Source: Candidatus Aenigmatarchaeota archaeon (lineage in GTDB: Archaea > Aenigmatarchaeota > Aenigmatarchaeia > JACPZZ01). From it: DNA of 52,229 nt. A program made the position numbers and the translations under genes. The notes below the pieces were generated by a model. The model was given only the letters and a program-made list of their open reading frames with translations. It did not search any database and was not told the DNA's origin. Positions within the stretch are counted from its first letter, which is position 1. Every line of letters begins with the position of its first letter. Positions 1-52,229 of this stretch are shown here, one piece after another. Location: assembly GCA_016195275.1 (NCBI GenBank), contig JACPZZ010000029.1, positions 1 to 52,229 on the forward strand, given 5' to 3'.

Positions 1-10
1 CGAAGTTGGT

Positions 11-3000
11 TTGAGTGCAACATACCTGTGCCACCGAAGCGCGGTTGACGGAAACTGGAAATGGGAAACACAGGCTGTTGTGCAGGCAGAGGTTGAAAGC
101 GATATATCTGTTTCAGGGATTTGTTCTGATAATTACGACAATAACTGCAACGGGTATATAGATTCTGCGGATGCGAACGATTGCAAAGCGCCTGTTTCTG
201 TCCTCGATTCTGTGGAAGGCGACAGCGCGGCTCCGTTTTTCGATACCATCAACGACGGAACAACAACGGTCAAATTGGCTGTTAATGATTTCCCGGTTGA
301 TACCAGCGAAGTCAGATGCAAATGGTATGTTTTGGAGTCAGGCTACGATGCTGATACGGGTGTTAATTGCGCAAACCCTGACGTATCAAATTTTGTATTT
401 TGCACTTTTGATCCGCTCGGTGATTCCGAAGGGTCTCACACAGGATATGTCGCATGCATTGACGAAAATCTAAACGGTCAGCCTTACACTGACGGCGTTT
501 CGTCCAGGACTTCCAAAAAAATCGACTGGACCGGCGACTGGACCGGACCTGCAGCAAGCTTTGCGAATCCGCCAGACCCGACTGGTGTTCCGTATGATAT
601 TGAAATCGGCTTGTCAGACGCGTTTGCGGGCGTTGACAAGAGCACTGTAAAAATATTTGTCAGCAACAACGGCGGCGCTGATACAGACATAACATCGTCG
701 GTTTCTGTTTCAGGCAACTGCCAGAACGCGGGGGTGAACTGCGCATACAAACGCACTATAATCAAAGGGGGCGCGGAAGCGGCGGATGGAACGCATAAAT
801 TGACAGTAACTTCAAAGGACAACTTAGGAAATTCGCAGCAAGCACCAAACACGTACACTTACATAGTGTCAACATGCAATTTGGATTCTGCTTCAATCGC
901 GCCTTCGGCGGCGTGTAATAAAGCGTTGAACATGTGTTCGGCAGCAGGTGCGGCATGTGCTGGCGGAAACGCGATCGATGTCACTGCGGGATACACGGGG
1001 CTGAATTGCCCGACATCATTCACGGTCCAGGTTGACGCAAAATCTGCTGATAACTTGTGCAATGTGCAGGGCTCGGGCGGGCAGATGGCAGGAATAAGCA
1101 TAACCTGTTCCAACCCGACGCCAAAGTCTACACAGCAAACATGCACAGGAACATGGAATTTGCCGAATCCTGTTCCTCCGGCATGCCAGGGAAAAGCCAT
1201 AACAGCAAAAAGCGGGGTGTGCGACGCGTCCATCGACGGGGTTTACTGTGCAACTCCCACCGGTTCTTTCGGCGCGTGCTATGATACAACTGTACCAATT
1301 ACATCAATAACAGTTAATAGTGGTAGTGATTTTTCATCCTCGCGGACAATAACCGCAACATCATTGTCAGGCAAGGACAACACATACGGTTTGAATTCCT
1401 GCATATTGGGCTGGGCCGATGCGGTAACGACTACGAAAACGTGCGGCGGTTCTGTCGGCGAGGAATGCGCAAGCTTATTTTCGGCGGCAGAAAAGCAGCA
1501 CACCTATGGGACAGACAGCGCATCTGTCGCTGATAAAATTTCCACGTTCAGCTGCACAAACAAAAACACCGTAACTGGAAGCACGTCAGATTCTATAACA
1601 GTGTGCAGCAGCATAGCCGACGCTTCGAATTTGCTGGCTTATGATTCCGCGTCAAAGACAACAACATTATCCGCATCCGCATGGCAGCGGGACAGCACGC
1701 CGTATTTTGAGTGGACCGCTGTAACGTCGCTGTGCGGCGTCACGTATGATGTGCAAGTCGATTCGAACCCTGCGACAACGATAACCACGAATTCATACGC
1801 ACCTGTCGGTTCGTTGTCAGACGCCAAACACACATTCACGGTCACGTCAAAGGACGGGAATAATTTAAGATTGGCGGGAACAGCGCAAACATTCAACCTG
1901 TGGGTCGATACAGCAGCGCCGACAACGTCTATTGATGAAACGATTCCGGCGTGGTTCACTACCGAACCGAACCTTCACCTGTCCTGTTCCGACAGTCCGG
2001 CGGGCGAGAATTCCGGCTGTGGGACAACCCGATACTGCACAGGTTCAGGCTGCGCGCCGGGCACGAATTATAATCCTGCAACAGGAATAACAATCTCATC
2101 CAGCACGGTTCTCGGCTATAGTTCAAGCGATAATGCAGGCAACAATGAAATCACGAGCTACACAACAATAAATGTTGATACAACGCCGCCGTCTGCTGTT
2201 ACCGTATCAGACAGCGGCGCGTTCACAGCATCAACGACAACGCTAACCGCTACATGGACAACCTCGGAGGATGCGCAATCGGGAATATCCTTGTACCAGT
2301 ATGCTGTCGGGACAACATCTGGCGGGACGGATATCAGAGGTTTTACAGATGTGGGGCTCGCGACTTCAGCGACTATTACAGGCTTGGCTTTGCTGAATGA
2401 AAACACCTATTACATTACAGTAAGATCAAAGAACGGCGCCGGATTGTTCAGCACGCCGGCTTCAACTGACGGTATAACCGTAGATACTGAAGGACCTACA
2501 GGCGTTAATGCCGTAACAGTGGAAAATTCTTTTGGAAGCTATTCGTCAAGCCCATTCGCGGCATTTACAGGCAGCATTGCGGATGCGTTGTCAGGCGTAA
2601 ATAGAGGGACATGCGGATATACAATAGATGACAGTGTATGGGGTGCCGCAATATGGAATGCTACTGACAGCAGTTGCAAAGAATCGGATATTGCCTGTAC
2701 TGACGGCCAATCGCTTACGGTTAAGATGCGCGTATCCGATAATCTTGATACCTATTCAGCAACATCGCCTGCAATAAGTAAAATATGCGACGCCACAACG
2801 CCTGTTATCGAGTCAATAATTCCTGGTACCGGGGAAACGCGCCGTACTTCGTCCAAAGACGTAGGATTTTCTGTTACAGCCAAGGATGCCAAATCGGGAA
2901 TGTCGGCAATTGAATGGATTCTATTTGTCAATGATGTGGACAAGGGGTCATTATTTAAGAAATGTGATGGCGGCACAGGCGTTTCGGTTACATGCACGTT

Positions 3001-4891
3001 TCAGTCCGGCCTGACCGAGATGACCTCCTGTGCATCGCAGAGTTCGCCTGAAACATGCAGTTTTGCGCCCAAGTCTGGTAAAAGTTATTGGCTTTCAGTT
3101 GAAGCTCAAACAGGTTCCGGTACAGGGACAATATCGTTGGAAATGGCGAGTCCAGGAGATACTGTAGAGACAACTGATACCGCAGTAGTGACTCCTGCGC
3201 CAACCGGGTTTACGTGCGCTGATGCAACAGACCTTGGTTCGATCAGCCCAGGCGGAACTATTTCGCAATCAACTAATAATTTGGATGCCAGCAGCCTTGT
3301 AAATAAACAATTGTTCAAATTCACTACAAACGCAGACACGGCGTTAACGTTAACACTTACGTCTCCTGATGGCGCGGATTTCGATGCGAAGATTTACTAT
3401 GGAGATTGTCCAAATGTGAAAAATGGTGATAAAATACGTGTGGACATCTTAGCTGGTGATCATGTAGATACGTGGTCTGATGTTGCATCGTCCGGCGAAT
3501 GGATCATCGATTTTGATATCCCAGGAGTCTCAGATATATCGCCCACTGTTGCTACGTTTAACGTGCAAACAAATTATTCTGCGGTGGCTAAGTCTCAAAC
3601 TGGCAAAACAATAGTATCGTGTGATCTTTTGGTAAATGGGGTTAAAGTTGATGATATGGTTCTGACAGCCGGAACTGCAGAAGATGGTACGTGGACAGGA
3701 CGGTATACAATAACCTCGCCGGCAATTATTTTCATGAGGGCGCAATGCACAGACAGCGCCGGCAATAAAGGTGATGGTTTAGATGTTTTGGTATCATTGG
3801 CCACAGATTTAAAAAGCGGCGTGAACCTTCTTATAGACAAGCCTCCAGTATTTTCACAACCTCTGTTTAAAAGCCTCCCTCCGGTACGAATCATTAAAAG
3901 CCTTTCTACAAGGGTTATAACTGAAATCAAAAGCCTCCCTCCGGTGTCTCGAGACATACCTCATGCACTTATGCTACCTATCACACGTACTCATTCTAAA
4001 ATCACAAACCAGTCCTCAAAAAACATATCTTCTCAGTTATTACCTATCTCTCAAATCCTTAAAAGCCTCCCTCCGGTGTCAGAAAACATATCTTCTCAAC
4101 TATTACCTATTTCCGAAATCAAAAGCCTCCCTCCCGAATCTGTAATTATCGTCAATCTAGAAAAAGGTGACATCACAAATATAACAGCTTATTACAAATT
4201 ACTTGGCGAAGCCCCGGAAAGAGAGGCTATAAAGGGAGCGAAATGTTGGATATCTGCCAGTAATTTCAATGACCCGGCAAAAGGCATAGTTGGAGCAAAT
4301 CTGAAAGGTTTGGATAACGGCTACTACACATATTCATTCGAAGCTCCAACGATCTCTGGTTTATATGGTTATACGGTTTCATGCGCTAAAAGAGGTTATC
4401 AAACCAGCTCTAATTCAGGCTCTTTTTTTGTATTAGGATGTGAAGGAGTGGTATGCATTAAAGTCACGCCTAAGGATACTGCAGCAATACTCACACTGGG
4501 AAAAACGCAAACAATAAGCCTTCAATTAAAGAACAGGGCAGACGATACTCGGAAATATTCGATATCGCTGATTTCTTCGGACCCTAAGGTGCTGACAGAG
4601 ATATCGCCTACCCAAATAACATTAGCAAACGGTGAAATAAAAACAGTAAAAGTTTTGCTTACTTCACTGGTACTGGATGAGCGACAGATAATACAGAACA
4701 TAAAAGTCGAGAATATCGCTACTAATGCTGATTTTGAAGTATCGTCTATAAGAATAGCAATAGCCATAAGCACGCTTCCTGAAATAGGCGCTGTTGAAGT
4801 GGTTGCGATTTTTGCGCTAGCAGCGCTTATCGTCTACCTGAAATCCAAAAACAAAAAACACGCAAAAAAGAGTGGTAAGAGAAGGCGATAA
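11..4891 (+). CDS. Very large Cys/Thr/Ser-rich cell-surface protein with Ig-like/FN3-like repeats and a C-terminal membrane anchor (probably 5'-truncated by the window edge)
   Basis: 1626-aa ORF, frame open to the window start. CSDNYDNNCNGYIDSAD motif; recurring D-T/W-T-x-P domain boundaries (DWTGP, DTTVP, DTAAP, DTTPP, DTEGP); C-terminal LPEIG + hydrophobic helix + Lys/Arg tail. Confidence 0.75.
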   Translation: MSATYLCHRSAVDGNWKWETQAVVQAEVESDISVSGICSDNYDNNCNGYIDSADANDCKAPVSVLDSVEGDSAAPFFDTINDGTTTVKLAVNDFPVDTSEVRCKWYVLESGYDADTGVNCANPDVSNFVFCTFDPLGDSEGSHTGYVACIDENLNGQPYTDGVSSRTSKKIDWTGDWTGPAASFANPPDPTGVPYDIEIGLSDAFAGVDKSTVKIFVSNNGGADTDITSSVSVSGNCQNAGVNCAYKRTIIKGGAEAADGTHKLTVTSKDNLGNSQQAPNTYTYIVSTCNLDSASIAPSAACNKALNMCSAAGAACAGGNAIDVTAGYTGLNCPTSFTVQVDAKSADNLCNVQGSGGQMAGISITCSNPTPKSTQQTCTGTWNLPNPVPPACQGKAITAKSGVCDASIDGVYCATPTGSFGACYDTTVPITSITVNSGSDFSSSRTITATSLSGKDNTYGLNSCILGWADAVTTTKTCGGSVGEECASLFSAAEKQHTYGTDSASVADKISTFSCTNKNTVTGSTSDSITVCSSIADASNLLAYDSASKTTTLSASAWQRDSTPYFEWTAVTSLCGVTYDVQVDSNPATTITTNSYAPVGSLSDAKHTFTVTSKDGNNLRLAGTAQTFNLWVDTAAPTTSIDETIPAWFTTEPNLHLSCSDSPAGENSGCGTTRYCTGSGCAPGTNYNPATGITISSSTVLGYSSSDNAGNNEITSYTTINVDTTPPSAVTVSDSGAFTASTTTLTATWTTSEDAQSGISLYQYAVGTTSGGTDIRGFTDVGLATSATITGLALLNENTYYITVRSKNGAGLFSTPASTDGITVDTEGPTGVNAVTVENSFGSYSSSPFAAFTGSIADALSGVNRGTCGYTIDDSVWGAAIWNATDSSCKESDIACTDGQSLTVKMRVSDNLDTYSATSPAISKICDATTPVIESIIPGTGETRRTSSKDVGFSVTAKDAKSGMSAIEWILFVNDVDKGSLFKKCDGGTGVSVTCTFQSGLTEMTSCASQSSPETCSFAPKSGKSYWLSVEAQTGSGTGTISLEMASPGDTVETTDTAVVTPAPTGFTCADATDLGSISPGGTISQSTNNLDASSLVNKQLFKFTTNADTALTLTLTSPDGADFDAKIYYGDCPNVKNGDKIRVDILAGDHVDTWSDVASSGEWIIDFDIPGVSDISPTVATFNVQTNYSAVAKSQTGKTIVSCDLLVNGVKVDDMVLTAGTAEDGTWTGRYTITSPAIIFMRAQCTDSAGNKGDGLDVLVSLATDLKSGVNLLIDKPPVFSQPLFKSLPPVRIIKSLSTRVITEIKSLPPVSRDIPHALMLPITRTHSKITNQSSKNISSQLLPISQILKSLPPVSENISSQLLPISEIKSLPPESVIIVNLEKGDITNITAYYKLLGEAPEREAIKGAKCWISASNFNDPAKGIVGANLKGLDNGYYTYSFEAPTISGLYGYTVSCAKRGYQTSSNSGSFFVLGCEGVVCIKVTPKDTAAILTLGKTQTISLQLKNRADDTRKYSISLISSDPKVLTEISPTQITLANGEIKTVKVLLTSLVLDERQIIQNIKVENIATNADFEVSSIRIAIAISTLPEIGAVEVVAIFALAALIVYLKSKNKKHAKKSGKRRR
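3869..4134 (+). repeat. Intragenic direct repeats AAAAGCCTCCCTCC (KSLPP) x4
   Basis: Copies start at 3869, 3929, 4061 and 4121; the longer unit NISSQLLPIS is duplicated. Confidence 0.85.
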
Positions 4892-4896
4892 CCACC

Positions 4897-5424
4897 ATGC
4901 CACTCGCTGTTACCCATGTTTTATTGACAGTGATAGCCGTGGACCTTTACAGGGATTATGTCACAAAGCATAAGAAATATTTCACACTGCATACGATTTT
5001 CGTGGCAGGAGTTGCAGGCTTGCTTCCGGATATCGACATACCATTGACCTGGGTTTTAAACGTTTTGATCCCGGGTTCAATGCCTGCAATATTAGCGCAC
5101 GGCGGTTTGACGCACACGCCTTTTTTTGGGCTCGTTTTTTTGTTGCCGGCGTTCTACCTTTGGAAGGATAAGGAACATAAAAAAGCGATGTATTTTTTCG
5201 TGATAACATTCGGAGTCTTATTTCATATATTTTTAGACTTTTTGCTTGGCGGCGGCATGCGCGAGGGTATAATGGTTTTTTGGCCTTTGTCGGCGGATAC
5301 GTTCAAAATACACATCCTGTCAAAACTCGGACTTGTTGATGTGCCGCAGGGGCTTGACGCCCTGATACTCCTTTTATGGCTCTACCGCGAGGAAAGAAGG
5401 CATAAAATCAAGGATTTCATATAA
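4897..5424 (+). CDS. Membrane-bound metal-dependent hydrolase (YdjM-like)
   Basis: N-terminal His, LLPDID, HGGLTHT and HIFLD motifs; several transmembrane helices. Confidence 0.75.
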   Translation: MPLAVTHVLLTVIAVDLYRDYVTKHKKYFTLHTIFVAGVAGLLPDIDIPLTWVLNVLIPGSMPAILAHGGLTHTPFFGLVFLLPAFYLWKDKEHKKAMYFFVITFGVLFHIFLDFLLGGGMREGIMVFWPLSADTFKIHILSKLGLVDVPQGLDALILLLWLYREERRHKIKDFI

Positions 5425-5456
5425 ATTTACGGATTTTTCAACAAAGCCACGTCTGC

Positions 5457-5472
5457 CGAAAACCTTAAATAT
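5457..5472 (+). promoter_or_regulatory. Putative BRE/TATA promoter of the 5S-tRNA cluster
   Basis: CGAAAACCTTAAATA about 25-30 nt upstream of the 5S rRNA. Confidence 0.5.
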
Positions 5473-5494
5473 ACGCTATATTATAATATGGTCT

Positions 5495-5615
5495 GGCTGG
5501 CGGCCAAAGCGGAAGGGAAACATCCGTACCCATATCGAACACGGCAATTAAGACTTCCTGCGATCTAAGCTGTAGTTGGATGCAATATCCTGCGAAACTT
5601 AGGACGCTGCCTGCC
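5495..5615 (+). rRNA. rrf: 5S rRNA
   Basis: Helix I GGCTGGCGGC/GCTGCCTGCC, conserved CCGTACCCAT-x-TCGAACACGG loop C, GCGAAAC loop E region, 121 nt, followed by a T-run. Confidence 0.9.
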
Positions 5616-5709
5616 GCCTTTTTAAAAAAAGGTCAAGTAAAAATGTTCATCCGCCGGTGGTAAATTATTATAAAAAAATCTGATTTGGTTGCAATTTCTG
5701 TTAAGCAAA

Positions 5710-5951
5710 GCCTGGGTAGTGTAGCGGTCTACCACGCGGGACTGTCAAATAAAATCCCTTTCTTTTTCGAAGAAAGGTCTTTTAAACAAAGGAAACCTTT
5801 GGTTCCCTTGCACAGTTTTGCTGTTGCAAAACCTGTGACCCCAAAGAAAACGAACGATCATACAGGGAAAGATAGACCGGTAAGAAAACCGCAGGTTTTC
5901 TTGCGGTACAGAACTCCCGTAACCCGGGTTCAAATCCCGGCCCAGGCGCCA
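5710..5951 (+). tRNA. tRNA-Asp(GTC) with a 166-nt intron at 37/38 (5748-5913); CCA encoded
   Basis: Acceptor GCCTGGG/CCCAGGC, anticodon stem CGGGA/TCCCG, T-arm CCGGG-TTCAAAT-CCCGG. BHB central helix CTGT/ACAG with 3-nt bulges CAA and AAC. Confidence 0.92.
5786..5837. repeat. Twin-hairpin module M1 (inside tRNA-Asp intron)
   Basis: CAAAGGAAACC-TTT-GGTTCCCTTG followed directly by CACAGTTTTGC-TGTT-GCAAAACCTGTG. Confidence 0.75.
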
Positions 5952-5959
5952 AACCATAT

Positions 5960-6010
5960 ATTAGAAAACCATTCAGGTTTTCTAATTGAGAAAACCGCGG
6001 GTTTTTCCAA
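5960..6010. repeat. Twin-hairpin module M2 (tRNA-Asp/tRNA-Lys spacer)
   Basis: ATTAGAAAACC-ATTCA-GGTTTTCTAAT then TTGAGAAAACC-GCG-GGTTTTTCCAA; the first stem is identical to the one at 29836. Confidence 0.8.
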
Positions 6011-6092
6011 TCACCAGAAAGATTACATGAAACATTCAAAACGAACCGAAAATGCAATATCAAAATTAAATTTGATGTTCGATTCGTTTTAC

Positions 6093-6378
6093 GGGCCCGT
6101 AACTCAGCCTGGTAGAGTATCGGGCTTTTAAGCGAGTTGTCGGATGAAACAGGAAGTAAACTGAAGTATACCAATGGTATGCTTCGGTCTGAACCTGTTT
6201 CGATCAGCAAAAGTTTAAAAGAGCTGAGACCGTTCAAACTTTGAGACAAAGTTTGATCAAAGGGGGCGGTTTATGATCAAAAATCAAAACAGATATGAAA
6301 AATCAGAAATAATTGATATCAGTTTTGATTTTACGTAAAGAAACCCGAGAGTCGTGGGTTCAAATCCCGCCGGGCCCA
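6093..6378 (+). tRNA. tRNA-Lys(TTT) with a 212-nt intron at 37/38 (6131-6342)
   Basis: Acceptor GGGCCCG/CGGGCCC, D-arm ACTC/GAGT, anticodon stem TCGGG/CCCGA, T-loop TTCAAAT. BHB helix CTTT/AAAG, bulges TAA and AAA, closing GCG/CGT. Confidence 0.92.
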
Positions 6379-6396
6379 AAATTCGGAGAGGTTGGA

Positions 6397-6645
6397 ATGA
6401 AAGAAGAGATCAAAATCACGAGCCATTTTGTTGTACCAAAACATGAGATATTGACGCCGGATGAAATAAAAGTTCTTCTGGACAAGTTCAAAATTTCCAT
6501 AAACCAGTTACCCAGGATTGCGGAAGACGATGTTGTAGTAAAAGAAATAGGGGCCAGTGTAGGCGATGTCCTTAAAATTACAAGAGCTTCGCTTACGGCA
6601 GGCGTTTCCCAGTATTACCGGTTGGTTGTGAGGGAACAGCTATGA
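6397..6645 (+). CDS. rpoH: RNA polymerase subunit H (Rpo5)
   Basis: HFVVPKHEIL...LPRI...GDVLKITRASLTAG..YYRLV; start moved to ATG 6397 after a GAGG RBS. Confidence 0.95.
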   Translation: MKEEIKITSHFVVPKHEILTPDEIKVLLDKFKISINQLPRIAEDDVVVKEIGASVGDVLKITRASLTAGVSQYYRLVVREQL

Positions 6646-8114
6646 ATTCTAAGTTATTAATGGGTTCGTTTGCGAAAGAAAGAGGATTTGTAAAATACCA
6701 ACTGGAGTCTTTCAGCGATTTTGTAAGTTTCAGACTCCAAAAAATCATCACGCAGATAAACGAGATAAAACCTGAAGTTCCTGAATTAAACCTGAAAATA
6801 AAACTGGGTAAAATAAAGCTGGGCAAGCCTTCGGTAAAAGAGGCGGACGGCGCTGTAAGAACCGTTTTCCCGATGGAAGCCCGTTTGAGAAATTTAACTT
6901 ATGCGGCGCCGCTTTTTGTCGAGATGACGCAGGTCATCAACGACATAGAAGAAAGGCCTGTGATGGTCCATATCGGAGATTTGCCTGTGATGGTAAAATC
7001 CGGATTGTGCTCCACTACGGGACTTTCGGAACAGGAGTTGGTCGATGTAGGAGAAGACCCTCAGGATCCGGGCGCATACTTTATAGTAAACGGAACCGAA
7101 CGTGCACTGGTTTTGGTGGAGGAAATATCCCCGAACAGGATAATATTGGAAAAGAAAGAGGGGAGCGTGACCGGCGTAGCCAGAATAAATTCAGAAAAAG
7201 ATGGTTTCGTGCAGAGGCATATAGTAGAGATGAAGCAGGACGGCATAATCACGGCTTCTTTTGCAAATGTGCATAAAATACCTATCATAATCTTGCTCAA
7301 GGCATTGGGCTTGGAGACGGACAAAGACATCATATCGTCCGTATCCAGCGACGCCCAGGTGGGAGAGGAATTTTATCCGAACATTTACGAGAGCGATGTG
7401 AAAAAAGTAGAGGACGCTCTGGACGGGATAGGAAAACATTTGAAGGTCGCTCCGGAATACAGAAAGTCCAGGGCCGAACAGGTGATAGATCGTTACTTAT
7501 TGCCTCATATAGGCCAGAAACCCGAGAACAGGCTAGAAAAGGCAAAATATCTTTCAAAAGTTGCCAAGAAGCTAATAGACCTGAAGATGGGAAAGGTTGT
7601 AGAGGACGATTTAGACCATTATTCCAACAAGAGATTGAGGATGTCCGGCGATCTGCTTGAATTGTTGTTCAGGTCAATACTCCTTGGAAGATGGGGGTTG
7701 ATAACAAGAATCTGTTACAATTACCAAAAGCTTGCCAAGAGAGGAAAAGTTCCTTCGGTCCAATCCGTAGTGGAATCGAATGTGTTGACAAACCAATTGG
7801 CATCCTCGCTGGCAACAGGAGCCTGGGTAGGCGGACGAACCGGCGTTTCACAAAGACTCGAAAGGGGAAATTTCATAAGGACGCTTTCACATTTACGCAA
7901 TGTATTATCACCGTTGACGACAACGCAGGAACATTTCGAGGCAAGAGAACTGCATTTGACGCACTGGGGTCGTTTATGCCCGTCAGAAACGCCTGAAGGG
8001 CCGTCTATCGGATTGAGAAAATACCTTTCGATAATGGCCGAAGCGACGCCGGGTATGAATGAAAAAGAAAGCAAAGATCTGTTGGATTCGCTGAATATAG
8101 AAAACCCTGTTTGA
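6642..8114 (+). CDS. rpoB2: RNA polymerase subunit B'' (Rpo2 N-terminal part)
   Basis: PMEARLRNLTYAAP, GAYFIVNGTER, CPSETPEGPSIGL motifs. Confidence 0.95.
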   Translation: MNSKLLMGSFAKERGFVKYQLESFSDFVSFRLQKIITQINEIKPEVPELNLKIKLGKIKLGKPSVKEADGAVRTVFPMEARLRNLTYAAPLFVEMTQVINDIEERPVMVHIGDLPVMVKSGLCSTTGLSEQELVDVGEDPQDPGAYFIVNGTERALVLVEEISPNRIILEKKEGSVTGVARINSEKDGFVQRHIVEMKQDGIITASFANVHKIPIIILLKALGLETDKDIISSVSSDAQVGEEFYPNIYESDVKKVEDALDGIGKHLKVAPEYRKSRAEQVIDRYLLPHIGQKPENRLEKAKYLSKVAKKLIDLKMGKVVEDDLDHYSNKRLRMSGDLLELLFRSILLGRWGLITRICYNYQKLAKRGKVPSVQSVVESNVLTNQLASSLATGAWVGGRTGVSQRLERGNFIRTLSHLRNVLSPLTTTQEHFEARELHLTHWGRLCPSETPEGPSIGLRKYLSIMAEATPGMNEKESKDLLDSLNIENPV

Positions 8115-8119
8115 TATTT

Positions 8120-9928
8120 ATGGCCGACATATACTTCAATGGAAAATTTGTAGGAACCTCCGGTAAAGGGGAGAAATTTGTAGAAGATGTGAGAAAAAAG
8201 AGAAGAGCGGGTTTGCTGCCTCAAAAAATGAACATAGTATACTACAAAGAGTTCGATGAAATTCGCATCAACAGCGATTCCGGAAGATTGCGCAGGCCTT
8301 TGGTGATAGCTGAAAAAGGAAAGCCCAAATTAACGGATGAGCACCTGAAAAAATTGGAAGCCGGGGAAATTTCCTGGAACGATCTTCTAAGCAAGGGCAT
8401 CATAGAATTTTTGGATGCCGAAGAGGAGGAGAATGCGTACATAGCGCTCACCGAGAAAGACCTGAACGAAGAGCATACGCACGTTGAGATAAGCCCAAGC
8501 ATAATACTCGGCATTTCCGCATCATTGATTCCTTTTGCAGAACACAACAGAGGAGACCGTGTAAATTACGGCGCAAAAATGACAGGACAGGCCATAGGAA
8601 TGTACGCGTCAAATTTTTTGATGCGAACAGACACTAAAGCGAACCTGATGATATACCCGCAAGTCCCGCTGGTGAGGACTGAAAGTTCGGACATAGTAGG
8701 CTTGACAACGCACCCTGCCGGGCAAAATCTGGTAATCGCAGTCATGCCGTACGGAGGTTACAACATGGAAGACGCTTTGGTGATAAACAGGGGGGCTGTA
8801 GACCGAGGCATGTTGAGATCAGTTTATTTCAGGATATACGAAACTGACGAAAAGAAGTACTGGGGAGGCCAGGAAGACGAGATCCGCATACCTGATCCTA
8901 CGGTGCGCGGCTACAAATCCGAAGAAGATTACAAGCGTCTCGGAGAAGACGGCGTGATAAACCTTGAAACCCCTGTTACTTCGGGCGATGTGCTTATCGG
9001 AAAAATATCGCCTTTACGTTTCTTAGGCACTGTGGAAGAATTCATGACAGGCATAGAAAACAGGAGGGAATCTTCGGTTACTGTAAGGCACGGTGAAAAG
9101 GGAATCGTGGAAAAAATAATGATTTCAGAGTCTGCGGACGGCAACCGTCTGATAAAAGTTTCTGTAAGGGACGAGAGGATCATAGAAATAGGCGACAAGG
9201 TGTCTTCGCGCCACGGACAGAAAGGCGTTGTAGGACTCCTGGTTAATCCTGAAGACATGCCGTTCACGGAATCCGGAGTCGTTCCCGACGTGCTTTTCAA
9301 CACGCATTCGATACCGTCAAGGATGACAATGGGACAATTGCTGGAAATGATCACAGGAAAAACTTCGGCAGTCACGGGTGAATATTACGACGCTACAGGG
9401 TTCACGGGCGTGGATGAAAATTATATCAGAGAAACGCTGGGTAAATTAGGATTCCGGGAAGATGGGAAGGAAATTTTGTACGACGGAAAGACCGGGAAAC
9501 AGTACGAAGTTATGATATTTACCGGTGTCGCGTATTACCAAAAGCTCGATCATATGGTTGCGAACAAGATACACGCAAGATCAAGGGGGCCTGTTGCGCT
9601 TTTGACAAAACAGCCTACTGAAGGACGCGCAAAGGAAGGCGGTTTGCGTCTTGGTGAAATGGAAAAAGACTGCATAATAGCGCACGGAGCTGCAATGGTG
9701 CTGAAGGAAAGATTTGATTCGGACAAATACATGGTGGCGGTTTGTGAAAATTGCGGGCTGATTGCCATGAACGACCGTACAAAGAATAAACTCGTGTGTT
9801 CACTGTGCAGCGAATCGAAGATAAGCTGGGTGGAAATGTCTTACGCATTCAAGCTCATGCTTGAAGAGCTGAAATCGCTTTTGATTTACCCGCGCGTGGA
9901 AGTCGGGGATCATAAAAGCCCGAGTTAA
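8120..9928 (+). CDS. rpoB1: RNA polymerase subunit B' (Rpo2 C-terminal part)
   Basis: GYNMEDA, GDKVSSRHGQKG, PSRMTMGQ, EGGLRLGEME motifs and a C-terminal Zn ribbon. Confidence 0.95.
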   Translation: MADIYFNGKFVGTSGKGEKFVEDVRKKRRAGLLPQKMNIVYYKEFDEIRINSDSGRLRRPLVIAEKGKPKLTDEHLKKLEAGEISWNDLLSKGIIEFLDAEEEENAYIALTEKDLNEEHTHVEISPSIILGISASLIPFAEHNRGDRVNYGAKMTGQAIGMYASNFLMRTDTKANLMIYPQVPLVRTESSDIVGLTTHPAGQNLVIAVMPYGGYNMEDALVINRGAVDRGMLRSVYFRIYETDEKKYWGGQEDEIRIPDPTVRGYKSEEDYKRLGEDGVINLETPVTSGDVLIGKISPLRFLGTVEEFMTGIENRRESSVTVRHGEKGIVEKIMISESADGNRLIKVSVRDERIIEIGDKVSSRHGQKGVVGLLVNPEDMPFTESGVVPDVLFNTHSIPSRMTMGQLLEMITGKTSAVTGEYYDATGFTGVDENYIRETLGKLGFREDGKEILYDGKTGKQYEVMIFTGVAYYQKLDHMVANKIHARSRGPVALLTKQPTEGRAKEGGLRLGEMEKDCIIAHGAAMVLKERFDSDKYMVAVCENCGLIAMNDRTKNKLVCSLCSESKISWVEMSYAFKLMLEELKSLLIYPRVEVGDHKSPS

Positions 9929-9937
9929 GTGGTTAAT

Positions 9938-12454
9938 ATGGCAGACATGAAAGAAGTTCAGAGCATTGAATTTGGCGTTTTGTCACCTAAAATGATATTG
10001 AAAATGTCTACGGTGAGGATTGCGCGTGCCGAATTGTACGACCCGGACGGGTATCCAATAGACGGCGGCGTGATGGATCCGAGAATGGGTGTTATCGATC
10101 CCGGATTAAGGTGCAGGACGTGCGGTGGTTCTGTCGGCGATTGCGGCGGGCACTTCGGTTATCTGGAGCTGGCAAGGCCTATAGTTCATGTTTTGTACGC
10201 CAAATTCGTTTACAAGCTGCTGAAAGTAATATGCAGAAAATGCGGCAAGCTGCTAACAGGCATCAGGGAAAAAACTTCTCTCAAGGAAGTAATGAAAACC
10301 GCGAATAAAAAATGCCAGGGTTGCGGCGAAGAGCAGGGTGAAATAAAATTCGAAAAGCCGTATTCATTCTGGGAGGATAAGGCTCCTTTAAATCCCATGT
10401 CGATCAGGGAAAGATTCGAGAAAACGCCTGACGAAGACCTTGAATTGATCCGCGTAAGGATAAGGCCGGAATGGCTGATCATAACTATATTGCCTGTGCC
10501 CCCGGTTACGGTTAGGCCAAGCATAACACTGGAAACCGGTGAGCGCTCAGAAGACGATTTGACTCATAAACTGGTTGACATAGTCAGGATAAACCAGAGG
10601 CTGAAGGAGAACATAGACATAGGCGCCCCGGACTTTATCATTGAAGACTTGTGGGAATTGTTGCAATACCACGTTTCGACATTCTTTGACAATGAATTAA
10701 CAGGCGTTCCTCATGCAAGACACAGGTCAGGGCGCGGGTTGAAAACTCTTGTACAGAGATTGAAGACTAAAGAAGGGCGATTCAGAAGCAACCTTGCAGG
10801 CAAGCGTGTGAATTTCTGCGCCAGAACCGTCATCTCCCCGGACAATAACATAGACATAGACGAGGTTGGCGTACCCGAAATTATCGCAAAGGAGTTAACA
10901 ATTCCGTCTCGTGTCACGGATTTCAATATAGCAATGGTCAAAGAAGTCGTGAAAAACGGTCCCAATGTGTGGCCGGGTGCAAATTATGCAATTAGGCCGG
11001 ACGGGAGAAAGAAAAAGATCACCGAAGAAAGCAGGAACGAAATTGCGGAAGAGATAGTCAATGGGTGGATAGTAGAAAGGCATCTGCAAAACGGCGATAT
11101 AGTTTTATTCAATCGCCAACCTTCGTTGCACAGAATGTCCATAATGGCCCACCGCGTGAAGGTGATGCCTTATCGTACTTTCAGATTAAATTTGTGCGTT
11201 TCACCGCCCTACAACGCAGACTTTGACGGGGATGAAATGAACTTGCACGTCCCGCAGACCGAGGAGGCACAGGCGGAAGCGATGCTTTTGATGCAAGTCC
11301 AGAACCAGGTTCGTTCTCCGAGATTCGGAGGGCCGATAATTGCGCCGAAAAACGATCACATATCAGGACTCTTTTTGTTAACGAGAAAAGAAACTATAAT
11401 GACAAAGGAAGAAGCTGCACAGATTTTGGCTTATGCGGGCATAGACGCAGAGTTGCCGGACAAGGAAAAAATCGCCGGCAAGGAAGTGTTTAGTTTGCTG
11501 CTGCCCAAGACGCTAGACATTGAATTCCAATCCACGTGGCATAAAGGAAAAGCCGAGAAGGAGGAAGATTCAAACGTAGTTATCAAAGACGGCAAACTGG
11601 TAAAAGGTGTGATTGACAAAAGCGCTGTAGGATCGGAAGAGGGCGCGATCATAGATAAAATAGATAAGGTCAGCACGCCGCAGGAAGTCAGTGACTTCAT
11701 AAATAAAGTTTCAAGACTCGGTACCGCCATGCTCGATACAAGAGGATTTACAGTCGGTATATCCGACAACGACCTTTCCGACGAGGCGAAGAAGCTTGTG
11801 AGTAAAGCGATCAAAAAGGCCGAAGAGGATGTCGCAGACCTGATAGACCAATATAACAAAGGCAAACTGGAAGGTTTGCCTGACAGGTCCCTGAACGCAT
11901 CGCTGGAAGTTTACATAATGCAAAGGCTTGCAAAGGCCGTAAACGAGTGCGGCGAGATTGTAAGCTCCCACGTACCGGAAAACGACACGATATTCATGGC
12001 CCGCACAGGAGCGAGGGGTTCGCTGGTTAACGTAACACAAACAGCGGCTTGCATAGGACAAGAAACCGTATTGGGACAAAGGATACACCGCGGTTATCTG
12101 AACAGGACACTGCCTCATTTCAAGAAAGGGGATTTGTCGCCAATTTCACACGGCTTTGTCGGAACGAGCTTCAAAGCAGGATTGACGCCTTTTGAGTTTT
12201 TTTGGGACTCATTGAACGGCCGTGAAGGGCTCATGGACAAATCGCTGAGAACAAGACACAGCGGTTACATGGAACGCCGTCTCGTAAACGCCCTGCAAGA
12301 CCTAAAGGTAAAATACGACATGACTGTGCGCGACCTTACAAATTCCATTGTTCAATTTGTCCCGGGAGAGGACGGAATAGATCCGGCAAAATCCAACTGG
12401 GGTAAATTTGATGTCGATAACTTCGTAAACATGGAGGTTTCCAAAGATGATTGA
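9938..12454 (+). CDS. rpoA1: RNA polymerase subunit A' (Rpo1N)
   Basis: Catalytic YNADFDGDEMN, FNRQPSLH, N-terminal CxxC Zn sites. Confidence 0.97.
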   Translation: MADMKEVQSIEFGVLSPKMILKMSTVRIARAELYDPDGYPIDGGVMDPRMGVIDPGLRCRTCGGSVGDCGGHFGYLELARPIVHVLYAKFVYKLLKVICRKCGKLLTGIREKTSLKEVMKTANKKCQGCGEEQGEIKFEKPYSFWEDKAPLNPMSIRERFEKTPDEDLELIRVRIRPEWLIITILPVPPVTVRPSITLETGERSEDDLTHKLVDIVRINQRLKENIDIGAPDFIIEDLWELLQYHVSTFFDNELTGVPHARHRSGRGLKTLVQRLKTKEGRFRSNLAGKRVNFCARTVISPDNNIDIDEVGVPEIIAKELTIPSRVTDFNIAMVKEVVKNGPNVWPGANYAIRPDGRKKKITEESRNEIAEEIVNGWIVERHLQNGDIVLFNRQPSLHRMSIMAHRVKVMPYRTFRLNLCVSPPYNADFDGDEMNLHVPQTEEAQAEAMLLMQVQNQVRSPRFGGPIIAPKNDHISGLFLLTRKETIMTKEEAAQILAYAGIDAELPDKEKIAGKEVFSLLLPKTLDIEFQSTWHKGKAEKEEDSNVVIKDGKLVKGVIDKSAVGSEEGAIIDKIDKVSTPQEVSDFINKVSRLGTAMLDTRGFTVGISDNDLSDEAKKLVSKAIKKAEEDVADLIDQYNKGKLEGLPDRSLNASLEVYIMQRLAKAVNECGEIVSSHVPENDTIFMARTGARGSLVNVTQTAACIGQETVLGQRIHRGYLNRTLPHFKKGDLSPISHGFVGTSFKAGLTPFEFFWDSLNGREGLMDKSLRTRHSGYMERRLVNALQDLKVKYDMTVRDLTNSIVQFVPGEDGIDPAKSNWGKFDVDNFVNMEVSKDD

Positions 12455-14945
12455 ACTGCCCAAGTCGATACTTGAAAAAGCTGAAAAGATATTCGAGGAA
12501 AAAAAGATACCACAGAATAAAAGGGACGAGATACTTGAAAACCTGAAAAAGGCTTACAAGATGTATTTGTACGAACCGGGCGAAGCCATAGGCATAGTTT
12601 CGGCGCAATCCATTTCCGAGCCAGCAACGCAGATGTCACTTGACGCGGGCGAAAAGGTCATAATCAAGAATATGGACAGGATAAAAATCTCTGAAATAGG
12701 AAAATTCACTGACACAGTGATGAATGCTTTCGGTTTCGTGTCCCACGATGACTGGGACATCTGTGAGCTTGGTGGCATGTACGTTTATGTGCCGAGCATA
12801 AGCCAGGACGAGAAAATCGAATGGAAGCGCGTGCTCGCCTGCAGCAGGCATGAATCGCCGGAAAAATTGCTGAAAATAAAAACCATGTCAGGGCGGGAAA
12901 TAACAGCAACAGACTCTCATTCGTTTGTAATAAGAAAGGACAACAGCATCGTTGCGATATCGGGCAAAGACTTGAAGGCAGGTGAAAGAATACCCACAAT
13001 AAAGCTGCTTCCTGAAAACTGCATCCATTCGGTAGATTTGGCTGCGATAGCCGGAAAGGAATTTGCAAATGCAAAAAAGCCGTTGCCCCGGAACTTCGAA
13101 CTCGGTGAGATCGAAGGTTTCATGTTCGGTGCTTATTTATCAGAAGGAAACAGCACTCAGAATTTTGTAAGCATATCCAATACAGACGGAAATTTCCTTC
13201 AGAAGATCAGGCTTTTTGCGGCTAAATACGGTCTTACATATAACGAATACGACAATTTCAGGGGCTTTGCTAAGGGGCATGACATCCATGTCAATTCCGT
13301 ATTGTTATCCTCGGTGCTGGCAAAAACCTGCGGAAAGGGCTCTGCCAACAAAAGGGTGCCGGATTTTGCGTACAGCGCAGACGAAAATTTTGTCTCAGGT
13401 TTATTGCGCGCCTACTTCGACGGCGATGGAAGCGTATCGGTCGACAGGGATGCTATAAGAATATCCTCCAATTCGGAAGAACTTATTGATGGAATCGCAT
13501 TGCTCCTTAACAGGTTCGGAATCTTTTCCCATAAGGGCAGAGGAAAACAGTCCACGCTTTCGATATTGGCCAGATATGCTGTTATTTTCAGGGAAAAAAT
13601 AGGCTTTGTTTCAGGAGACAAGCCGACAAGGCTGGATGAATTGTGCAGCAAATATGCGGACCAAAAACAGGATTTTGTAGAATTGGTCGGGGGATTTGGG
13701 GATCTGCTGGTTAAAGCGGCAAAGAAACTTGGCTATCCCACCAGATATGTAAATAGTTTTACAAATAGGCAAAAAATAGGAAAGTCCGCACTTCTAAGAT
13801 ACATCGTTCTGTTCGACCAGATGGCAAAGGAGAAAAAACTGAACATAAACGAAGAGCTGGGTGTGATGAAAAGGATGTACGCCTCGGATGTTGTATGGGA
13901 CGAGATTGTGGAAATTATCGAAGTTGAACCTTCCTCGAAATTCGTCTACGACCTCACTGTTGAAGGGACAGAAACGTTCACAACTTTCGACGGGATAGTC
14001 ACGCATAACACGATGAGATCTTACCACGTTGCAGGATCAGCAGGTATCCGCGTAACTTTGGGTCTTCCCAGATTGATGGAAATCTTTGATGCGCGACGCA
14101 CACCAACCACGCCAATGATGATCATCTACCTAGAAAAGCAGTACCAGTCGAAAGAAAAGGCGAGAGACGTGGCTGCGAAAATAAAAGAAGTGCGGATAGA
14201 GGAAATGGTCACCGACGACGTTATAGATCTGCTTAATTCGCAACTGGAATTAAAAATAGACCTGAAAAAAGCGTCTATGTTTGGGTTGGACAAGGAAAAA
14301 ATTATCGATGGTCTCAAGAAAAACACGAAAGACATCGTGATAAAGTCCCATGAGGACAAAATAATAATCTCCACTAAAAAAGAGGAGGTTTCAATAAGGG
14401 AAATGCAAAAGCTGAAGGTAAAAATACTTGACATGCACCTTTACGGTATTAAAGGCATACAGCAGGTTGTCGTAAAGAAGGAGGGGGATGAATGGGTATT
14501 GAACACGCTCGGATCCAACCTGAAAAAAGTCATGGCCGTTGAAGGCGTTGACGCAACCAGAATAGAAACCAATGACATACACGAAGTCGCAAAAACTCTG
14601 GGCATAGAAGCCGCCCGTTCAATAATAATCAAGGAAGCTTCAAGGACACTTGGAGAACAGGGATTGGAAGTGGATATACGCCATATAATGCTTGTTGCGG
14701 ACGCGATGACGGCTACGGGAAAAATACAAGCGATAGGCCGTTACGGGGTTGCGGGGTCAAAAGGTTCTGTTCTTGCGCGTGCAGCTTTCGAAGAGACCAT
14801 AAAACATCTTACTGCCGCCTCAATCAGGGGAAGAAAGGACAGATTTAACGGTGCCATAGAAAACGTGATGGTCGGTAAACTGGTTCCGATAGGCACGGGG
14901 ATGTTCGATCTTGCAATGAAGGTTGAAGAAGAGGAAAAGAAATGA
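12447..14945 (+). CDS. rpoA2: RNA polymerase subunit A'' (Rpo1C) containing an intein
   Basis: GEAIGIVSAQSISEPATQM|intein|TMRSYHVAG...VTLGLPRL; ARAAFEET. Confidence 0.95.
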   Translation: MIELPKSILEKAEKIFEEKKIPQNKRDEILENLKKAYKMYLYEPGEAIGIVSAQSISEPATQMSLDAGEKVIIKNMDRIKISEIGKFTDTVMNAFGFVSHDDWDICELGGMYVYVPSISQDEKIEWKRVLACSRHESPEKLLKIKTMSGREITATDSHSFVIRKDNSIVAISGKDLKAGERIPTIKLLPENCIHSVDLAAIAGKEFANAKKPLPRNFELGEIEGFMFGAYLSEGNSTQNFVSISNTDGNFLQKIRLFAAKYGLTYNEYDNFRGFAKGHDIHVNSVLLSSVLAKTCGKGSANKRVPDFAYSADENFVSGLLRAYFDGDGSVSVDRDAIRISSNSEELIDGIALLLNRFGIFSHKGRGKQSTLSILARYAVIFREKIGFVSGDKPTRLDELCSKYADQKQDFVELVGGFGDLLVKAAKKLGYPTRYVNSFTNRQKIGKSALLRYIVLFDQMAKEKKLNINEELGVMKRMYASDVVWDEIVEIIEVEPSSKFVYDLTVEGTETFTTFDGIVTHNTMRSYHVAGSAGIRVTLGLPRLMEIFDARRTPTTPMMIIYLEKQYQSKEKARDVAAKIKEVRIEEMVTDDVIDLLNSQLELKIDLKKASMFGLDKEKIIDGLKKNTKDIVIKSHEDKIIISTKKEEVSIREMQKLKVKILDMHLYGIKGIQQVVVKKEGDEWVLNTLGSNLKKVMAVEGVDATRIETNDIHEVAKTLGIEAARSIIIKEASRTLGEQGLEVDIRHIMLVADAMTATGKIQAIGRYGVAGSKGSVLARAAFEETIKHLTAASIRGRKDRFNGAIENVMVGKLVPIGTGMFDLAMKVEEEEKK
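12636..14009 (+). mobile_element. Intein (458 aa) with LAGLIDADG homing endonuclease in RpoA''
   Basis: Starts SLDAGE; block B ITATDSHSF; FGAYLSEG and LRAYFDGDG motifs; ends VYDLTV...VTHN followed by Thr. Confidence 0.92.
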
Positions 14946-15202
14946 GAGAGATAAGAAAAGAGCTGAAAAATGCCTTGGAAAAGGGGAAAGTGGCCATCGG
15001 GACAAAGGAATCCCTGAAGGCTGCTGGCAACGGCAAGGCAAAAACGCTTGTTTATGCTGCAAATTGCCCCTCTGAAATAAGAGCAAGGCTGAAAAAGGCG
15101 GCTGTGACGCATAAAATCGAGGTCGAACAATTCGACGGAAATTCTGTGGAACTTGGAACCATGTGCGGCAAGCCTTTCGCGGTTTCCGTACTCGCTTTCT
15201 GA
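14942..15202 (+). CDS. rpl30e: 50S ribosomal protein L30e
   Basis: GKVAIGTKES...AANCP...ELGTMCGKPF; canonical position after rpoA2. Confidence 0.93.
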   Translation: MREIRKELKNALEKGKVAIGTKESLKAAGNGKAKTLVYAANCPSEIRARLKKAAVTHKIEVEQFDGNSVELGTMCGKPFAVSVLAF

Positions 15203-15221
15203 TTATGAAAAGGATGTTGCC

Positions 15222-15638
15222 ATGATGAAACTGGACACCGAAGCCATAAAGGCGATGAATTTTTTCGAGAAATACACGAGAGTTCACGCACGTGATTGTG
15301 TAATAGAAACGGGTAGTATAATATTCATAGTTGACGAGGGTAAGGCGGGCAAGGCCATAGGTAAAAAAGGCCTTACCATAGCGGAACTGGAAAAAAAATT
15401 CAACAAAAGGATAAGAATATTCGAGTGGTCGGACAATCTTGAAAAATTTGTGGGTAACCTTGCCCCCCAGGCCAAATCGGTAAAACTTGAACAAATAAAA
15501 GATAAAAACATACTTACTATAAGCGTTGATGCCAGCAGGCGGGGCCTGCTAATAGGGAAAGGCGGCGCCAATATCAACAGGATAAAGGCATTGTTGAAAA
15601 GATACCACACTATAGACGAGATAAAATTGCAGCAATGA
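15222..15638 (+). CDS. nusA: Archaeal NusA (two KH domains)
   Basis: GKAIGKKG and LLIGKGGANI KH motifs; synteny. Confidence 0.92.
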   Translation: MMKLDTEAIKAMNFFEKYTRVHARDCVIETGSIIFIVDEGKAGKAIGKKGLTIAELEKKFNKRIRIFEWSDNLEKFVGNLAPQAKSVKLEQIKDKNILTISVDASRRGLLIGKGGANINRIKALLKRYHTIDEIKLQQ

Positions 15639-15689
15639 ACAAATTTAAATGCTGCAGTATCAAATGGTTTACAACGGTTTGTGATACAT

Positions 15690-16109
15690 ATGGGAGAATT
15701 TTCGGCCAGGAAAATAAAGAAAAATAAACAAAGACTCAGATGGAAAGATATTAGATACAGGGCTAGAAAACTCCAATTCTGGAAAAAAGACCCGCTTGAG
15801 GGATCGCCGCAGGCGCGCGGAATTGTGTTAGAAAAGCGTGTAGTTGAACAAAAACAGCCGTCTTCAGGCCTTATCAAGGCTGTCAGGGTTCAGATTGTCA
15901 AAAATGGCGTCGGTGTAACGGCTTGGGTTCCGGGAACTGGTGCGATTGATAAGGTAAACGAACACGATGAAGTTGTTATCGAAGGTGTCGGCGGTTCTCA
16001 GGGCGGTCCGATCGGCAAGCAATGGGGCATAAAATTCACAGTCGTCAAGGTTAACGGCGTTGCGCTGAAAGAACTGGTTTCTGGAAAAAAACAGAAGCCG
16101 ACGAGGTAA
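15690..16109 (+). CDS. rps12: 30S ribosomal protein S12 (uS12)
   Basis: [19 protein letters not shown]...VRVQ, EHDEV. Confidence 0.95.
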
Positions 16110-16137
16110 CAGCTTCAGTTAACATAGAAGTGATTTG

Positions 16138-16860
16138 ATGGAAGATAAAAACATTGAAAATCCGGTTCCGAGCAACGAAACTGTAGATGTGCCTTTGTCC
16201 AACGAGGTTGTAAAAGAGAAAAAAGAAGAAGTCAAAACCAAGAAAAAGCCGAAATATGCGGCCAAGTTCTTATTATTCGGGCGCTGGGACCCTTCCAACA
16301 TCGAAGTTAAAGACAGGGGTCTGGCTGTTTATATGACACTCAGGCCTGTTCTTATCCCGAGAAATTACGGACGCCACGCAGGCAGGAAATTCCACAAGCT
16401 GGACATGAATATTGTTGAGAGGTTAATGAACAAAATGATGATTCCGGGTCACAAAAGCAGGAAACACGTTCTCACATCAGGGGCAGCGGGCGGGAAAAGC
16501 GAACGTGTAATGAGACTCACCAGAGAAATTTTTTCAAAAATAGAACAGCAGACAAAACTAAATCCCATCCAAGTTTTAGTGACTGCTATAGAGAACGTTG
16601 CATTGCTTGAAGAGATAACGGCGTACCAAATGGGCGGCATAATGGTGCGCAAGGCTGTTGTTACGTCCCCGCAAAGGCGTATAGACTGGGCTTTGCGCCT
16701 GATAACGCAAGCCGCTTACCAGAAATCGTTCAACAACAAAAAGAGCATAGCCGATGCGATGGCTGCGGAGATACTGGCGTGCTATAATAGGGATGTGCAG
16801 AATTCAAACGCTATGAGAGAGCGCGAAAGAATAGAACGTGAAGCGGAAGGTGCAAGATAA
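16138..16860 (+). CDS. rps7: 30S ribosomal protein S7 (uS7) with N-terminal extension
   Basis: LFGRWD, IVERLMNK, NPIQVLVTAIEN, SPQRRID. Confidence 0.95.
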   Translation: MEDKNIENPVPSNETVDVPLSNEVVKEKKEEVKTKKKPKYAAKFLLFGRWDPSNIEVKDRGLAVYMTLRPVLIPRNYGRHAGRKFHKLDMNIVERLMNKMMIPGHKSRKHVLTSGAAGGKSERVMRLTREIFSKIEQQTKLNPIQVLVTAIENVALLEEITAYQMGGIMVRKAVVTSPQRRIDWALRLITQAAYQKSFNNKKSIADAMAAEILACYNRDVQNSNAMRERERIEREAEGAR

Positions 16861-17124
16861 TAGTTGATCCGGCTTTTGTGCCCGTTTTTTGGGTTCTGTA
16901 ACAGCTTCTACAATGTTCTTCCCACAGGTATGGAAAGCTTGGACAACAAAAAAACCAAGGACCTTTCATGGCTGACTATTATGATAGGCACGCTTAACGG
17001 GTTTTTCTGGGTCGTTTATGGCTTGTTGAAATCTGACCCGTTCATATACGTTACGAATGTATTATTGTTCACCGCGACGGCTCTTTTGGTCGTACTAAAG
17101 AAAAAATACGACCCTAATAAATAG
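16861..17124 (+). pseudogene. Frameshifted SemiSWEET/PQ-loop transporter
   Basis: One frame gives LGSVTASTMFFPQVWKAWTTKK, which joins TKDLSW...WVVYGLL...N in the -1 frame at an A7 run. There is a second shift at a T6 run and no ATG. Confidence 0.7.
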
Positions 17125-17180
17125 CGCTGATTTTAAAAAGTTAAATATACAAGACTCAAAAGTAAAAAAGGCAATGTTTT

Positions 17181-20100
17181 ATGGCCAAAATGGACATGAC
17201 CGAAAGGATAAAGCAAGTGATGTATCACTCCGAAATGATCAGGAACATTGCCATCATAGCCCATATTCACCACGGGAAATGTGTATCTCCCGAAGCTAGA
17301 ATATCGTTGGCTGATGGAAATTTCGTAAAAGCTGAAAATTTATTTAATGATTACTCAAAACTAGGAAAAGTCGTAAAAAAGGGCGCCGAGACCGTAATAG
17401 ATATTGAAAACATTGGACTCAATGTATTCAGTCTTAATAAGAAAACTCTCAAAGTAGAGAAAAAACCCATAAAATATCTTTGGAAATTGCAAGGCGGGGA
17501 TGTATTAAACGTAGAAGTGAAAAATGGCTCTTCAATAAAAACTACGCCCGAACATAAATTCCTAGTTTTTTCTAACGGAATAAAAGAAAGATCAGCAGAG
17601 GAATTGAAAGAAGGGGATTTTATAGTCTGTGCCAAAAAAACAGAAAATTATACTGCTACGACTGAAGAGATGAAGTTTCATATATTGCAGAACTTAAGCA
17701 CCGATATAGGATTCTATGGCACATTAAACACAAAATTTGCAAAGAATATCAGAGATAAAATCTTAGCAAACGATATCAAAAAAACATGGGAACGAATAAA
17801 GACCCGTTTAAGCCTTAAAAGTTTTTATCATTCTATCTGCCATGGGAAAGTAAGAATAAAGGATATTTGTTCAATTGCTGATATTTTCAATATACCCAGA
17901 GGTGTTATTTACAACGAAATAATTTCCATAAGTTATAGAGCCCAATTAGATAGATATGGCCGTACATCAGTTTCGTTAAAATTACCTAAGACTGAAGACG
18001 AATTCAAAAAATTCTTCTATATTGTTGGACTTTTAACAGGGGATGGAAGTTTTGTAAACCTTACTAATTCTGATGGCAAAATACAGCAAAAGTTCATGGA
18101 ATATTGCAAATCGATGGGCCTCAAACCGCATTTAGATTTATACAAAGACAGAGCACCCAGAATAAGAAGTGGCGGTGGGTTTACTTTATTAAATCTTTTA
18201 AGCCTGTTGTTTAACTATCCAAAAAAATCAAAGGCGCACAAAGTTAGCATTTCTGAGTTTTTATTCAAATGCCCCAGCGAATACGGAACAGAATTTCTTA
18301 GAGGCTATTTTGATACAGACGGTACAGTAGAAAAAGCACGTAGAGCCGTATCGCTTACCTCTGTAAGCAGGCAGATGATAAAGGATTTGCAATTATTCCT
18401 GTTAAGATACGGATGCGTTTCAATAGCACGAGATGACACTTTATATATTTCAGGAAAGTCGGCAAAGGTATTCTCTGAAAAAATAGGATTTACTCATGAA
18501 GGAAAAACTAAAAGATTGATACAGCTCTTGGAAAAAGTAGAGTGCAACAAATTAACGGATATAGTGCCGTTTTATCCGGCATCATTAAAAGCGATAAGAG
18601 AAAGCCTTGGCATAAAAAAATCCGATGTTCCACACGGTTATCATAACTACGAAAGCTCCGCTCTTGCCCCGTCTTTTTATTCTCTAAACAATTTTGATTC
18701 TGTGTTTTCAGCAATGCCAAATTCCGAAAGCATTGAGGATTTACAGCTTATGAATTCAGTGTTAAAAGGAGATGTTTGCTTCATAGAAGTAAGTAGGATA
18801 AATCGGTCAAAAGAATCTGCAGTTTATGATTTCACAGTTCCAGAAAATGAAAATTTCATAGCAGAAGGATTTGTCATTCACAACACTACTCTTACAGACA
18901 ACCTTGTCGCCGGCGCGGGGATGATCGCATCCGAACTTGCAGGCGAGGCCATGTTCACATGGATAGACGAACAGGAACGCCAACGCGAACTAACGATATA
19001 CGGCGCGAACGTTTCAATGGTTCACACTTACGAAGACAAAGACTATTTAATTAACCTGATGGACACGCCCGGACACGTGGACTTCGGAGGAGACGTAACG
19101 CGCGCAGTGCGCAGCGTCGACGGCGCGATTGTTGTCGTCGATGCTGTGGAAGGGACGATGCCGCAAACAGAGATTGTCCTACGTCAGGCCCTGAAAGAAA
19201 GGGTTAAACCGGTAATTTTCATAAACAAAACAGACAGGCTCATAAACGAATTGAAACTCACACCGGAACAAATACTGGAAAGGTTCGAAAAAATACTTGC
19301 GAATGTAAACGTCCTGATACAAAAATATGCAGAGGAAGAATTTCTCAAAAAATGGGGGTTGCCGAACGTCAAAGACGGATCCGTCGCATTCGGTTCCGCC
19401 TATCACAACTGGGCAATTTCCATGCCGTTCATGCAAAAAACCGGCATAACGTTCAAAGATATTATTGAATTGACACGATCCGGCAAGAAGGAAGAATTAA
19501 AACAAAAAGCGCCGATGTACAAGGTCATACTCGACATGGTGGTAAGGCATTTGCCCAACCCTGTCGACTCCCAGAAATACAGGGTGCCGAAAATATGGAA
19601 CGGCGACCTTGAATCGCAGGCGGGAAAGGACATGCTCAACTGCAACATAAACGGCAAACCGGTCGCGATGATAACCAAGATGTTCCCTGATCCGCATACG
19701 GGATTCGTTGCGTGTGCCAGGATTCTTTCGGGTAAATTAGCAAAAGGGCAGGAGATTTATCTTATCGGACAGCATCGTTCCCGGAGAATACAGCTTGTAA
19801 GCATCTACAAAGGAATACAAAGAGTACCGGTTGACGAAGTTGTGGCCGGGAACATTGTCGGTATTGTAGGATTGCAGGACGCTTATTCCGGAGAAACTAT
19901 CTGCGATCCGAATGAAATAATAGAACCGTTCGAAGAAATAAAACATTTATTCGAACCCGTTGTAACAAAGGCCATTGAACCGGAAAGCACAAAAGACCTT
20001 TCGAAGCTTATAGACTTTTTGCGCCAGCTGAACCGCGAGGATCCGACCATACAAATCAAGATAAACCAGGAAACAGGCGAATACCTTGTTTCCGGTTTGG

Positions 20101-20978
20101 GTGAATTGCATATAGACGCGAAAGTGGAAAGAAAACTGAAAGAAAACAACATACCGATAAAATCCACACAGCCTATTGTCGTTTACAGGGAGTCGTGCGG
20201 CGCCGGCGTCGCTGATGTGGAAGGAAAATCCCCGAACAAGCATAACAGGTTCCTTTTTATCATCAGCCCGTTACCCGCAGCTGTGTCAGAGGCTATACGA
20301 AACCGTGAAATAGAAGACTCGGAAATGAAGCGAAAGGACACACAACTGGTAAAGAAGTTTGAAGACTTGGGATTCGATAAAAACGAAGCACGAAGCGTCA
20401 AACTAATTTATAATAAAAATATTTTCATAGACGGCACAAAAGGCATACAGTATCTCAACGAGGCCATGGAACTCATTAAAGAAGGGTTCAAAAGCATGAT
20501 GGACGAGGGGCCTCTTTCCAAAGAACCTTGTATGTACCTGAAAATCGTGATAACCGACGCCACACTGCACGAAGATGCGGTGCACCGAGGACCGGCACAG
20601 GTTTTACCTGCAGTGCGCTTTGCGATTAAAGAAGGCATTCTAAAAGGCGACCCATTTTTGATGGAACCGAAGCAGATAATCCGGATAGACACGCCTAAAG
20701 AACAAATGGGTGGGGCGATACGCGAAGCCCAGAACAGGCGAGGGCAAATACTCGACATGGCAGAGGAACGCGGCGCCTCCGTAATAACAGCAAAGATACC
20801 TGTTGCAGAAATGTTTGGTTTCGATTCCGCCTTGAAATCCGCGACTGGCGGGCATGGATTTTATTCGTTAATAGACGTGATGTTCGAAAGGATGCCGCAC
20901 GACTTGCAGGACAGGGCTGTGCTGCAGATACGCAAGAGAAAGGGAATGACGGAAGAGATACCCCAACCGGAGACATAA
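17181..20978 (+). CDS. fusA: Translation elongation factor EF-2 containing an intein
   Basis: [14 protein letters not shown]|intein|[19 protein letters not shown], diphthamide loop [12 protein letters not shown]. Confidence 0.96.
17280..18884 (+). mobile_element. Intein (535 aa) with LAGLIDADG endonuclease in the EF-2 P-loop
   Basis: Starts CVSPEA; TTPEHKF; VGLLTGDG and LRGYFDTDG; ends VYDFTV...VIHN/T. Visibly more AT-rich than the flanks. Confidence 0.93.
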
Positions 20979-21315
20979 AAATTTTAATCTGATTTTATTG
21001 CATCAATAAATTTTTCACCGGCGAAACGACTGCTTAACCAATTATCAACGAAACTAGAAGCCAGGTATACGTGCATGTTATGACGTTTCATAATCATTAT
21101 CCTCAGTACATAGTTTTCCATGAAATTTAAACTGCACTCGGCTGTTCAACTATTTCATTTATCGCTGCGGGCCTCATTTTTTTACGAACAAATTGAAATT
21201 TGTCGTTTTCGTGCAAAGGTATTGCTAATCTGTTGTTTTTCCCGTATTTTGCCATGAAATGCGGTTATTCCGGTAACCTATTTAAATACAAGAGTGGTAA
21301 ATAAAGTGATCAAAA

Positions 21316-22578
21316 ATGGCTAAGCCGCACATCAATATTATGACATCAGGCCACGTAGACCATGGTAAATCTACGTTAATAGGAAGACTTCTATTCGATA
21401 CGGGCGCTATCCGGGAAGACGAGATGCGCAAGCTCAAAGAAACTGCCACCGAATTAAAAAAGGAGACTTTTGAATTTGCTTTTGCAATGGACACATCAAA
21501 AGAAGAGCGTGAACGCGGTGTCACAATCGATTTGATGCACAAGCCTTTTGAAACACAGAAAAATTATTTCACAATCATAGACGCACCCGGCCACAGGGAC
21601 TTTGTAAAGAACATGATCACGGGAGCGAGCCAGGCTGATGCTGCCATTTTGCTTTGTTCTGCCAAAGAAGGCATCCAGGACCAGACAAGAGAGCACGCTT
21701 ACCTGTTGAAAGTTCTTGGAATAAAACAAATGACTGTTGCTGTCAATAAAATGGACGCTGTTAATTACGATGAAGCGAAATTCAACGCGATAAAATCCGA
21801 AGTTACGAAACTTCTGCAGGGAATAGGCTACAAGATTGACGCTATTCCTATGATACCCTTATCCGCTTACTTGGGCGACAATGTTGTTAAGAAATCCGAC
21901 AAAATGCCCTGGTACAAAGGACCGACATTGCTTGAATCCTTGGATTCCATACAACTGCCGCCAAAACCAAGCGGCAAGCCTTTGAGGTTGCCTGTGCAAG
22001 ACGTTTACGATATCAAGGGCATCGGCGTTGTTCCTGTAGGCAGGGTTGAAACAGGTATTTTGAAACCCGGCGACCAGGTTGTTTTCATGCCTTCGGGTGC
22101 AAAAGCTGAAGTGAAATCTGTTGAAATGCACCACAAGCAGTTGGTTCAGGCTGAACCAGGCGACAACGTCGGTTTCAACGTGCGAGGAATTTCACGCGAC
22201 CAAATTAAACGCGGTGACGTAGTTGGCAAGCCTGATAACCCGCCTACGGTTGCTAAAGAGTTCACAGCGCAAATTATTGTGTTAAATCATCCTACGGTAA
22301 TTACAAAAGGTTACACGCCTGTGTTCCATTGCCACACATCCCAAATGGCCGGTGAGATATTTGAAATTGTCAAGAAACTTGACCCGAAGACAGGCGCAAC
22401 ACTCGCAGAGAATCCGGATTTGTTAAAGACAGGTGATGCTGCGATTGTAAAAGTCCGTCCTTCAAAACCTCTGGCTATTGAAAAGCAGTCTGATTTCCCG
22501 CAGCTTGCGCGTTTCGCAATAAGAGACATGGGACAGACGGTTGCCGCAGGCGTTGTAATAGACCTTGTAAAGGCTTAA
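21316..22578 (+). CDS. tuf: Translation elongation factor EF-1alpha
   Basis: [44 protein letters not shown]. Confidence 0.97.
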
Positions 22579-22652
22579 GTTTGTGTTTTGAAGCGATTTA
22601 TAGAGCTTAAATGCTTATCTGTTCTAAATGCATACAAATTAAAGTGATGTAA

Positions 22653-23180
22653 ATGGCACAAAAACTTATAAATTATTTTGCAACGCCGGTACAATTCGAT
22701 CCTGCAAAGCGTGACTATGCGCGATCTTATGCCAGATGGGTGTTGCCTCCTCCGGAGCTGGCGTCGCAGTTAGAAAACTGGCCTCCCCGCAAGGTGTTCA
22801 TAAACTTACCGCCGAGGCGTGACATCAGGGTTGTGAACGTCTTGTCGGTGGAAGAAGATAGCACGGGTTTTTTTGTAGACGAGAAAATGTGGTATCCAAA
22901 TGAACACGGCGTTTATGTTAGCGGTGGCGGATCACAGTTTCATGCATCGAAAACACCGACAGGGGGATATGAAACTGTCGGGTCGGCCAAAGGCTATCTT
23001 TTTGCTGGTCGCGTTCCTGGTCCAGTCAAACAAGCTCTAATTGACTTGTTTTCGGAAGAACTGGAAAAGGTAAGAAAAGAAAAAGGTATGAAATTCCTAT
23101 TTTCGTGGGAGGATCAGGAGCCACGTTACCCTGAAAGTTACATTCCTCTTTTCAATACCATACATCAATTGCCCGAGTAA
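22653..23180 (+). CDS. Hypothetical protein
   Basis: 175-aa ORF with a GTGATG RBS-like site; no family recognised. Confidence 0.6.
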   Translation: MAQKLINYFATPVQFDPAKRDYARSYARWVLPPPELASQLENWPPRKVFINLPPRRDIRVVNVLSVEEDSTGFFVDEKMWYPNEHGVYVSGGGSQFHASKTPTGGYETVGSAKGYLFAGRVPGPVKQALIDLFSEELEKVRKEKGMKFLFSWEDQEPRYPESYIPLFNTIHQLPE

Positions 23181-23254
23181 AATTGGATAAGCCTAATTTT
23201 TGTATTTTTCTCCGCTTTTGTAACATTTAAATGTCTTCCTGTTGTTTTATAAAA

Positions 23255-23584
23255 ATGCCGGAAAGGACCGAAGAACAGTTGAGAGAATTGTACCCTGTTG
23301 CCGCTATTTACACACCGCTTGACGGGTTTGACATACACCGAACCAAAAGGCGGATAACCGCACTTGTTGCCGTGGAGGATCAAAAAGGCGGTAGGGATCT
23401 AAGATTGTACACTTGGCAATGGAGAAAATCTAAGCTCAACGAAGCCGGGCAGGCTAACGAGCCGGAGTATCGGTGGAAAGTCGATCTGGCAAGACAGTCG
23501 GTCACGGGTTGGGATTTTAGAGAACTCGCCACGCAAGCAAGAAAATTGGCTGCAAAGTACGATATAAAGATGGATTCAATGTAA
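23255..23584 (+). CDS. Hypothetical protein
   Basis: ~109-aa ORF downstream of a TTTAAA box; Trp-rich beta segments. Confidence 0.6.
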   Translation: MPERTEEQLRELYPVAAIYTPLDGFDIHRTKRRITALVAVEDQKGGRDLRLYTWQWRKSKLNEAGQANEPEYRWKVDLARQSVTGWDFRELATQARKLAAKYDIKMDSM

Positions 23585-23775
23585 TCAATGTAATTTCAGC
23601 CGCGCCTTTAAATTCAAACCAGTTTAATTCTTTGTATTTGCTGCGATAGCCAAGTCAGGTTCAGGCGACTGAAGCAGACATGGTCTGCTTCTAGCGGCCA
23701 AAGGCGCTGGTCTGGAATGTATAGGAACAAGTTGTTCGCAGGGGAGTAGTTTTCCAAAAGGAAACTATTGCAATT

Positions 23776-23832
23776 TACAAGGTAAACCCGATGGGTTTAC
23801 CTGTACAGTTTTTGCAAAAGCAAAAACTTGTA
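23776..23832. repeat. Twin-hairpin module M3 (tRNA-Ser intron)
   Basis: TACAAGGTAAACCC-GAT-GGGTTTACCTGTA overlapping TACAGTTTTTGC-AAAA-GCAAAAACTTGTA. Confidence 0.8.
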
Positions 23833-23860
23833 CCTTCAGGTGGATTGCAAACGTGTGTTT

Positions 23861-23911
23861 GCTAGTTTACCAGTGGTAAACTGCAGCAGTTTTGCTCAAA
23901 GCAAAACTAGC
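23861..23911. repeat. Twin-hairpin module M4 (tRNA-Ser intron)
   Basis: GCTAGTTTACC-AGT-GGTAAACTGC, A, GCAGTTTTGC-TCAAA-GCAAAACTAGC. Confidence 0.8.
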
Positions 23912-23976
23912 TTTCCTGCGACCAGAGAGCCAGTGTGCGCAAGCACGCGGGGGTTCAAATCCCTCTCGCAGCGTTT

Positions 23977-24060
23977 ATGAAACTCGAAAAGAAATGCCTG
24001 ATCTGCGGCAAAAAAGGCCACTGGCTGGTTGGATGCAAGTTTGAAAAGAAGTTTGATTAG
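23977..24060 (+). CDS. 27-aa CCHC zinc-knuckle microprotein
   Basis: MKLEKKCLICGKKGHWLVGCKFEKKFD matches C-x2-C-x4-H-x4-C exactly; below the ORF-track length cutoff. Confidence 0.6.
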   Translation: MKLEKKCLICGKKGHWLVGCKFEKKFD

Positions 24061-24111
24061 CCCGCCGCAATTAATATATTAACTGTAAATCAACTAAATT
24101 ACTGAATCAGG

Positions 24112-24702
24112 ATGAAAAAAGAAACCGCAATTTTCGCTGTCTTGACCGCCTTAATTGCTTTTTTCATATCAACAGGCACGATGGCGAGCAAGGAAAACGG
24201 AATAAAAATGGATGGGATTGTAATTTTGGAAACTTCCAACGGGAATATAGAAATACAGTTAGACAGCGCGCATGCGCCGATAACGGTTGCAAATTTCCTG
24301 AAATATGTCAACGAAGGGTTTTACAACGGCACGATATTCCATCGGGCTATTCCAAATTTCATGGCACAGGCCGGTGGTTTTACGAGTGACGGCACGGAAA
24401 AACAAACGCACGAACCGATAAAACTCGAGTCTAACAACGGTTTGAGCAACAAACGCGGGATGATTGCGATGGCCCGGACAAACGATCCGGACAGTGCAAC
24501 AAGCCAGTTCTTTATCAATGTGGCTGACAATTATTTCCTTGATTATGGCCGCGGCAATGATGGTTATGCCGTTTTTGGAAACGTGACAAAGGGCATGGAT
24601 GTTGCGGATGCGATTGTTTCTGTTAAAACAGGCGACAGGGGCTTTTTTTCAGACTGGCCGGTAGAGGATATCATTATCAAAGGCGCCTATGTTAAAAAGT
24701 AA
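24112..24702 (+). CDS. Cyclophilin-type peptidyl-prolyl cis-trans isomerase with N-terminal signal/anchor
   Basis: APITVANF, FHRAIPNFMAQAGG, AMART..PDSATSQFFIN, YAVFG. Confidence 0.92.
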   Translation: MKKETAIFAVLTALIAFFISTGTMASKENGIKMDGIVILETSNGNIEIQLDSAHAPITVANFLKYVNEGFYNGTIFHRAIPNFMAQAGGFTSDGTEKQTHEPIKLESNNGLSNKRGMIAMARTNDPDSATSQFFINVADNYFLDYGRGNDGYAVFGNVTKGMDVADAIVSVKTGDRGFFSDWPVEDIIIKGAYVKK

Positions 24703-24745
24703 CTATAAATAAGCAACAAGCGCTTAATACCTAGGAGAAAAACAA

Positions 24746-25939
24746 ATGAATTTTGAGGATTTGCAGCTAAAACCGGAACTGCTTAAAGCTGTTACAGAGC
24801 TTGGTTTTACGGAATTGACAGAGATACAGCAGAAATGCATACCTGAAATACGCGGCGGCAGGGATGTTGTCGGCCAGTCAAGCACCGGATCGGGCAAAAC
24901 AGCCGCGTTCGGGCTTCCGATACTCGAAAAAATCGAACATGGAAAGGGCATACAGTCTTTGATTGTGACGCCGACACGCGAGTTGTGCGTACAGGTAACA
25001 GATGCTTTGCGTAGCTTCGGTAGGTTCATGCACACCAATGTTGCGAGCGTGTTCGGCGGCGTCAGTATCGAACCGCAGATAACCGCGGTGCGCACAGCTG
25101 ATATTGTTGTCGGGACGCCCGGACGTATTCTGGACCACATGGAACGAAGGACGATCAATTTCCAAAACGTGCGCTTTTTAGTCATCGACGAAGCGGACAA
25201 AATGTTTGAAATGGGGTTCATAGAAGACGTTGAGCGCATAATAAAACAAACGCCACAAAACAGGCAGACTTTATTATTCAGCGCTACTATACCGGCAGAG
25301 GTGAGGCACATAGTCGAGCGCCATCTTAATTCACCAGTAACGATTAAGGGCGTGATTTATGTTGATACGAGCCTGCTCAGGCACGTTTATTATGATATAA
25401 AGCCCCACGACAAATTTTCTTTGTTAGTTCACCTGTTGAAGCAAAACAAGGAAGGCATTGCGCTTGTTTTCTGCGCCACAAGGCACGAAGTCGACGCTGT
25501 TGCGGAAAACCTCAAGTCGCAGGGGATAAACGCAGAAGCCATACACGGCGGCATGGAGCAGAACAGGCGTTTGCGATCTGTCGAAGCTTTGAAAAACGAA
25601 ACGATAAACGTGTTAGTCGCAACTGATGTCGCTGCGCGCGGACTTGACATAAGAAATGTATCGCATGTGTACAATTACGACGTTCCCAAATCCTCCTCGG
25701 ATTACATACATCGCGTTGGCCGCACCGCGCGCGCAGGCGGTGAAGGCGATGCTGTCACATTGTTGTCTGAACGCGATCATGATAACTTCTCGCGGATTTT
25801 GCGCGACAGAAGTTTGAAAATTGCAAGAACTGAAAAGCCGGAAATTGAACGCGTCCAGTTTAAACGCGCGGAAAGGCGCGGCCGTTTTGGCAGCCGGGGT
25901 TTCCGAAAACCTGGTTTCCACAGAAGGCCGAGATATTAA
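24746..25939 (+). CDS. DEAD-box RNA helicase
   Basis: Q motif, TGSGKT, PTREL, DEAD, SAT, ARGLD, HRVGRTAR; Arg/Gly-rich tail. Confidence 0.95.
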   Translation: MNFEDLQLKPELLKAVTELGFTELTEIQQKCIPEIRGGRDVVGQSSTGSGKTAAFGLPILEKIEHGKGIQSLIVTPTRELCVQVTDALRSFGRFMHTNVASVFGGVSIEPQITAVRTADIVVGTPGRILDHMERRTINFQNVRFLVIDEADKMFEMGFIEDVERIIKQTPQNRQTLLFSATIPAEVRHIVERHLNSPVTIKGVIYVDTSLLRHVYYDIKPHDKFSLLVHLLKQNKEGIALVFCATRHEVDAVAENLKSQGINAEAIHGGMEQNRRLRSVEALKNETINVLVATDVAARGLDIRNVSHVYNYDVPKSSSDYIHRVGRTARAGGEGDAVTLLSERDHDNFSRILRDRSLKIARTEKPEIERVQFKRAERRGRFGSRGFRKPGFHRRPRY

Positions 25940-26032
25940 ACAAAAAGTTCCATTGTTAAAGTGACCTGCATGGATTCTTGGTTTATTGTCGACCTAACAA
26001 ATATTTAAATCAGATTGTGAGCAGTTTTAATT

Positions 26033-26254
26033 ATGGCAGAAGTCACAAGTTTGGGCAATGTGCTTGTCTTAACAGGCGGGTTATTGGTTCTGTTAGGCTT
26101 GGTTGTGCTGATCGGCGGCAAAATACCGTTCTTCGGAAATTTGCCCGGAGACATATCCATAGAAAGAGGCAATTTCAAATTTTACGCGCCGATAGCAACG
26201 TTTCTGGTAATAAGCATAGTACTGACGGTTTTGCTGAACCTGTTATCAAAATGA
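26033..26254 (+). CDS. Small membrane protein (DUF2905-like)
   Basis: Two transmembrane helices flanking GNLPGDISIERGNFKFYAPI. Confidence 0.75.
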   Translation: MAEVTSLGNVLVLTGGLLVLLGLVVLIGGKIPFFGNLPGDISIERGNFKFYAPIATFLVISIVLTVLLNLLSK

Positions 26255-26716
26255 TCATACCGTCAGATAATCCGCGAACTTGATGTCAGGTATTCCGTCA
26301 GATCTTTCTTCGACTTTTATGTACTTAAGCTCTCTTCCCACAACAATCTCTGCAGGCAGCTCGTTTTCCAATTGTTCTTTGACCCAATTAAACTGTCTGG
26401 GTGAGTTTGTTGCAAGCGCTATTTCCACTTCGCAGGAATACCTTTCAGGGTCATCCGCCTTTTCGACATCCATGAAACCTGCCAGGTAGAATTCGACCCT
26501 GCCGTAATCTGTTGGTACAGACCCTTTGACAGTAAACATTCTTTTGTCAGGCGATATCTGCATCTTTCCGCCAATTCTTACCAGTTCCGATGCCATATGT
26601 TTTAAGCGGTAGCCTGTTTCCATCCCGAACGAATATCCGGTATGCGGATCAGAATACCTGTCCATACCCAACAGTTGCGGTGTAAGCCTGGCCCTGTACA
26701 CTTCAAAATCTGCCAT
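26255..26716 (-). CDS. Hypothetical protein
   Basis: 153-aa ORF with an upstream TTTAAATA box on the minus strand. Confidence 0.6.
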   Translation of the reverse strand: MADFEVYRARLTPQLLGMDRYSDPHTGYSFGMETGYRLKHMASELVRIGGKMQISPDKRMFTVKGSVPTDYGRVEFYLAGFMDVEKADDPERYSCEVEIALATNSPRQFNWVKEQLENELPAEIVVGRELKYIKVEERSDGIPDIKFADYLTV

Positions 26717-26753
26717 GTTTGAGAATACAGACTGAAGATATTTAAAGCACTTT

Positions 26754-27296
26754 TTACAGGGATGTCACATTCAGAACGAACGATCCTGCTATTTCTGACG
26801 AACGGCCTGCTTCCTCGGCCTTTGCCCAGTAGTTGATCGCTCCTGATGTTGTTACGGGAATTACATAAGTACACGTTATCTCGGCGCCATCAGGCTTTGC
26901 GCTGCCCTGCCCTATGCAGTAACGGCCTGTACATTGCTCATTCTTGCAGACGCTGACTGTGACAAACTCGCTTTCCGCATCAGCAACTGTGACCGCAAAC
27001 GTTACTTCTTTGCCTGTCCTTACCGGGTTCGGTCGTTGAACAGACGAAAGGACGCGCGGCGGCTGGTTGCCTGCAATTGTCGATGTGGTTGTAGAGGTTG
27101 TTGTGGTGGTTGTTGACGGTAACATCGTGGTTGCCGATACTGTTGTTGTCGCTGTTATGGTCGTTGTGGTGGTTGTAGTCTGTTGGGGCTGTTCAGTTTT
27201 CCCTGAAAACAGGACAAAAAGAAGAAGCAGAATGCCGACACCGATAATGTAAAGGCTGGGATGGCGTTTATTTCTGCCTGTGAAATCGTAATTCAT
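26754..27296 (-). CDS. Membrane-anchored protein with Thr-rich linker and Ig-like domain
   Basis: N-terminal transmembrane helix, poly-Thr stalk, beta-rich domain starting NQPP. Confidence 0.7.
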   Translation of the reverse strand: MNYDFTGRNKRHPSLYIIGVGILLLLFVLFSGKTEQPQQTTTTTTTITATTTVSATTMLPSTTTTTTSTTTSTIAGNQPPRVLSSVQRPNPVRTGKEVTFAVTVADAESEFVTVSVCKNEQCTGRYCIGQGSAKPDGAEITCTYVIPVTTSGAINYWAKAEEAGRSSEIAGSFVLNVTSL

Positions 27297-27385
27297 ATAA
27301 ATAATATTACAACCTCTTATTTAAGGTGTTTTTATAGGAACTTCGCATTGTAAACAGTTCTTAATACCAATGAATATCTAAGATC

Positions 27386-28453
27386 ATGGAACATATAATC
27401 ATACACGCTGACCTGGACGCGTTTTTTGCCTCGTGTGAAGAGCGCGAGAACCCTTTGCTGAAAGGCAAGCCTGTCATCATAGGGGCGGATCCGAAAAACG
27501 GCCGCGGACGCGGGGTTGTAAGCACTGCGAACTATGAGGCGCGCAGGTTTGGCGTAAGGTCGGCAATGCCGGTATCGCGCGCGTACAGGCTGTGCCCGAA
27601 CGGAGTTTATCTCAGGCCGAATTTCACGCTTTACGAAAAGGTTTCTGGTGGTGTGATAGCGATATTGAAAAAGTACGCTGACAAATTCCAGCAGGCAGGA
27701 ATAGACGAGGCGTTTTTGGACGTGTCGTCCGCAGGAAATTTTGAAAAGGCTGCCAAAATTGCGGACCGGATAAAAGAGGAAATAAAAAGAAAGGAAAAAA
27801 TAACAGCTTCTGTGGGCATTGCTCCGAACAAAATGATCGCAAAGATAGCCTCTGATGAAAATAAACCGGACGGCATTACGGTTGTTAAACCGGCGGATGT
27901 CAGAAATTTCATTTATCCGAAAAGCGTACGGAAACTTTGGGGAATAGGACCCAAAACTGAAATTCTGCTGAACCAGTTAGGGATAAAAACGATCAAGGAT
28001 CTGGCAGAAGCAGATACCAGACAATTAAAAGAAAAATTGGGTAATATGGCGGAATATTTTCAAATTTTAGCCAATGGAATAGATGAAAGCCCTGTGGAGG
28101 AATCGTATGAGATTAAATCGTTTAACCGCGAACATACGTTTGAAGAGGACACCTCACGAAAAGATGGCATATTGCCCACGATAAAAACCCTTGCTCACGA
28201 CTTGTACGAACAGGCAAAATTGAATAAAGCCTGTTTCAGGACGATAACGCTGAAAGTGCGCTTCTCCAACTTCGAGACATACACACGCGCAAAAAGCCTT
28301 TCTTCCCACACGGACGACGAAAAAACGATAACCGAGACTGCGAATATGCTCGCCGAAGAGTTTTTAAAAACCGGCCGCAAAATACGGCTCGTCGGCGTGC
28401 GCATTTCGAACCTTAAGTTAGGCGAAATGCAGAAAAAACTTTCTGCTATTTAA
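27386..28453 (+). CDS. dinB: DNA polymerase IV (Y family)
   Basis: HADLDAFFASCE, STANYEARRFGVRSAMP, GIDEAFLD, K-P-D-G, little-finger RLVGV. Confidence 0.95.
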   Translation: MEHIIIHADLDAFFASCEERENPLLKGKPVIIGADPKNGRGRGVVSTANYEARRFGVRSAMPVSRAYRLCPNGVYLRPNFTLYEKVSGGVIAILKKYADKFQQAGIDEAFLDVSSAGNFEKAAKIADRIKEEIKRKEKITASVGIAPNKMIAKIASDENKPDGITVVKPADVRNFIYPKSVRKLWGIGPKTEILLNQLGIKTIKDLAEADTRQLKEKLGNMAEYFQILANGIDESPVEESYEIKSFNREHTFEEDTSRKDGILPTIKTLAHDLYEQAKLNKACFRTITLKVRFSNFETYTRAKSLSSHTDDEKTITETANMLAEEFLKTGRKIRLVGVRISNLKLGEMQKKLSAI

Positions 28454-28475
28454 GTGCTGAAGCAAATATCTGGTT

Positions 28476-29171
28476 ATGAAACGCGGTCCCGGCCTTATAA
28501 TTTTCGATTTAGACGGGACTCTTATAGATGCGAGGCACAACTTAAAGGAAAACATAAATTATGCGCTGAAGATGAACGGCTACGCACCGGTAACTGGAAA
28601 CAGAATTTTCACCCTTATAGGGCACCCGCTGATAGACATTTACAAAATAATTCTGCCAAAAAAAGATGCGTACATAGCTGCAAAACTTGTGAAGGATTAC
28701 AGGAAACGGTATAAAAAAACGTGCCATATAGGCGTTAAAATACTTTCAGGCGTTGAAAAAACTCTGGAAGCATTCAAAAGAAACGGTTTCGGTATTGCGA
28801 TGGCAACTGCCAAAGGCGAAGCGCAGACAAAGCTGCTGCTGAAAAGGCTTGGACTGCGGAAATATTTTGACCTTGTGGTGGGATACAGATATGGAAAATC
28901 CCAATTGCGGCCCAAGCCGCATCCTGACATGATCTTGCACATAATGAAGCACCTGAAATTCAACAGAAACCGGACAATAATGGTTGGCGACACGCAACTG
29001 GACATACGCGCGGGCAGGAACGCGCGCGTCCGGACAATCGCCGTAAAGACCGGGGTGAAACTGGGAATTTCAAGGCTGGAAGAATTAAAAAAAGCGCGTC
29101 CCGACGCCATAATAGGCTCTGTAAGCACGCTGGCTGGGAGACTTAAAAAATACGGGTTCGACATTTATTAA
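28476..29171 (+). CDS. HAD-family phosphatase (phosphoglycolate phosphatase-like)
   Basis: FDLDGTL, KPHP, MVGDTQLD. Confidence 0.88.
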   Translation: MKRGPGLIIFDLDGTLIDARHNLKENINYALKMNGYAPVTGNRIFTLIGHPLIDIYKIILPKKDAYIAAKLVKDYRKRYKKTCHIGVKILSGVEKTLEAFKRNGFGIAMATAKGEAQTKLLLKRLGLRKYFDLVVGYRYGKSQLRPKPHPDMILHIMKHLKFNRNRTIMVGDTQLDIRAGRNARVRTIAVKTGVKLGISRLEELKKARPDAIIGSVSTLAGRLKKYGFDIY

Positions 29172-29192
29172 CCCGCCGGTACAATCCAACTT

Positions 29193-29492
29193 ATGGTTTC
29201 GGAAGAGCAGGCAAAATCCATATTAAAGAATTGCTACGACCCGGAGATACCGATAAACATAGTTGACCTTGGACTGGTTTACGGGATAAAAATCGACGAT
29301 GGAAACAAAAAAATCAAAATTACCATGACATTAACGTCTCCAGGTTGCCCGCTCTATGGCCAGATTTCAGAAGACGTTAAACGCAGGCTCGAAGAAGGCA
29401 CTTCTTACGAGGCTATTGTTGAGATGGTCTGGGAGCCGCGCTGGACGCAGGAAATGATGAGCGAAGATGCGAAAGCGATGATAGGGCTTTGA
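29193..29492 (+). CDS. DUF59/SufT-like Fe-S cluster assembly protein
   Basis: DPEIPINIVDLGLVY...TLTSPGCP...WEPRW. Confidence 0.92.
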   Translation: MVSEEQAKSILKNCYDPEIPINIVDLGLVYGIKIDDGNKKIKITMTLTSPGCPLYGQISEDVKRRLEEGTSYEAIVEMVWEPRWTQEMMSEDAKAMIGL

Positions 29493-29835
29493 GCGCCTTG
29501 AATTTCTTGCTGTTGTATGAATTCTATGCCCGGTTATATAACCAAATATTTGAACGGGACTAAAGTGCGGACAGGCCAAAAAAGGAGACCTTTAGAGACT
29601 ACTAATAAACAAATGGAAAAATACAAATTAAGGGTAACAAGAAAACAGGGCGTTTATTCGGTGGTGCGAAACGGCAAAAGAACGCTTATAAAGGCTATCC
29701 TATATTATAATTTGGTACAATTACATTCGATGTTTGATCGAATTTATTAAAAGGGCGATAAAACCCTGCGGTTTTGGTTCCCGCGCGGTTCGAATGCCCT
29801 CAAACCAAAAACCACAAGTGCTGGCGTGGTTCTGG

Positions 29836-29886
29836 ATTAGAAAACCTTGGGTTTTCTAATTTAGTAAACCTTTATGGTTTACTAAA
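29836..29886. repeat. Twin-hairpin module M5 (rpl3 leader)
   Basis: ATTAGAAAACC-TTG-GGTTTTCTAAT then TTAGTAAACC-TTTAT-GGTTTACTAA. Confidence 0.8.
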
Positions 29887-29958
29887 CTTAGAAGTTTAAA
29901 CGCTTCTTAGGTGCAGTTTTTGACTAGATGTAGGAAACTTTGTTTCCTATGCACGGCT

Positions 29959-30008
29959 GCAAGTTTGCCCTAAGGCAAACTGCAACAGTTTTGCCATGCA
30001 AAACTTGT
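29959..30008. repeat. Twin-hairpin module M6 (rpl3 leader)
   Basis: GCAAGTTTGCC-CTAA-GGCAAACTGC, A, ACAGTTTTGC-CAT-GCAAAACTTGT. Confidence 0.8.
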
Positions 30009-30041
30009 TTGCAGTGCAAACCGTTGGCAAGGTAGGTTAAT

Positions 30042-31034
30042 ATGCCGAAAGTAAAATCCCCACGAAAAGGAAGCTTGGCTTTCAAACCGAGAAAAAGAGC
30101 TAAACGAATCTATCCTGTAATAAAATCATGGCCTGCAATGAAAGACGTTAAACCTTTGGGCTTCGCCGGCTACAAGGCCGGTATGACACATATCATGGCC
30201 GTCGACAAACAGGCCAACTCGCCAACAGCCGGCCAACTGGTCCAGTTCCCGGTTACAGTGATCGACTGCCCTCCCATTTTTATTCTCGGCGTGCGCGCCT
30301 ATTCAAAAGATTACAACGGCTTAAAATCGGCAAAAGACTTGTTCTTCAAAACGTTCCAAAAAGACCTTTCCAGGAAAATGAAACTGCCTAAAAATTATGA
30401 TTTTGAAAGCAGATTAAAAGAATTCGAATCAGCTGACATTGCGGATGTCAAATTAATCGTGAACACGCTTCCCAGGCAGTCGGGCCTTGAAAAAAAGAAA
30501 CCTGAAATATTCGAAATCGCGATTGGCGGTTCCGATGTCAAATCGAAAATAGAATACGCGAAACAACTTCTTGGCAAGGAAATTTCTGTCGGTAAAATTT
30601 TCAAGAACGGCGACTGGGTTGACATTGTATCCGTAACTACGGGAAAAGGCTTTCAGGGCTCGATAAAAAGGCATGGAGTTAAAATGCTCTCTCATAAAGA
30701 GGGCAAAAACAGGCGCGGTATAGGTTCAATGGGGCAGAAAAGGCCGGGCAAATTGCGCTGGACCGTGCCGTTGCCAGGACAACTGGGATTTCACACGAGA
30801 ACAGAATTAAATAAGAGAATAATACTGATAGGCGATAAAAACAGCGCGGTGAATCCGGCAGGCGGTTTTGTGAAATACGGCAATATCCCAAATGAATACG
30901 TAATTTTGCACGGTTCTGTGGCAGGCCCGAGAAAAAGGCTTGTGAGAATGAGATTTTCAGTGAGGCCGCCGAGCCTGAACCTTCCTCTTCCAGAGGTTAA
31001 ATCAGTTTCAACGGAAAGCAAACAGGGTGTATGA
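30042..31034 (+). CDS. rpl3: 50S ribosomal protein L3
   Basis: PRKGSLAFKPRKRA, FAGYKAGMTH, GKGFQG. Confidence 0.96.
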   Translation: MPKVKSPRKGSLAFKPRKRAKRIYPVIKSWPAMKDVKPLGFAGYKAGMTHIMAVDKQANSPTAGQLVQFPVTVIDCPPIFILGVRAYSKDYNGLKSAKDLFFKTFQKDLSRKMKLPKNYDFESRLKEFESADIADVKLIVNTLPRQSGLEKKKPEIFEIAIGGSDVKSKIEYAKQLLGKEISVGKIFKNGDWVDIVSVTTGKGFQGSIKRHGVKMLSHKEGKNRRGIGSMGQKRPGKLRWTVPLPGQLGFHTRTELNKRIILIGDKNSAVNPAGGFVKYGNIPNEYVILHGSVAGPRKRLVRMRFSVRPPSLNLPLPEVKSVSTESKQGV

Positions 31035-31035
31035 T

Positions 31036-31830
31036 ATGGTTAAAGCAAACGTTTACAATATGGACGGGAAAGTAAAAAACCAGCTTGAACTGCCTGCAAT
31101 ATTTTTCATAGACATCAGAAAAGACCTTATACAAAAAGCGTTCCTTTCCGCGATGTCAAACGCCAGACGCAAGCATTCCAGAGACCCTATGGCCGGTAAA
31201 CGCACCTCAGCAAGTTATCATGGCCGCAGAAGCGTTTTCCAGTCAATGGCAAACAAGGAAATGGCGCGCGGTCCCAGGATAACGGGACAAGGCTACCTGA
31301 ATATGCGATTAAGATTTGCCCCGCACGCAGTAAAAGGACGATTAGCGCATCCCCCACTGGAACAAAAAATTTTTGCTGAAAAAATCAACGACAAGGAAAG
31401 GCGCGCTGCAATACTTTCTGCGATTGCCGCAACATCGAACAAGGAACTCGTCACGGAAAGCGGGCACAGGATAACAAATATCAACCTGCCGATAATAGCG
31501 GACGACGCGCTTCAGAAATCCAAAAAGGCCGGCGATGTTGAAAAGTTTTTACGCTCAATCGGATTGGACGAAGAGCTGGAAAGATCCAATGAAAAAACCG
31601 TAAGGGCGGGCCGCGGCAAATCAAGGGGTAGAAAATATAAAGGCAAAACAGGACCCCTGATAATCGTAGATAAAAACGAGGGGATCGCAGAAGCGGCGGG
31701 CAACATGAGCGGCGTCGACGTCATAGAAATCTCAAACATTAACGCGAAGCTTTTGGCTCCGGGCGGGAAACCGGGAAGGTTGGCCATATGGACGGAATCT
31801 GCAATAAAAAAACTTTCGGAGCACGGTTAA
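31036..31830 (+). CDS. rpl4: 50S ribosomal protein L4
   Basis: DPMAGKRTSA, RAGRGKSRGR, LAPGGKPGRL. Confidence 0.95.
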   Translation: MVKANVYNMDGKVKNQLELPAIFFIDIRKDLIQKAFLSAMSNARRKHSRDPMAGKRTSASYHGRRSVFQSMANKEMARGPRITGQGYLNMRLRFAPHAVKGRLAHPPLEQKIFAEKINDKERRAAILSAIAATSNKELVTESGHRITNINLPIIADDALQKSKKAGDVEKFLRSIGLDEELERSNEKTVRAGRGKSRGRKYKGKTGPLIIVDKNEGIAEAAGNMSGVDVIEISNINAKLLAPGGKPGRLAIWTESAIKKLSEHG

Positions 31831-31831
31831 A

Positions 31832-32227
31832 ATGGAAGAAGAAAAACACGGCGCAACGGAAGAAAAGAAGAAAACTAAAAAGTTCGTGAAAAAACCCGGA
31901 CAAAAAACGGAAGCGCAGCCGAAAGAAAGGAAAATAGAAAAGAAAAGCGTTAGGAAAACGCCCACGAAAAACGAATGGGGCATATTGTCCCATCCGCTGA
32001 TGACTGAAAAATCCATAGGGTTGATAGAAAAGGAGAACAAGCTCGTGTTCGTGGTTAACCTAAAAGCCAACAAGGTCGACATAAAATACGCGATGGAAAA
32101 AGTGTTTGATGTAAAAGTTGATGACGTAACCACTTCGATAACCAGAAAAGGCCAGAAAAAGGCTTTCATAAAACTTTCAAAGGATTATTCCGCGTCGGAA
32201 ATAGCGACAAGGCTGGGGATGCTGTAG
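31832..32227 (+). CDS. rpl23: 50S ribosomal protein L23 with charged N-terminal extension
   Basis: PLMTEKS...NKLVFVV...ANKVDIK...KKAFIKL. Confidence 0.93.
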   Translation: MEEEKHGATEEKKKTKKFVKKPGQKTEAQPKERKIEKKSVRKTPTKNEWGILSHPLMTEKSIGLIEKENKLVFVVNLKANKVDIKYAMEKVFDVKVDDVTTSITRKGQKKAFIKLSKDYSASEIATRLGML

Positions 32228-32935
32228 ATGGGAAAGCGCCAAATTGTAAGGGCAAGAGGAAAAGGTTCGATGAGCTACACCGCTCCTTCGCACAATTGGG
32301 CAGGCGTTGTGGAATATCCGCAGCCCGGCTTAAGCGGAACGCAGGCCACCGTAACCGAATTGATACACGATCCGGGAAGAAACGCGCCCCTGGCAAAGAT
32401 AAAAATGGCTGACGGGGAAGAGATGCTGGTTATTGCACCCGAAGGTATACAGGTGGGAAACACGATTTCGTGCGGAATAACAGCGCCCATCGCCCCGGGC
32501 AACGTGTTAACACTTTCAGAAATACCTGAACGAACACTGATATACGGAATAGAATCAAAACCCGGTTCAGGCCCAAAGTTTTGCAGATCTTCAGGTTCAT
32601 TCGGCATAATAGCTGCCCATGACATAGGCAAGGTATTTGTCCAGATGCCGTCCGGCGAAATAAAGGAATTCAAGCCGCTCTGCCGGGCAGCAATAGGCGT
32701 TCCTGCCGGAGGCGGTCGTAAAGATAAACCGTTTGTCAAAGGCGGTTCGAAACTTTACCTTATGCGCGCACGCGGTAAACTGTTCCCAAGATCAAAAGGC
32801 GTCGTAATGAATGCGGCCGACCATCCTTACGGAGGGAAAACTCGCCCGGGCCACCCGAAAACGGTTTCGAGAAACGCGCCGCCCGGACAGAAGATAGGTT
32901 ACATAGCTGCGAGAAGAACAGGAAGGAAGAAGTGA
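32228..32935 (+). CDS. rpl2: 50S ribosomal protein L2
   Basis: MGKRQIVRARGKG, HDPGRNAP, MNAADHPYGG. Confidence 0.96.
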   Translation: MGKRQIVRARGKGSMSYTAPSHNWAGVVEYPQPGLSGTQATVTELIHDPGRNAPLAKIKMADGEEMLVIAPEGIQVGNTISCGITAPIAPGNVLTLSEIPERTLIYGIESKPGSGPKFCRSSGSFGIIAAHDIGKVFVQMPSGEIKEFKPLCRAAIGVPAGGGRKDKPFVKGGSKLYLMRARGKLFPRSKGVVMNAADHPYGGKTRPGHPKTVSRNAPPGQKIGYIAARRTGRKK

Positions 32936-33318
32936 TTCGCATGATGCTGTTCCATCTCACAACGGTTTACAAAGACGACAATGGTATAGAAGTTAACAAA
33001 TTTGGAGAACCATTCACGGTGAAAGAGGAAGGGTTGAAAAGGTCACGATCGCATCCTGTGTACCTTACGCCATTGCTTTACCGTGCTATCACACACGCCG
33101 CATCTAACAGAAACGGGGCAGCAAAAATTTTGGTTTATGCGGTTGAAAGTGAACACGTACCCAGGGTAAGGGAAGAAGGTCGTGCCGTATGGACATCGGA
33201 ACACGTTCCAGTGAATGCTATAAAGGATACTATACAACTCCAAGCTACGGAAGAGATAACGTACAGGGACATACGATATCTCATAGAGAATGCCGGAAAA
33301 CAAAGAGGTTGGATGTAA
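32932..33318 (+). CDS. Tpt1/KptA-like NAD-binding ADP-ribosyltransferase-fold protein (C-terminal domain only)
   Basis: LFHLT...EEGLK.....VYLT....A.......VWTSEHVP..AI resembles the KptA C-domain LYHGT...EGL....VHLS...VWL..HVP..YI. Overlaps the rpl2 stop and the rps19 start. Confidence 0.55.
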   Translation: MIRMMLFHLTTVYKDDNGIEVNKFGEPFTVKEEGLKRSRSHPVYLTPLLYRAITHAASNRNGAAKILVYAVESEHVPRVREEGRAVWTSEHVPVNAIKDTIQLQATEEITYRDIRYLIENAGKQRGWM

Positions 33319-33701
33319 TGGCAAAGAAATTCCTATTCCGCGGTAAGACTCTTGACGAATTGCAGAACATGTCACTTGAAGATTTCTCAAAATTATTGAA
33401 GTCGCGCGCCAGAAGGGCTCTGGAAAAAGGGTTAACCGCAGAAGAAAAGATATTGCTGCAAAACGTACGCAGGGAGCCGGACAAATTTCACAAGACACAC
33501 TGCAGGGAAATGGTCATACTTCCGGAAATGGTGGGCAGGAAGTTCGGGGTTCACAACGGAAAAGAATTTTTCTCTGTCATGATCACGGAAGAAATGCTGG
33601 GTCATCGTCTTGGCGAATTTTCACACACCACACAAGAAGTGAAACACTCAGCCCCCGGAATAGGCGCGACCAAATCAAGCAAATACATACCGTTGAAGTG
33701 A
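33318..33701 (+). CDS. rps19: 30S ribosomal protein S19
   Basis: FRGKTLDEL, THCREMVILPEM, GHRLGEF; true start ATG 33318. Confidence 0.95.
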   Translation: MAKKFLFRGKTLDELQNMSLEDFSKLLKSRARRALEKGLTAEEKILLQNVRREPDKFHKTHCREMVILPEMVGRKFGVHNGKEFFSVMITEEMLGHRLGEFSHTTQEVKHSAPGIGATKSSKYIPLK

Positions 33702-33705
33702 TGTT

Positions 33706-34089
33706 ATGAAATACTCTATGGAAATGGATCCTAAAATATCGGCGAAGGCGTTTGGAAGAGCGTTGAGAATATCCACGAAGCACGCCATCGAAATATGCAG
33801 GCGTATAAACGGGAAGAATTTACAGAAGTCGAAGGCGATGCTGCAGAACATCGCTGACCGAAAGAATTCGTTAGACGGCAAATTTTACACCAACGCGACA
33901 AATGAGATGATAAGCCTTTTGGAAAGCGCGGAGGCCAATGCAAAAGCCAAAGGGCTTGACGTGAACAAGATGATCGTAAAGGCGTCCGCAACGAAAGGAT
34001 TCCATTTCAGCAGGCCGAGATCCAGAAGAAAGCTCGCAGGCCAGACGGGCAGGATGACAAACGTGCAGATAATGCTGAGGGTGGCATAA
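33706..34089 (+). CDS. rpl22: 50S ribosomal protein L22
   Basis: ISTKHAIEICRRI, LLESAEANA; operon position. Confidence 0.9.
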   Translation: MKYSMEMDPKISAKAFGRALRISTKHAIEICRRINGKNLQKSKAMLQNIADRKNSLDGKFYTNATNEMISLLESAEANAKAKGLDVNKMIVKASATKGFHFSRPRSRRKLAGQTGRMTNVQIMLRVA

Positions 34090-34701
34090 ATGGCAAAAGA
34101 AATCAAATTCATCAGGGAAGGAATAAGATCGGTTTTCATAGAGGAATACCTGAAAAACCAATTCCAGCGCGCGGATTATTCCCATATAGAAGTGAGCAAA
34201 ACGCCGCTCGGGACAAGGATACTCATATTCGCGAACAGGCCCGGCATAGTGATAGGCAGAGGCGGCGAAAAAATAAAAGCGATAACAGAATATCTGCGCG
34301 ACCATTTCAAGCTCGATAACCCTCAACTGGACGTAAAAGAAGTGGATAACCCTGACACAGATGCGCAGATAATAGCGAGGCAAATCGCTTCCTCGCTTGA
34401 GCGCGGGCTGAACTACAAGCGCGTAGCAAACATGACAATAAAGCGCGTGATGGACTCGGGCGCCGTGGGCATACAGATTAGGGTGTCCGGAAAAATGAGC
34501 GGCGAAAAATCAAGGACTGACAAATTCATGCAAGGATACCTGCAACATTCAGGAGACACGGCGGACAAGCTTGTGTCCAAAGGAAAGGCCGAGGCTTTGC
34601 TAAAACCCGGCAAAGTGGGCATTCAGGTGAAAATAATGACGGTTAATATAGAACAGGAAATGAAACAGGCAAAAGAAACCGAAGAAAAAAAGGCTGAATG
34701 A
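34090..34701 (+). CDS. rps3: 30S ribosomal protein S3
   Basis: RPGIVIGRGG KH motif, GIQIRVSGK. Confidence 0.95.
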   Translation: MAKEIKFIREGIRSVFIEEYLKNQFQRADYSHIEVSKTPLGTRILIFANRPGIVIGRGGEKIKAITEYLRDHFKLDNPQLDVKEVDNPDTDAQIIARQIASSLERGLNYKRVANMTIKRVMDSGAVGIQIRVSGKMSGEKSRTDKFMQGYLQHSGDTADKLVSKGKAEALLKPGKVGIQVKIMTVNIEQEMKQAKETEEKKAE

Positions 34702-34702
34702 T

Positions 34703-34930
34703 ATGGCAATAATGAAAGCGAAGGATGCGAAGGCGATGAAAACCGAAGACAGAATGAAACGGCTTGCAGAATTCAGGCTTGAACTCGCGAAGCTCAAAGG
34801 CAGCTCCGCGGTAGGCGCAAGCATCAAAGAACCCGGAAAGGTGAAAGAGCTGAAAAAGGCTATTGCTAGAATACTCACAGTTGAAAACGAGGATAAAAAA
34901 ATCAAACCCAAGGGAGGTAAAGAAAAATAG
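34703..34930 (+). CDS. rpl29: 50S ribosomal protein L29
   Basis: PGKVKELKKAIARILT. Confidence 0.9.
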   Translation: MAIMKAKDAKAMKTEDRMKRLAEFRLELAKLKGSSAVGASIKEPGKVKELKKAIARILTVENEDKKIKPKGGKEK

Positions 34931-35233
34931 ATGGCAGACACTTGCCCCAACTGCGGCTTGCCACGGGAACTTTGCGTATGCGTTGTCATGGGTATTAAAG
35001 ACCAGCAAATACTGGTGTACCTTGACAAGAGAAGTTACGGGAAAAACGTGACTATCATAGAGGGTGTTGACGAAAAGAACGCAAAAAACCTGACAAAAAC
35101 GCTGAAATCAAAGCTTGCCTGCGGAGGCACGTACAAAAACGGCCGGATTGAACTCCAAGGCGACCATAAAAGAAAGCTTAAAGACATGCTCGTGAAATAC
35201 GGGTTCAAAGAAAGCCAAATACAGGTGAAATAA
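34931..35233 (+). CDS. Translation initiation factor aIF1 (SUI1 family)
   Basis: CPNCGLPRELCVC, YGKNVTIIEG, LACGGT, IELQGDH. Confidence 0.93.
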   Translation: MADTCPNCGLPRELCVCVVMGIKDQQILVYLDKRSYGKNVTIIEGVDEKNAKNLTKTLKSKLACGGTYKNGRIELQGDHKRKLKDMLVKYGFKESQIQVK

Positions 35234-35235
35234 CC

Positions 35236-35505
35236 ATGATAAAACCTTCGAATATAACAAAACACGAAATCATAGGCTTGAAATGCGAAGCGAGCCTGAA
35301 AGGCGGCGCTTCAAAAATAGACGGCCGCGTAATAGACGAGACGAGAAATACCTTCGTGGTGCAAACAAAAAAGGGGAAGAAAACTTTGATAAAGGACAAG
35401 TATAATTTCGTGTTCAAGCTTCCGGAAAAAAGCGTGAACGTCAGCGGGGTCGTTCTTGTGGGACGCTCACGGGACAGAATAAAGAAAAAAACCGATAAAT
35501 GGTGA
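35236..35505 (+). CDS. rnp1: RNase P protein component 1 (Rpp29)
   Basis: HEIIGL...GRVIDETRNT...; canonical position before rps17. Confidence 0.9.
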   Translation: MIKPSNITKHEIIGLKCEASLKGGASKIDGRVIDETRNTFVVQTKKGKKTLIKDKYNFVFKLPEKSVNVSGVVLVGRSRDRIKKKTDKW

Positions 35506-35509
35506 TGAT

Positions 35510-35845
35510 ATGAAAAACAAGCATAACATTGGAGTGGATGCGAAACCGCCGGGCAAAACCTGCAACGATGAGAAATGCTGCTGGCACGGCTCATTGCCTG
35601 TCAGAGGACGCGTGTTCGAAGGTAATGTCATTTCGGACAGGGCATCAAAAACTGTCGTCGTGAAATGGGGCTACAACAAATTCATACCGAAATACCAGAG
35701 ATATGAAAGGCGCAACACTACTGTCAGGGCTTACAATCCGGAATGTATATCGGCAAAAATGGGGGATCATGTAAAAATTGCGGAATGCCGGCCGCTCAGC
35801 AAAACCAAATCGTTCACAGTAATTGAGAGGGGCGAATCAAAATGA
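35510..35845 (+). CDS. rps17: 30S ribosomal protein S17
   Basis: HGSLPVRGR, KYQRYERR, ECRPLSKTK. Confidence 0.95.
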   Translation: MKNKHNIGVDAKPPGKTCNDEKCCWHGSLPVRGRVFEGNVISDRASKTVVVKWGYNKFIPKYQRYERRNTTVRAYNPECISAKMGDHVKIAECRPLSKTKSFTVIERGESK

Positions 35846-36240
35846 AAGCCATATCTTCATCCGCGTCGCGCGGGATAAATGTCGACTCCGTAATCAATTG
35901 CGCGGATAACTCGGGCGCTAAAACGCTTAACGTGATTGCTGTAAAGGTGTACAAAAGCACTAAACGCAAAAAACCCGCGGCGGCAATAGCCGATCTAATA
36001 GTGTGCTCAGTAGTAAAAGGTGACGTTAAAAAGAGGCACGAAGTTGTGTTAGCTGTCATAATCAGGCAAAAAAAGGAGTACAGGCGTTCAAACGGCGTGA
36101 GGATAAGATTCGAGGACAACGCGGCTGTCGTGGTTAATGACCGTGGCGAGCCTGTTGGCACAGAAATTAAAGGACCCGTTGCAAAGGAAGCGGTCGAAAG
36201 GTTTTCCACGATCGGAAAGATCGCATCCCAGATAGTGTGA
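35842..36240 (+). CDS. rpl14: 50S ribosomal protein L14
   Basis: CADNSGAK, RFEDNAAVVV, KGPVAKE. Confidence 0.96.
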   Translation: MKAISSSASRGINVDSVINCADNSGAKTLNVIAVKVYKSTKRKKPAAAIADLIVCSVVKGDVKKRHEVVLAVIIRQKKEYRRSNGVRIRFEDNAAVVVNDRGEPVGTEIKGPVAKEAVERFSTIGKIASQIV

Positions 36241-36250
36241 GTGGTGTTAC

Positions 36251-36568
36251 ATGGACAAATTGCATATCAAAAAGAAACGTATGGGCACTGCGCTCAACAA
36301 GGAACTGAGGGCCCAGTTGAAAAGAAGGTCTGTCGGAATACGTAAAGGCGACCAGGTAAGGATAATCAAAGGCAAGTTCAAAAACATCGAAGGTACGGTA
36401 ACGTCCGTGGATCTTAAAAAGATGAGAGTTTACGTTGACAATGCCGTTGTTAAAAAGAAAAGCGGAGAACAGGTGCAGGTTCCGTTAACAACGTCGAAAT
36501 TAAGAATAACCAAGCTGTTCACAACGGATAAAAACAGGCAGGTCGCGCTTGGACAAAACAAGGTGTAA
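36251..36568 (+). CDS. rpl24: 50S ribosomal protein L24
   Basis: IRKGDQVRIIKGKFK KOW motif; operon position. Confidence 0.9.
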   Translation: MDKLHIKKKRMGTALNKELRAQLKRRSVGIRKGDQVRIIKGKFKNIEGTVTSVDLKKMRVYVDNAVVKKKSGEQVQVPLTTSKLRITKLFTTDKNRQVALGQNKV

Positions 36569-36570
36569 AA

Positions 36571-37266
36571 ATGAGGTTAAAAAGGCAGATGGCTCCAAAA
36601 TTTTGGAGAATAGAAACGAAAACGAGGGCGTTAACAACCAGCCCAAGCGCTGGGCCGCATCCGGCATTTTCGTCCATACCATTAAGGATTATCATACGCG
36701 ACATCCTCGAGGTAGCCGAAAGCGCTTCTGAGGCTAAAACCATACTGAACGCGGGCAAGGCGCAGGTTGACGGCGTAATACGGAAAGACCCGGGATTCCC
36801 GGTGGGGCTGATGGATGTGGTTCACATGCCGGACATGCAGAAATATTACCGCGTCCTACCATCCCGTAAGGGATTGGTCGTTAAAGAGATGACCAAAGAT
36901 TATGATAAAAAAATGCTGAAGATAAAAAACAAGACGATCCTAAAAGGCAACAAGATACAACTTAACTTCCACGACGGCACCAATCTGATATCGGGCAAGA
37001 CGGATTACAAACCCAATGACGTGGTTGTTGTCAAGATACCTTCGAGAGAAATAGTGTCCCATGCTTCACTGGAAACGGGCGCGTCACTGCTTATAACCGG
37101 AGGCAAAAATGTGGGTAAAACAGCAAAACTTAAGAAAATCGAGAGGATCAGCGGCTCGCGCGCCGACGAATTAATCGTAGAAACCGAGGACGGCGACCAC
37201 AAAACCCAGACAAAGTTCGTTTTTGTTCTGGGAAAAGAAAAACCGCTGATCAGTTTGGGTGAGTGA
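36571..37266 (+). CDS. rps4e: 30S ribosomal protein S4e
   Basis: LKRQMAP, VDGVIRKDPGFPVGLMDV, QLNFHDG. Confidence 0.95.
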   Translation: MRLKRQMAPKFWRIETKTRALTTSPSAGPHPAFSSIPLRIIIRDILEVAESASEAKTILNAGKAQVDGVIRKDPGFPVGLMDVVHMPDMQKYYRVLPSRKGLVVKEMTKDYDKKMLKIKNKTILKGNKIQLNFHDGTNLISGKTDYKPNDVVVVKIPSREIVSHASLETGASLLITGGKNVGKTAKLKKIERISGSRADELIVETEDGDHKTQTKFVFVLGKEKPLISLGE

Positions 37267-37267
37267 A

Positions 37268-37771
37268 ATGAATCCTATGTTTCAAATTTCGATCGACAAG
37301 CTGACCTTAAACATGGGAGCCGGAGGGCCGGGAGAAAAACTGGAAAAATCGAAAAAATTACTTGAACGCGCAAGCGGGGAAAAAGGCGTCATAACGCACG
37401 CGCACAAAAGGTCAACTTTCGGCGTGGCAAAGGGCAGGCAGATAGGTGTCAAAGTCATAATGCGCGGCAAAAAAGCCGAGGAATTCCTGAAAAGGGTTCT
37501 TGAATCACTGGATAACAAAATAAAAGCCTCGCAATTCGACGATCATGGAAACTTTTCGGTGGGCGTTCACGAATACATAGACCTTCCCGGAATGAAATAC
37601 GACCCTTCGATAGGCATAATGGGATTCGATGTAGCGGTTACGTTGAAACGCGCCGGTTACCGCGTTTCGAAGAGAAGGATAAGGCCTGCGAAAATAGGGG
37701 GAAAACACCTTGTAACACGCGAGCAGGCAATGGAATGGACAAAAGAAACTATGGGGACTGAGGTCTTATGA
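37268..37771 (+). CDS. rpl5: 50S ribosomal protein L5
   Basis: [23 protein letters not shown]. Confidence 0.95.
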
Positions 37772-37926
37772 AGGCGATAAAAAGGGAAAGGAAGTTCGGA
37801 CCCGGATCACGGACATGCAGGAGATGCGGCAGGTACGGAGCGATAATAAGGAAATACGGGCTTAACTACTGCAGGCAATGTTTCAGGGAAGTGGCGAAAA
37901 GCGTCGGTTTCAGGAAATATAATTGA
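37768..37926 (+). CDS. rps14: 30S ribosomal protein S14 (Zn-binding; missing from ORF track)
   Basis: [52 protein letters not shown]. Confidence 0.95.
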
Positions 37927-37937
37927 GGTGTAAAGAT

Positions 37938-38324
37938 ATGGCACAAGATTTACTCAATGAAGCGCTGACCGTGATCAGGAATGCGGAGCGTGCTGGAAAA
38001 ACGGAGTGCACAACCCCGGCATCGGAACTCATCAAAGACGTACTGCTGGTCATGCAAAAGAACGGGTATATAGGAAACTTCGAGCGCATGGACGACAAGA
38101 AATCGGGAAGATTCAAAATAGAACTTATGATGAAGATAAACGACTGCGGCGCAATATCCCCAAGATTTTCCATCAGCCTGAAAAAAATGGAAAAAAAAGA
38201 AATTGTTTACCTGCCTGCAAAAGATTTCGGCATACTTGTACTGTCCACCAGCAAAGGTGTGATGGATCAAAAAGAAGCCAAGTCCAAAAAAATAGGCGGC
38301 AAATTGATTTCATTTGTTTATTGA
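37938..38324 (+). CDS. rps8: 30S ribosomal protein S8
   Basis: GYIGNFE, INDCGAISPRF, LSTSKGVM. Confidence 0.95.
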   Translation: MAQDLLNEALTVIRNAERAGKTECTTPASELIKDVLLVMQKNGYIGNFERMDDKKSGRFKIELMMKINDCGAISPRFSISLKKMEKKEIVYLPAKDFGILVLSTSKGVMDQKEAKSKKIGGKLISFVY

Positions 38325-38334
38325 CGTGATTAAT

Positions 38335-38853
38335 ATGCGAATTTTACAGATACCGGAGGATGTCAGCATAGAAATAAGCAACAATGACATAGTCGTGAAA
38401 GGGAAACTCGGAACTGTCAAGAAAAACGTGGCTATGGAAGCTGTTGAAATCAAGAAAGAGGATGGCAAAATAACCATTAACCCGAAAAGCGAAAGGCGGC
38501 AGTCGAAATCCATGGCAGGGACAGTGCTGTCTCATATAGAAAACATGTTTACAGGCGTGACGAAAGGGTGGACTTACACTTTGAAAATACTTTACCTGCA
38601 CTTTCCAATGACCGTAAAAGTGGAGAAGGAAAAGGTTGTAATATCAAACTTCCTCGGAGAAAGGACGCCGCGGGTTGCCGGTGTTGTAGGTGACACAAAA
38701 ACGGAGGTAAAGGGGGACCAAATAATAGTAACGGGCCCGGATATCGAAGACGTGAGCCGGACAGCATCGAATATAGAACGCGCAACCCGCATAAAATCCT
38801 ATGATAGAAGGGTTTTCCAGGACGGAATTTTCATAACTTCAAAAGGAGATTAA
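38335..38853 (+). CDS. rpl6: 50S ribosomal protein L6
   Basis: HFPMTV, NFLGER, DRRVFQDGIFI. Confidence 0.95.
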   Translation: MRILQIPEDVSIEISNNDIVVKGKLGTVKKNVAMEAVEIKKEDGKITINPKSERRQSKSMAGTVLSHIENMFTGVTKGWTYTLKILYLHFPMTVKVEKEKVVISNFLGERTPRVAGVVGDTKTEVKGDQIIVTGPDIEDVSRTASNIERATRIKSYDRRVFQDGIFITSKGD

Positions 38854-38855
38854 AA

Positions 38856-39194
38856 ATGAGTAAAAATTTCAGAAGGCAGGAAAAATACGCGGAGAAAAGG
38901 GTTAACAACAAAAGCTGGCGAAAGCCGCGCGGAATAAACTCAAAAATGCGCATGCGCGAAGGCGGCAAGCCTATGGTTGTACGCGTTGGCCATCGCACCG
39001 CCAACCGCAAGAGAGGTTTCCACCCGTCGGGTTTCAGGGAAGTGCTTGTAAACAACGAAAAACAGATAGCCCTGATAACCAAAGTTGCGGACGGCAAGAC
39101 AGCGGTTAGAATAGCGTCTACGGTGGGCGGAAAGAAGCGCGCTGCCATACTGAAAATGGCTGATGAAGCCAAATTAAAGATATTGAACAGGTGA
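38856..39194 (+). CDS. rpl32e: 50S ribosomal protein L32e
   Basis: FRRQE...WRKPRG..SKMR, RGFHPSG. Confidence 0.93.
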   Translation: MSKNFRRQEKYAEKRVNNKSWRKPRGINSKMRMREGGKPMVVRVGHRTANRKRGFHPSGFREVLVNNEKQIALITKVADGKTAVRIASTVGGKKRAAILKMADEAKLKILNR

Positions 39195-39199
39195 AATTA

Positions 39200-39685
39200 A
39201 TGAACACTTCGGTACAAAGACGGATTGCGGCAAAAATATTGAAATGCGGAAAAAACAGGGTTTGGACGGATCCGCAAAAGTTGAAGGACATATCCGAGGC
39301 TATAACCAGGGAAGACGTGCGCAGGCTGATAAAGAGCGGTGCCATAGTCAAATCCGCAGAAGAAGCGCCTTCGAGGGCTGTGATAAGGACACGCGCCGCC
39401 AAAAGGAGAAAAGGCCGGCGTTCAGGGCAAGGCAGCCGCAAGGGTTCCTTCGAATCGCGCACAGGCAACGAGCAGAAACTAAGATGGATAAAAACTATAA
39501 GGCCGCAGAGGCGGATGATTGGAGAATTAAAGGCTTCCGGAGCGATAAACAATGAAACTTACAAAAGACTTTACAAACTTTCCAAGGGTGGTGTTTTCCG
39601 CAGCCGCAAACACTTGGAACTTTACATAAAAGAACACAAATTGCTGGTTGAAAAGGGTGTGAATAAGCCTTTCAAAAAGGCTTAA
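39200..39685 (+). CDS. rpl19e: 50S ribosomal protein L19e
   Basis: QRRIAAKILKCGKNRVW, GQGSRKG, KGGVF. Confidence 0.95.
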   Translation: MNTSVQRRIAAKILKCGKNRVWTDPQKLKDISEAITREDVRRLIKSGAIVKSAEEAPSRAVIRTRAAKRRKGRRSGQGSRKGSFESRTGNEQKLRWIKTIRPQRRMIGELKASGAINNETYKRLYKLSKGGVFRSRKHLELYIKEHKLLVEKGVNKPFKKA

Positions 39686-39713
39686 GCGAAAGAGAATGTG
39701 AGAAGGGTTTAAA

Positions 39714-40283
39714 ATGATGAGGTTACAATTCCGCCGAAGGCGTGAAAATAGGACGGATTACAACAAGCGACTCGGTCTGCTTCGTTCAGGCAAAACAAGA
39801 CTGGTTGTGAGAAAAACACTGCGCCACTATTCGGCCCAACTGATTGACTACACCCAGCAGGGCGACAGGGTTATCGCTGCCGCAAACAGCCTTGAGTTGA
39901 AAAAATTCGGCTGGCTGCTGCCAACAGGCAACTTACCGTCGGCATATCTTACAGGTTTTTTGTGCGGGTTGAAGGCAAAAGGCAAGGTCAGGGAAGCAGT
40001 TCTGGATATCGGCCTTCACGATTCCACCAAGGGAGGCGCAATATACGCGGCTATGAAAGGCGCTGTCGACGCCGGTATAACGATTCCTCACAGCAGCGAA
40101 ATTTTGCCTGCCGCAGACAGGATCACCGGCAAACACATAGCCGATTATGCGGAAATGCTGAAAAAGTCTGACCAGGCAGAATTCAAGAAGCGCTTTGCGT
40201 CTTACCTGAAAAATAATGCCAAACCCGAACAAATTGCAAAGACATTCGAAGAGACGAAAAAGGCGCTGCTGATGAAGTTTTGA
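39714..40283 (+). CDS. rpl18: 50S ribosomal protein L18
   Basis: RRRRENRTDY, RLVVRKT, NLPSAYLTG, GAVDAG. Confidence 0.95.
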   Translation: MMRLQFRRRRENRTDYNKRLGLLRSGKTRLVVRKTLRHYSAQLIDYTQQGDRVIAAANSLELKKFGWLLPTGNLPSAYLTGFLCGLKAKGKVREAVLDIGLHDSTKGGAIYAAMKGAVDAGITIPHSSEILPAADRITGKHIADYAEMLKKSDQAEFKKRFASYLKNNAKPEQIAKTFEETKKALLMKF

Positions 40284-40371
40284 GACCGAACATTTTGCGG
40301 TGTCCTATCCTTATGAAAAAAGCGTTCTAACTTAGCAGACCACAAAAAACACGCAAGTTGAAACTAAAACA

Positions 40372-41022
40372 TTACAACCCGTCCAGAAAACCTTTTCCTC
40401 GCTCTCCGGATATGTCATCAATTATTCTTGTTGATAAATAATCGAATGCATTTGCATACAATTCCAGAATAGACAAGTCTTTGTATCTCCATTCTATTGG
40501 TTCATAACCGTCTGCCAAATTATCCAATAAATTTTTAGCAGCGCCCCCCGACGCCCCCAGAGGATATACAGGGCAATCCTTTAGCACTCTTCTCATTGTG
40601 GCCAATTTGCACCTTTCGTTCCCTTTTTGATAAAAATTATCATCACCGCCTATGAGTATGATGCCCTGAACTGGGTTTTTAGCCACGAAATCTGCAAGAT
40701 CTTCTTGAAAAGCCCTTCCTGTTCCACCAGCAAGATACGATTGCATTTCTTCTGTCAATTGGCCTGTTCCTTTTACTTCGGCCACATCCACTAAAGAATG
40801 ATCTTGCAAAAGGTATTGGTAAAAATGTTCTCCTATGTGAAGCATCAACGGTGTTGTTACAGCATCGTACGGAGTAACAATTCTTCCTTCTGATCTAAAA
40901 ATAGACTCGGTAACTGCCACGACGGCATCGGTTACGTCATAATATCTTTGGCTCGTTACTATCTTTGATAAAATCGCGATAGATTTATCTTTTAACCTAT
41001 GATCAGGGTATGTAAGGGACAT
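40372..41022 (-). CDS. Hypothetical protein, possibly SLOG-superfamily nucleotide-binding
   Basis: GIILIGGD and PVYPLGASGGAA resemble SLOG/LOG-like glycine motifs. Confidence 0.5.
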   Translation of the reverse strand: MSLTYPDHRLKDKSIAILSKIVTSQRYYDVTDAVVAVTESIFRSEGRIVTPYDAVTTPLMLHIGEHFYQYLLQDHSLVDVAEVKGTGQLTEEMQSYLAGGTGRAFQEDLADFVAKNPVQGIILIGGDDNFYQKGNERCKLATMRRVLKDCPVYPLGASGGAAKNLLDNLADGYEPIEWRYKDLSILELYANAFDYLSTRIIDDISGERGKGFLDGL

Positions 41023-41124
41023 TCTATGACCATTATCGTTTCTATTTAAGTAGTTAAGGATTTAAATCCGCGTCCCGCCAGTTGCAGACTAGTGGTATTA
41101 CGCTATAAATAACATACTCGTTAC

Positions 41125-41560
41125 CTAAACAACTATCCCTTCTCTCAAGGCCTCGCTAACTATGGAATAAACAGCAAAATATCAACAGGATAATCAATTT
41201 TCTGCTTCAAATGCCATTCGTCATAAAGTTCCGGCGTTATCGTAAAATGTTCCTTTAACCCGAATCTTCTGCTTACAACGATTATATCGACATCGCTGTC
41301 CCTTGTCATTTCTCCCCGTGCAGCAGAACCAAAGATTATAATTTTATCTACAAAAAATTTTTTTTGATGGCATTTTCGAACCTTTTGCCCATTTTACAAC
41401 CGCCTTGCTGCATTTTACTGCGTCTTCAGCCATTCTTTTGTTGTAGTTTATTCCACAATCTTTTGAATTTCAAAATATACAAAGCTTTCAGCGCTTTCTC
41501 GGCTGCTTGGTGTGAGAGGAACGCGGCCACGTCAAACAGGTTTTGTTTCAGGTTTATCTA
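41125..41560 (-). pseudogene. Decayed HEPN + minimal nucleotidyltransferase (MNT) toxin-antitoxin pair
   Basis: HEPN fragments AAFLSHQAAEKALKAL and YNKRMAEDAVKCSKAVVKW. MNT fragments IIIFGSAARGEMTRDSDVDIIVV and IVSEALREGIVV. Broken by frameshifts and deletions. Confidence 0.8.
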
Positions 41561-41591
41561 CCACATTATAACGCTGTGACCGCTTAATATT

Positions 41592-42020
41592 ATGCTGCTT
41601 CTTTCAACCCTTCAAAACATTATTATTACCCCTGCAAACGAGATTATTATCATGGTCAACACCTACTTGTGGAATTTCCTGATATTTTCCGGCTTTTCGC
41701 TGACAATAGTTTACATCTTCGCGTCCTATTTCATATTGAAATTCGTTTACGAAAGGTACAAAAAACGTGAGCGTCCCCTTTCATGGCTGGGTTTGGTCGT
41801 GTCCATACTGGTGATAGGCGCGGCTAACTTATCCGAAGCGTCTTACCACGCTTACAATGCGCTGACAGGCAGCATTTTCGGGGAGCCGTACATACTTTTT
41901 GACAGTCAGGTTTCCAGGTCCCTGTTGTTTTTCTCGCTGTTTTTCAAATATTACGCGGCCATGTTGCTGATACTGTTTGCCTTGTTACTTGCCCGCGAAA
42001 CCAGAAAGCCGATGAAATGA
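41592..42020 (+). CDS. Hypothetical membrane protein
   Basis: About 3 hydrophobic helices. Confidence 0.55.
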   Translation: MLLLSTLQNIIITPANEIIIMVNTYLWNFLIFSGFSLTIVYIFASYFILKFVYERYKKRERPLSWLGLVVSILVIGAANLSEASYHAYNALTGSIFGEPYILFDSQVSRSLLFFSLFFKYYAAMLLILFALLLARETRKPMK

Positions 42021-42129
42021 TTTTGCCTGCCAAATTCGTCCAAAAATACGTCTTTTGACGTAAAAATTCGACAAGCGACGAATATGTGTTTAAATCAACA
42101 ACTTCCCAATAAGGCTTAGGTGAAACGAC

Positions 42130-42435
42130 ATGGCTGTTGGCTTGGAACTATTAGGTAGTCCAGTCACAAGTGTGTTCGTCGTACTCGCATTGGCTGAGTA
42201 CACAGGTATCCGAAAGATGGCCGAGAAGGCTTTCAACTGGATCGCCGCAGGCGGAGTATTGCTACTCCTATCCGGCGTAACAGCTGAGAGCTTGGGATCC
42301 GGAACACTAGGTATGGTGGGTCTGGGTTCGTTGTCTTTCGGAGGCCAGCTCGCAGGGCTTTTCAGCGTCCTGGGCGGTATATCCGTCTTGGTCGGAGCTT
42401 TGCTGGCGGCATTGACACTTCTTCAGGAAACTTAA
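42130..42435 (+). CDS. Small Gly/Leu-rich membrane protein
   Basis: AGGTGA RBS, upstream TTTAAA box, 3 hydrophobic helices. Confidence 0.7.
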   Translation: MAVGLELLGSPVTSVFVVLALAEYTGIRKMAEKAFNWIAAGGVLLLLSGVTAESLGSGTLGMVGLGSLSFGGQLAGLFSVLGGISVLVGALLAALTLLQET

Positions 42436-42519
42436 GCTTCCTGCAAGTCTTGCCAGACCAACGAACAAAACTGTGGATTGGTGATCACTACTTCTTTTAA
42501 TTTATTTTTTTGCTTAGAG

Positions 42520-42846
42520 ATGTTTTTATCAAGATATCGCCGCTTGGAAGTCGATTGGTTTCAAAACCCTAATTGCGACCCTTTGAAAACAAAGTACGAA
42601 AGTTTAGATGATGGTTGGCATGTTTTTGAACAGGGTTTCCCAGACTCCCGTAGATATGGAAAATTGGTTAATTTCCGCGATGTGGAAAAGCGTGAAGGAG
42701 GAGGAGGCGGTTTCGTCCTTGGTCCTATAGTTGCTACGGATACTGATCTGGGTCAACCGGGCTTTGATTTTTTTGCTGCCAATGCACCGTTTGTGAGAGA
42801 AAGTGAAGAAAGTAGCGTGTCTAAGTTATTTTTCCAAGAAGCCTAA
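42520..42846 (+). CDS. Hypothetical protein
   Basis: ~108-aa ORF; no family recognised. Confidence 0.45.
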   Translation: MFLSRYRRLEVDWFQNPNCDPLKTKYESLDDGWHVFEQGFPDSRRYGKLVNFRDVEKREGGGGGFVLGPIVATDTDLGQPGFDFFAANAPFVRESEESSVSKLFFQEA

Positions 42847-42855
42847 TAATTACCA

Positions 42856-43386
42856 ATGAACCGCAGAATTTTGATATTATCGGTTATCGTCGTTATTATA
42901 TTAGCCGTTTTTGTGTTCGAAAAGCTGCAACCGCCCCTTGAGATGCATGTCTTAACCATACTTTCCCGAGGCGGAACAGAGGCTGGCGATAATGCAACCG
43001 ACTTTATTCTGGAAAGTTTCAACGGTACAGACATCAAGCTGGACAGCTTTATCGGCAAAAAAGCGATCGTGCTCCATTTCTGGTCTCTGGAGTCGGCGGG
43101 TGAATTAACGCAACTACAGACCGTACGCAACTTCTTCGGGGACAAGGTTGAGATAATCGGGGTATACCCGGAGATAGACTCTTCGAAAGCAAGAAATGCG
43201 GTAAAAGATATGGCATTAACCTTCCCGATGCTTATTGATCCAACAGGACAGGCCAAACAAGCTTACGAAGTTTTCATAACGCCCACGACTTATTTCATAG
43301 ACACGTCCGGCGTTATAACAGACAAAAAGGAAGGCGCTTTAACCGAACAGGAACTGAATGAGAAACTGAAACTGCTGATCAAATAA
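42856..43386 (+). CDS. Membrane-anchored TlpA/ResA-like thioredoxin-fold protein lacking CxxC
   Basis: ATDFILESFNG..IKL, VLHFW, FPMLID, PTTYFID..G.I. Confidence 0.75.
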   Translation: MNRRILILSVIVVIILAVFVFEKLQPPLEMHVLTILSRGGTEAGDNATDFILESFNGTDIKLDSFIGKKAIVLHFWSLESAGELTQLQTVRNFFGDKVEIIGVYPEIDSSKARNAVKDMALTFPMLIDPTGQAKQAYEVFITPTTYFIDTSGVITDKKEGALTEQELNEKLKLLIK

Positions 43387-44133
43387 CTAACGCCGATAAT
43401 TCCATTCATCAGTTTTGTACCTTTCTTCTGCGAGTTCTTTTGCCCTGTAAACCTCTTCCTCGCTCAAACAGCCCATTTCATAATCCTTGCCGTCCGTAAA
43501 ACCTTTTAACACCGAATCATAAACGTCCTGAACCGAAAAATTTCCGAAATTCAGGACTTTCGTTACCCTTTCTTCAACCGATTGTATCATTTTGTCTGAT
43601 ATCTTTTCCCTGGGAACTTTCAGAAGCGTGAACATGGTACGCACATCCAGGTCGTAAAGTAATGTGCCATGTTGCAGCAAAACGCCGTTGCGCCGAGTCT
43701 GCGCATTGCCGGAAATTTTCTTGCCGCCTGCTATTATGTCGTTAATAGGCTTGAATTCGGATTCTATGCCGAGGTTTTTCAGCGATCCTGTTATCCACCC
43801 GCAGATCATTTGATACGACTCCCTGATTCCCGAAGGCATGCCAGATTCCGGAGCGATGACGCTGTAGGTTATCTCGCCTTTTGCATCGTGATAAACCGCG
43901 CCTCCGCCTGTGCGACGACGGACTATATCAACGCTTAACTCCTTGGCAACGTTAACGTCAACTTCATCGTTCAAGTTCTGGAAATAGCCTATTGAGACGG
44001 CCGAAGGCTTCCATGTGTAAAATCTTACCGTAGGCGGCGATTTGCCCGCAGCAACAGCTTCGCAGACTGCCTCGTCGACTGCCATGTTAGTAAACGCATC
44101 GCCCGTTTGCAGGGGGATGACACGCCATTTCAT
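43387..44133 (-). CDS. lplA: Lipoate-protein ligase A, catalytic N-terminal domain
   Basis: NMAVDEA, SIGYFQ, RRRTGGGAVYHD, KKISGNAQ, LQHGTLL. Confidence 0.92.
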   Translation of the reverse strand: MKWRVIPLQTGDAFTNMAVDEAVCEAVAAGKSPPTVRFYTWKPSAVSIGYFQNLNDEVDVNVAKELSVDIVRRRTGGGAVYHDAKGEITYSVIAPESGMPSGIRESYQMICGWITGSLKNLGIESEFKPINDIIAGGKKISGNAQTRRNGVLLQHGTLLYDLDVRTMFTLLKVPREKISDKMIQSVEERVTKVLNFGNFSVQDVYDSVLKGFTDGKDYEMGCLSEEEVYRAKELAEERYKTDEWNYRR

Positions 44134-44420
44134 CGGTTTTCACCCAATGCCCTGATCACGTTCCTCGCTATTGCAGCCGCATCTATGCCGACCAAGTCAG
44201 CGCCTGTTTTTACTATTACACCATCTATTTTGTTTTGCATTTCCTGCTCACGCACGCCCAAATCCAGCCCGCCCAAAGAAACTTCTATCTTTTCTATAAC
44301 ATCTTCCGGGTGGGCAAAAAAATCACCGGTAATCTGGACTCTGTTTATTTTATCGCCGAAGTCAACCTTGACGCGCAAAAGCTTGCCGCCCTGAATTTTT
44401 TCCGTGGAAACGCCTTGCAT
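44130..44420 (-). CDS. Lipoate-protein ligase C-terminal (accessory) domain protein
   Basis: GGKLLRV...ITGDFFAHPE; overlaps the lplA start. Confidence 0.85.
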   Translation of the reverse strand: MQGVSTEKIQGGKLLRVKVDFGDKINRVQITGDFFAHPEDVIEKIEVSLGGLDLGVREQEMQNKIDGVIVKTGADLVGIDAAAIARNVIRALGENR

Positions 44421-44478
44421 ACAACACAATAATTCTGCAGAATTAAATAACCTTCGAACACAATATCATTTGATAGGC

Positions 44479-45018
44479 ATGACAGAGAAATCGAAAAAAC
44501 TGGTTGAAGCGGCATTATTCCTGTCTCAAAACCCGATTTCTGCGAAAAGCCTGGCGCAAATCGCGGGTGTAGCCGAAAAAGAAGCTGAGAAACTAGTCGA
44601 TGAGCTAAAAACAGAATACGCGGACCGTGGCATCGAGATAATTCAAACGCCCCTGGGCTGGCAAATTCATGTCAAAACGGAATTGATCGGCAAAGTGTCC
44701 CATTTGTCGCCTTATTCAGACTTGTCGGAAGGCGTGTTAAAAACGCTTGCGCTCGTTGTTTACAAGCACCCAGCGACGCAATCGTACCTGGTAAAAATGC
44801 AAGGCAACAAAGTTTACAACTACATAAAAAAACTCGAAGCCCGCGGCATGATAAAAACGCAAAAAAAGGGAAGGACGAAAGAAGTTTACGTCACGCAGGA
44901 ATTCGAAAACTACTTCGGAACCACTTTAGACGAGATAAAAAAACGCGTCGAAGAGCAGATAGCGGAAATAAAAGCCAAGCAGGCCAAATCAAAAAAGGCT
45001 GATGTAGATGTCGAGTAA
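44479..45018 (+). CDS. scpB: SMC-Scp complex subunit ScpB
   Basis: VEAALF, LKTLALVVYKHP, YVTQEFENYFG. Confidence 0.9.
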   Translation: MTEKSKKLVEAALFLSQNPISAKSLAQIAGVAEKEAEKLVDELKTEYADRGIEIIQTPLGWQIHVKTELIGKVSHLSPYSDLSEGVLKTLALVVYKHPATQSYLVKMQGNKVYNYIKKLEARGMIKTQKKGRTKEVYVTQEFENYFGTTLDEIKKRVEEQIAEIKAKQAKSKKADVDVE

Positions 45019-45661
45019 GAAACTTCCGAAGAACTGGCGCACGAAATTCAGGAATTTCATTACCAGCGACGGCTTTGTTGTTGTGATTGCATCGAATGCG
45101 GCGGACAAGGAAAAACTGGTATCGAAAATTGCGGAAGAGAATGATTTGGTTTTGCGTTCCGAAGATGCGGACTCGCCATTTGTTTTGCTTAAAACTAACA
45201 ACCAATTAAGCGAGACGGCGTTGAAAGAAGCTGTAGAATACACTGTCGCGCACTGTGTTCAATGGAACGATAAACTGGAAAACGCCAATGTGTACTGCGT
45301 CAAGCCTAATCAATTATCGAAAACCATTCCAACAGGCGAAACGCTTGCGAAAGGCTATTTTTTTGTCAACGGCGACAAGAAGTTTTTTAACAAGATCTAC
45401 GTCAAACTTTCAATAGGCGTTAAAATGGATGCGACAGGTAATGCGTTACTGGTTTCAGGCCCTGTGATGGCGGTTAGAAAAAATTCCGACTATTTCATTA
45501 CGCTGCTGCCCGGCACGGCAGAAGCTGCCACGATAGTAGACGAAATAAAACGAAAGCTGTTGCTGAAGGCCGCGCCGGAACACAAGGCGTTGCTGGAAAG
45601 CATGCCAATATCAGAAATTGCCAACATTTTGCCGGATGGGACAGTAAGAATAGCGGAATAA
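45008..45661 (+). CDS. NFACT-R (DUF814) RNA-binding domain protein
   Basis: WRTKFRNFITSDG...DSPF...QLSKT.PTGE.L.KGYF.V.G. Confidence 0.75.
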   Translation: MSSKKLPKNWRTKFRNFITSDGFVVVIASNAADKEKLVSKIAEENDLVLRSEDADSPFVLLKTNNQLSETALKEAVEYTVAHCVQWNDKLENANVYCVKPNQLSKTIPTGETLAKGYFFVNGDKKFFNKIYVKLSIGVKMDATGNALLVSGPVMAVRKNSDYFITLLPGTAEAATIVDEIKRKLLLKAAPEHKALLESMPISEIANILPDGTVRIAE

Positions 45662-45695
45662 GTTCTATAAATACTCACAACTTATTATTTGACAT

Positions 45696-46157
45696 ATGCC
45701 ATCTATCGACGAAGAAGCGAGGAATATGATGCATAACCTGTTTAGTTCTGAAGTTTTCAGAGGCTACGAATCTTCTTTTCGCACCAATTTCCAGACGTTG
45801 AGAAAAGGCGTAGACCCAAAAGTCCAAAAAAAACCCTATGAGCAGTTCCTTGTCGCATTTGCGGCCTTTGAGCTTGCGGGACCTGACAATATTGATGAAG
45901 CCCTCGGTATCGCATTTCCTGCCGGTGTTGAAAGCGCCGACTTCAGAACGGTTTACGACAGAATAGTAACCAATAAAAATTTATTTGAAGTCCAGTACGA
46001 TGATAGTGACATGCCAGTTGCATACAGATTACACACAAACGGCAGATTCGGTAGGCGGGATGTGCACGGAGAATTGCACATTTTGCCGGAAGGTGTGGAA
46101 AAGGGCGGCTTTATAAGATACTCTGAAATAGCAGAGTGGCTCAGGCAAAACAGATAA
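45696..46157 (+). CDS. Hypothetical protein
   Basis: 153-aa ORF after a TATAAATA box. Confidence 0.6.
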   Translation: MPSIDEEARNMMHNLFSSEVFRGYESSFRTNFQTLRKGVDPKVQKKPYEQFLVAFAAFELAGPDNIDEALGIAFPAGVESADFRTVYDRIVTNKNLFEVQYDDSDMPVAYRLHTNGRFGRRDVHGELHILPEGVEKGGFIRYSEIAEWLRQNR

Positions 46158-46222
46158 AGCACAGGCGTTATCGGAACCTCAAAGACCGTATTGTTTTTAA
46201 CCTTGTGTGCTGAATCTCATTC

Positions 46223-49200
46223 ATGATTGAAAAGCTTTTGGAATTATCAGGCATCAACTCGCTCAACCCGGTGCAGAAGGAAAGTGTGGATGCGGGCGTT
46301 CTAAACGGCGAGAACCTTGTCGTCTCTGCGCCCACCGCGTCCGGCAAGACATTGATCGCCGAACTGGCCATGCTGCGCTGCGTTCTGGAAAAGAAGAAAA
46401 AAACCGTTTACATCGTGCCCTTGAGAGCTTTAGCTTCGGAAAAATACGAAACGTTCAAAGAAAAGTATGAAAAGGTCGGGATAAAAATCGCGATTTCGAT
46501 TGGCGATTACGATTCATCGGATTCATGGCTGGAAAAATACGACGTTATAATACTTACGTCTGAAAAATTCGATTCTTTGCTGCGGCGCGACATTTCCTGG
46601 ATAAGCTCAATTGGGTTGGTCGTCGCGGACGAAATCCATATCATCGGCGACCAGAACAGGGGCCCGACAATGGAAATTTTATTGACAAAATTAAAACGAT
46701 TAACAAAAGCGCAATTTATTGCGTTGTCGGCTACGATAAAAAACGCGCGCGAAATAGCCAATTGGTTAGACGCGAAGGTCGTTGAATCGGATTACCGGCC
46801 TGTTAAACTTTACGAAGGCGTTTATGCCGAAGGGAAAATCGGATTTTACGGAAAGGAAAGCGTTAATCTGGATGGAGATGAGCTGCCGGAAATAAAAATC
46901 GTTCACGATACTGCCAAAAAAAATAAACAATCTTTGGTTTTCATGGCGACACGAAAATCTGCCGAGGCGACTGCGGAACGGATTTCCGAATATATGAACG
47001 ATAAATTGTCCAGTACCGATACGGCGGAACTAAAAAAATTGTCCGAGGAAATCTTGAATGTACTGGAATATCCCACAAAACAATGCGAACGGCTTGCGAA
47101 ATGCGTTAAAGGAGGAATTGCGTTCCATCATGCGGGATTGGTTTCAAAGCAACGCAAGCTTATTGAAAACGGATTCAGAAACAATTTGATCAAGGCGATT
47201 GCTGCGACGCCGACTCTTTGTTTAGACGGAAATACAGAAATATGGAACTTCATGAAGCGTACCCGTATCGAAGATACTAGCAAAGGCATGTCATTAGCTT
47301 TAAAAGGGAACGATGTTGTTGAAGTCCCTGTCCAAGGTATCAACAATCTAAAATCTCCAAAAAGAATGATAAAAATTACTACAGTTTCTGGCAATAGTAT
47401 AACCGTAACGCCTAACCATGAAATGATGGTAAAAAAACAGGGAAAACAGGCATTGGTGCAAGCCGGTAATTGTAAAAAAGGGGGCAGAATAGCAACCGTG
47501 GGAAATATCCCCATCGTTCAGTTTAAAAACCCCAAATGGAGTGACTTTGTTATTGATCATACATTGCCGTTTCCCGACGAAGAATTGGATAAAAGAACGT
47601 TTTACATTATAGGTTTGATGTTGGGTGATGGATATTCGGGTGCAGAAACAAACAACGATCGTATAAAGTATAAAGGATCCCCTTCTATAGTCGGACGTGA
47701 TGCACTATTATTCAAAGAAGTAAAACGGCTTTGTAATAAGCGTAAAATCCATTACAGGGAAACGAAAAACGTATACGGCGTCCCACAACTTGTTTTATCC
47801 AAATCAAATTGGTTTAGGGAATTTTTAGTTAGATGTGGGATAGATGCAGGAAGCAAAAAATATATAAGCCTCAGGCTACTATCGGCTGACAGAAACCTGT
47901 TAAAATGGCTGGTCAAAGGCTTATTTGATACAGACGGATGGGTGGAAAAGAGAACCAAAAGAGTCTGCTTCTCCAATATATCTGTTAACCTGATAAAAGA
48001 TGTCAGAATGGCATTACTTAGGTACGGCATCGTTACACGTGCAAGAAATCGGGAAGGAAAAAAATTAAAGATGCACAGAAAGATTTATTATTCAAAGGAT
48101 TCCAAAGAGCTTTCTATCAACCATTCGGCTTCTATAAAGAATTTTTTCACAAAAATAGGATTTTTGTTAGAAAGAAAAAACAACAAACTGAAGGGCGTGT
48201 ATAACAGCCTTAACAAAGATCTTTTAAAAGTGGCATGTAAGAAATGCAAATATACAGTTCATGCTGATGTTTTCGGTGGTAGGACAAAAACCCAAAAAAT
48301 ATGGGGACGACAAAAAAGATCGATAGTTATGCTCCTAGGAAGGGAAGGATCCCTGACTTCCAGACATGTAAGAGCCCGGCTGAATTGTTCGCCGTTCAGA
48401 CGAGAAGGCAGATTAGACCATCATTTTGCATTTATTTCCAGAAATAAGGAAGGAAATACTAAAATATGGAAATTGAACAGACTGGGTTATTATGTTTATA
48501 GGAATATTTTATTGAAAAAAAGAGAAATAAAGAACTTCTTTAATAAGTTACATTTTTGCCCTTTTTGCAAGAAAATTCTTATAAAAACCCTCAGAAAAAG
48601 TTGGAGAGAAAACGATTTCTCCGGCGACATTTTCTGGGACATAATAAAATCCGTCACCACTACCAAACCCAGCGGTAAATTTGTATACGATGTGATCCTG
48701 CCTGAAGACGGTACTAATAGTCATCTTTTCGCGGCAAATGGTTTTTTAGTCCATAATTCTATGGGCATCAATCTGCCCGCTTACCGTGTGGTAATTCGCG
48801 ACGCAAAAAGGTTTTACGCGCTTACAGGTTGGTCGTATATACCTGTCCTCGATTACCAGCAGATGTGCGGAAGGGCCGGGCGGCCTCAATTTGACACGCA
48901 CGGAGAATCAATTTTAATTGCAAAATCACTCAACGAAGGTGAAGACCTTGCGGAACGCTACATAATGGGAGAAACGGAAGAGATTTATTCCAAGCTTGCA
49001 TCGGAACCTGTTTTGCGCGTTCAGATACTCGCGCTGATAGCAACCGAAACCTGTAATTCAATTCAGAGCGTATACGATTTCTTCTCCCGAACATTTTACG
49101 GTTTGCAATATGGCTCTTCATCCGAACTGGCTGAAAAAATTGATGCGATAATCGATTTTTTAAAAGGCCAGCGTTTTGTCGAACAACTTGATGATAAACT

Positions 49201-49915
49201 TCGCGCGACTGTGATAGGCAAAAGGGTTTCAGAGTTGTACATAGATCCGGACACGGCTGTAAAAATCATTGCCGGGTTAAAAAATTCCAAGGGCGCGCAG
49301 GTCGATAGCAGCGCTTTGATAGAATTGTTGACAACGGCTCTGGAAATGCGGCCTTATCTTAATGTCAGGCAAAGAGAATTCAACGACCTTTATGAAAAAA
49401 TCAGTTCCGCAGAACTGTTGCATGAAATGCCGGACGAGTGGGATTACGATTACGAGGAATCGCTTAAATCGTTTAAGACTGCGTTAATGGCTTGTGACTG
49501 GATGAATGAGGCTACGGAAGAACAAATTTTTGAGATTTACGGGCTAACACCCGGAGAATTGCACAATAAAATTTCTATACTGGACTGGCTTTTTTATTCG
49601 GCTCAGGAAATCGCAATTCTGCTGGGCGCAAAGGAAATAATCAAAGATTTGCGCAAGACGCGTGTCAGGATTGTTTACGGCATCAAGGAAGAATTGCTGC
49701 CTCTCGTGAAGTTGCGCGACATAGGGCGCTTCCGCGCAAGGAGGCTGTTCAATGCAGGATTTGTTTCCATTGAAAAATTAAGAGAAGCGCCGGAGATTAC
49801 TATAGCTACGTTATTGGGACCGAATGTTGCCAAATCCGTTAAACGACAGCTGTCCGGCAAAGAGGATGAAAAGAATTTTGAGGCAAAAGGTCTGATGGAG
49901 TTTACACAGGAGTAA
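46223..49915 (+). CDS. hel308: Hel308/Ski2-like DNA helicase containing an intein
   Basis: PTASGKT, DEIH, LSAT, AFHHAGL, ATPTL|intein|SMGINLPA, QMCGRAGRP, C-terminal HhH. Confidence 0.93.
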   Translation: MIEKLLELSGINSLNPVQKESVDAGVLNGENLVVSAPTASGKTLIAELAMLRCVLEKKKKTVYIVPLRALASEKYETFKEKYEKVGIKIAISIGDYDSSDSWLEKYDVIILTSEKFDSLLRRDISWISSIGLVVADEIHIIGDQNRGPTMEILLTKLKRLTKAQFIALSATIKNAREIANWLDAKVVESDYRPVKLYEGVYAEGKIGFYGKESVNLDGDELPEIKIVHDTAKKNKQSLVFMATRKSAEATAERISEYMNDKLSSTDTAELKKLSEEILNVLEYPTKQCERLAKCVKGGIAFHHAGLVSKQRKLIENGFRNNLIKAIAATPTLCLDGNTEIWNFMKRTRIEDTSKGMSLALKGNDVVEVPVQGINNLKSPKRMIKITTVSGNSITVTPNHEMMVKKQGKQALVQAGNCKKGGRIATVGNIPIVQFKNPKWSDFVIDHTLPFPDEELDKRTFYIIGLMLGDGYSGAETNNDRIKYKGSPSIVGRDALLFKEVKRLCNKRKIHYRETKNVYGVPQLVLSKSNWFREFLVRCGIDAGSKKYISLRLLSADRNLLKWLVKGLFDTDGWVEKRTKRVCFSNISVNLIKDVRMALLRYGIVTRARNREGKKLKMHRKIYYSKDSKELSINHSASIKNFFTKIGFLLERKNNKLKGVYNSLNKDLLKVACKKCKYTVHADVFGGRTKTQKIWGRQKRSIVMLLGREGSLTSRHVRARLNCSPFRREGRLDHHFAFISRNKEGNTKIWKLNRLGYYVYRNILLKKREIKNFFNKLHFCPFCKKILIKTLRKSWRENDFSGDIFWDIIKSVTTTKPSGKFVYDVILPEDGTNSHLFAANGFLVHNSMGINLPAYRVVIRDAKRFYALTGWSYIPVLDYQQMCGRAGRPQFDTHGESILIAKSLNEGEDLAERYIMGETEEIYSKLASEPVLRVQILALIATETCNSIQSVYDFFSRTFYGLQYGSSSELAEKIDAIIDFLKGQRFVEQLDDKLRATVIGKRVSELYIDPDTAVKIIAGLKNSKGAQVDSSALIELLTTALEMRPYLNVRQREFNDLYEKISSAELLHEMPDEWDYDYEESLKSFKTALMACDWMNEATEEQIFEIYGLTPGELHNKISILDWLFYSAQEIAILLGAKEIIKDLRKTRVRIVYGIKEELLPLVKLRDIGRFRARRLFNAGFVSIEKLREAPEITIATLLGPNVAKSVKRQLSGKEDEKNFEAKGLMEFTQE
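47219..48757 (+). mobile_element. Intein (513 aa) with LAGLIDADG endonuclease in Hel308 motif V
   Basis: Starts CLDGNT; VTPNH; IGLMLGDG and KGLFDTDG; ends VYDV...LVHN/S. Confidence 0.92.
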
Positions 49916-50527
49916 TAAATTACCCGGGGAACCTTCTTTTAAAATCCTACAGGTATCGATCTGCTTGCCGATTTCCTCCAGCCGGTCCGAACAGTGTTGG
50001 AGTCGGTCGAAGTTTACCCGGTAGATTTTCGCCGTGCTACCCATACCATATTTGGGAAATTCTTGCTTCGTGACCTCTCTTGGCTCCTGGAGTATCCCCA
50101 ATTCCTTCAAATATGCGAAATGCTCCCGGCTAACAAGGCGTTGATAGTAGTAATCGCCGTGTGGTTCTTTTGCTGCATTTCCATGCCATACAAACACCAG
50201 TCGCGCCTCACCATCGGCAACCCCAGAGGCAGCACCGCCAGCAAGACCGGCATCAAGGTCATAAGGGTTGCAGAGCTACTTCCTATATCCCCGTGGTCCA
50301 ACGGCGTGCCTCTCTTTGTACGCGGGATCCAGCCCCAGCCTGGACAAATACACGTCCCAATAAACCCTCTCGTCTCCGCTGAGGTTGGTGGGCGGTCCAT
50401 GCTTGACTACGGCTTCGCGCCATCTGGCAAACTCGCGCGGCGATTCGTCTTTCATCTCCTCGAACGCGACCTCAGCCGCAGCCTCAAGGAAGAACTTCTT
50501 TATGGAATTCACCATCCATCGCCGCAT
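49811..50527 (-). pseudogene. Hypothetical gene interrupted by a single in-frame TAG (50276-50278)
   Basis: ORFs 50276-50527 and 49811-50197 share a frame, with 26 stop-free codons between them. Confidence 0.4.
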
Positions 50528-50694
50528 ATATTTGTCCTGGCAGGCCTAAGTACGTAACGGTTTATCCGCTTCCTGTATATTGTAACTACTATACAATAGA
50601 AATCCTTATATACTACTACAGTATAATATCACTAACCCGTGGTAAAAGCTAACTGAAACACACACTGTGTGTTTCTAGCTCCGAAGGTGCTATT

Positions 50695-50892
50695 ATGGTC
50701 GTAATTAACAAGGAAGATATGGAAGATCTGGTTAAGCTGTATAGAGAGCAATTGGTTGATGCGAAAATAAGGCTGAACGCTGCACGCACGCTTAAGGAGA
50801 TCAAGTTCCTGCAAAGCAAGATTAACTTCCTGACATCGCAGATAGGCGAGATCAAGGGAAGCAAGATCAATACGCACAGAAAGGGGCGTTGA
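50695..50892 (+). CDS. Small basic helical hypothetical protein
   Basis: GAAGGTG RBS; 65 aa; first gene of a 3-gene unit. Confidence 0.55.
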   Translation: MVVINKEDMEDLVKLYREQLVDAKIRLNAARTLKEIKFLQSKINFLTSQIGEIKGSKINTHRKGR

Positions 50893-50902
50893 GGCGGTTT
50901 TT

Positions 50903-51229
50903 ATGAAGCAGTTAATGAATAGTTTAGGCATACCTTCGGTCTGGGGTGTGGTTTTTACAGACAAACTAGACATAATAGACGTCTATCCAAGGAATTTTGA
51001 TGCGATTGACATTAGGGCATTAGCCGAGATAAACGGCGTTCTCGATGAATGGATAAGATTAAGAAACATACGAGAAATCGTTGATGCTGACACAAAACTC
51101 TATGTAAGCAAATTCGGAAATATTGTCTTGTATGTAAGCGGGGATCCGGATGTGAATTTCTCGGATATCTGGGACATTGCATCCGGGCTCAAGAACAGAT
51201 ATGCTGAGAAAATTAAAAAGGGTGATTAG
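50903..51229 (+). CDS. Hypothetical protein, possibly Roadblock/LC7-like fold
   Basis: GAGG RBS; helix-beta2-helix-beta3-helix pattern ending DVNFSDIW. Confidence 0.5.
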   Translation: MKQLMNSLGIPSVWGVVFTDKLDIIDVYPRNFDAIDIRALAEINGVLDEWIRLRNIREIVDADTKLYVSKFGNIVLYVSGDPDVNFSDIWDIASGLKNRYAEKIKKGD

Positions 51230-52057
51230 ATGAGTCCGACATTTGAAAAAGGCAAAGATCCGTACCATCTTGATAACATATTTTACAATATTTACGAAAT
51301 AGACAGTTGCGGTTTAAGACCGCAGAGACGCTTGGTCGAGACTTTAATGTCGGATGTGCAGACAGGCTTTGACCATGAGGCTCCTTACCACAGTCCTTCT
51401 TTCTGGCTAAAAATGGACAAAGTGTCCAATCTGTTCACCGGTGTCACAATAGCGAAAATTTTCGATCCTTCATTTTACGCCGAATCCGCGCTGGTGCCCG
51501 GTGAATATCTGGGAGAAGACAATGAAAAGCTTCGGGTAATGAGAAAAGATTTACAAAAATTAATGAGAGCAGGAAGAAGTTTTACCCTAAGAATGCTTGC
51601 TGGCTATCCCGCAGGTTTGGATCAAAAAGAATTAACAGAAGAGGAAGCACGCAAAATAGCAGAAAGATTGAGATCAAGATACGGTATAAACTCAACCTCT
51701 GACAGCTGCATCGGATTTTTGACTGGTAAAAGCGCAGTAGAATCCGAAAATCTTGAAGAGACTACGCTCCAGCTTACTAAGTTTTGGGAAATAACTTATG
51801 ATTTCTGGAACAACGAAGGCAGGGAAGAAAGGACATTGTACCATGCGGCCAAGCTTGATTTGATGAACGCGATAACAGATGCGACAATAAGAAAAGCTGA
51901 ATCATTGGGGTTAGATCCGAATATGTTCACGCGCAATGATGAAATGCACGCAGACTATTGGAGACAGGTTTACAACGAAGACGTGCCTTTGCCCCATGTT
52001 CTTCTTGCGAGATCAAGAGAAGTTGTTGATATGGCTAGAGGAAAATATCAAAGGTGA
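51230..52057 (+). CDS. Hypothetical protein
   Basis: 275 aa, GGGTGA RBS, abuts the previous stop codon. Confidence 0.65.
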   Translation: MSPTFEKGKDPYHLDNIFYNIYEIDSCGLRPQRRLVETLMSDVQTGFDHEAPYHSPSFWLKMDKVSNLFTGVTIAKIFDPSFYAESALVPGEYLGEDNEKLRVMRKDLQKLMRAGRSFTLRMLAGYPAGLDQKELTEEEARKIAERLRSRYGINSTSDSCIGFLTGKSAVESENLEETTLQLTKFWEITYDFWNNEGREERTLYHAAKLDLMNAITDATIRKAESLGLDPNMFTRNDEMHADYWRQVYNEDVPLPHVLLARSREVVDMARGKYQR

Positions 52058-52090
52058 AGAATTTGGAATCGAACACTAGATATAGATATA

Positions 52091-52229
52091 TGACATCCTC
52101 CCGCGACTAAAGTCGCGGGTTTCCTTAGGCGAATGTCACGTTGTGATGTTCTACCTGACCCTCAACGTAACGGATCTGCGTATGCACGTCCGTTAGACCT
52201 GTCGTCACAGCGTAATATCCGCGGCTCCA
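52091..52229 (-). mobile_element. End of an IS200/IS605-family insertion sequence
   Basis: Minus strand reads GGAAACCCGCGAC-TTTA-GTCGCGGGAGGATGTCA (subterminal hairpin at 52100-52119) directly after the tnpA stop codon. Confidence 0.82.
52125..52229 (-). CDS. tnpA: IS200-family HUH (Y1) transposase TnpA, C-terminal fragment cut by the window edge
   Basis: WSRGYYAVTTGLTDVHTQIRYVEGQ...* contains W-S-x-G-Y and the catalytic Y-x3-Q helix. Confidence 0.82.
   Translation of the reverse strand, partial: WSRGYYAVTTGLTDVHTQIRYVEGQVEHHNVTFA

What the first reader, a model, noticed from the sequence alone, without database searches (positions are those of the whole stretch)
5786..30008. Candidate new system: a family of ~50-nt twin-hairpin modules colonising tRNA introns and non-coding transcripts
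Seen: six back-to-back hairpin pairs at 5786-5837, 5960-6010, 23776-23832, 23861-23911, 29836-29886 and 29959-30008, plus single hairpins at 5880-5904, 6234-6256, 23746-23769 and 29929-29953. All stems carry AAAC/GTTT while the 3-5 nt loops differ and the stems covary. In M1, M3, M4 and M6 the second hairpin is always (A/G)CAGTTTT(T)GC-loop-GC(A)AAAAC, and the two hairpins have mirror-image single-nt bulges, so they look like inverted copies of one imperfect palindrome (e.g. GCTAGTTT..AAACTGC vs GCAGTTTT..AAAACTAGC). M2 and M5, 24 kb apart, share the identical stem ATTAGAAAACC/GGTTTTCTAAT. I found copies only in introns, a tRNA spacer and a leader, not in CDSs. Known: bacterial REP/REPIN elements are inverted pairs of imperfect palindromes spread by HUH (RAYT/TnpA) enzymes. 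Inference: either an archaeal REPIN-like element that survives where splicing or processing makes it neutral, or a modular protein-binding RNA domain deployed on excised intron circles and on the r-protein leader.
Basis: partly seen in the sequence, partly recalled or inferred. Interest (0 to 1): 0.88.

Follow-up and report, generated by a model that had tools for sequence, protein, structure and literature searches.

The report
Mobile double-hairpin mini-elements in a DPANN archaeon
The ~50-base twin hairpins are real, multi-copy, insertion-type selfish DNA elements of a small group of Aenigmatarchaeota that pile up in tRNA and rRNA introns, spacers and leaders, and their mobilising enzyme is unknown.

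Summary
All ten hairpin features fold as described. They belong to a genome-wide family: 67 perfect hairpins with AAAC/GTTT stems against about 6 in shuffles. A covariance model of 19 twin modules finds 43 distinct places in this 1.07-Mb genome.

Comparison of the same loci in six same-genus genomes shows clean filled and empty sites. These lie in the L3 leader and in the tRNA-Asp, tRNA-Lys and tRNA-Ser introns. The inserts are 48-55 nt, show no target duplication and are sometimes nested. In one relative a module interrupts the IS200/IS605 transposase gene.

The model matches all 8 genomes of the family. Among 33 other same-class genomes only one has a match, and it has a single match. An exact twin pattern occurs in 9 stretches of 185,579 species genomes, 8 of them titled Aenigmatarchaeota.

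These are therefore non-autonomous mobile double hairpins, functionally like bacterial REP dimers/REPINs and mitochondrial double-hairpin elements. The proposed HUH/RAYT link is not supported: TnpA was found in 2 of 8 family genomes, is IS200-type and carries different end hairpins. The mobilising mechanism remains open.

The parts
5710..5951 (+). tRNA-Asp(GTC) gene with a 166-nt canonical intron (about 5749-5914) that hosts M1 and the single hairpin 5880-5904
   Evidence: aragorn with introns allowed. Orthologous introns in same-genus genomes are much shorter (about 60-95 nt by my reading) and carry different or no modules.
5786..5837 (+). M1, a twin hairpin: an A-type hairpin followed by a CACAGTTTTGC-type hairpin
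   Evidence: Fold -18.5 kcal/mol, z -3.17. The surrounding element recurs at C34:27737-27791 (94.5% over 55 nt) with a further twin hairpin nested in it. Similar copies occur in G001 and G003, and a copy of the host element in G004 lacks the module.
5880..5904 (+). Single A-type hairpin (GAAAACC stem) in the tRNA-Asp intron
   Evidence: Fold -11.7 kcal/mol, z -4.75. Exact pattern match. Absent from the orthologous introns.
5960..6010 (+). M2, twin hairpin of the ATTAG+TTGAG subfamily, in the tRNA-Asp/tRNA-Lys spacer
   Evidence: R1 score 57.3 bits, E 1.7e-10. Fold z -4.49. Orthologous spacers in G001, G002, G004, G005 and G006 lack it. Copies at 81-92% identity with unrelated flanks occur in this and sister genomes.
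6093..6378 (+). tRNA-Lys(TTT by my reading; aragorn calls the anticodon tta) with a 210-nt intron
   Evidence: Orthologous introns are shorter in G002, G005 and G006, and G004 carries several other modules there.
6234..6256 (+). Single hairpin of a related CAAAC...GTTTGATC type, inserted in the loop of a conserved intron hairpin
   Evidence: Fold z -3.42. Absent from G002, G005 and G006 at this site. Similar hairpins occur in the L3 leaders of G001 and G006.
23640..23973 (+). tRNA-Ser(GGA) gene with two introns: a roughly 38-nt D-arm insert holding a GAAGC-type hairpin, and a long canonical intron
   Evidence: Reading against orthologues. G002, G004 and G005 lack the D-arm insert. aragorn does not call this gene.
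23746..23769 (+). Single B-type hairpin, an ancestral part of the tRNA-Ser intron
   Evidence: Present in all six orthologues, with changes that keep pairing. Fold z -2.87.
23776..23832 (+). M3, a twin hairpin and a G000-specific insertion
   Evidence: Absent from all five orthologous introns retrieved (G001, G002, G004, G005, G006). It sits at the 5' edge of the loop of a conserved hairpin. A paralogue at C22:4709-4768 has 82% identity and a compensatory stem change. Fold z -6.04.
23861..23911 (+). M4, a twin hairpin
   Evidence: Present at the same site in G000, G002 and G005 and absent in G001, G004 and G006. Dispersed similar copies occur in G003-G006. Fold z -3.94.
29836..29886 (+). M5, a twin hairpin and a 51-nt clean insertion in the L3 leader
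   Evidence: G003 and G005 have the uninterrupted site. R1 score 57.6 bits, E 1.4e-10. Fold z -6.55.
29929..30026 (+). Composite of about 98 nt: hairpin 29929-29953, plus a second hairpin whose 5' arm carries the nested twin M6 (29959-30008)
   Evidence: The whole block is absent from the six orthologous leaders. A 79%-identical composite follows the LSU rRNA at C2:26275-26371. Similar composites occur in G004, G005 and G006. Fold z -4.76 and -3.89.
30042..31034 (+). Ribosomal protein L3 gene, used as the anchor for the orthologous leaders
   Evidence: 330-aa ORF. It matches at 77-82% identity in six same-genus genomes.

Best explanation
The twin hairpins are copies of a family of very small (48-55 nt), non-autonomous, selfish mobile DNA elements. 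The family is confined to one family of Candidatus Aenigmatarchaeota (DPANN archaea).

Each element is a nested palindrome of four ~10-nt arms in alternating orientation. It folds into two adjacent hairpins. The stems keep an invariant G-R-A-A-A-Y-C core while the outer base pairs and the loops vary.

Shown: new copies appear at exact positions between closely related genomes, with no visible target-site duplication. They often land in A/T-rich spots inside or beside other hairpins, so elements become nested and form arrays.

Inferred: copies persist only where they do no harm. Such places are tRNA and rRNA introns (removed by splicing), spacers, 5' leaders, ends of IS elements and dispensable genes. 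This accumulation is why the tRNA introns here are unusually long.

Inferred, not shown: movement occurs at the DNA level on a folded single strand. It is catalysed in trans by a structure-specific enzyme that recognises the conserved core of the two hairpins, one site per subunit. On present evidence that enzyme is not the resident IS200/IS605 TnpA, and it remains unidentified.
For: Family size.
- There are 67 perfect AAAC/GTTT hairpins against about 5.6 in shuffles.
- Of 858 stable hairpins, 110 are family-type. 83 of those lie in the 18% of the genome without long ORFs and 27 in the rest.
- Covariance model R1 gives 43 distinct places at E <= 1e-6 in G000. Only 150 of 1028 candidates were scored.

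Structure. 92.5% of cells are paired against 75% in shuffles. 14 of 21 pairs show changes on both sides, and 0 of 500 shuffles reach the covariation score.

Filled and empty sites.
- M5 and the 29929-30026 block are absent from orthologous L3 leaders.
- G006 has a 48-nt twin nested in a hairpin loop relative to G001.
- G002 and G005 have a 48-nt twin next to the TATA box.
- Each species has a different set of modules in the tRNA-Asp and tRNA-Lys introns.
- M3 is G000-only, and M4 is shared by 3 of 6 genomes.
- Within the genome there are filled/empty pairs at a GAAGC-type hairpin, at TnpB left and right ends and at C34 against the window.
- A module interrupts the TnpA gene of G006.

Distribution.
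- R1 matches at E <= 1e-4, both strands counted: G000 60, G001 9, G002 20, G003 23, G004 48, G005 23, G006 24, G007 4. 32 of 33 other same-class genomes have 0.
- All 9 matches in genome contigs are in Aenigmatarchaeota or uncultured-archaeon MAGs.
- A module in the LSU rRNA gene lies inside an 838-nt insert, not in mature rRNA.
Against: - No mobilising gene was identified, so 'mobile' rests on comparative presence/absence, not on observed movement.
- Public contigs of four runs showed no joint that skips a module. Contigs drop rare variants, so this says little.
- The preference for hairpin loops is not general. Only 4 of 33 non-redundant copies have complementary flanks (duplex <= -8 kcal/mol), against 5% in two controls.
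- Many copies travel passively inside larger repeats, so the number of independent insertions is lower than the copy number.
- The covariation alignment was fitted to the model and includes both strands of some palindromic copies.
- A cellular use of some copies cannot be excluded. The hairpin at 23746-23769 is conserved in all six orthologues.
Confidence: 0.72

Rival explanations
1. An archaeal REPIN/PATE system in the strict sense. The twin hairpins would be mobilised as single-stranded DNA by a Y1 HUH transposase (IS200/IS605 TnpA or a domesticated RAYT) supplied in trans.
For: - HUH Y1 enzymes act on ssDNA hairpins and leave no target duplication (recalled knowledge; summarised in passages of PMC3733652 read).
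- G000 has one intact TnpA and about 17 TnpB copies, and it has the most modules.
- About 170-nt MITE-like elements at C8, C14 and C15 combine a TnpB-type right end with a twin module.
Against: - PF01797 was found in only G000 and G006 among 8 family genomes. G004 has 48 model matches and none was found, at 85% completeness.
- The G006 gene is itself broken by a module.
- Seven other same-class genomes with a full-length TnpA match have no R1 match.
- The protein passes the IS200 model (113.5 bits, cut-off 55) and fails the RAYT model (42.6 bits, cut-off 80).
- Its own ends use different G+C-rich hairpins with TTCA or TTTAG loops.
- Module borders lie at the hairpin feet with no room for guide sequences, and the left flanks show no fixed tetranucleotide.
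Confidence: 0.13
2. A modular structured RNA domain with a cellular role. Examples would be a binding site for an RNA-binding or processing protein on introns, rRNA spacers and r-protein leaders, recruited repeatedly because it is useful.
For: - An invariant core sits within covarying stems.
- Copies are enriched in transcribed non-coding RNA.
- One B-type hairpin is conserved in all orthologous tRNA-Ser introns.
Against: - Positions are not conserved between species of one genus.
- Copies sit in a transposase coding sequence and next to a TATA box.
- Both orientations occur.
- Copy number varies from 4 to 60 model matches among sister genomes.
Confidence: 0.08
3. No transposition at all. Hairpins would arise and duplicate locally by template switching or slippage during replication, and similarity between copies would reflect a shared mutational bias.
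For: - Arrays and nesting of similar hairpins.
- Two insertions at equivalent points in hairpin arms, just 5' of the T-run.
Against: 48-50-nt modules at unlinked loci, with unrelated flanks, share 81-92% identity within and between genomes. Local processes do not explain this.
Confidence: 0.05
4. RNA-mediated spread. Modules would be ligated into RNA loops (reverse action of the splicing endonuclease/ligase), then reverse-transcribed and recombined into the genome. This was once proposed for mitochondrial double-hairpin elements.
For: - No target duplication.
- Most sites are transcribed.
- EndA is present.
- The idea for Allomyces elements is cited in PMC2800124 (passages read).
Against: - No reverse transcriptase (PF00078) was found in G000, at 83% completeness.
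- By my inspection the module borders do not form a bulge-helix-bulge motif.
Confidence: 0.02

Closest known systems
Bacterial REP dimers / BIMEs / REPINs with RAYT
   Same: - Short imperfect palindromes paired in inverted order, able to fold as two hairpins or one long one.
- Extragenic, tens of copies, differing between close relatives.
- Some bacterial REP dimers lie 1-5 bp apart and sit inside other palindromes (PMC3733652, passages read).
   Different: - An archaeal (DPANN) host.
- 48-55 nt in total.
- No general GTAG or CGTC tag.
- No flanking single-copy RAYT; the only Y1 gene is IS200-type and usually not found.
- The main niche is tRNA and rRNA introns.
Mitochondrial double-hairpin elements (Allomyces) and repetitive hairpin-forming elements (sponges, fungi)
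   Same: - Two adjacent hairpins.
- No target duplication.
- Found in intergenic regions, introns and variable rRNA regions.
- Differ between close species, with the mobilising mechanism unknown.

Source: PMC2800124, passages read. The Allomyces paper itself was seen only as a citation there.
   Different: Organelle genomes of eukaryotes, unrelated sequences, and no known link to archaea.
PATEs (palindrome-associated transposable elements; IS200/IS605-derived MITEs)
   Same: - Non-autonomous, hairpin-ended elements in archaea that carry IS200/IS605.
- This genome also holds about 170-nt elements with a TnpB-type right end.
   Different: The twin modules lack the IS left and right end hairpins and cleavage-site flanks. 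They are found inserted into those ends instead. The PATE papers were seen only as a search listing.
Mobile archaeal bulge-helix-bulge tRNA introns
   Same: Presence/absence of intervening sequence in tRNA genes between close relatives, and the same cellular niche.
   Different: The modules are passengers inside introns and also occur outside RNA genes. Their borders do not form a bulge-helix-bulge motif by my inspection.

Membership tests
REP/REPIN-RAYT system | Short (20-40 nt) imperfect palindromes in many extragenic copies | tested here: met
   Hairpins of 21-30 nt. 67 perfect copies against about 6 in shuffles. Family-type hairpins are about 14-fold denser outside long ORFs.
REP/REPIN-RAYT system | Two palindromes in inverted order forming one unit that moves as a whole | tested here: met
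   Whole twins of 48-55 nt are the unit of insertion at orthologous sites. The arms of M4 and M6 pair either within or across hairpins.
REP/REPIN-RAYT system | Conserved GTAG (or CGTC) tetranucleotide tag at one end of each palindrome | tested here: not met
   Alignment columns before the core vary (ATTAG, TTGAG, ACG, CACAG, CATAG). GTAG occurs only in the TGTAGG/CGTAGG subfamily.
REP/REPIN-RAYT system | A single-copy RAYT gene, flanked by the repeats, co-inherited with them | tested here: not met
   The Y1 gene is below the RAYT cut-off (42.6 against 80 bits) and above the IS200 cut-off. It is flanked by IS-type ends, not modules. It was found in 2 of 8 module-bearing genomes of 65-91% completeness.
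IS200/IS605-derived MITE (PATE) | Ends equal to the left and right subterminal hairpins of a resident IS200/IS605 element, inserted 3' of a fixed short target | tested here: not met
   The IS ends here are G+C-rich hairpins with TTCA or TTTAG loops, next to TTAAC and ending in GTCAC. The modules have other stems and variable left flanks.
Archaeal BHB intron | Borders lie in the two 3-nt bulges of a bulge-helix-bulge motif cut by EndA | tested here: inconclusive
   By eye the borders of M3, M4, M5 and the G006 TnpA insert do not form the motif. No dedicated BHB scorer was run and no RNA data exist.
Any Rfam family | Match at the family's gathering score | tested here: not met
   Only the 5S rRNA passes in the window.
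Mitochondrial double-hairpin elements | Homology of sequence to the described elements | not tested
   Their sequences were not at hand. The likeness is one of architecture and behaviour only.

The most novel reading that the evidence does not exclude
The modules, and the other small hairpin families nested with them, would be spread by a so far undescribed mobilisation route that is independent of HUH transposases. This route would insert folded DNA into or beside existing hairpins. By repeated nested insertion it would build and lengthen archaeal tRNA and rRNA introns. If so, this lineage would show intron growth, and perhaps intron birth, in progress.
Probability: 0.3. Interest if true: 0.82.

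Novelty: new variant of a known kind. Interest (0 to 1): 0.62.

Why it matters
How archaeal tRNA introns arrive and grow is an open question. A 2026 preprint on Asgard tRNA introns concludes in its abstract that the route of arrival remains open (10.64898/2026.10.13.758758, abstract read).

Here closely related genomes show one concrete process. Mobile 50-nt double hairpins are added, species by species, to otherwise short introns of tRNA-Asp, tRNA-Lys and tRNA-Ser, and to rRNA inserts and a ribosomal-protein leader.

This also extends REP/REPIN-like selfish DNA to ~1-Mb genomes of DPANN archaea, apparently without the enzyme that drives the bacterial systems. It therefore points to an unidentified mobilisation mechanism.

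On the practical side, these repeats break assemblies and make standard tRNA finders miss genes. Default ARAGORN found 0 tRNAs in the window.

My library searches found no description of such elements in Aenigmatarchaeota or other DPANN archaea.

Tried and rejected
- Default ARAGORN found no tRNA. With introns allowed it found two of the three window tRNAs.
- A permissive hairpin scan (stem >= 7 with one defect) was too noisy: 243 hits, 154 of them in long ORFs. A second one gave 6129 hairpins against about 5700 in shuffles. I replaced both with energy-filtered sets, which still missed some known twins because overlapping hairpins were merged.
- MAFFT could not align B-type modules (M1, M3, M4, M6) with A-type ones. 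Model R1 therefore represents only the A/A class, and I built no second model.
- TnpA as mobiliser: see the rival explanations.
- Reverse transcriptase was not found in G000.
- A three-copy 231-aa gene of unknown family sits next to hairpin arrays (C25:45135-45830 and two paralogues). I tested it as a candidate mobiliser. It had no Pfam or PHROG match and was not found in any of the six same-genus genomes, so I rejected it.
- Hairpin-loop targeting as a general rule is not supported (4 of 33 against 5%).
- Viral contigs gave 0 matches with two patterns.
- Sequencing runs: no RNA holder was listed. The four DNA runs of one study are kept as contigs. No joint skips a module, and contigs break at the tRNA-Ser locus. 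Nothing can be said on expression or on polymorphism.
- I did not make a species tree of G000-G006, so gains and losses are not polarised formally.

Full report
**What the window is.** The window is contig C1 of a 1.07-Mb, 34-contig archaeal genome bin of 83% estimated completeness. An exact twin-hairpin pattern occurs in 9 stretches of the 185,579-species genome collection. Eight of these are titled Candidatus Aenigmatarchaeota and one 'uncultured archaeon', so the organism is a DPANN archaeon of that group. The runs that hold the sequence are labelled groundwater metagenome. The genome is rich in interruptions. The SSU rRNA match spans 3334 nt for a 1478-position model, and the LSU spans about 8 kb. 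Many tRNA genes carry introns.

**The observation.** The ten features are at the stated coordinates and fold as described, with z-scores from -2.9 to -6.6 against dinucleotide shuffles. Their hosts are as follows.
- A tRNA-Asp gene with a 166-nt intron and a tRNA-Lys gene with a 210-nt intron.
- A tRNA-Ser(GGA) gene with two introns, which aragorn misses and which I read against its orthologues.
- The leader of the L3 gene.

Rfam reports only the 5S rRNA in the window.

**More than chance.** Perfect hairpins with stems of 8 bp or more and AAAC or GTTT in the arm number 67 in the genome (53 with AAAC in the 5' arm, 14 with GTTT). The means over five dinucleotide shuffles are 3.0 and 2.6. Stop-to-stop ORFs of 450 nt or more cover 82% of the genome but hold only 15 of these 67, and some of those ORFs are spurious ones across tRNA introns. 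Of 858 energetically stable hairpins, 110 are of the family type. 83 of the 110 lie in the 18% of the genome without such ORFs.

**A model and its reach.** Nineteen A-type twin modules align well and gave covariance model R1.
- In the own genome R1 finds 97 matches at E <= 0.1, counting both strands. I count 43 distinct places at E <= 1e-6.
- Only 150 of 1028 first-look candidates were scored. Two places at contig ends may be one locus, because contig ends overlap by 141 nt.
- M2 and M5 match (57.3 and 57.6 bits). M1, M3, M4 and M6 contain GTTTTGC-type hairpins and do not match. They form a second class whose copies I traced by BLAST.
- Across 40 relatives, matches at E <= 1e-4 are 9, 20, 23, 48, 23 and 24 in the six same-genus genomes and 4 in the one other genus of the family. 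32 of the 33 other same-class genomes have 0, and one has a single match.
- The simple hairpin pattern gives the same picture, except that one genome of another family (G031) has eight single hairpins but no twins.
- Two twin patterns found nothing in viral contigs. One pattern was run on metagenome contigs and found seven.

**Structure.** I used an alignment of 42 matches (31 distinct rows) fitted to R1.
- 92.5% of cells pair, against 75% after shuffling.
- 14 of 21 pairs change on both sides.
- No shuffle of 500 reaches the observed covariation score.
- Sliding the partners by 1-3 columns drops pairing to 29-59%.
- A G:C pair, three A:U pairs and a C:G pair never vary in the first hairpin. 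Three A:U pairs never vary in the second hairpin, and its G:C pair changes only to G:U.
- The alignment leans towards the model and contains both strands of some palindromic copies.

Independent of that alignment, paralogous and orthologous copies found by BLAST show compensatory changes, for example M3 against C22:4709-4768.

**Mobility.** This is the decisive result. In the L3 leader:
- M5 is a clean 51-nt insertion. The leaders of G003 and G005 are uninterrupted at that point.
- The 98-nt block 29929-30026 is absent from all six orthologous leaders.
- G001 and G006 share a different insert near the M5 site. G006 has a further 48-nt twin in the loop of that insert.
- G002 and G005 share a 48-nt twin just downstream of the TATA box.

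In the tRNA genes:
- The tRNA-Asp intron is about 60 nt in G001 and G006. It carries one twin in G002 and G005, a different twin at a different place in G004, and several modules in G000. The tRNA-Lys intron behaves likewise. M2 is absent from the five orthologous spacers retrieved.
- In tRNA-Ser, M3 is unique to G000. M4 is shared by G000, G002 and G005 and absent from G001, G004 and G006.

Within G000:
- The element that fills much of the tRNA-Asp intron recurs at C34 with another twin nested inside.
- A GAAGC-type hairpin is empty at C8 and filled at C15.
- TnpB left and right end hairpins occur with and without a twin in their loops.

In G006 a 48-nt twin interrupts the coding sequence of the Y1 transposase and brings stop codons. 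None of the borders I could define shows a target duplication.

**Where they sit.** The sites are tRNA introns, an 838-nt insert of the LSU rRNA gene, spacers after rRNA and between tRNAs, leaders, and IS ends. Several copies lie in the loop or an arm of another hairpin. As a general rule this is not supported: 4 of 33 non-redundant copies have strongly complementary flanks, against about 5% in mismatched-flank and random-site controls. Many copies are adjacent to other family hairpins, forming arrays of three or four that are themselves repeated.

**Mechanism.**
- The behaviour is that of non-autonomous selfish DNA.
- The resident IS200/IS605 system is abundant, with one intact TnpA and about 17 TnpB matches. 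It is a poor candidate for the mobiliser, for the reasons given under the first rival explanation.
- No reverse transcriptase was found, and the splicing endonuclease is present.
- A multi-copy gene next to hairpin arrays was tested as a candidate and rejected.
- I therefore commit to DNA-level movement of the folded single strand by an unidentified trans-acting, structure-specific enzyme that reads the invariant core. Only the insertion pattern is shown. The strandedness and the enzyme are inferred.

**Comparison with what is known.**
- The closest functional relatives are bacterial REP dimers/REPINs. Dimers 1-5 bp apart and dimers inserted within other palindromes are described for these, and one REP superfamily also lacks a dedicated transposase (PMC3733652, passages read).
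- Mitochondrial double-hairpin and repetitive hairpin-forming elements are also close. They lack target duplications, and their mechanism is likewise unknown (PMC2800124, passages read).
- Membership in the REPIN-RAYT family fails on the tag and on the RAYT gene. Membership in the PATEs fails on the ends.
- My searches of the held library found no description of such elements in Aenigmatarchaeota or DPANN. Supplements were closed and subscription journals are not covered.

**Verdict.** This is a real feature, correctly seen, and correctly guessed to be REPIN-like in behaviour. It is not an HUH/RAYT system on present evidence. It is a new variant of a known kind, made more interesting by the niche (introns that grow by nested insertion) and by the missing enzyme.

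Noticed in passing
window 23661-23700; C2:495-525; C8:18326-18366; C20:6217-6328; C16:17690-17763; C29:6400-6526: A second family of small hairpins has GAA(A/G)C...G(C/T)TTC stems flanked by CT(A/G)G and (A/G)GTC-like bases. It occurs up to three layers deep, each copy in the loop of the previous one. It forms the D-arm insert of tRNA-Ser in G000, G001 and G006 but not in G002, G004 or G005.
   Followed up: partly
window 5496-5615 compared with L045, L046, L049, L050: The 5S rRNA genes of G002, G005 and G006 carry a roughly 42-nt insert, and G001 a longer nested one. The insert lies in the terminal loop of the 3' hairpin and holds a GAAAC/GAAGC-type hairpin. G000 and G004 lack it. Whether it is spliced out or is an expansion is not known.
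   Followed up: partly
C6:5089-5190, C24:87652-87764, C33:6479-6589, C34:27650-27791; window 5752-5850: A repeated element of about 70-110 nt (GGTTTTTGGGG...AAAGACC...hairpin...GGGATTTGGT) ends directly at the ATG of at least four unrelated genes. Its reverse complement makes up the core of the tRNA-Asp intron. It has slots that are filled or empty for twin modules.
   Followed up: partly
G006 locus L040 1466-1513: The Y1 transposase gene of a sister genome is split by a 48-nt twin module. The module sits in the loop of a 5-bp palindrome within the N-terminal coding part.
   Followed up: yes
C2:760-4093 and C2:18197-26236: The SSU rRNA gene spans 3334 nt and the LSU about 8 kb because of several large inserts, for example 838 nt and 751 nt in the 3' third of the LSU. 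I did not examine what the inserts encode.
   Followed up: no
C8:10398-10566, C14:15152-15327, C15:38385-38542: Three copies of a MITE-like element of about 170 nt. It is made of a TnpB-type right end, an omega-RNA-like stretch and a twin module, and is bounded by inverted GTGAC/GTCAC.
   Followed up: partly
C25:45135-45830, C24:4171-4779, C24:101256-101891: A three-copy gene for a protein of about 230 aa with no Pfam or PHROG match, each copy followed by hairpin arrays. It was found in G007 but in none of the six same-genus genomes.
   Followed up: yes
C15:65959-66231 and C15:66289-66338: The tRNA-splicing endonuclease gene is followed within 60 nt by a GAAGC-type hairpin that carries a twin module in its loop.
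   Followed up: no
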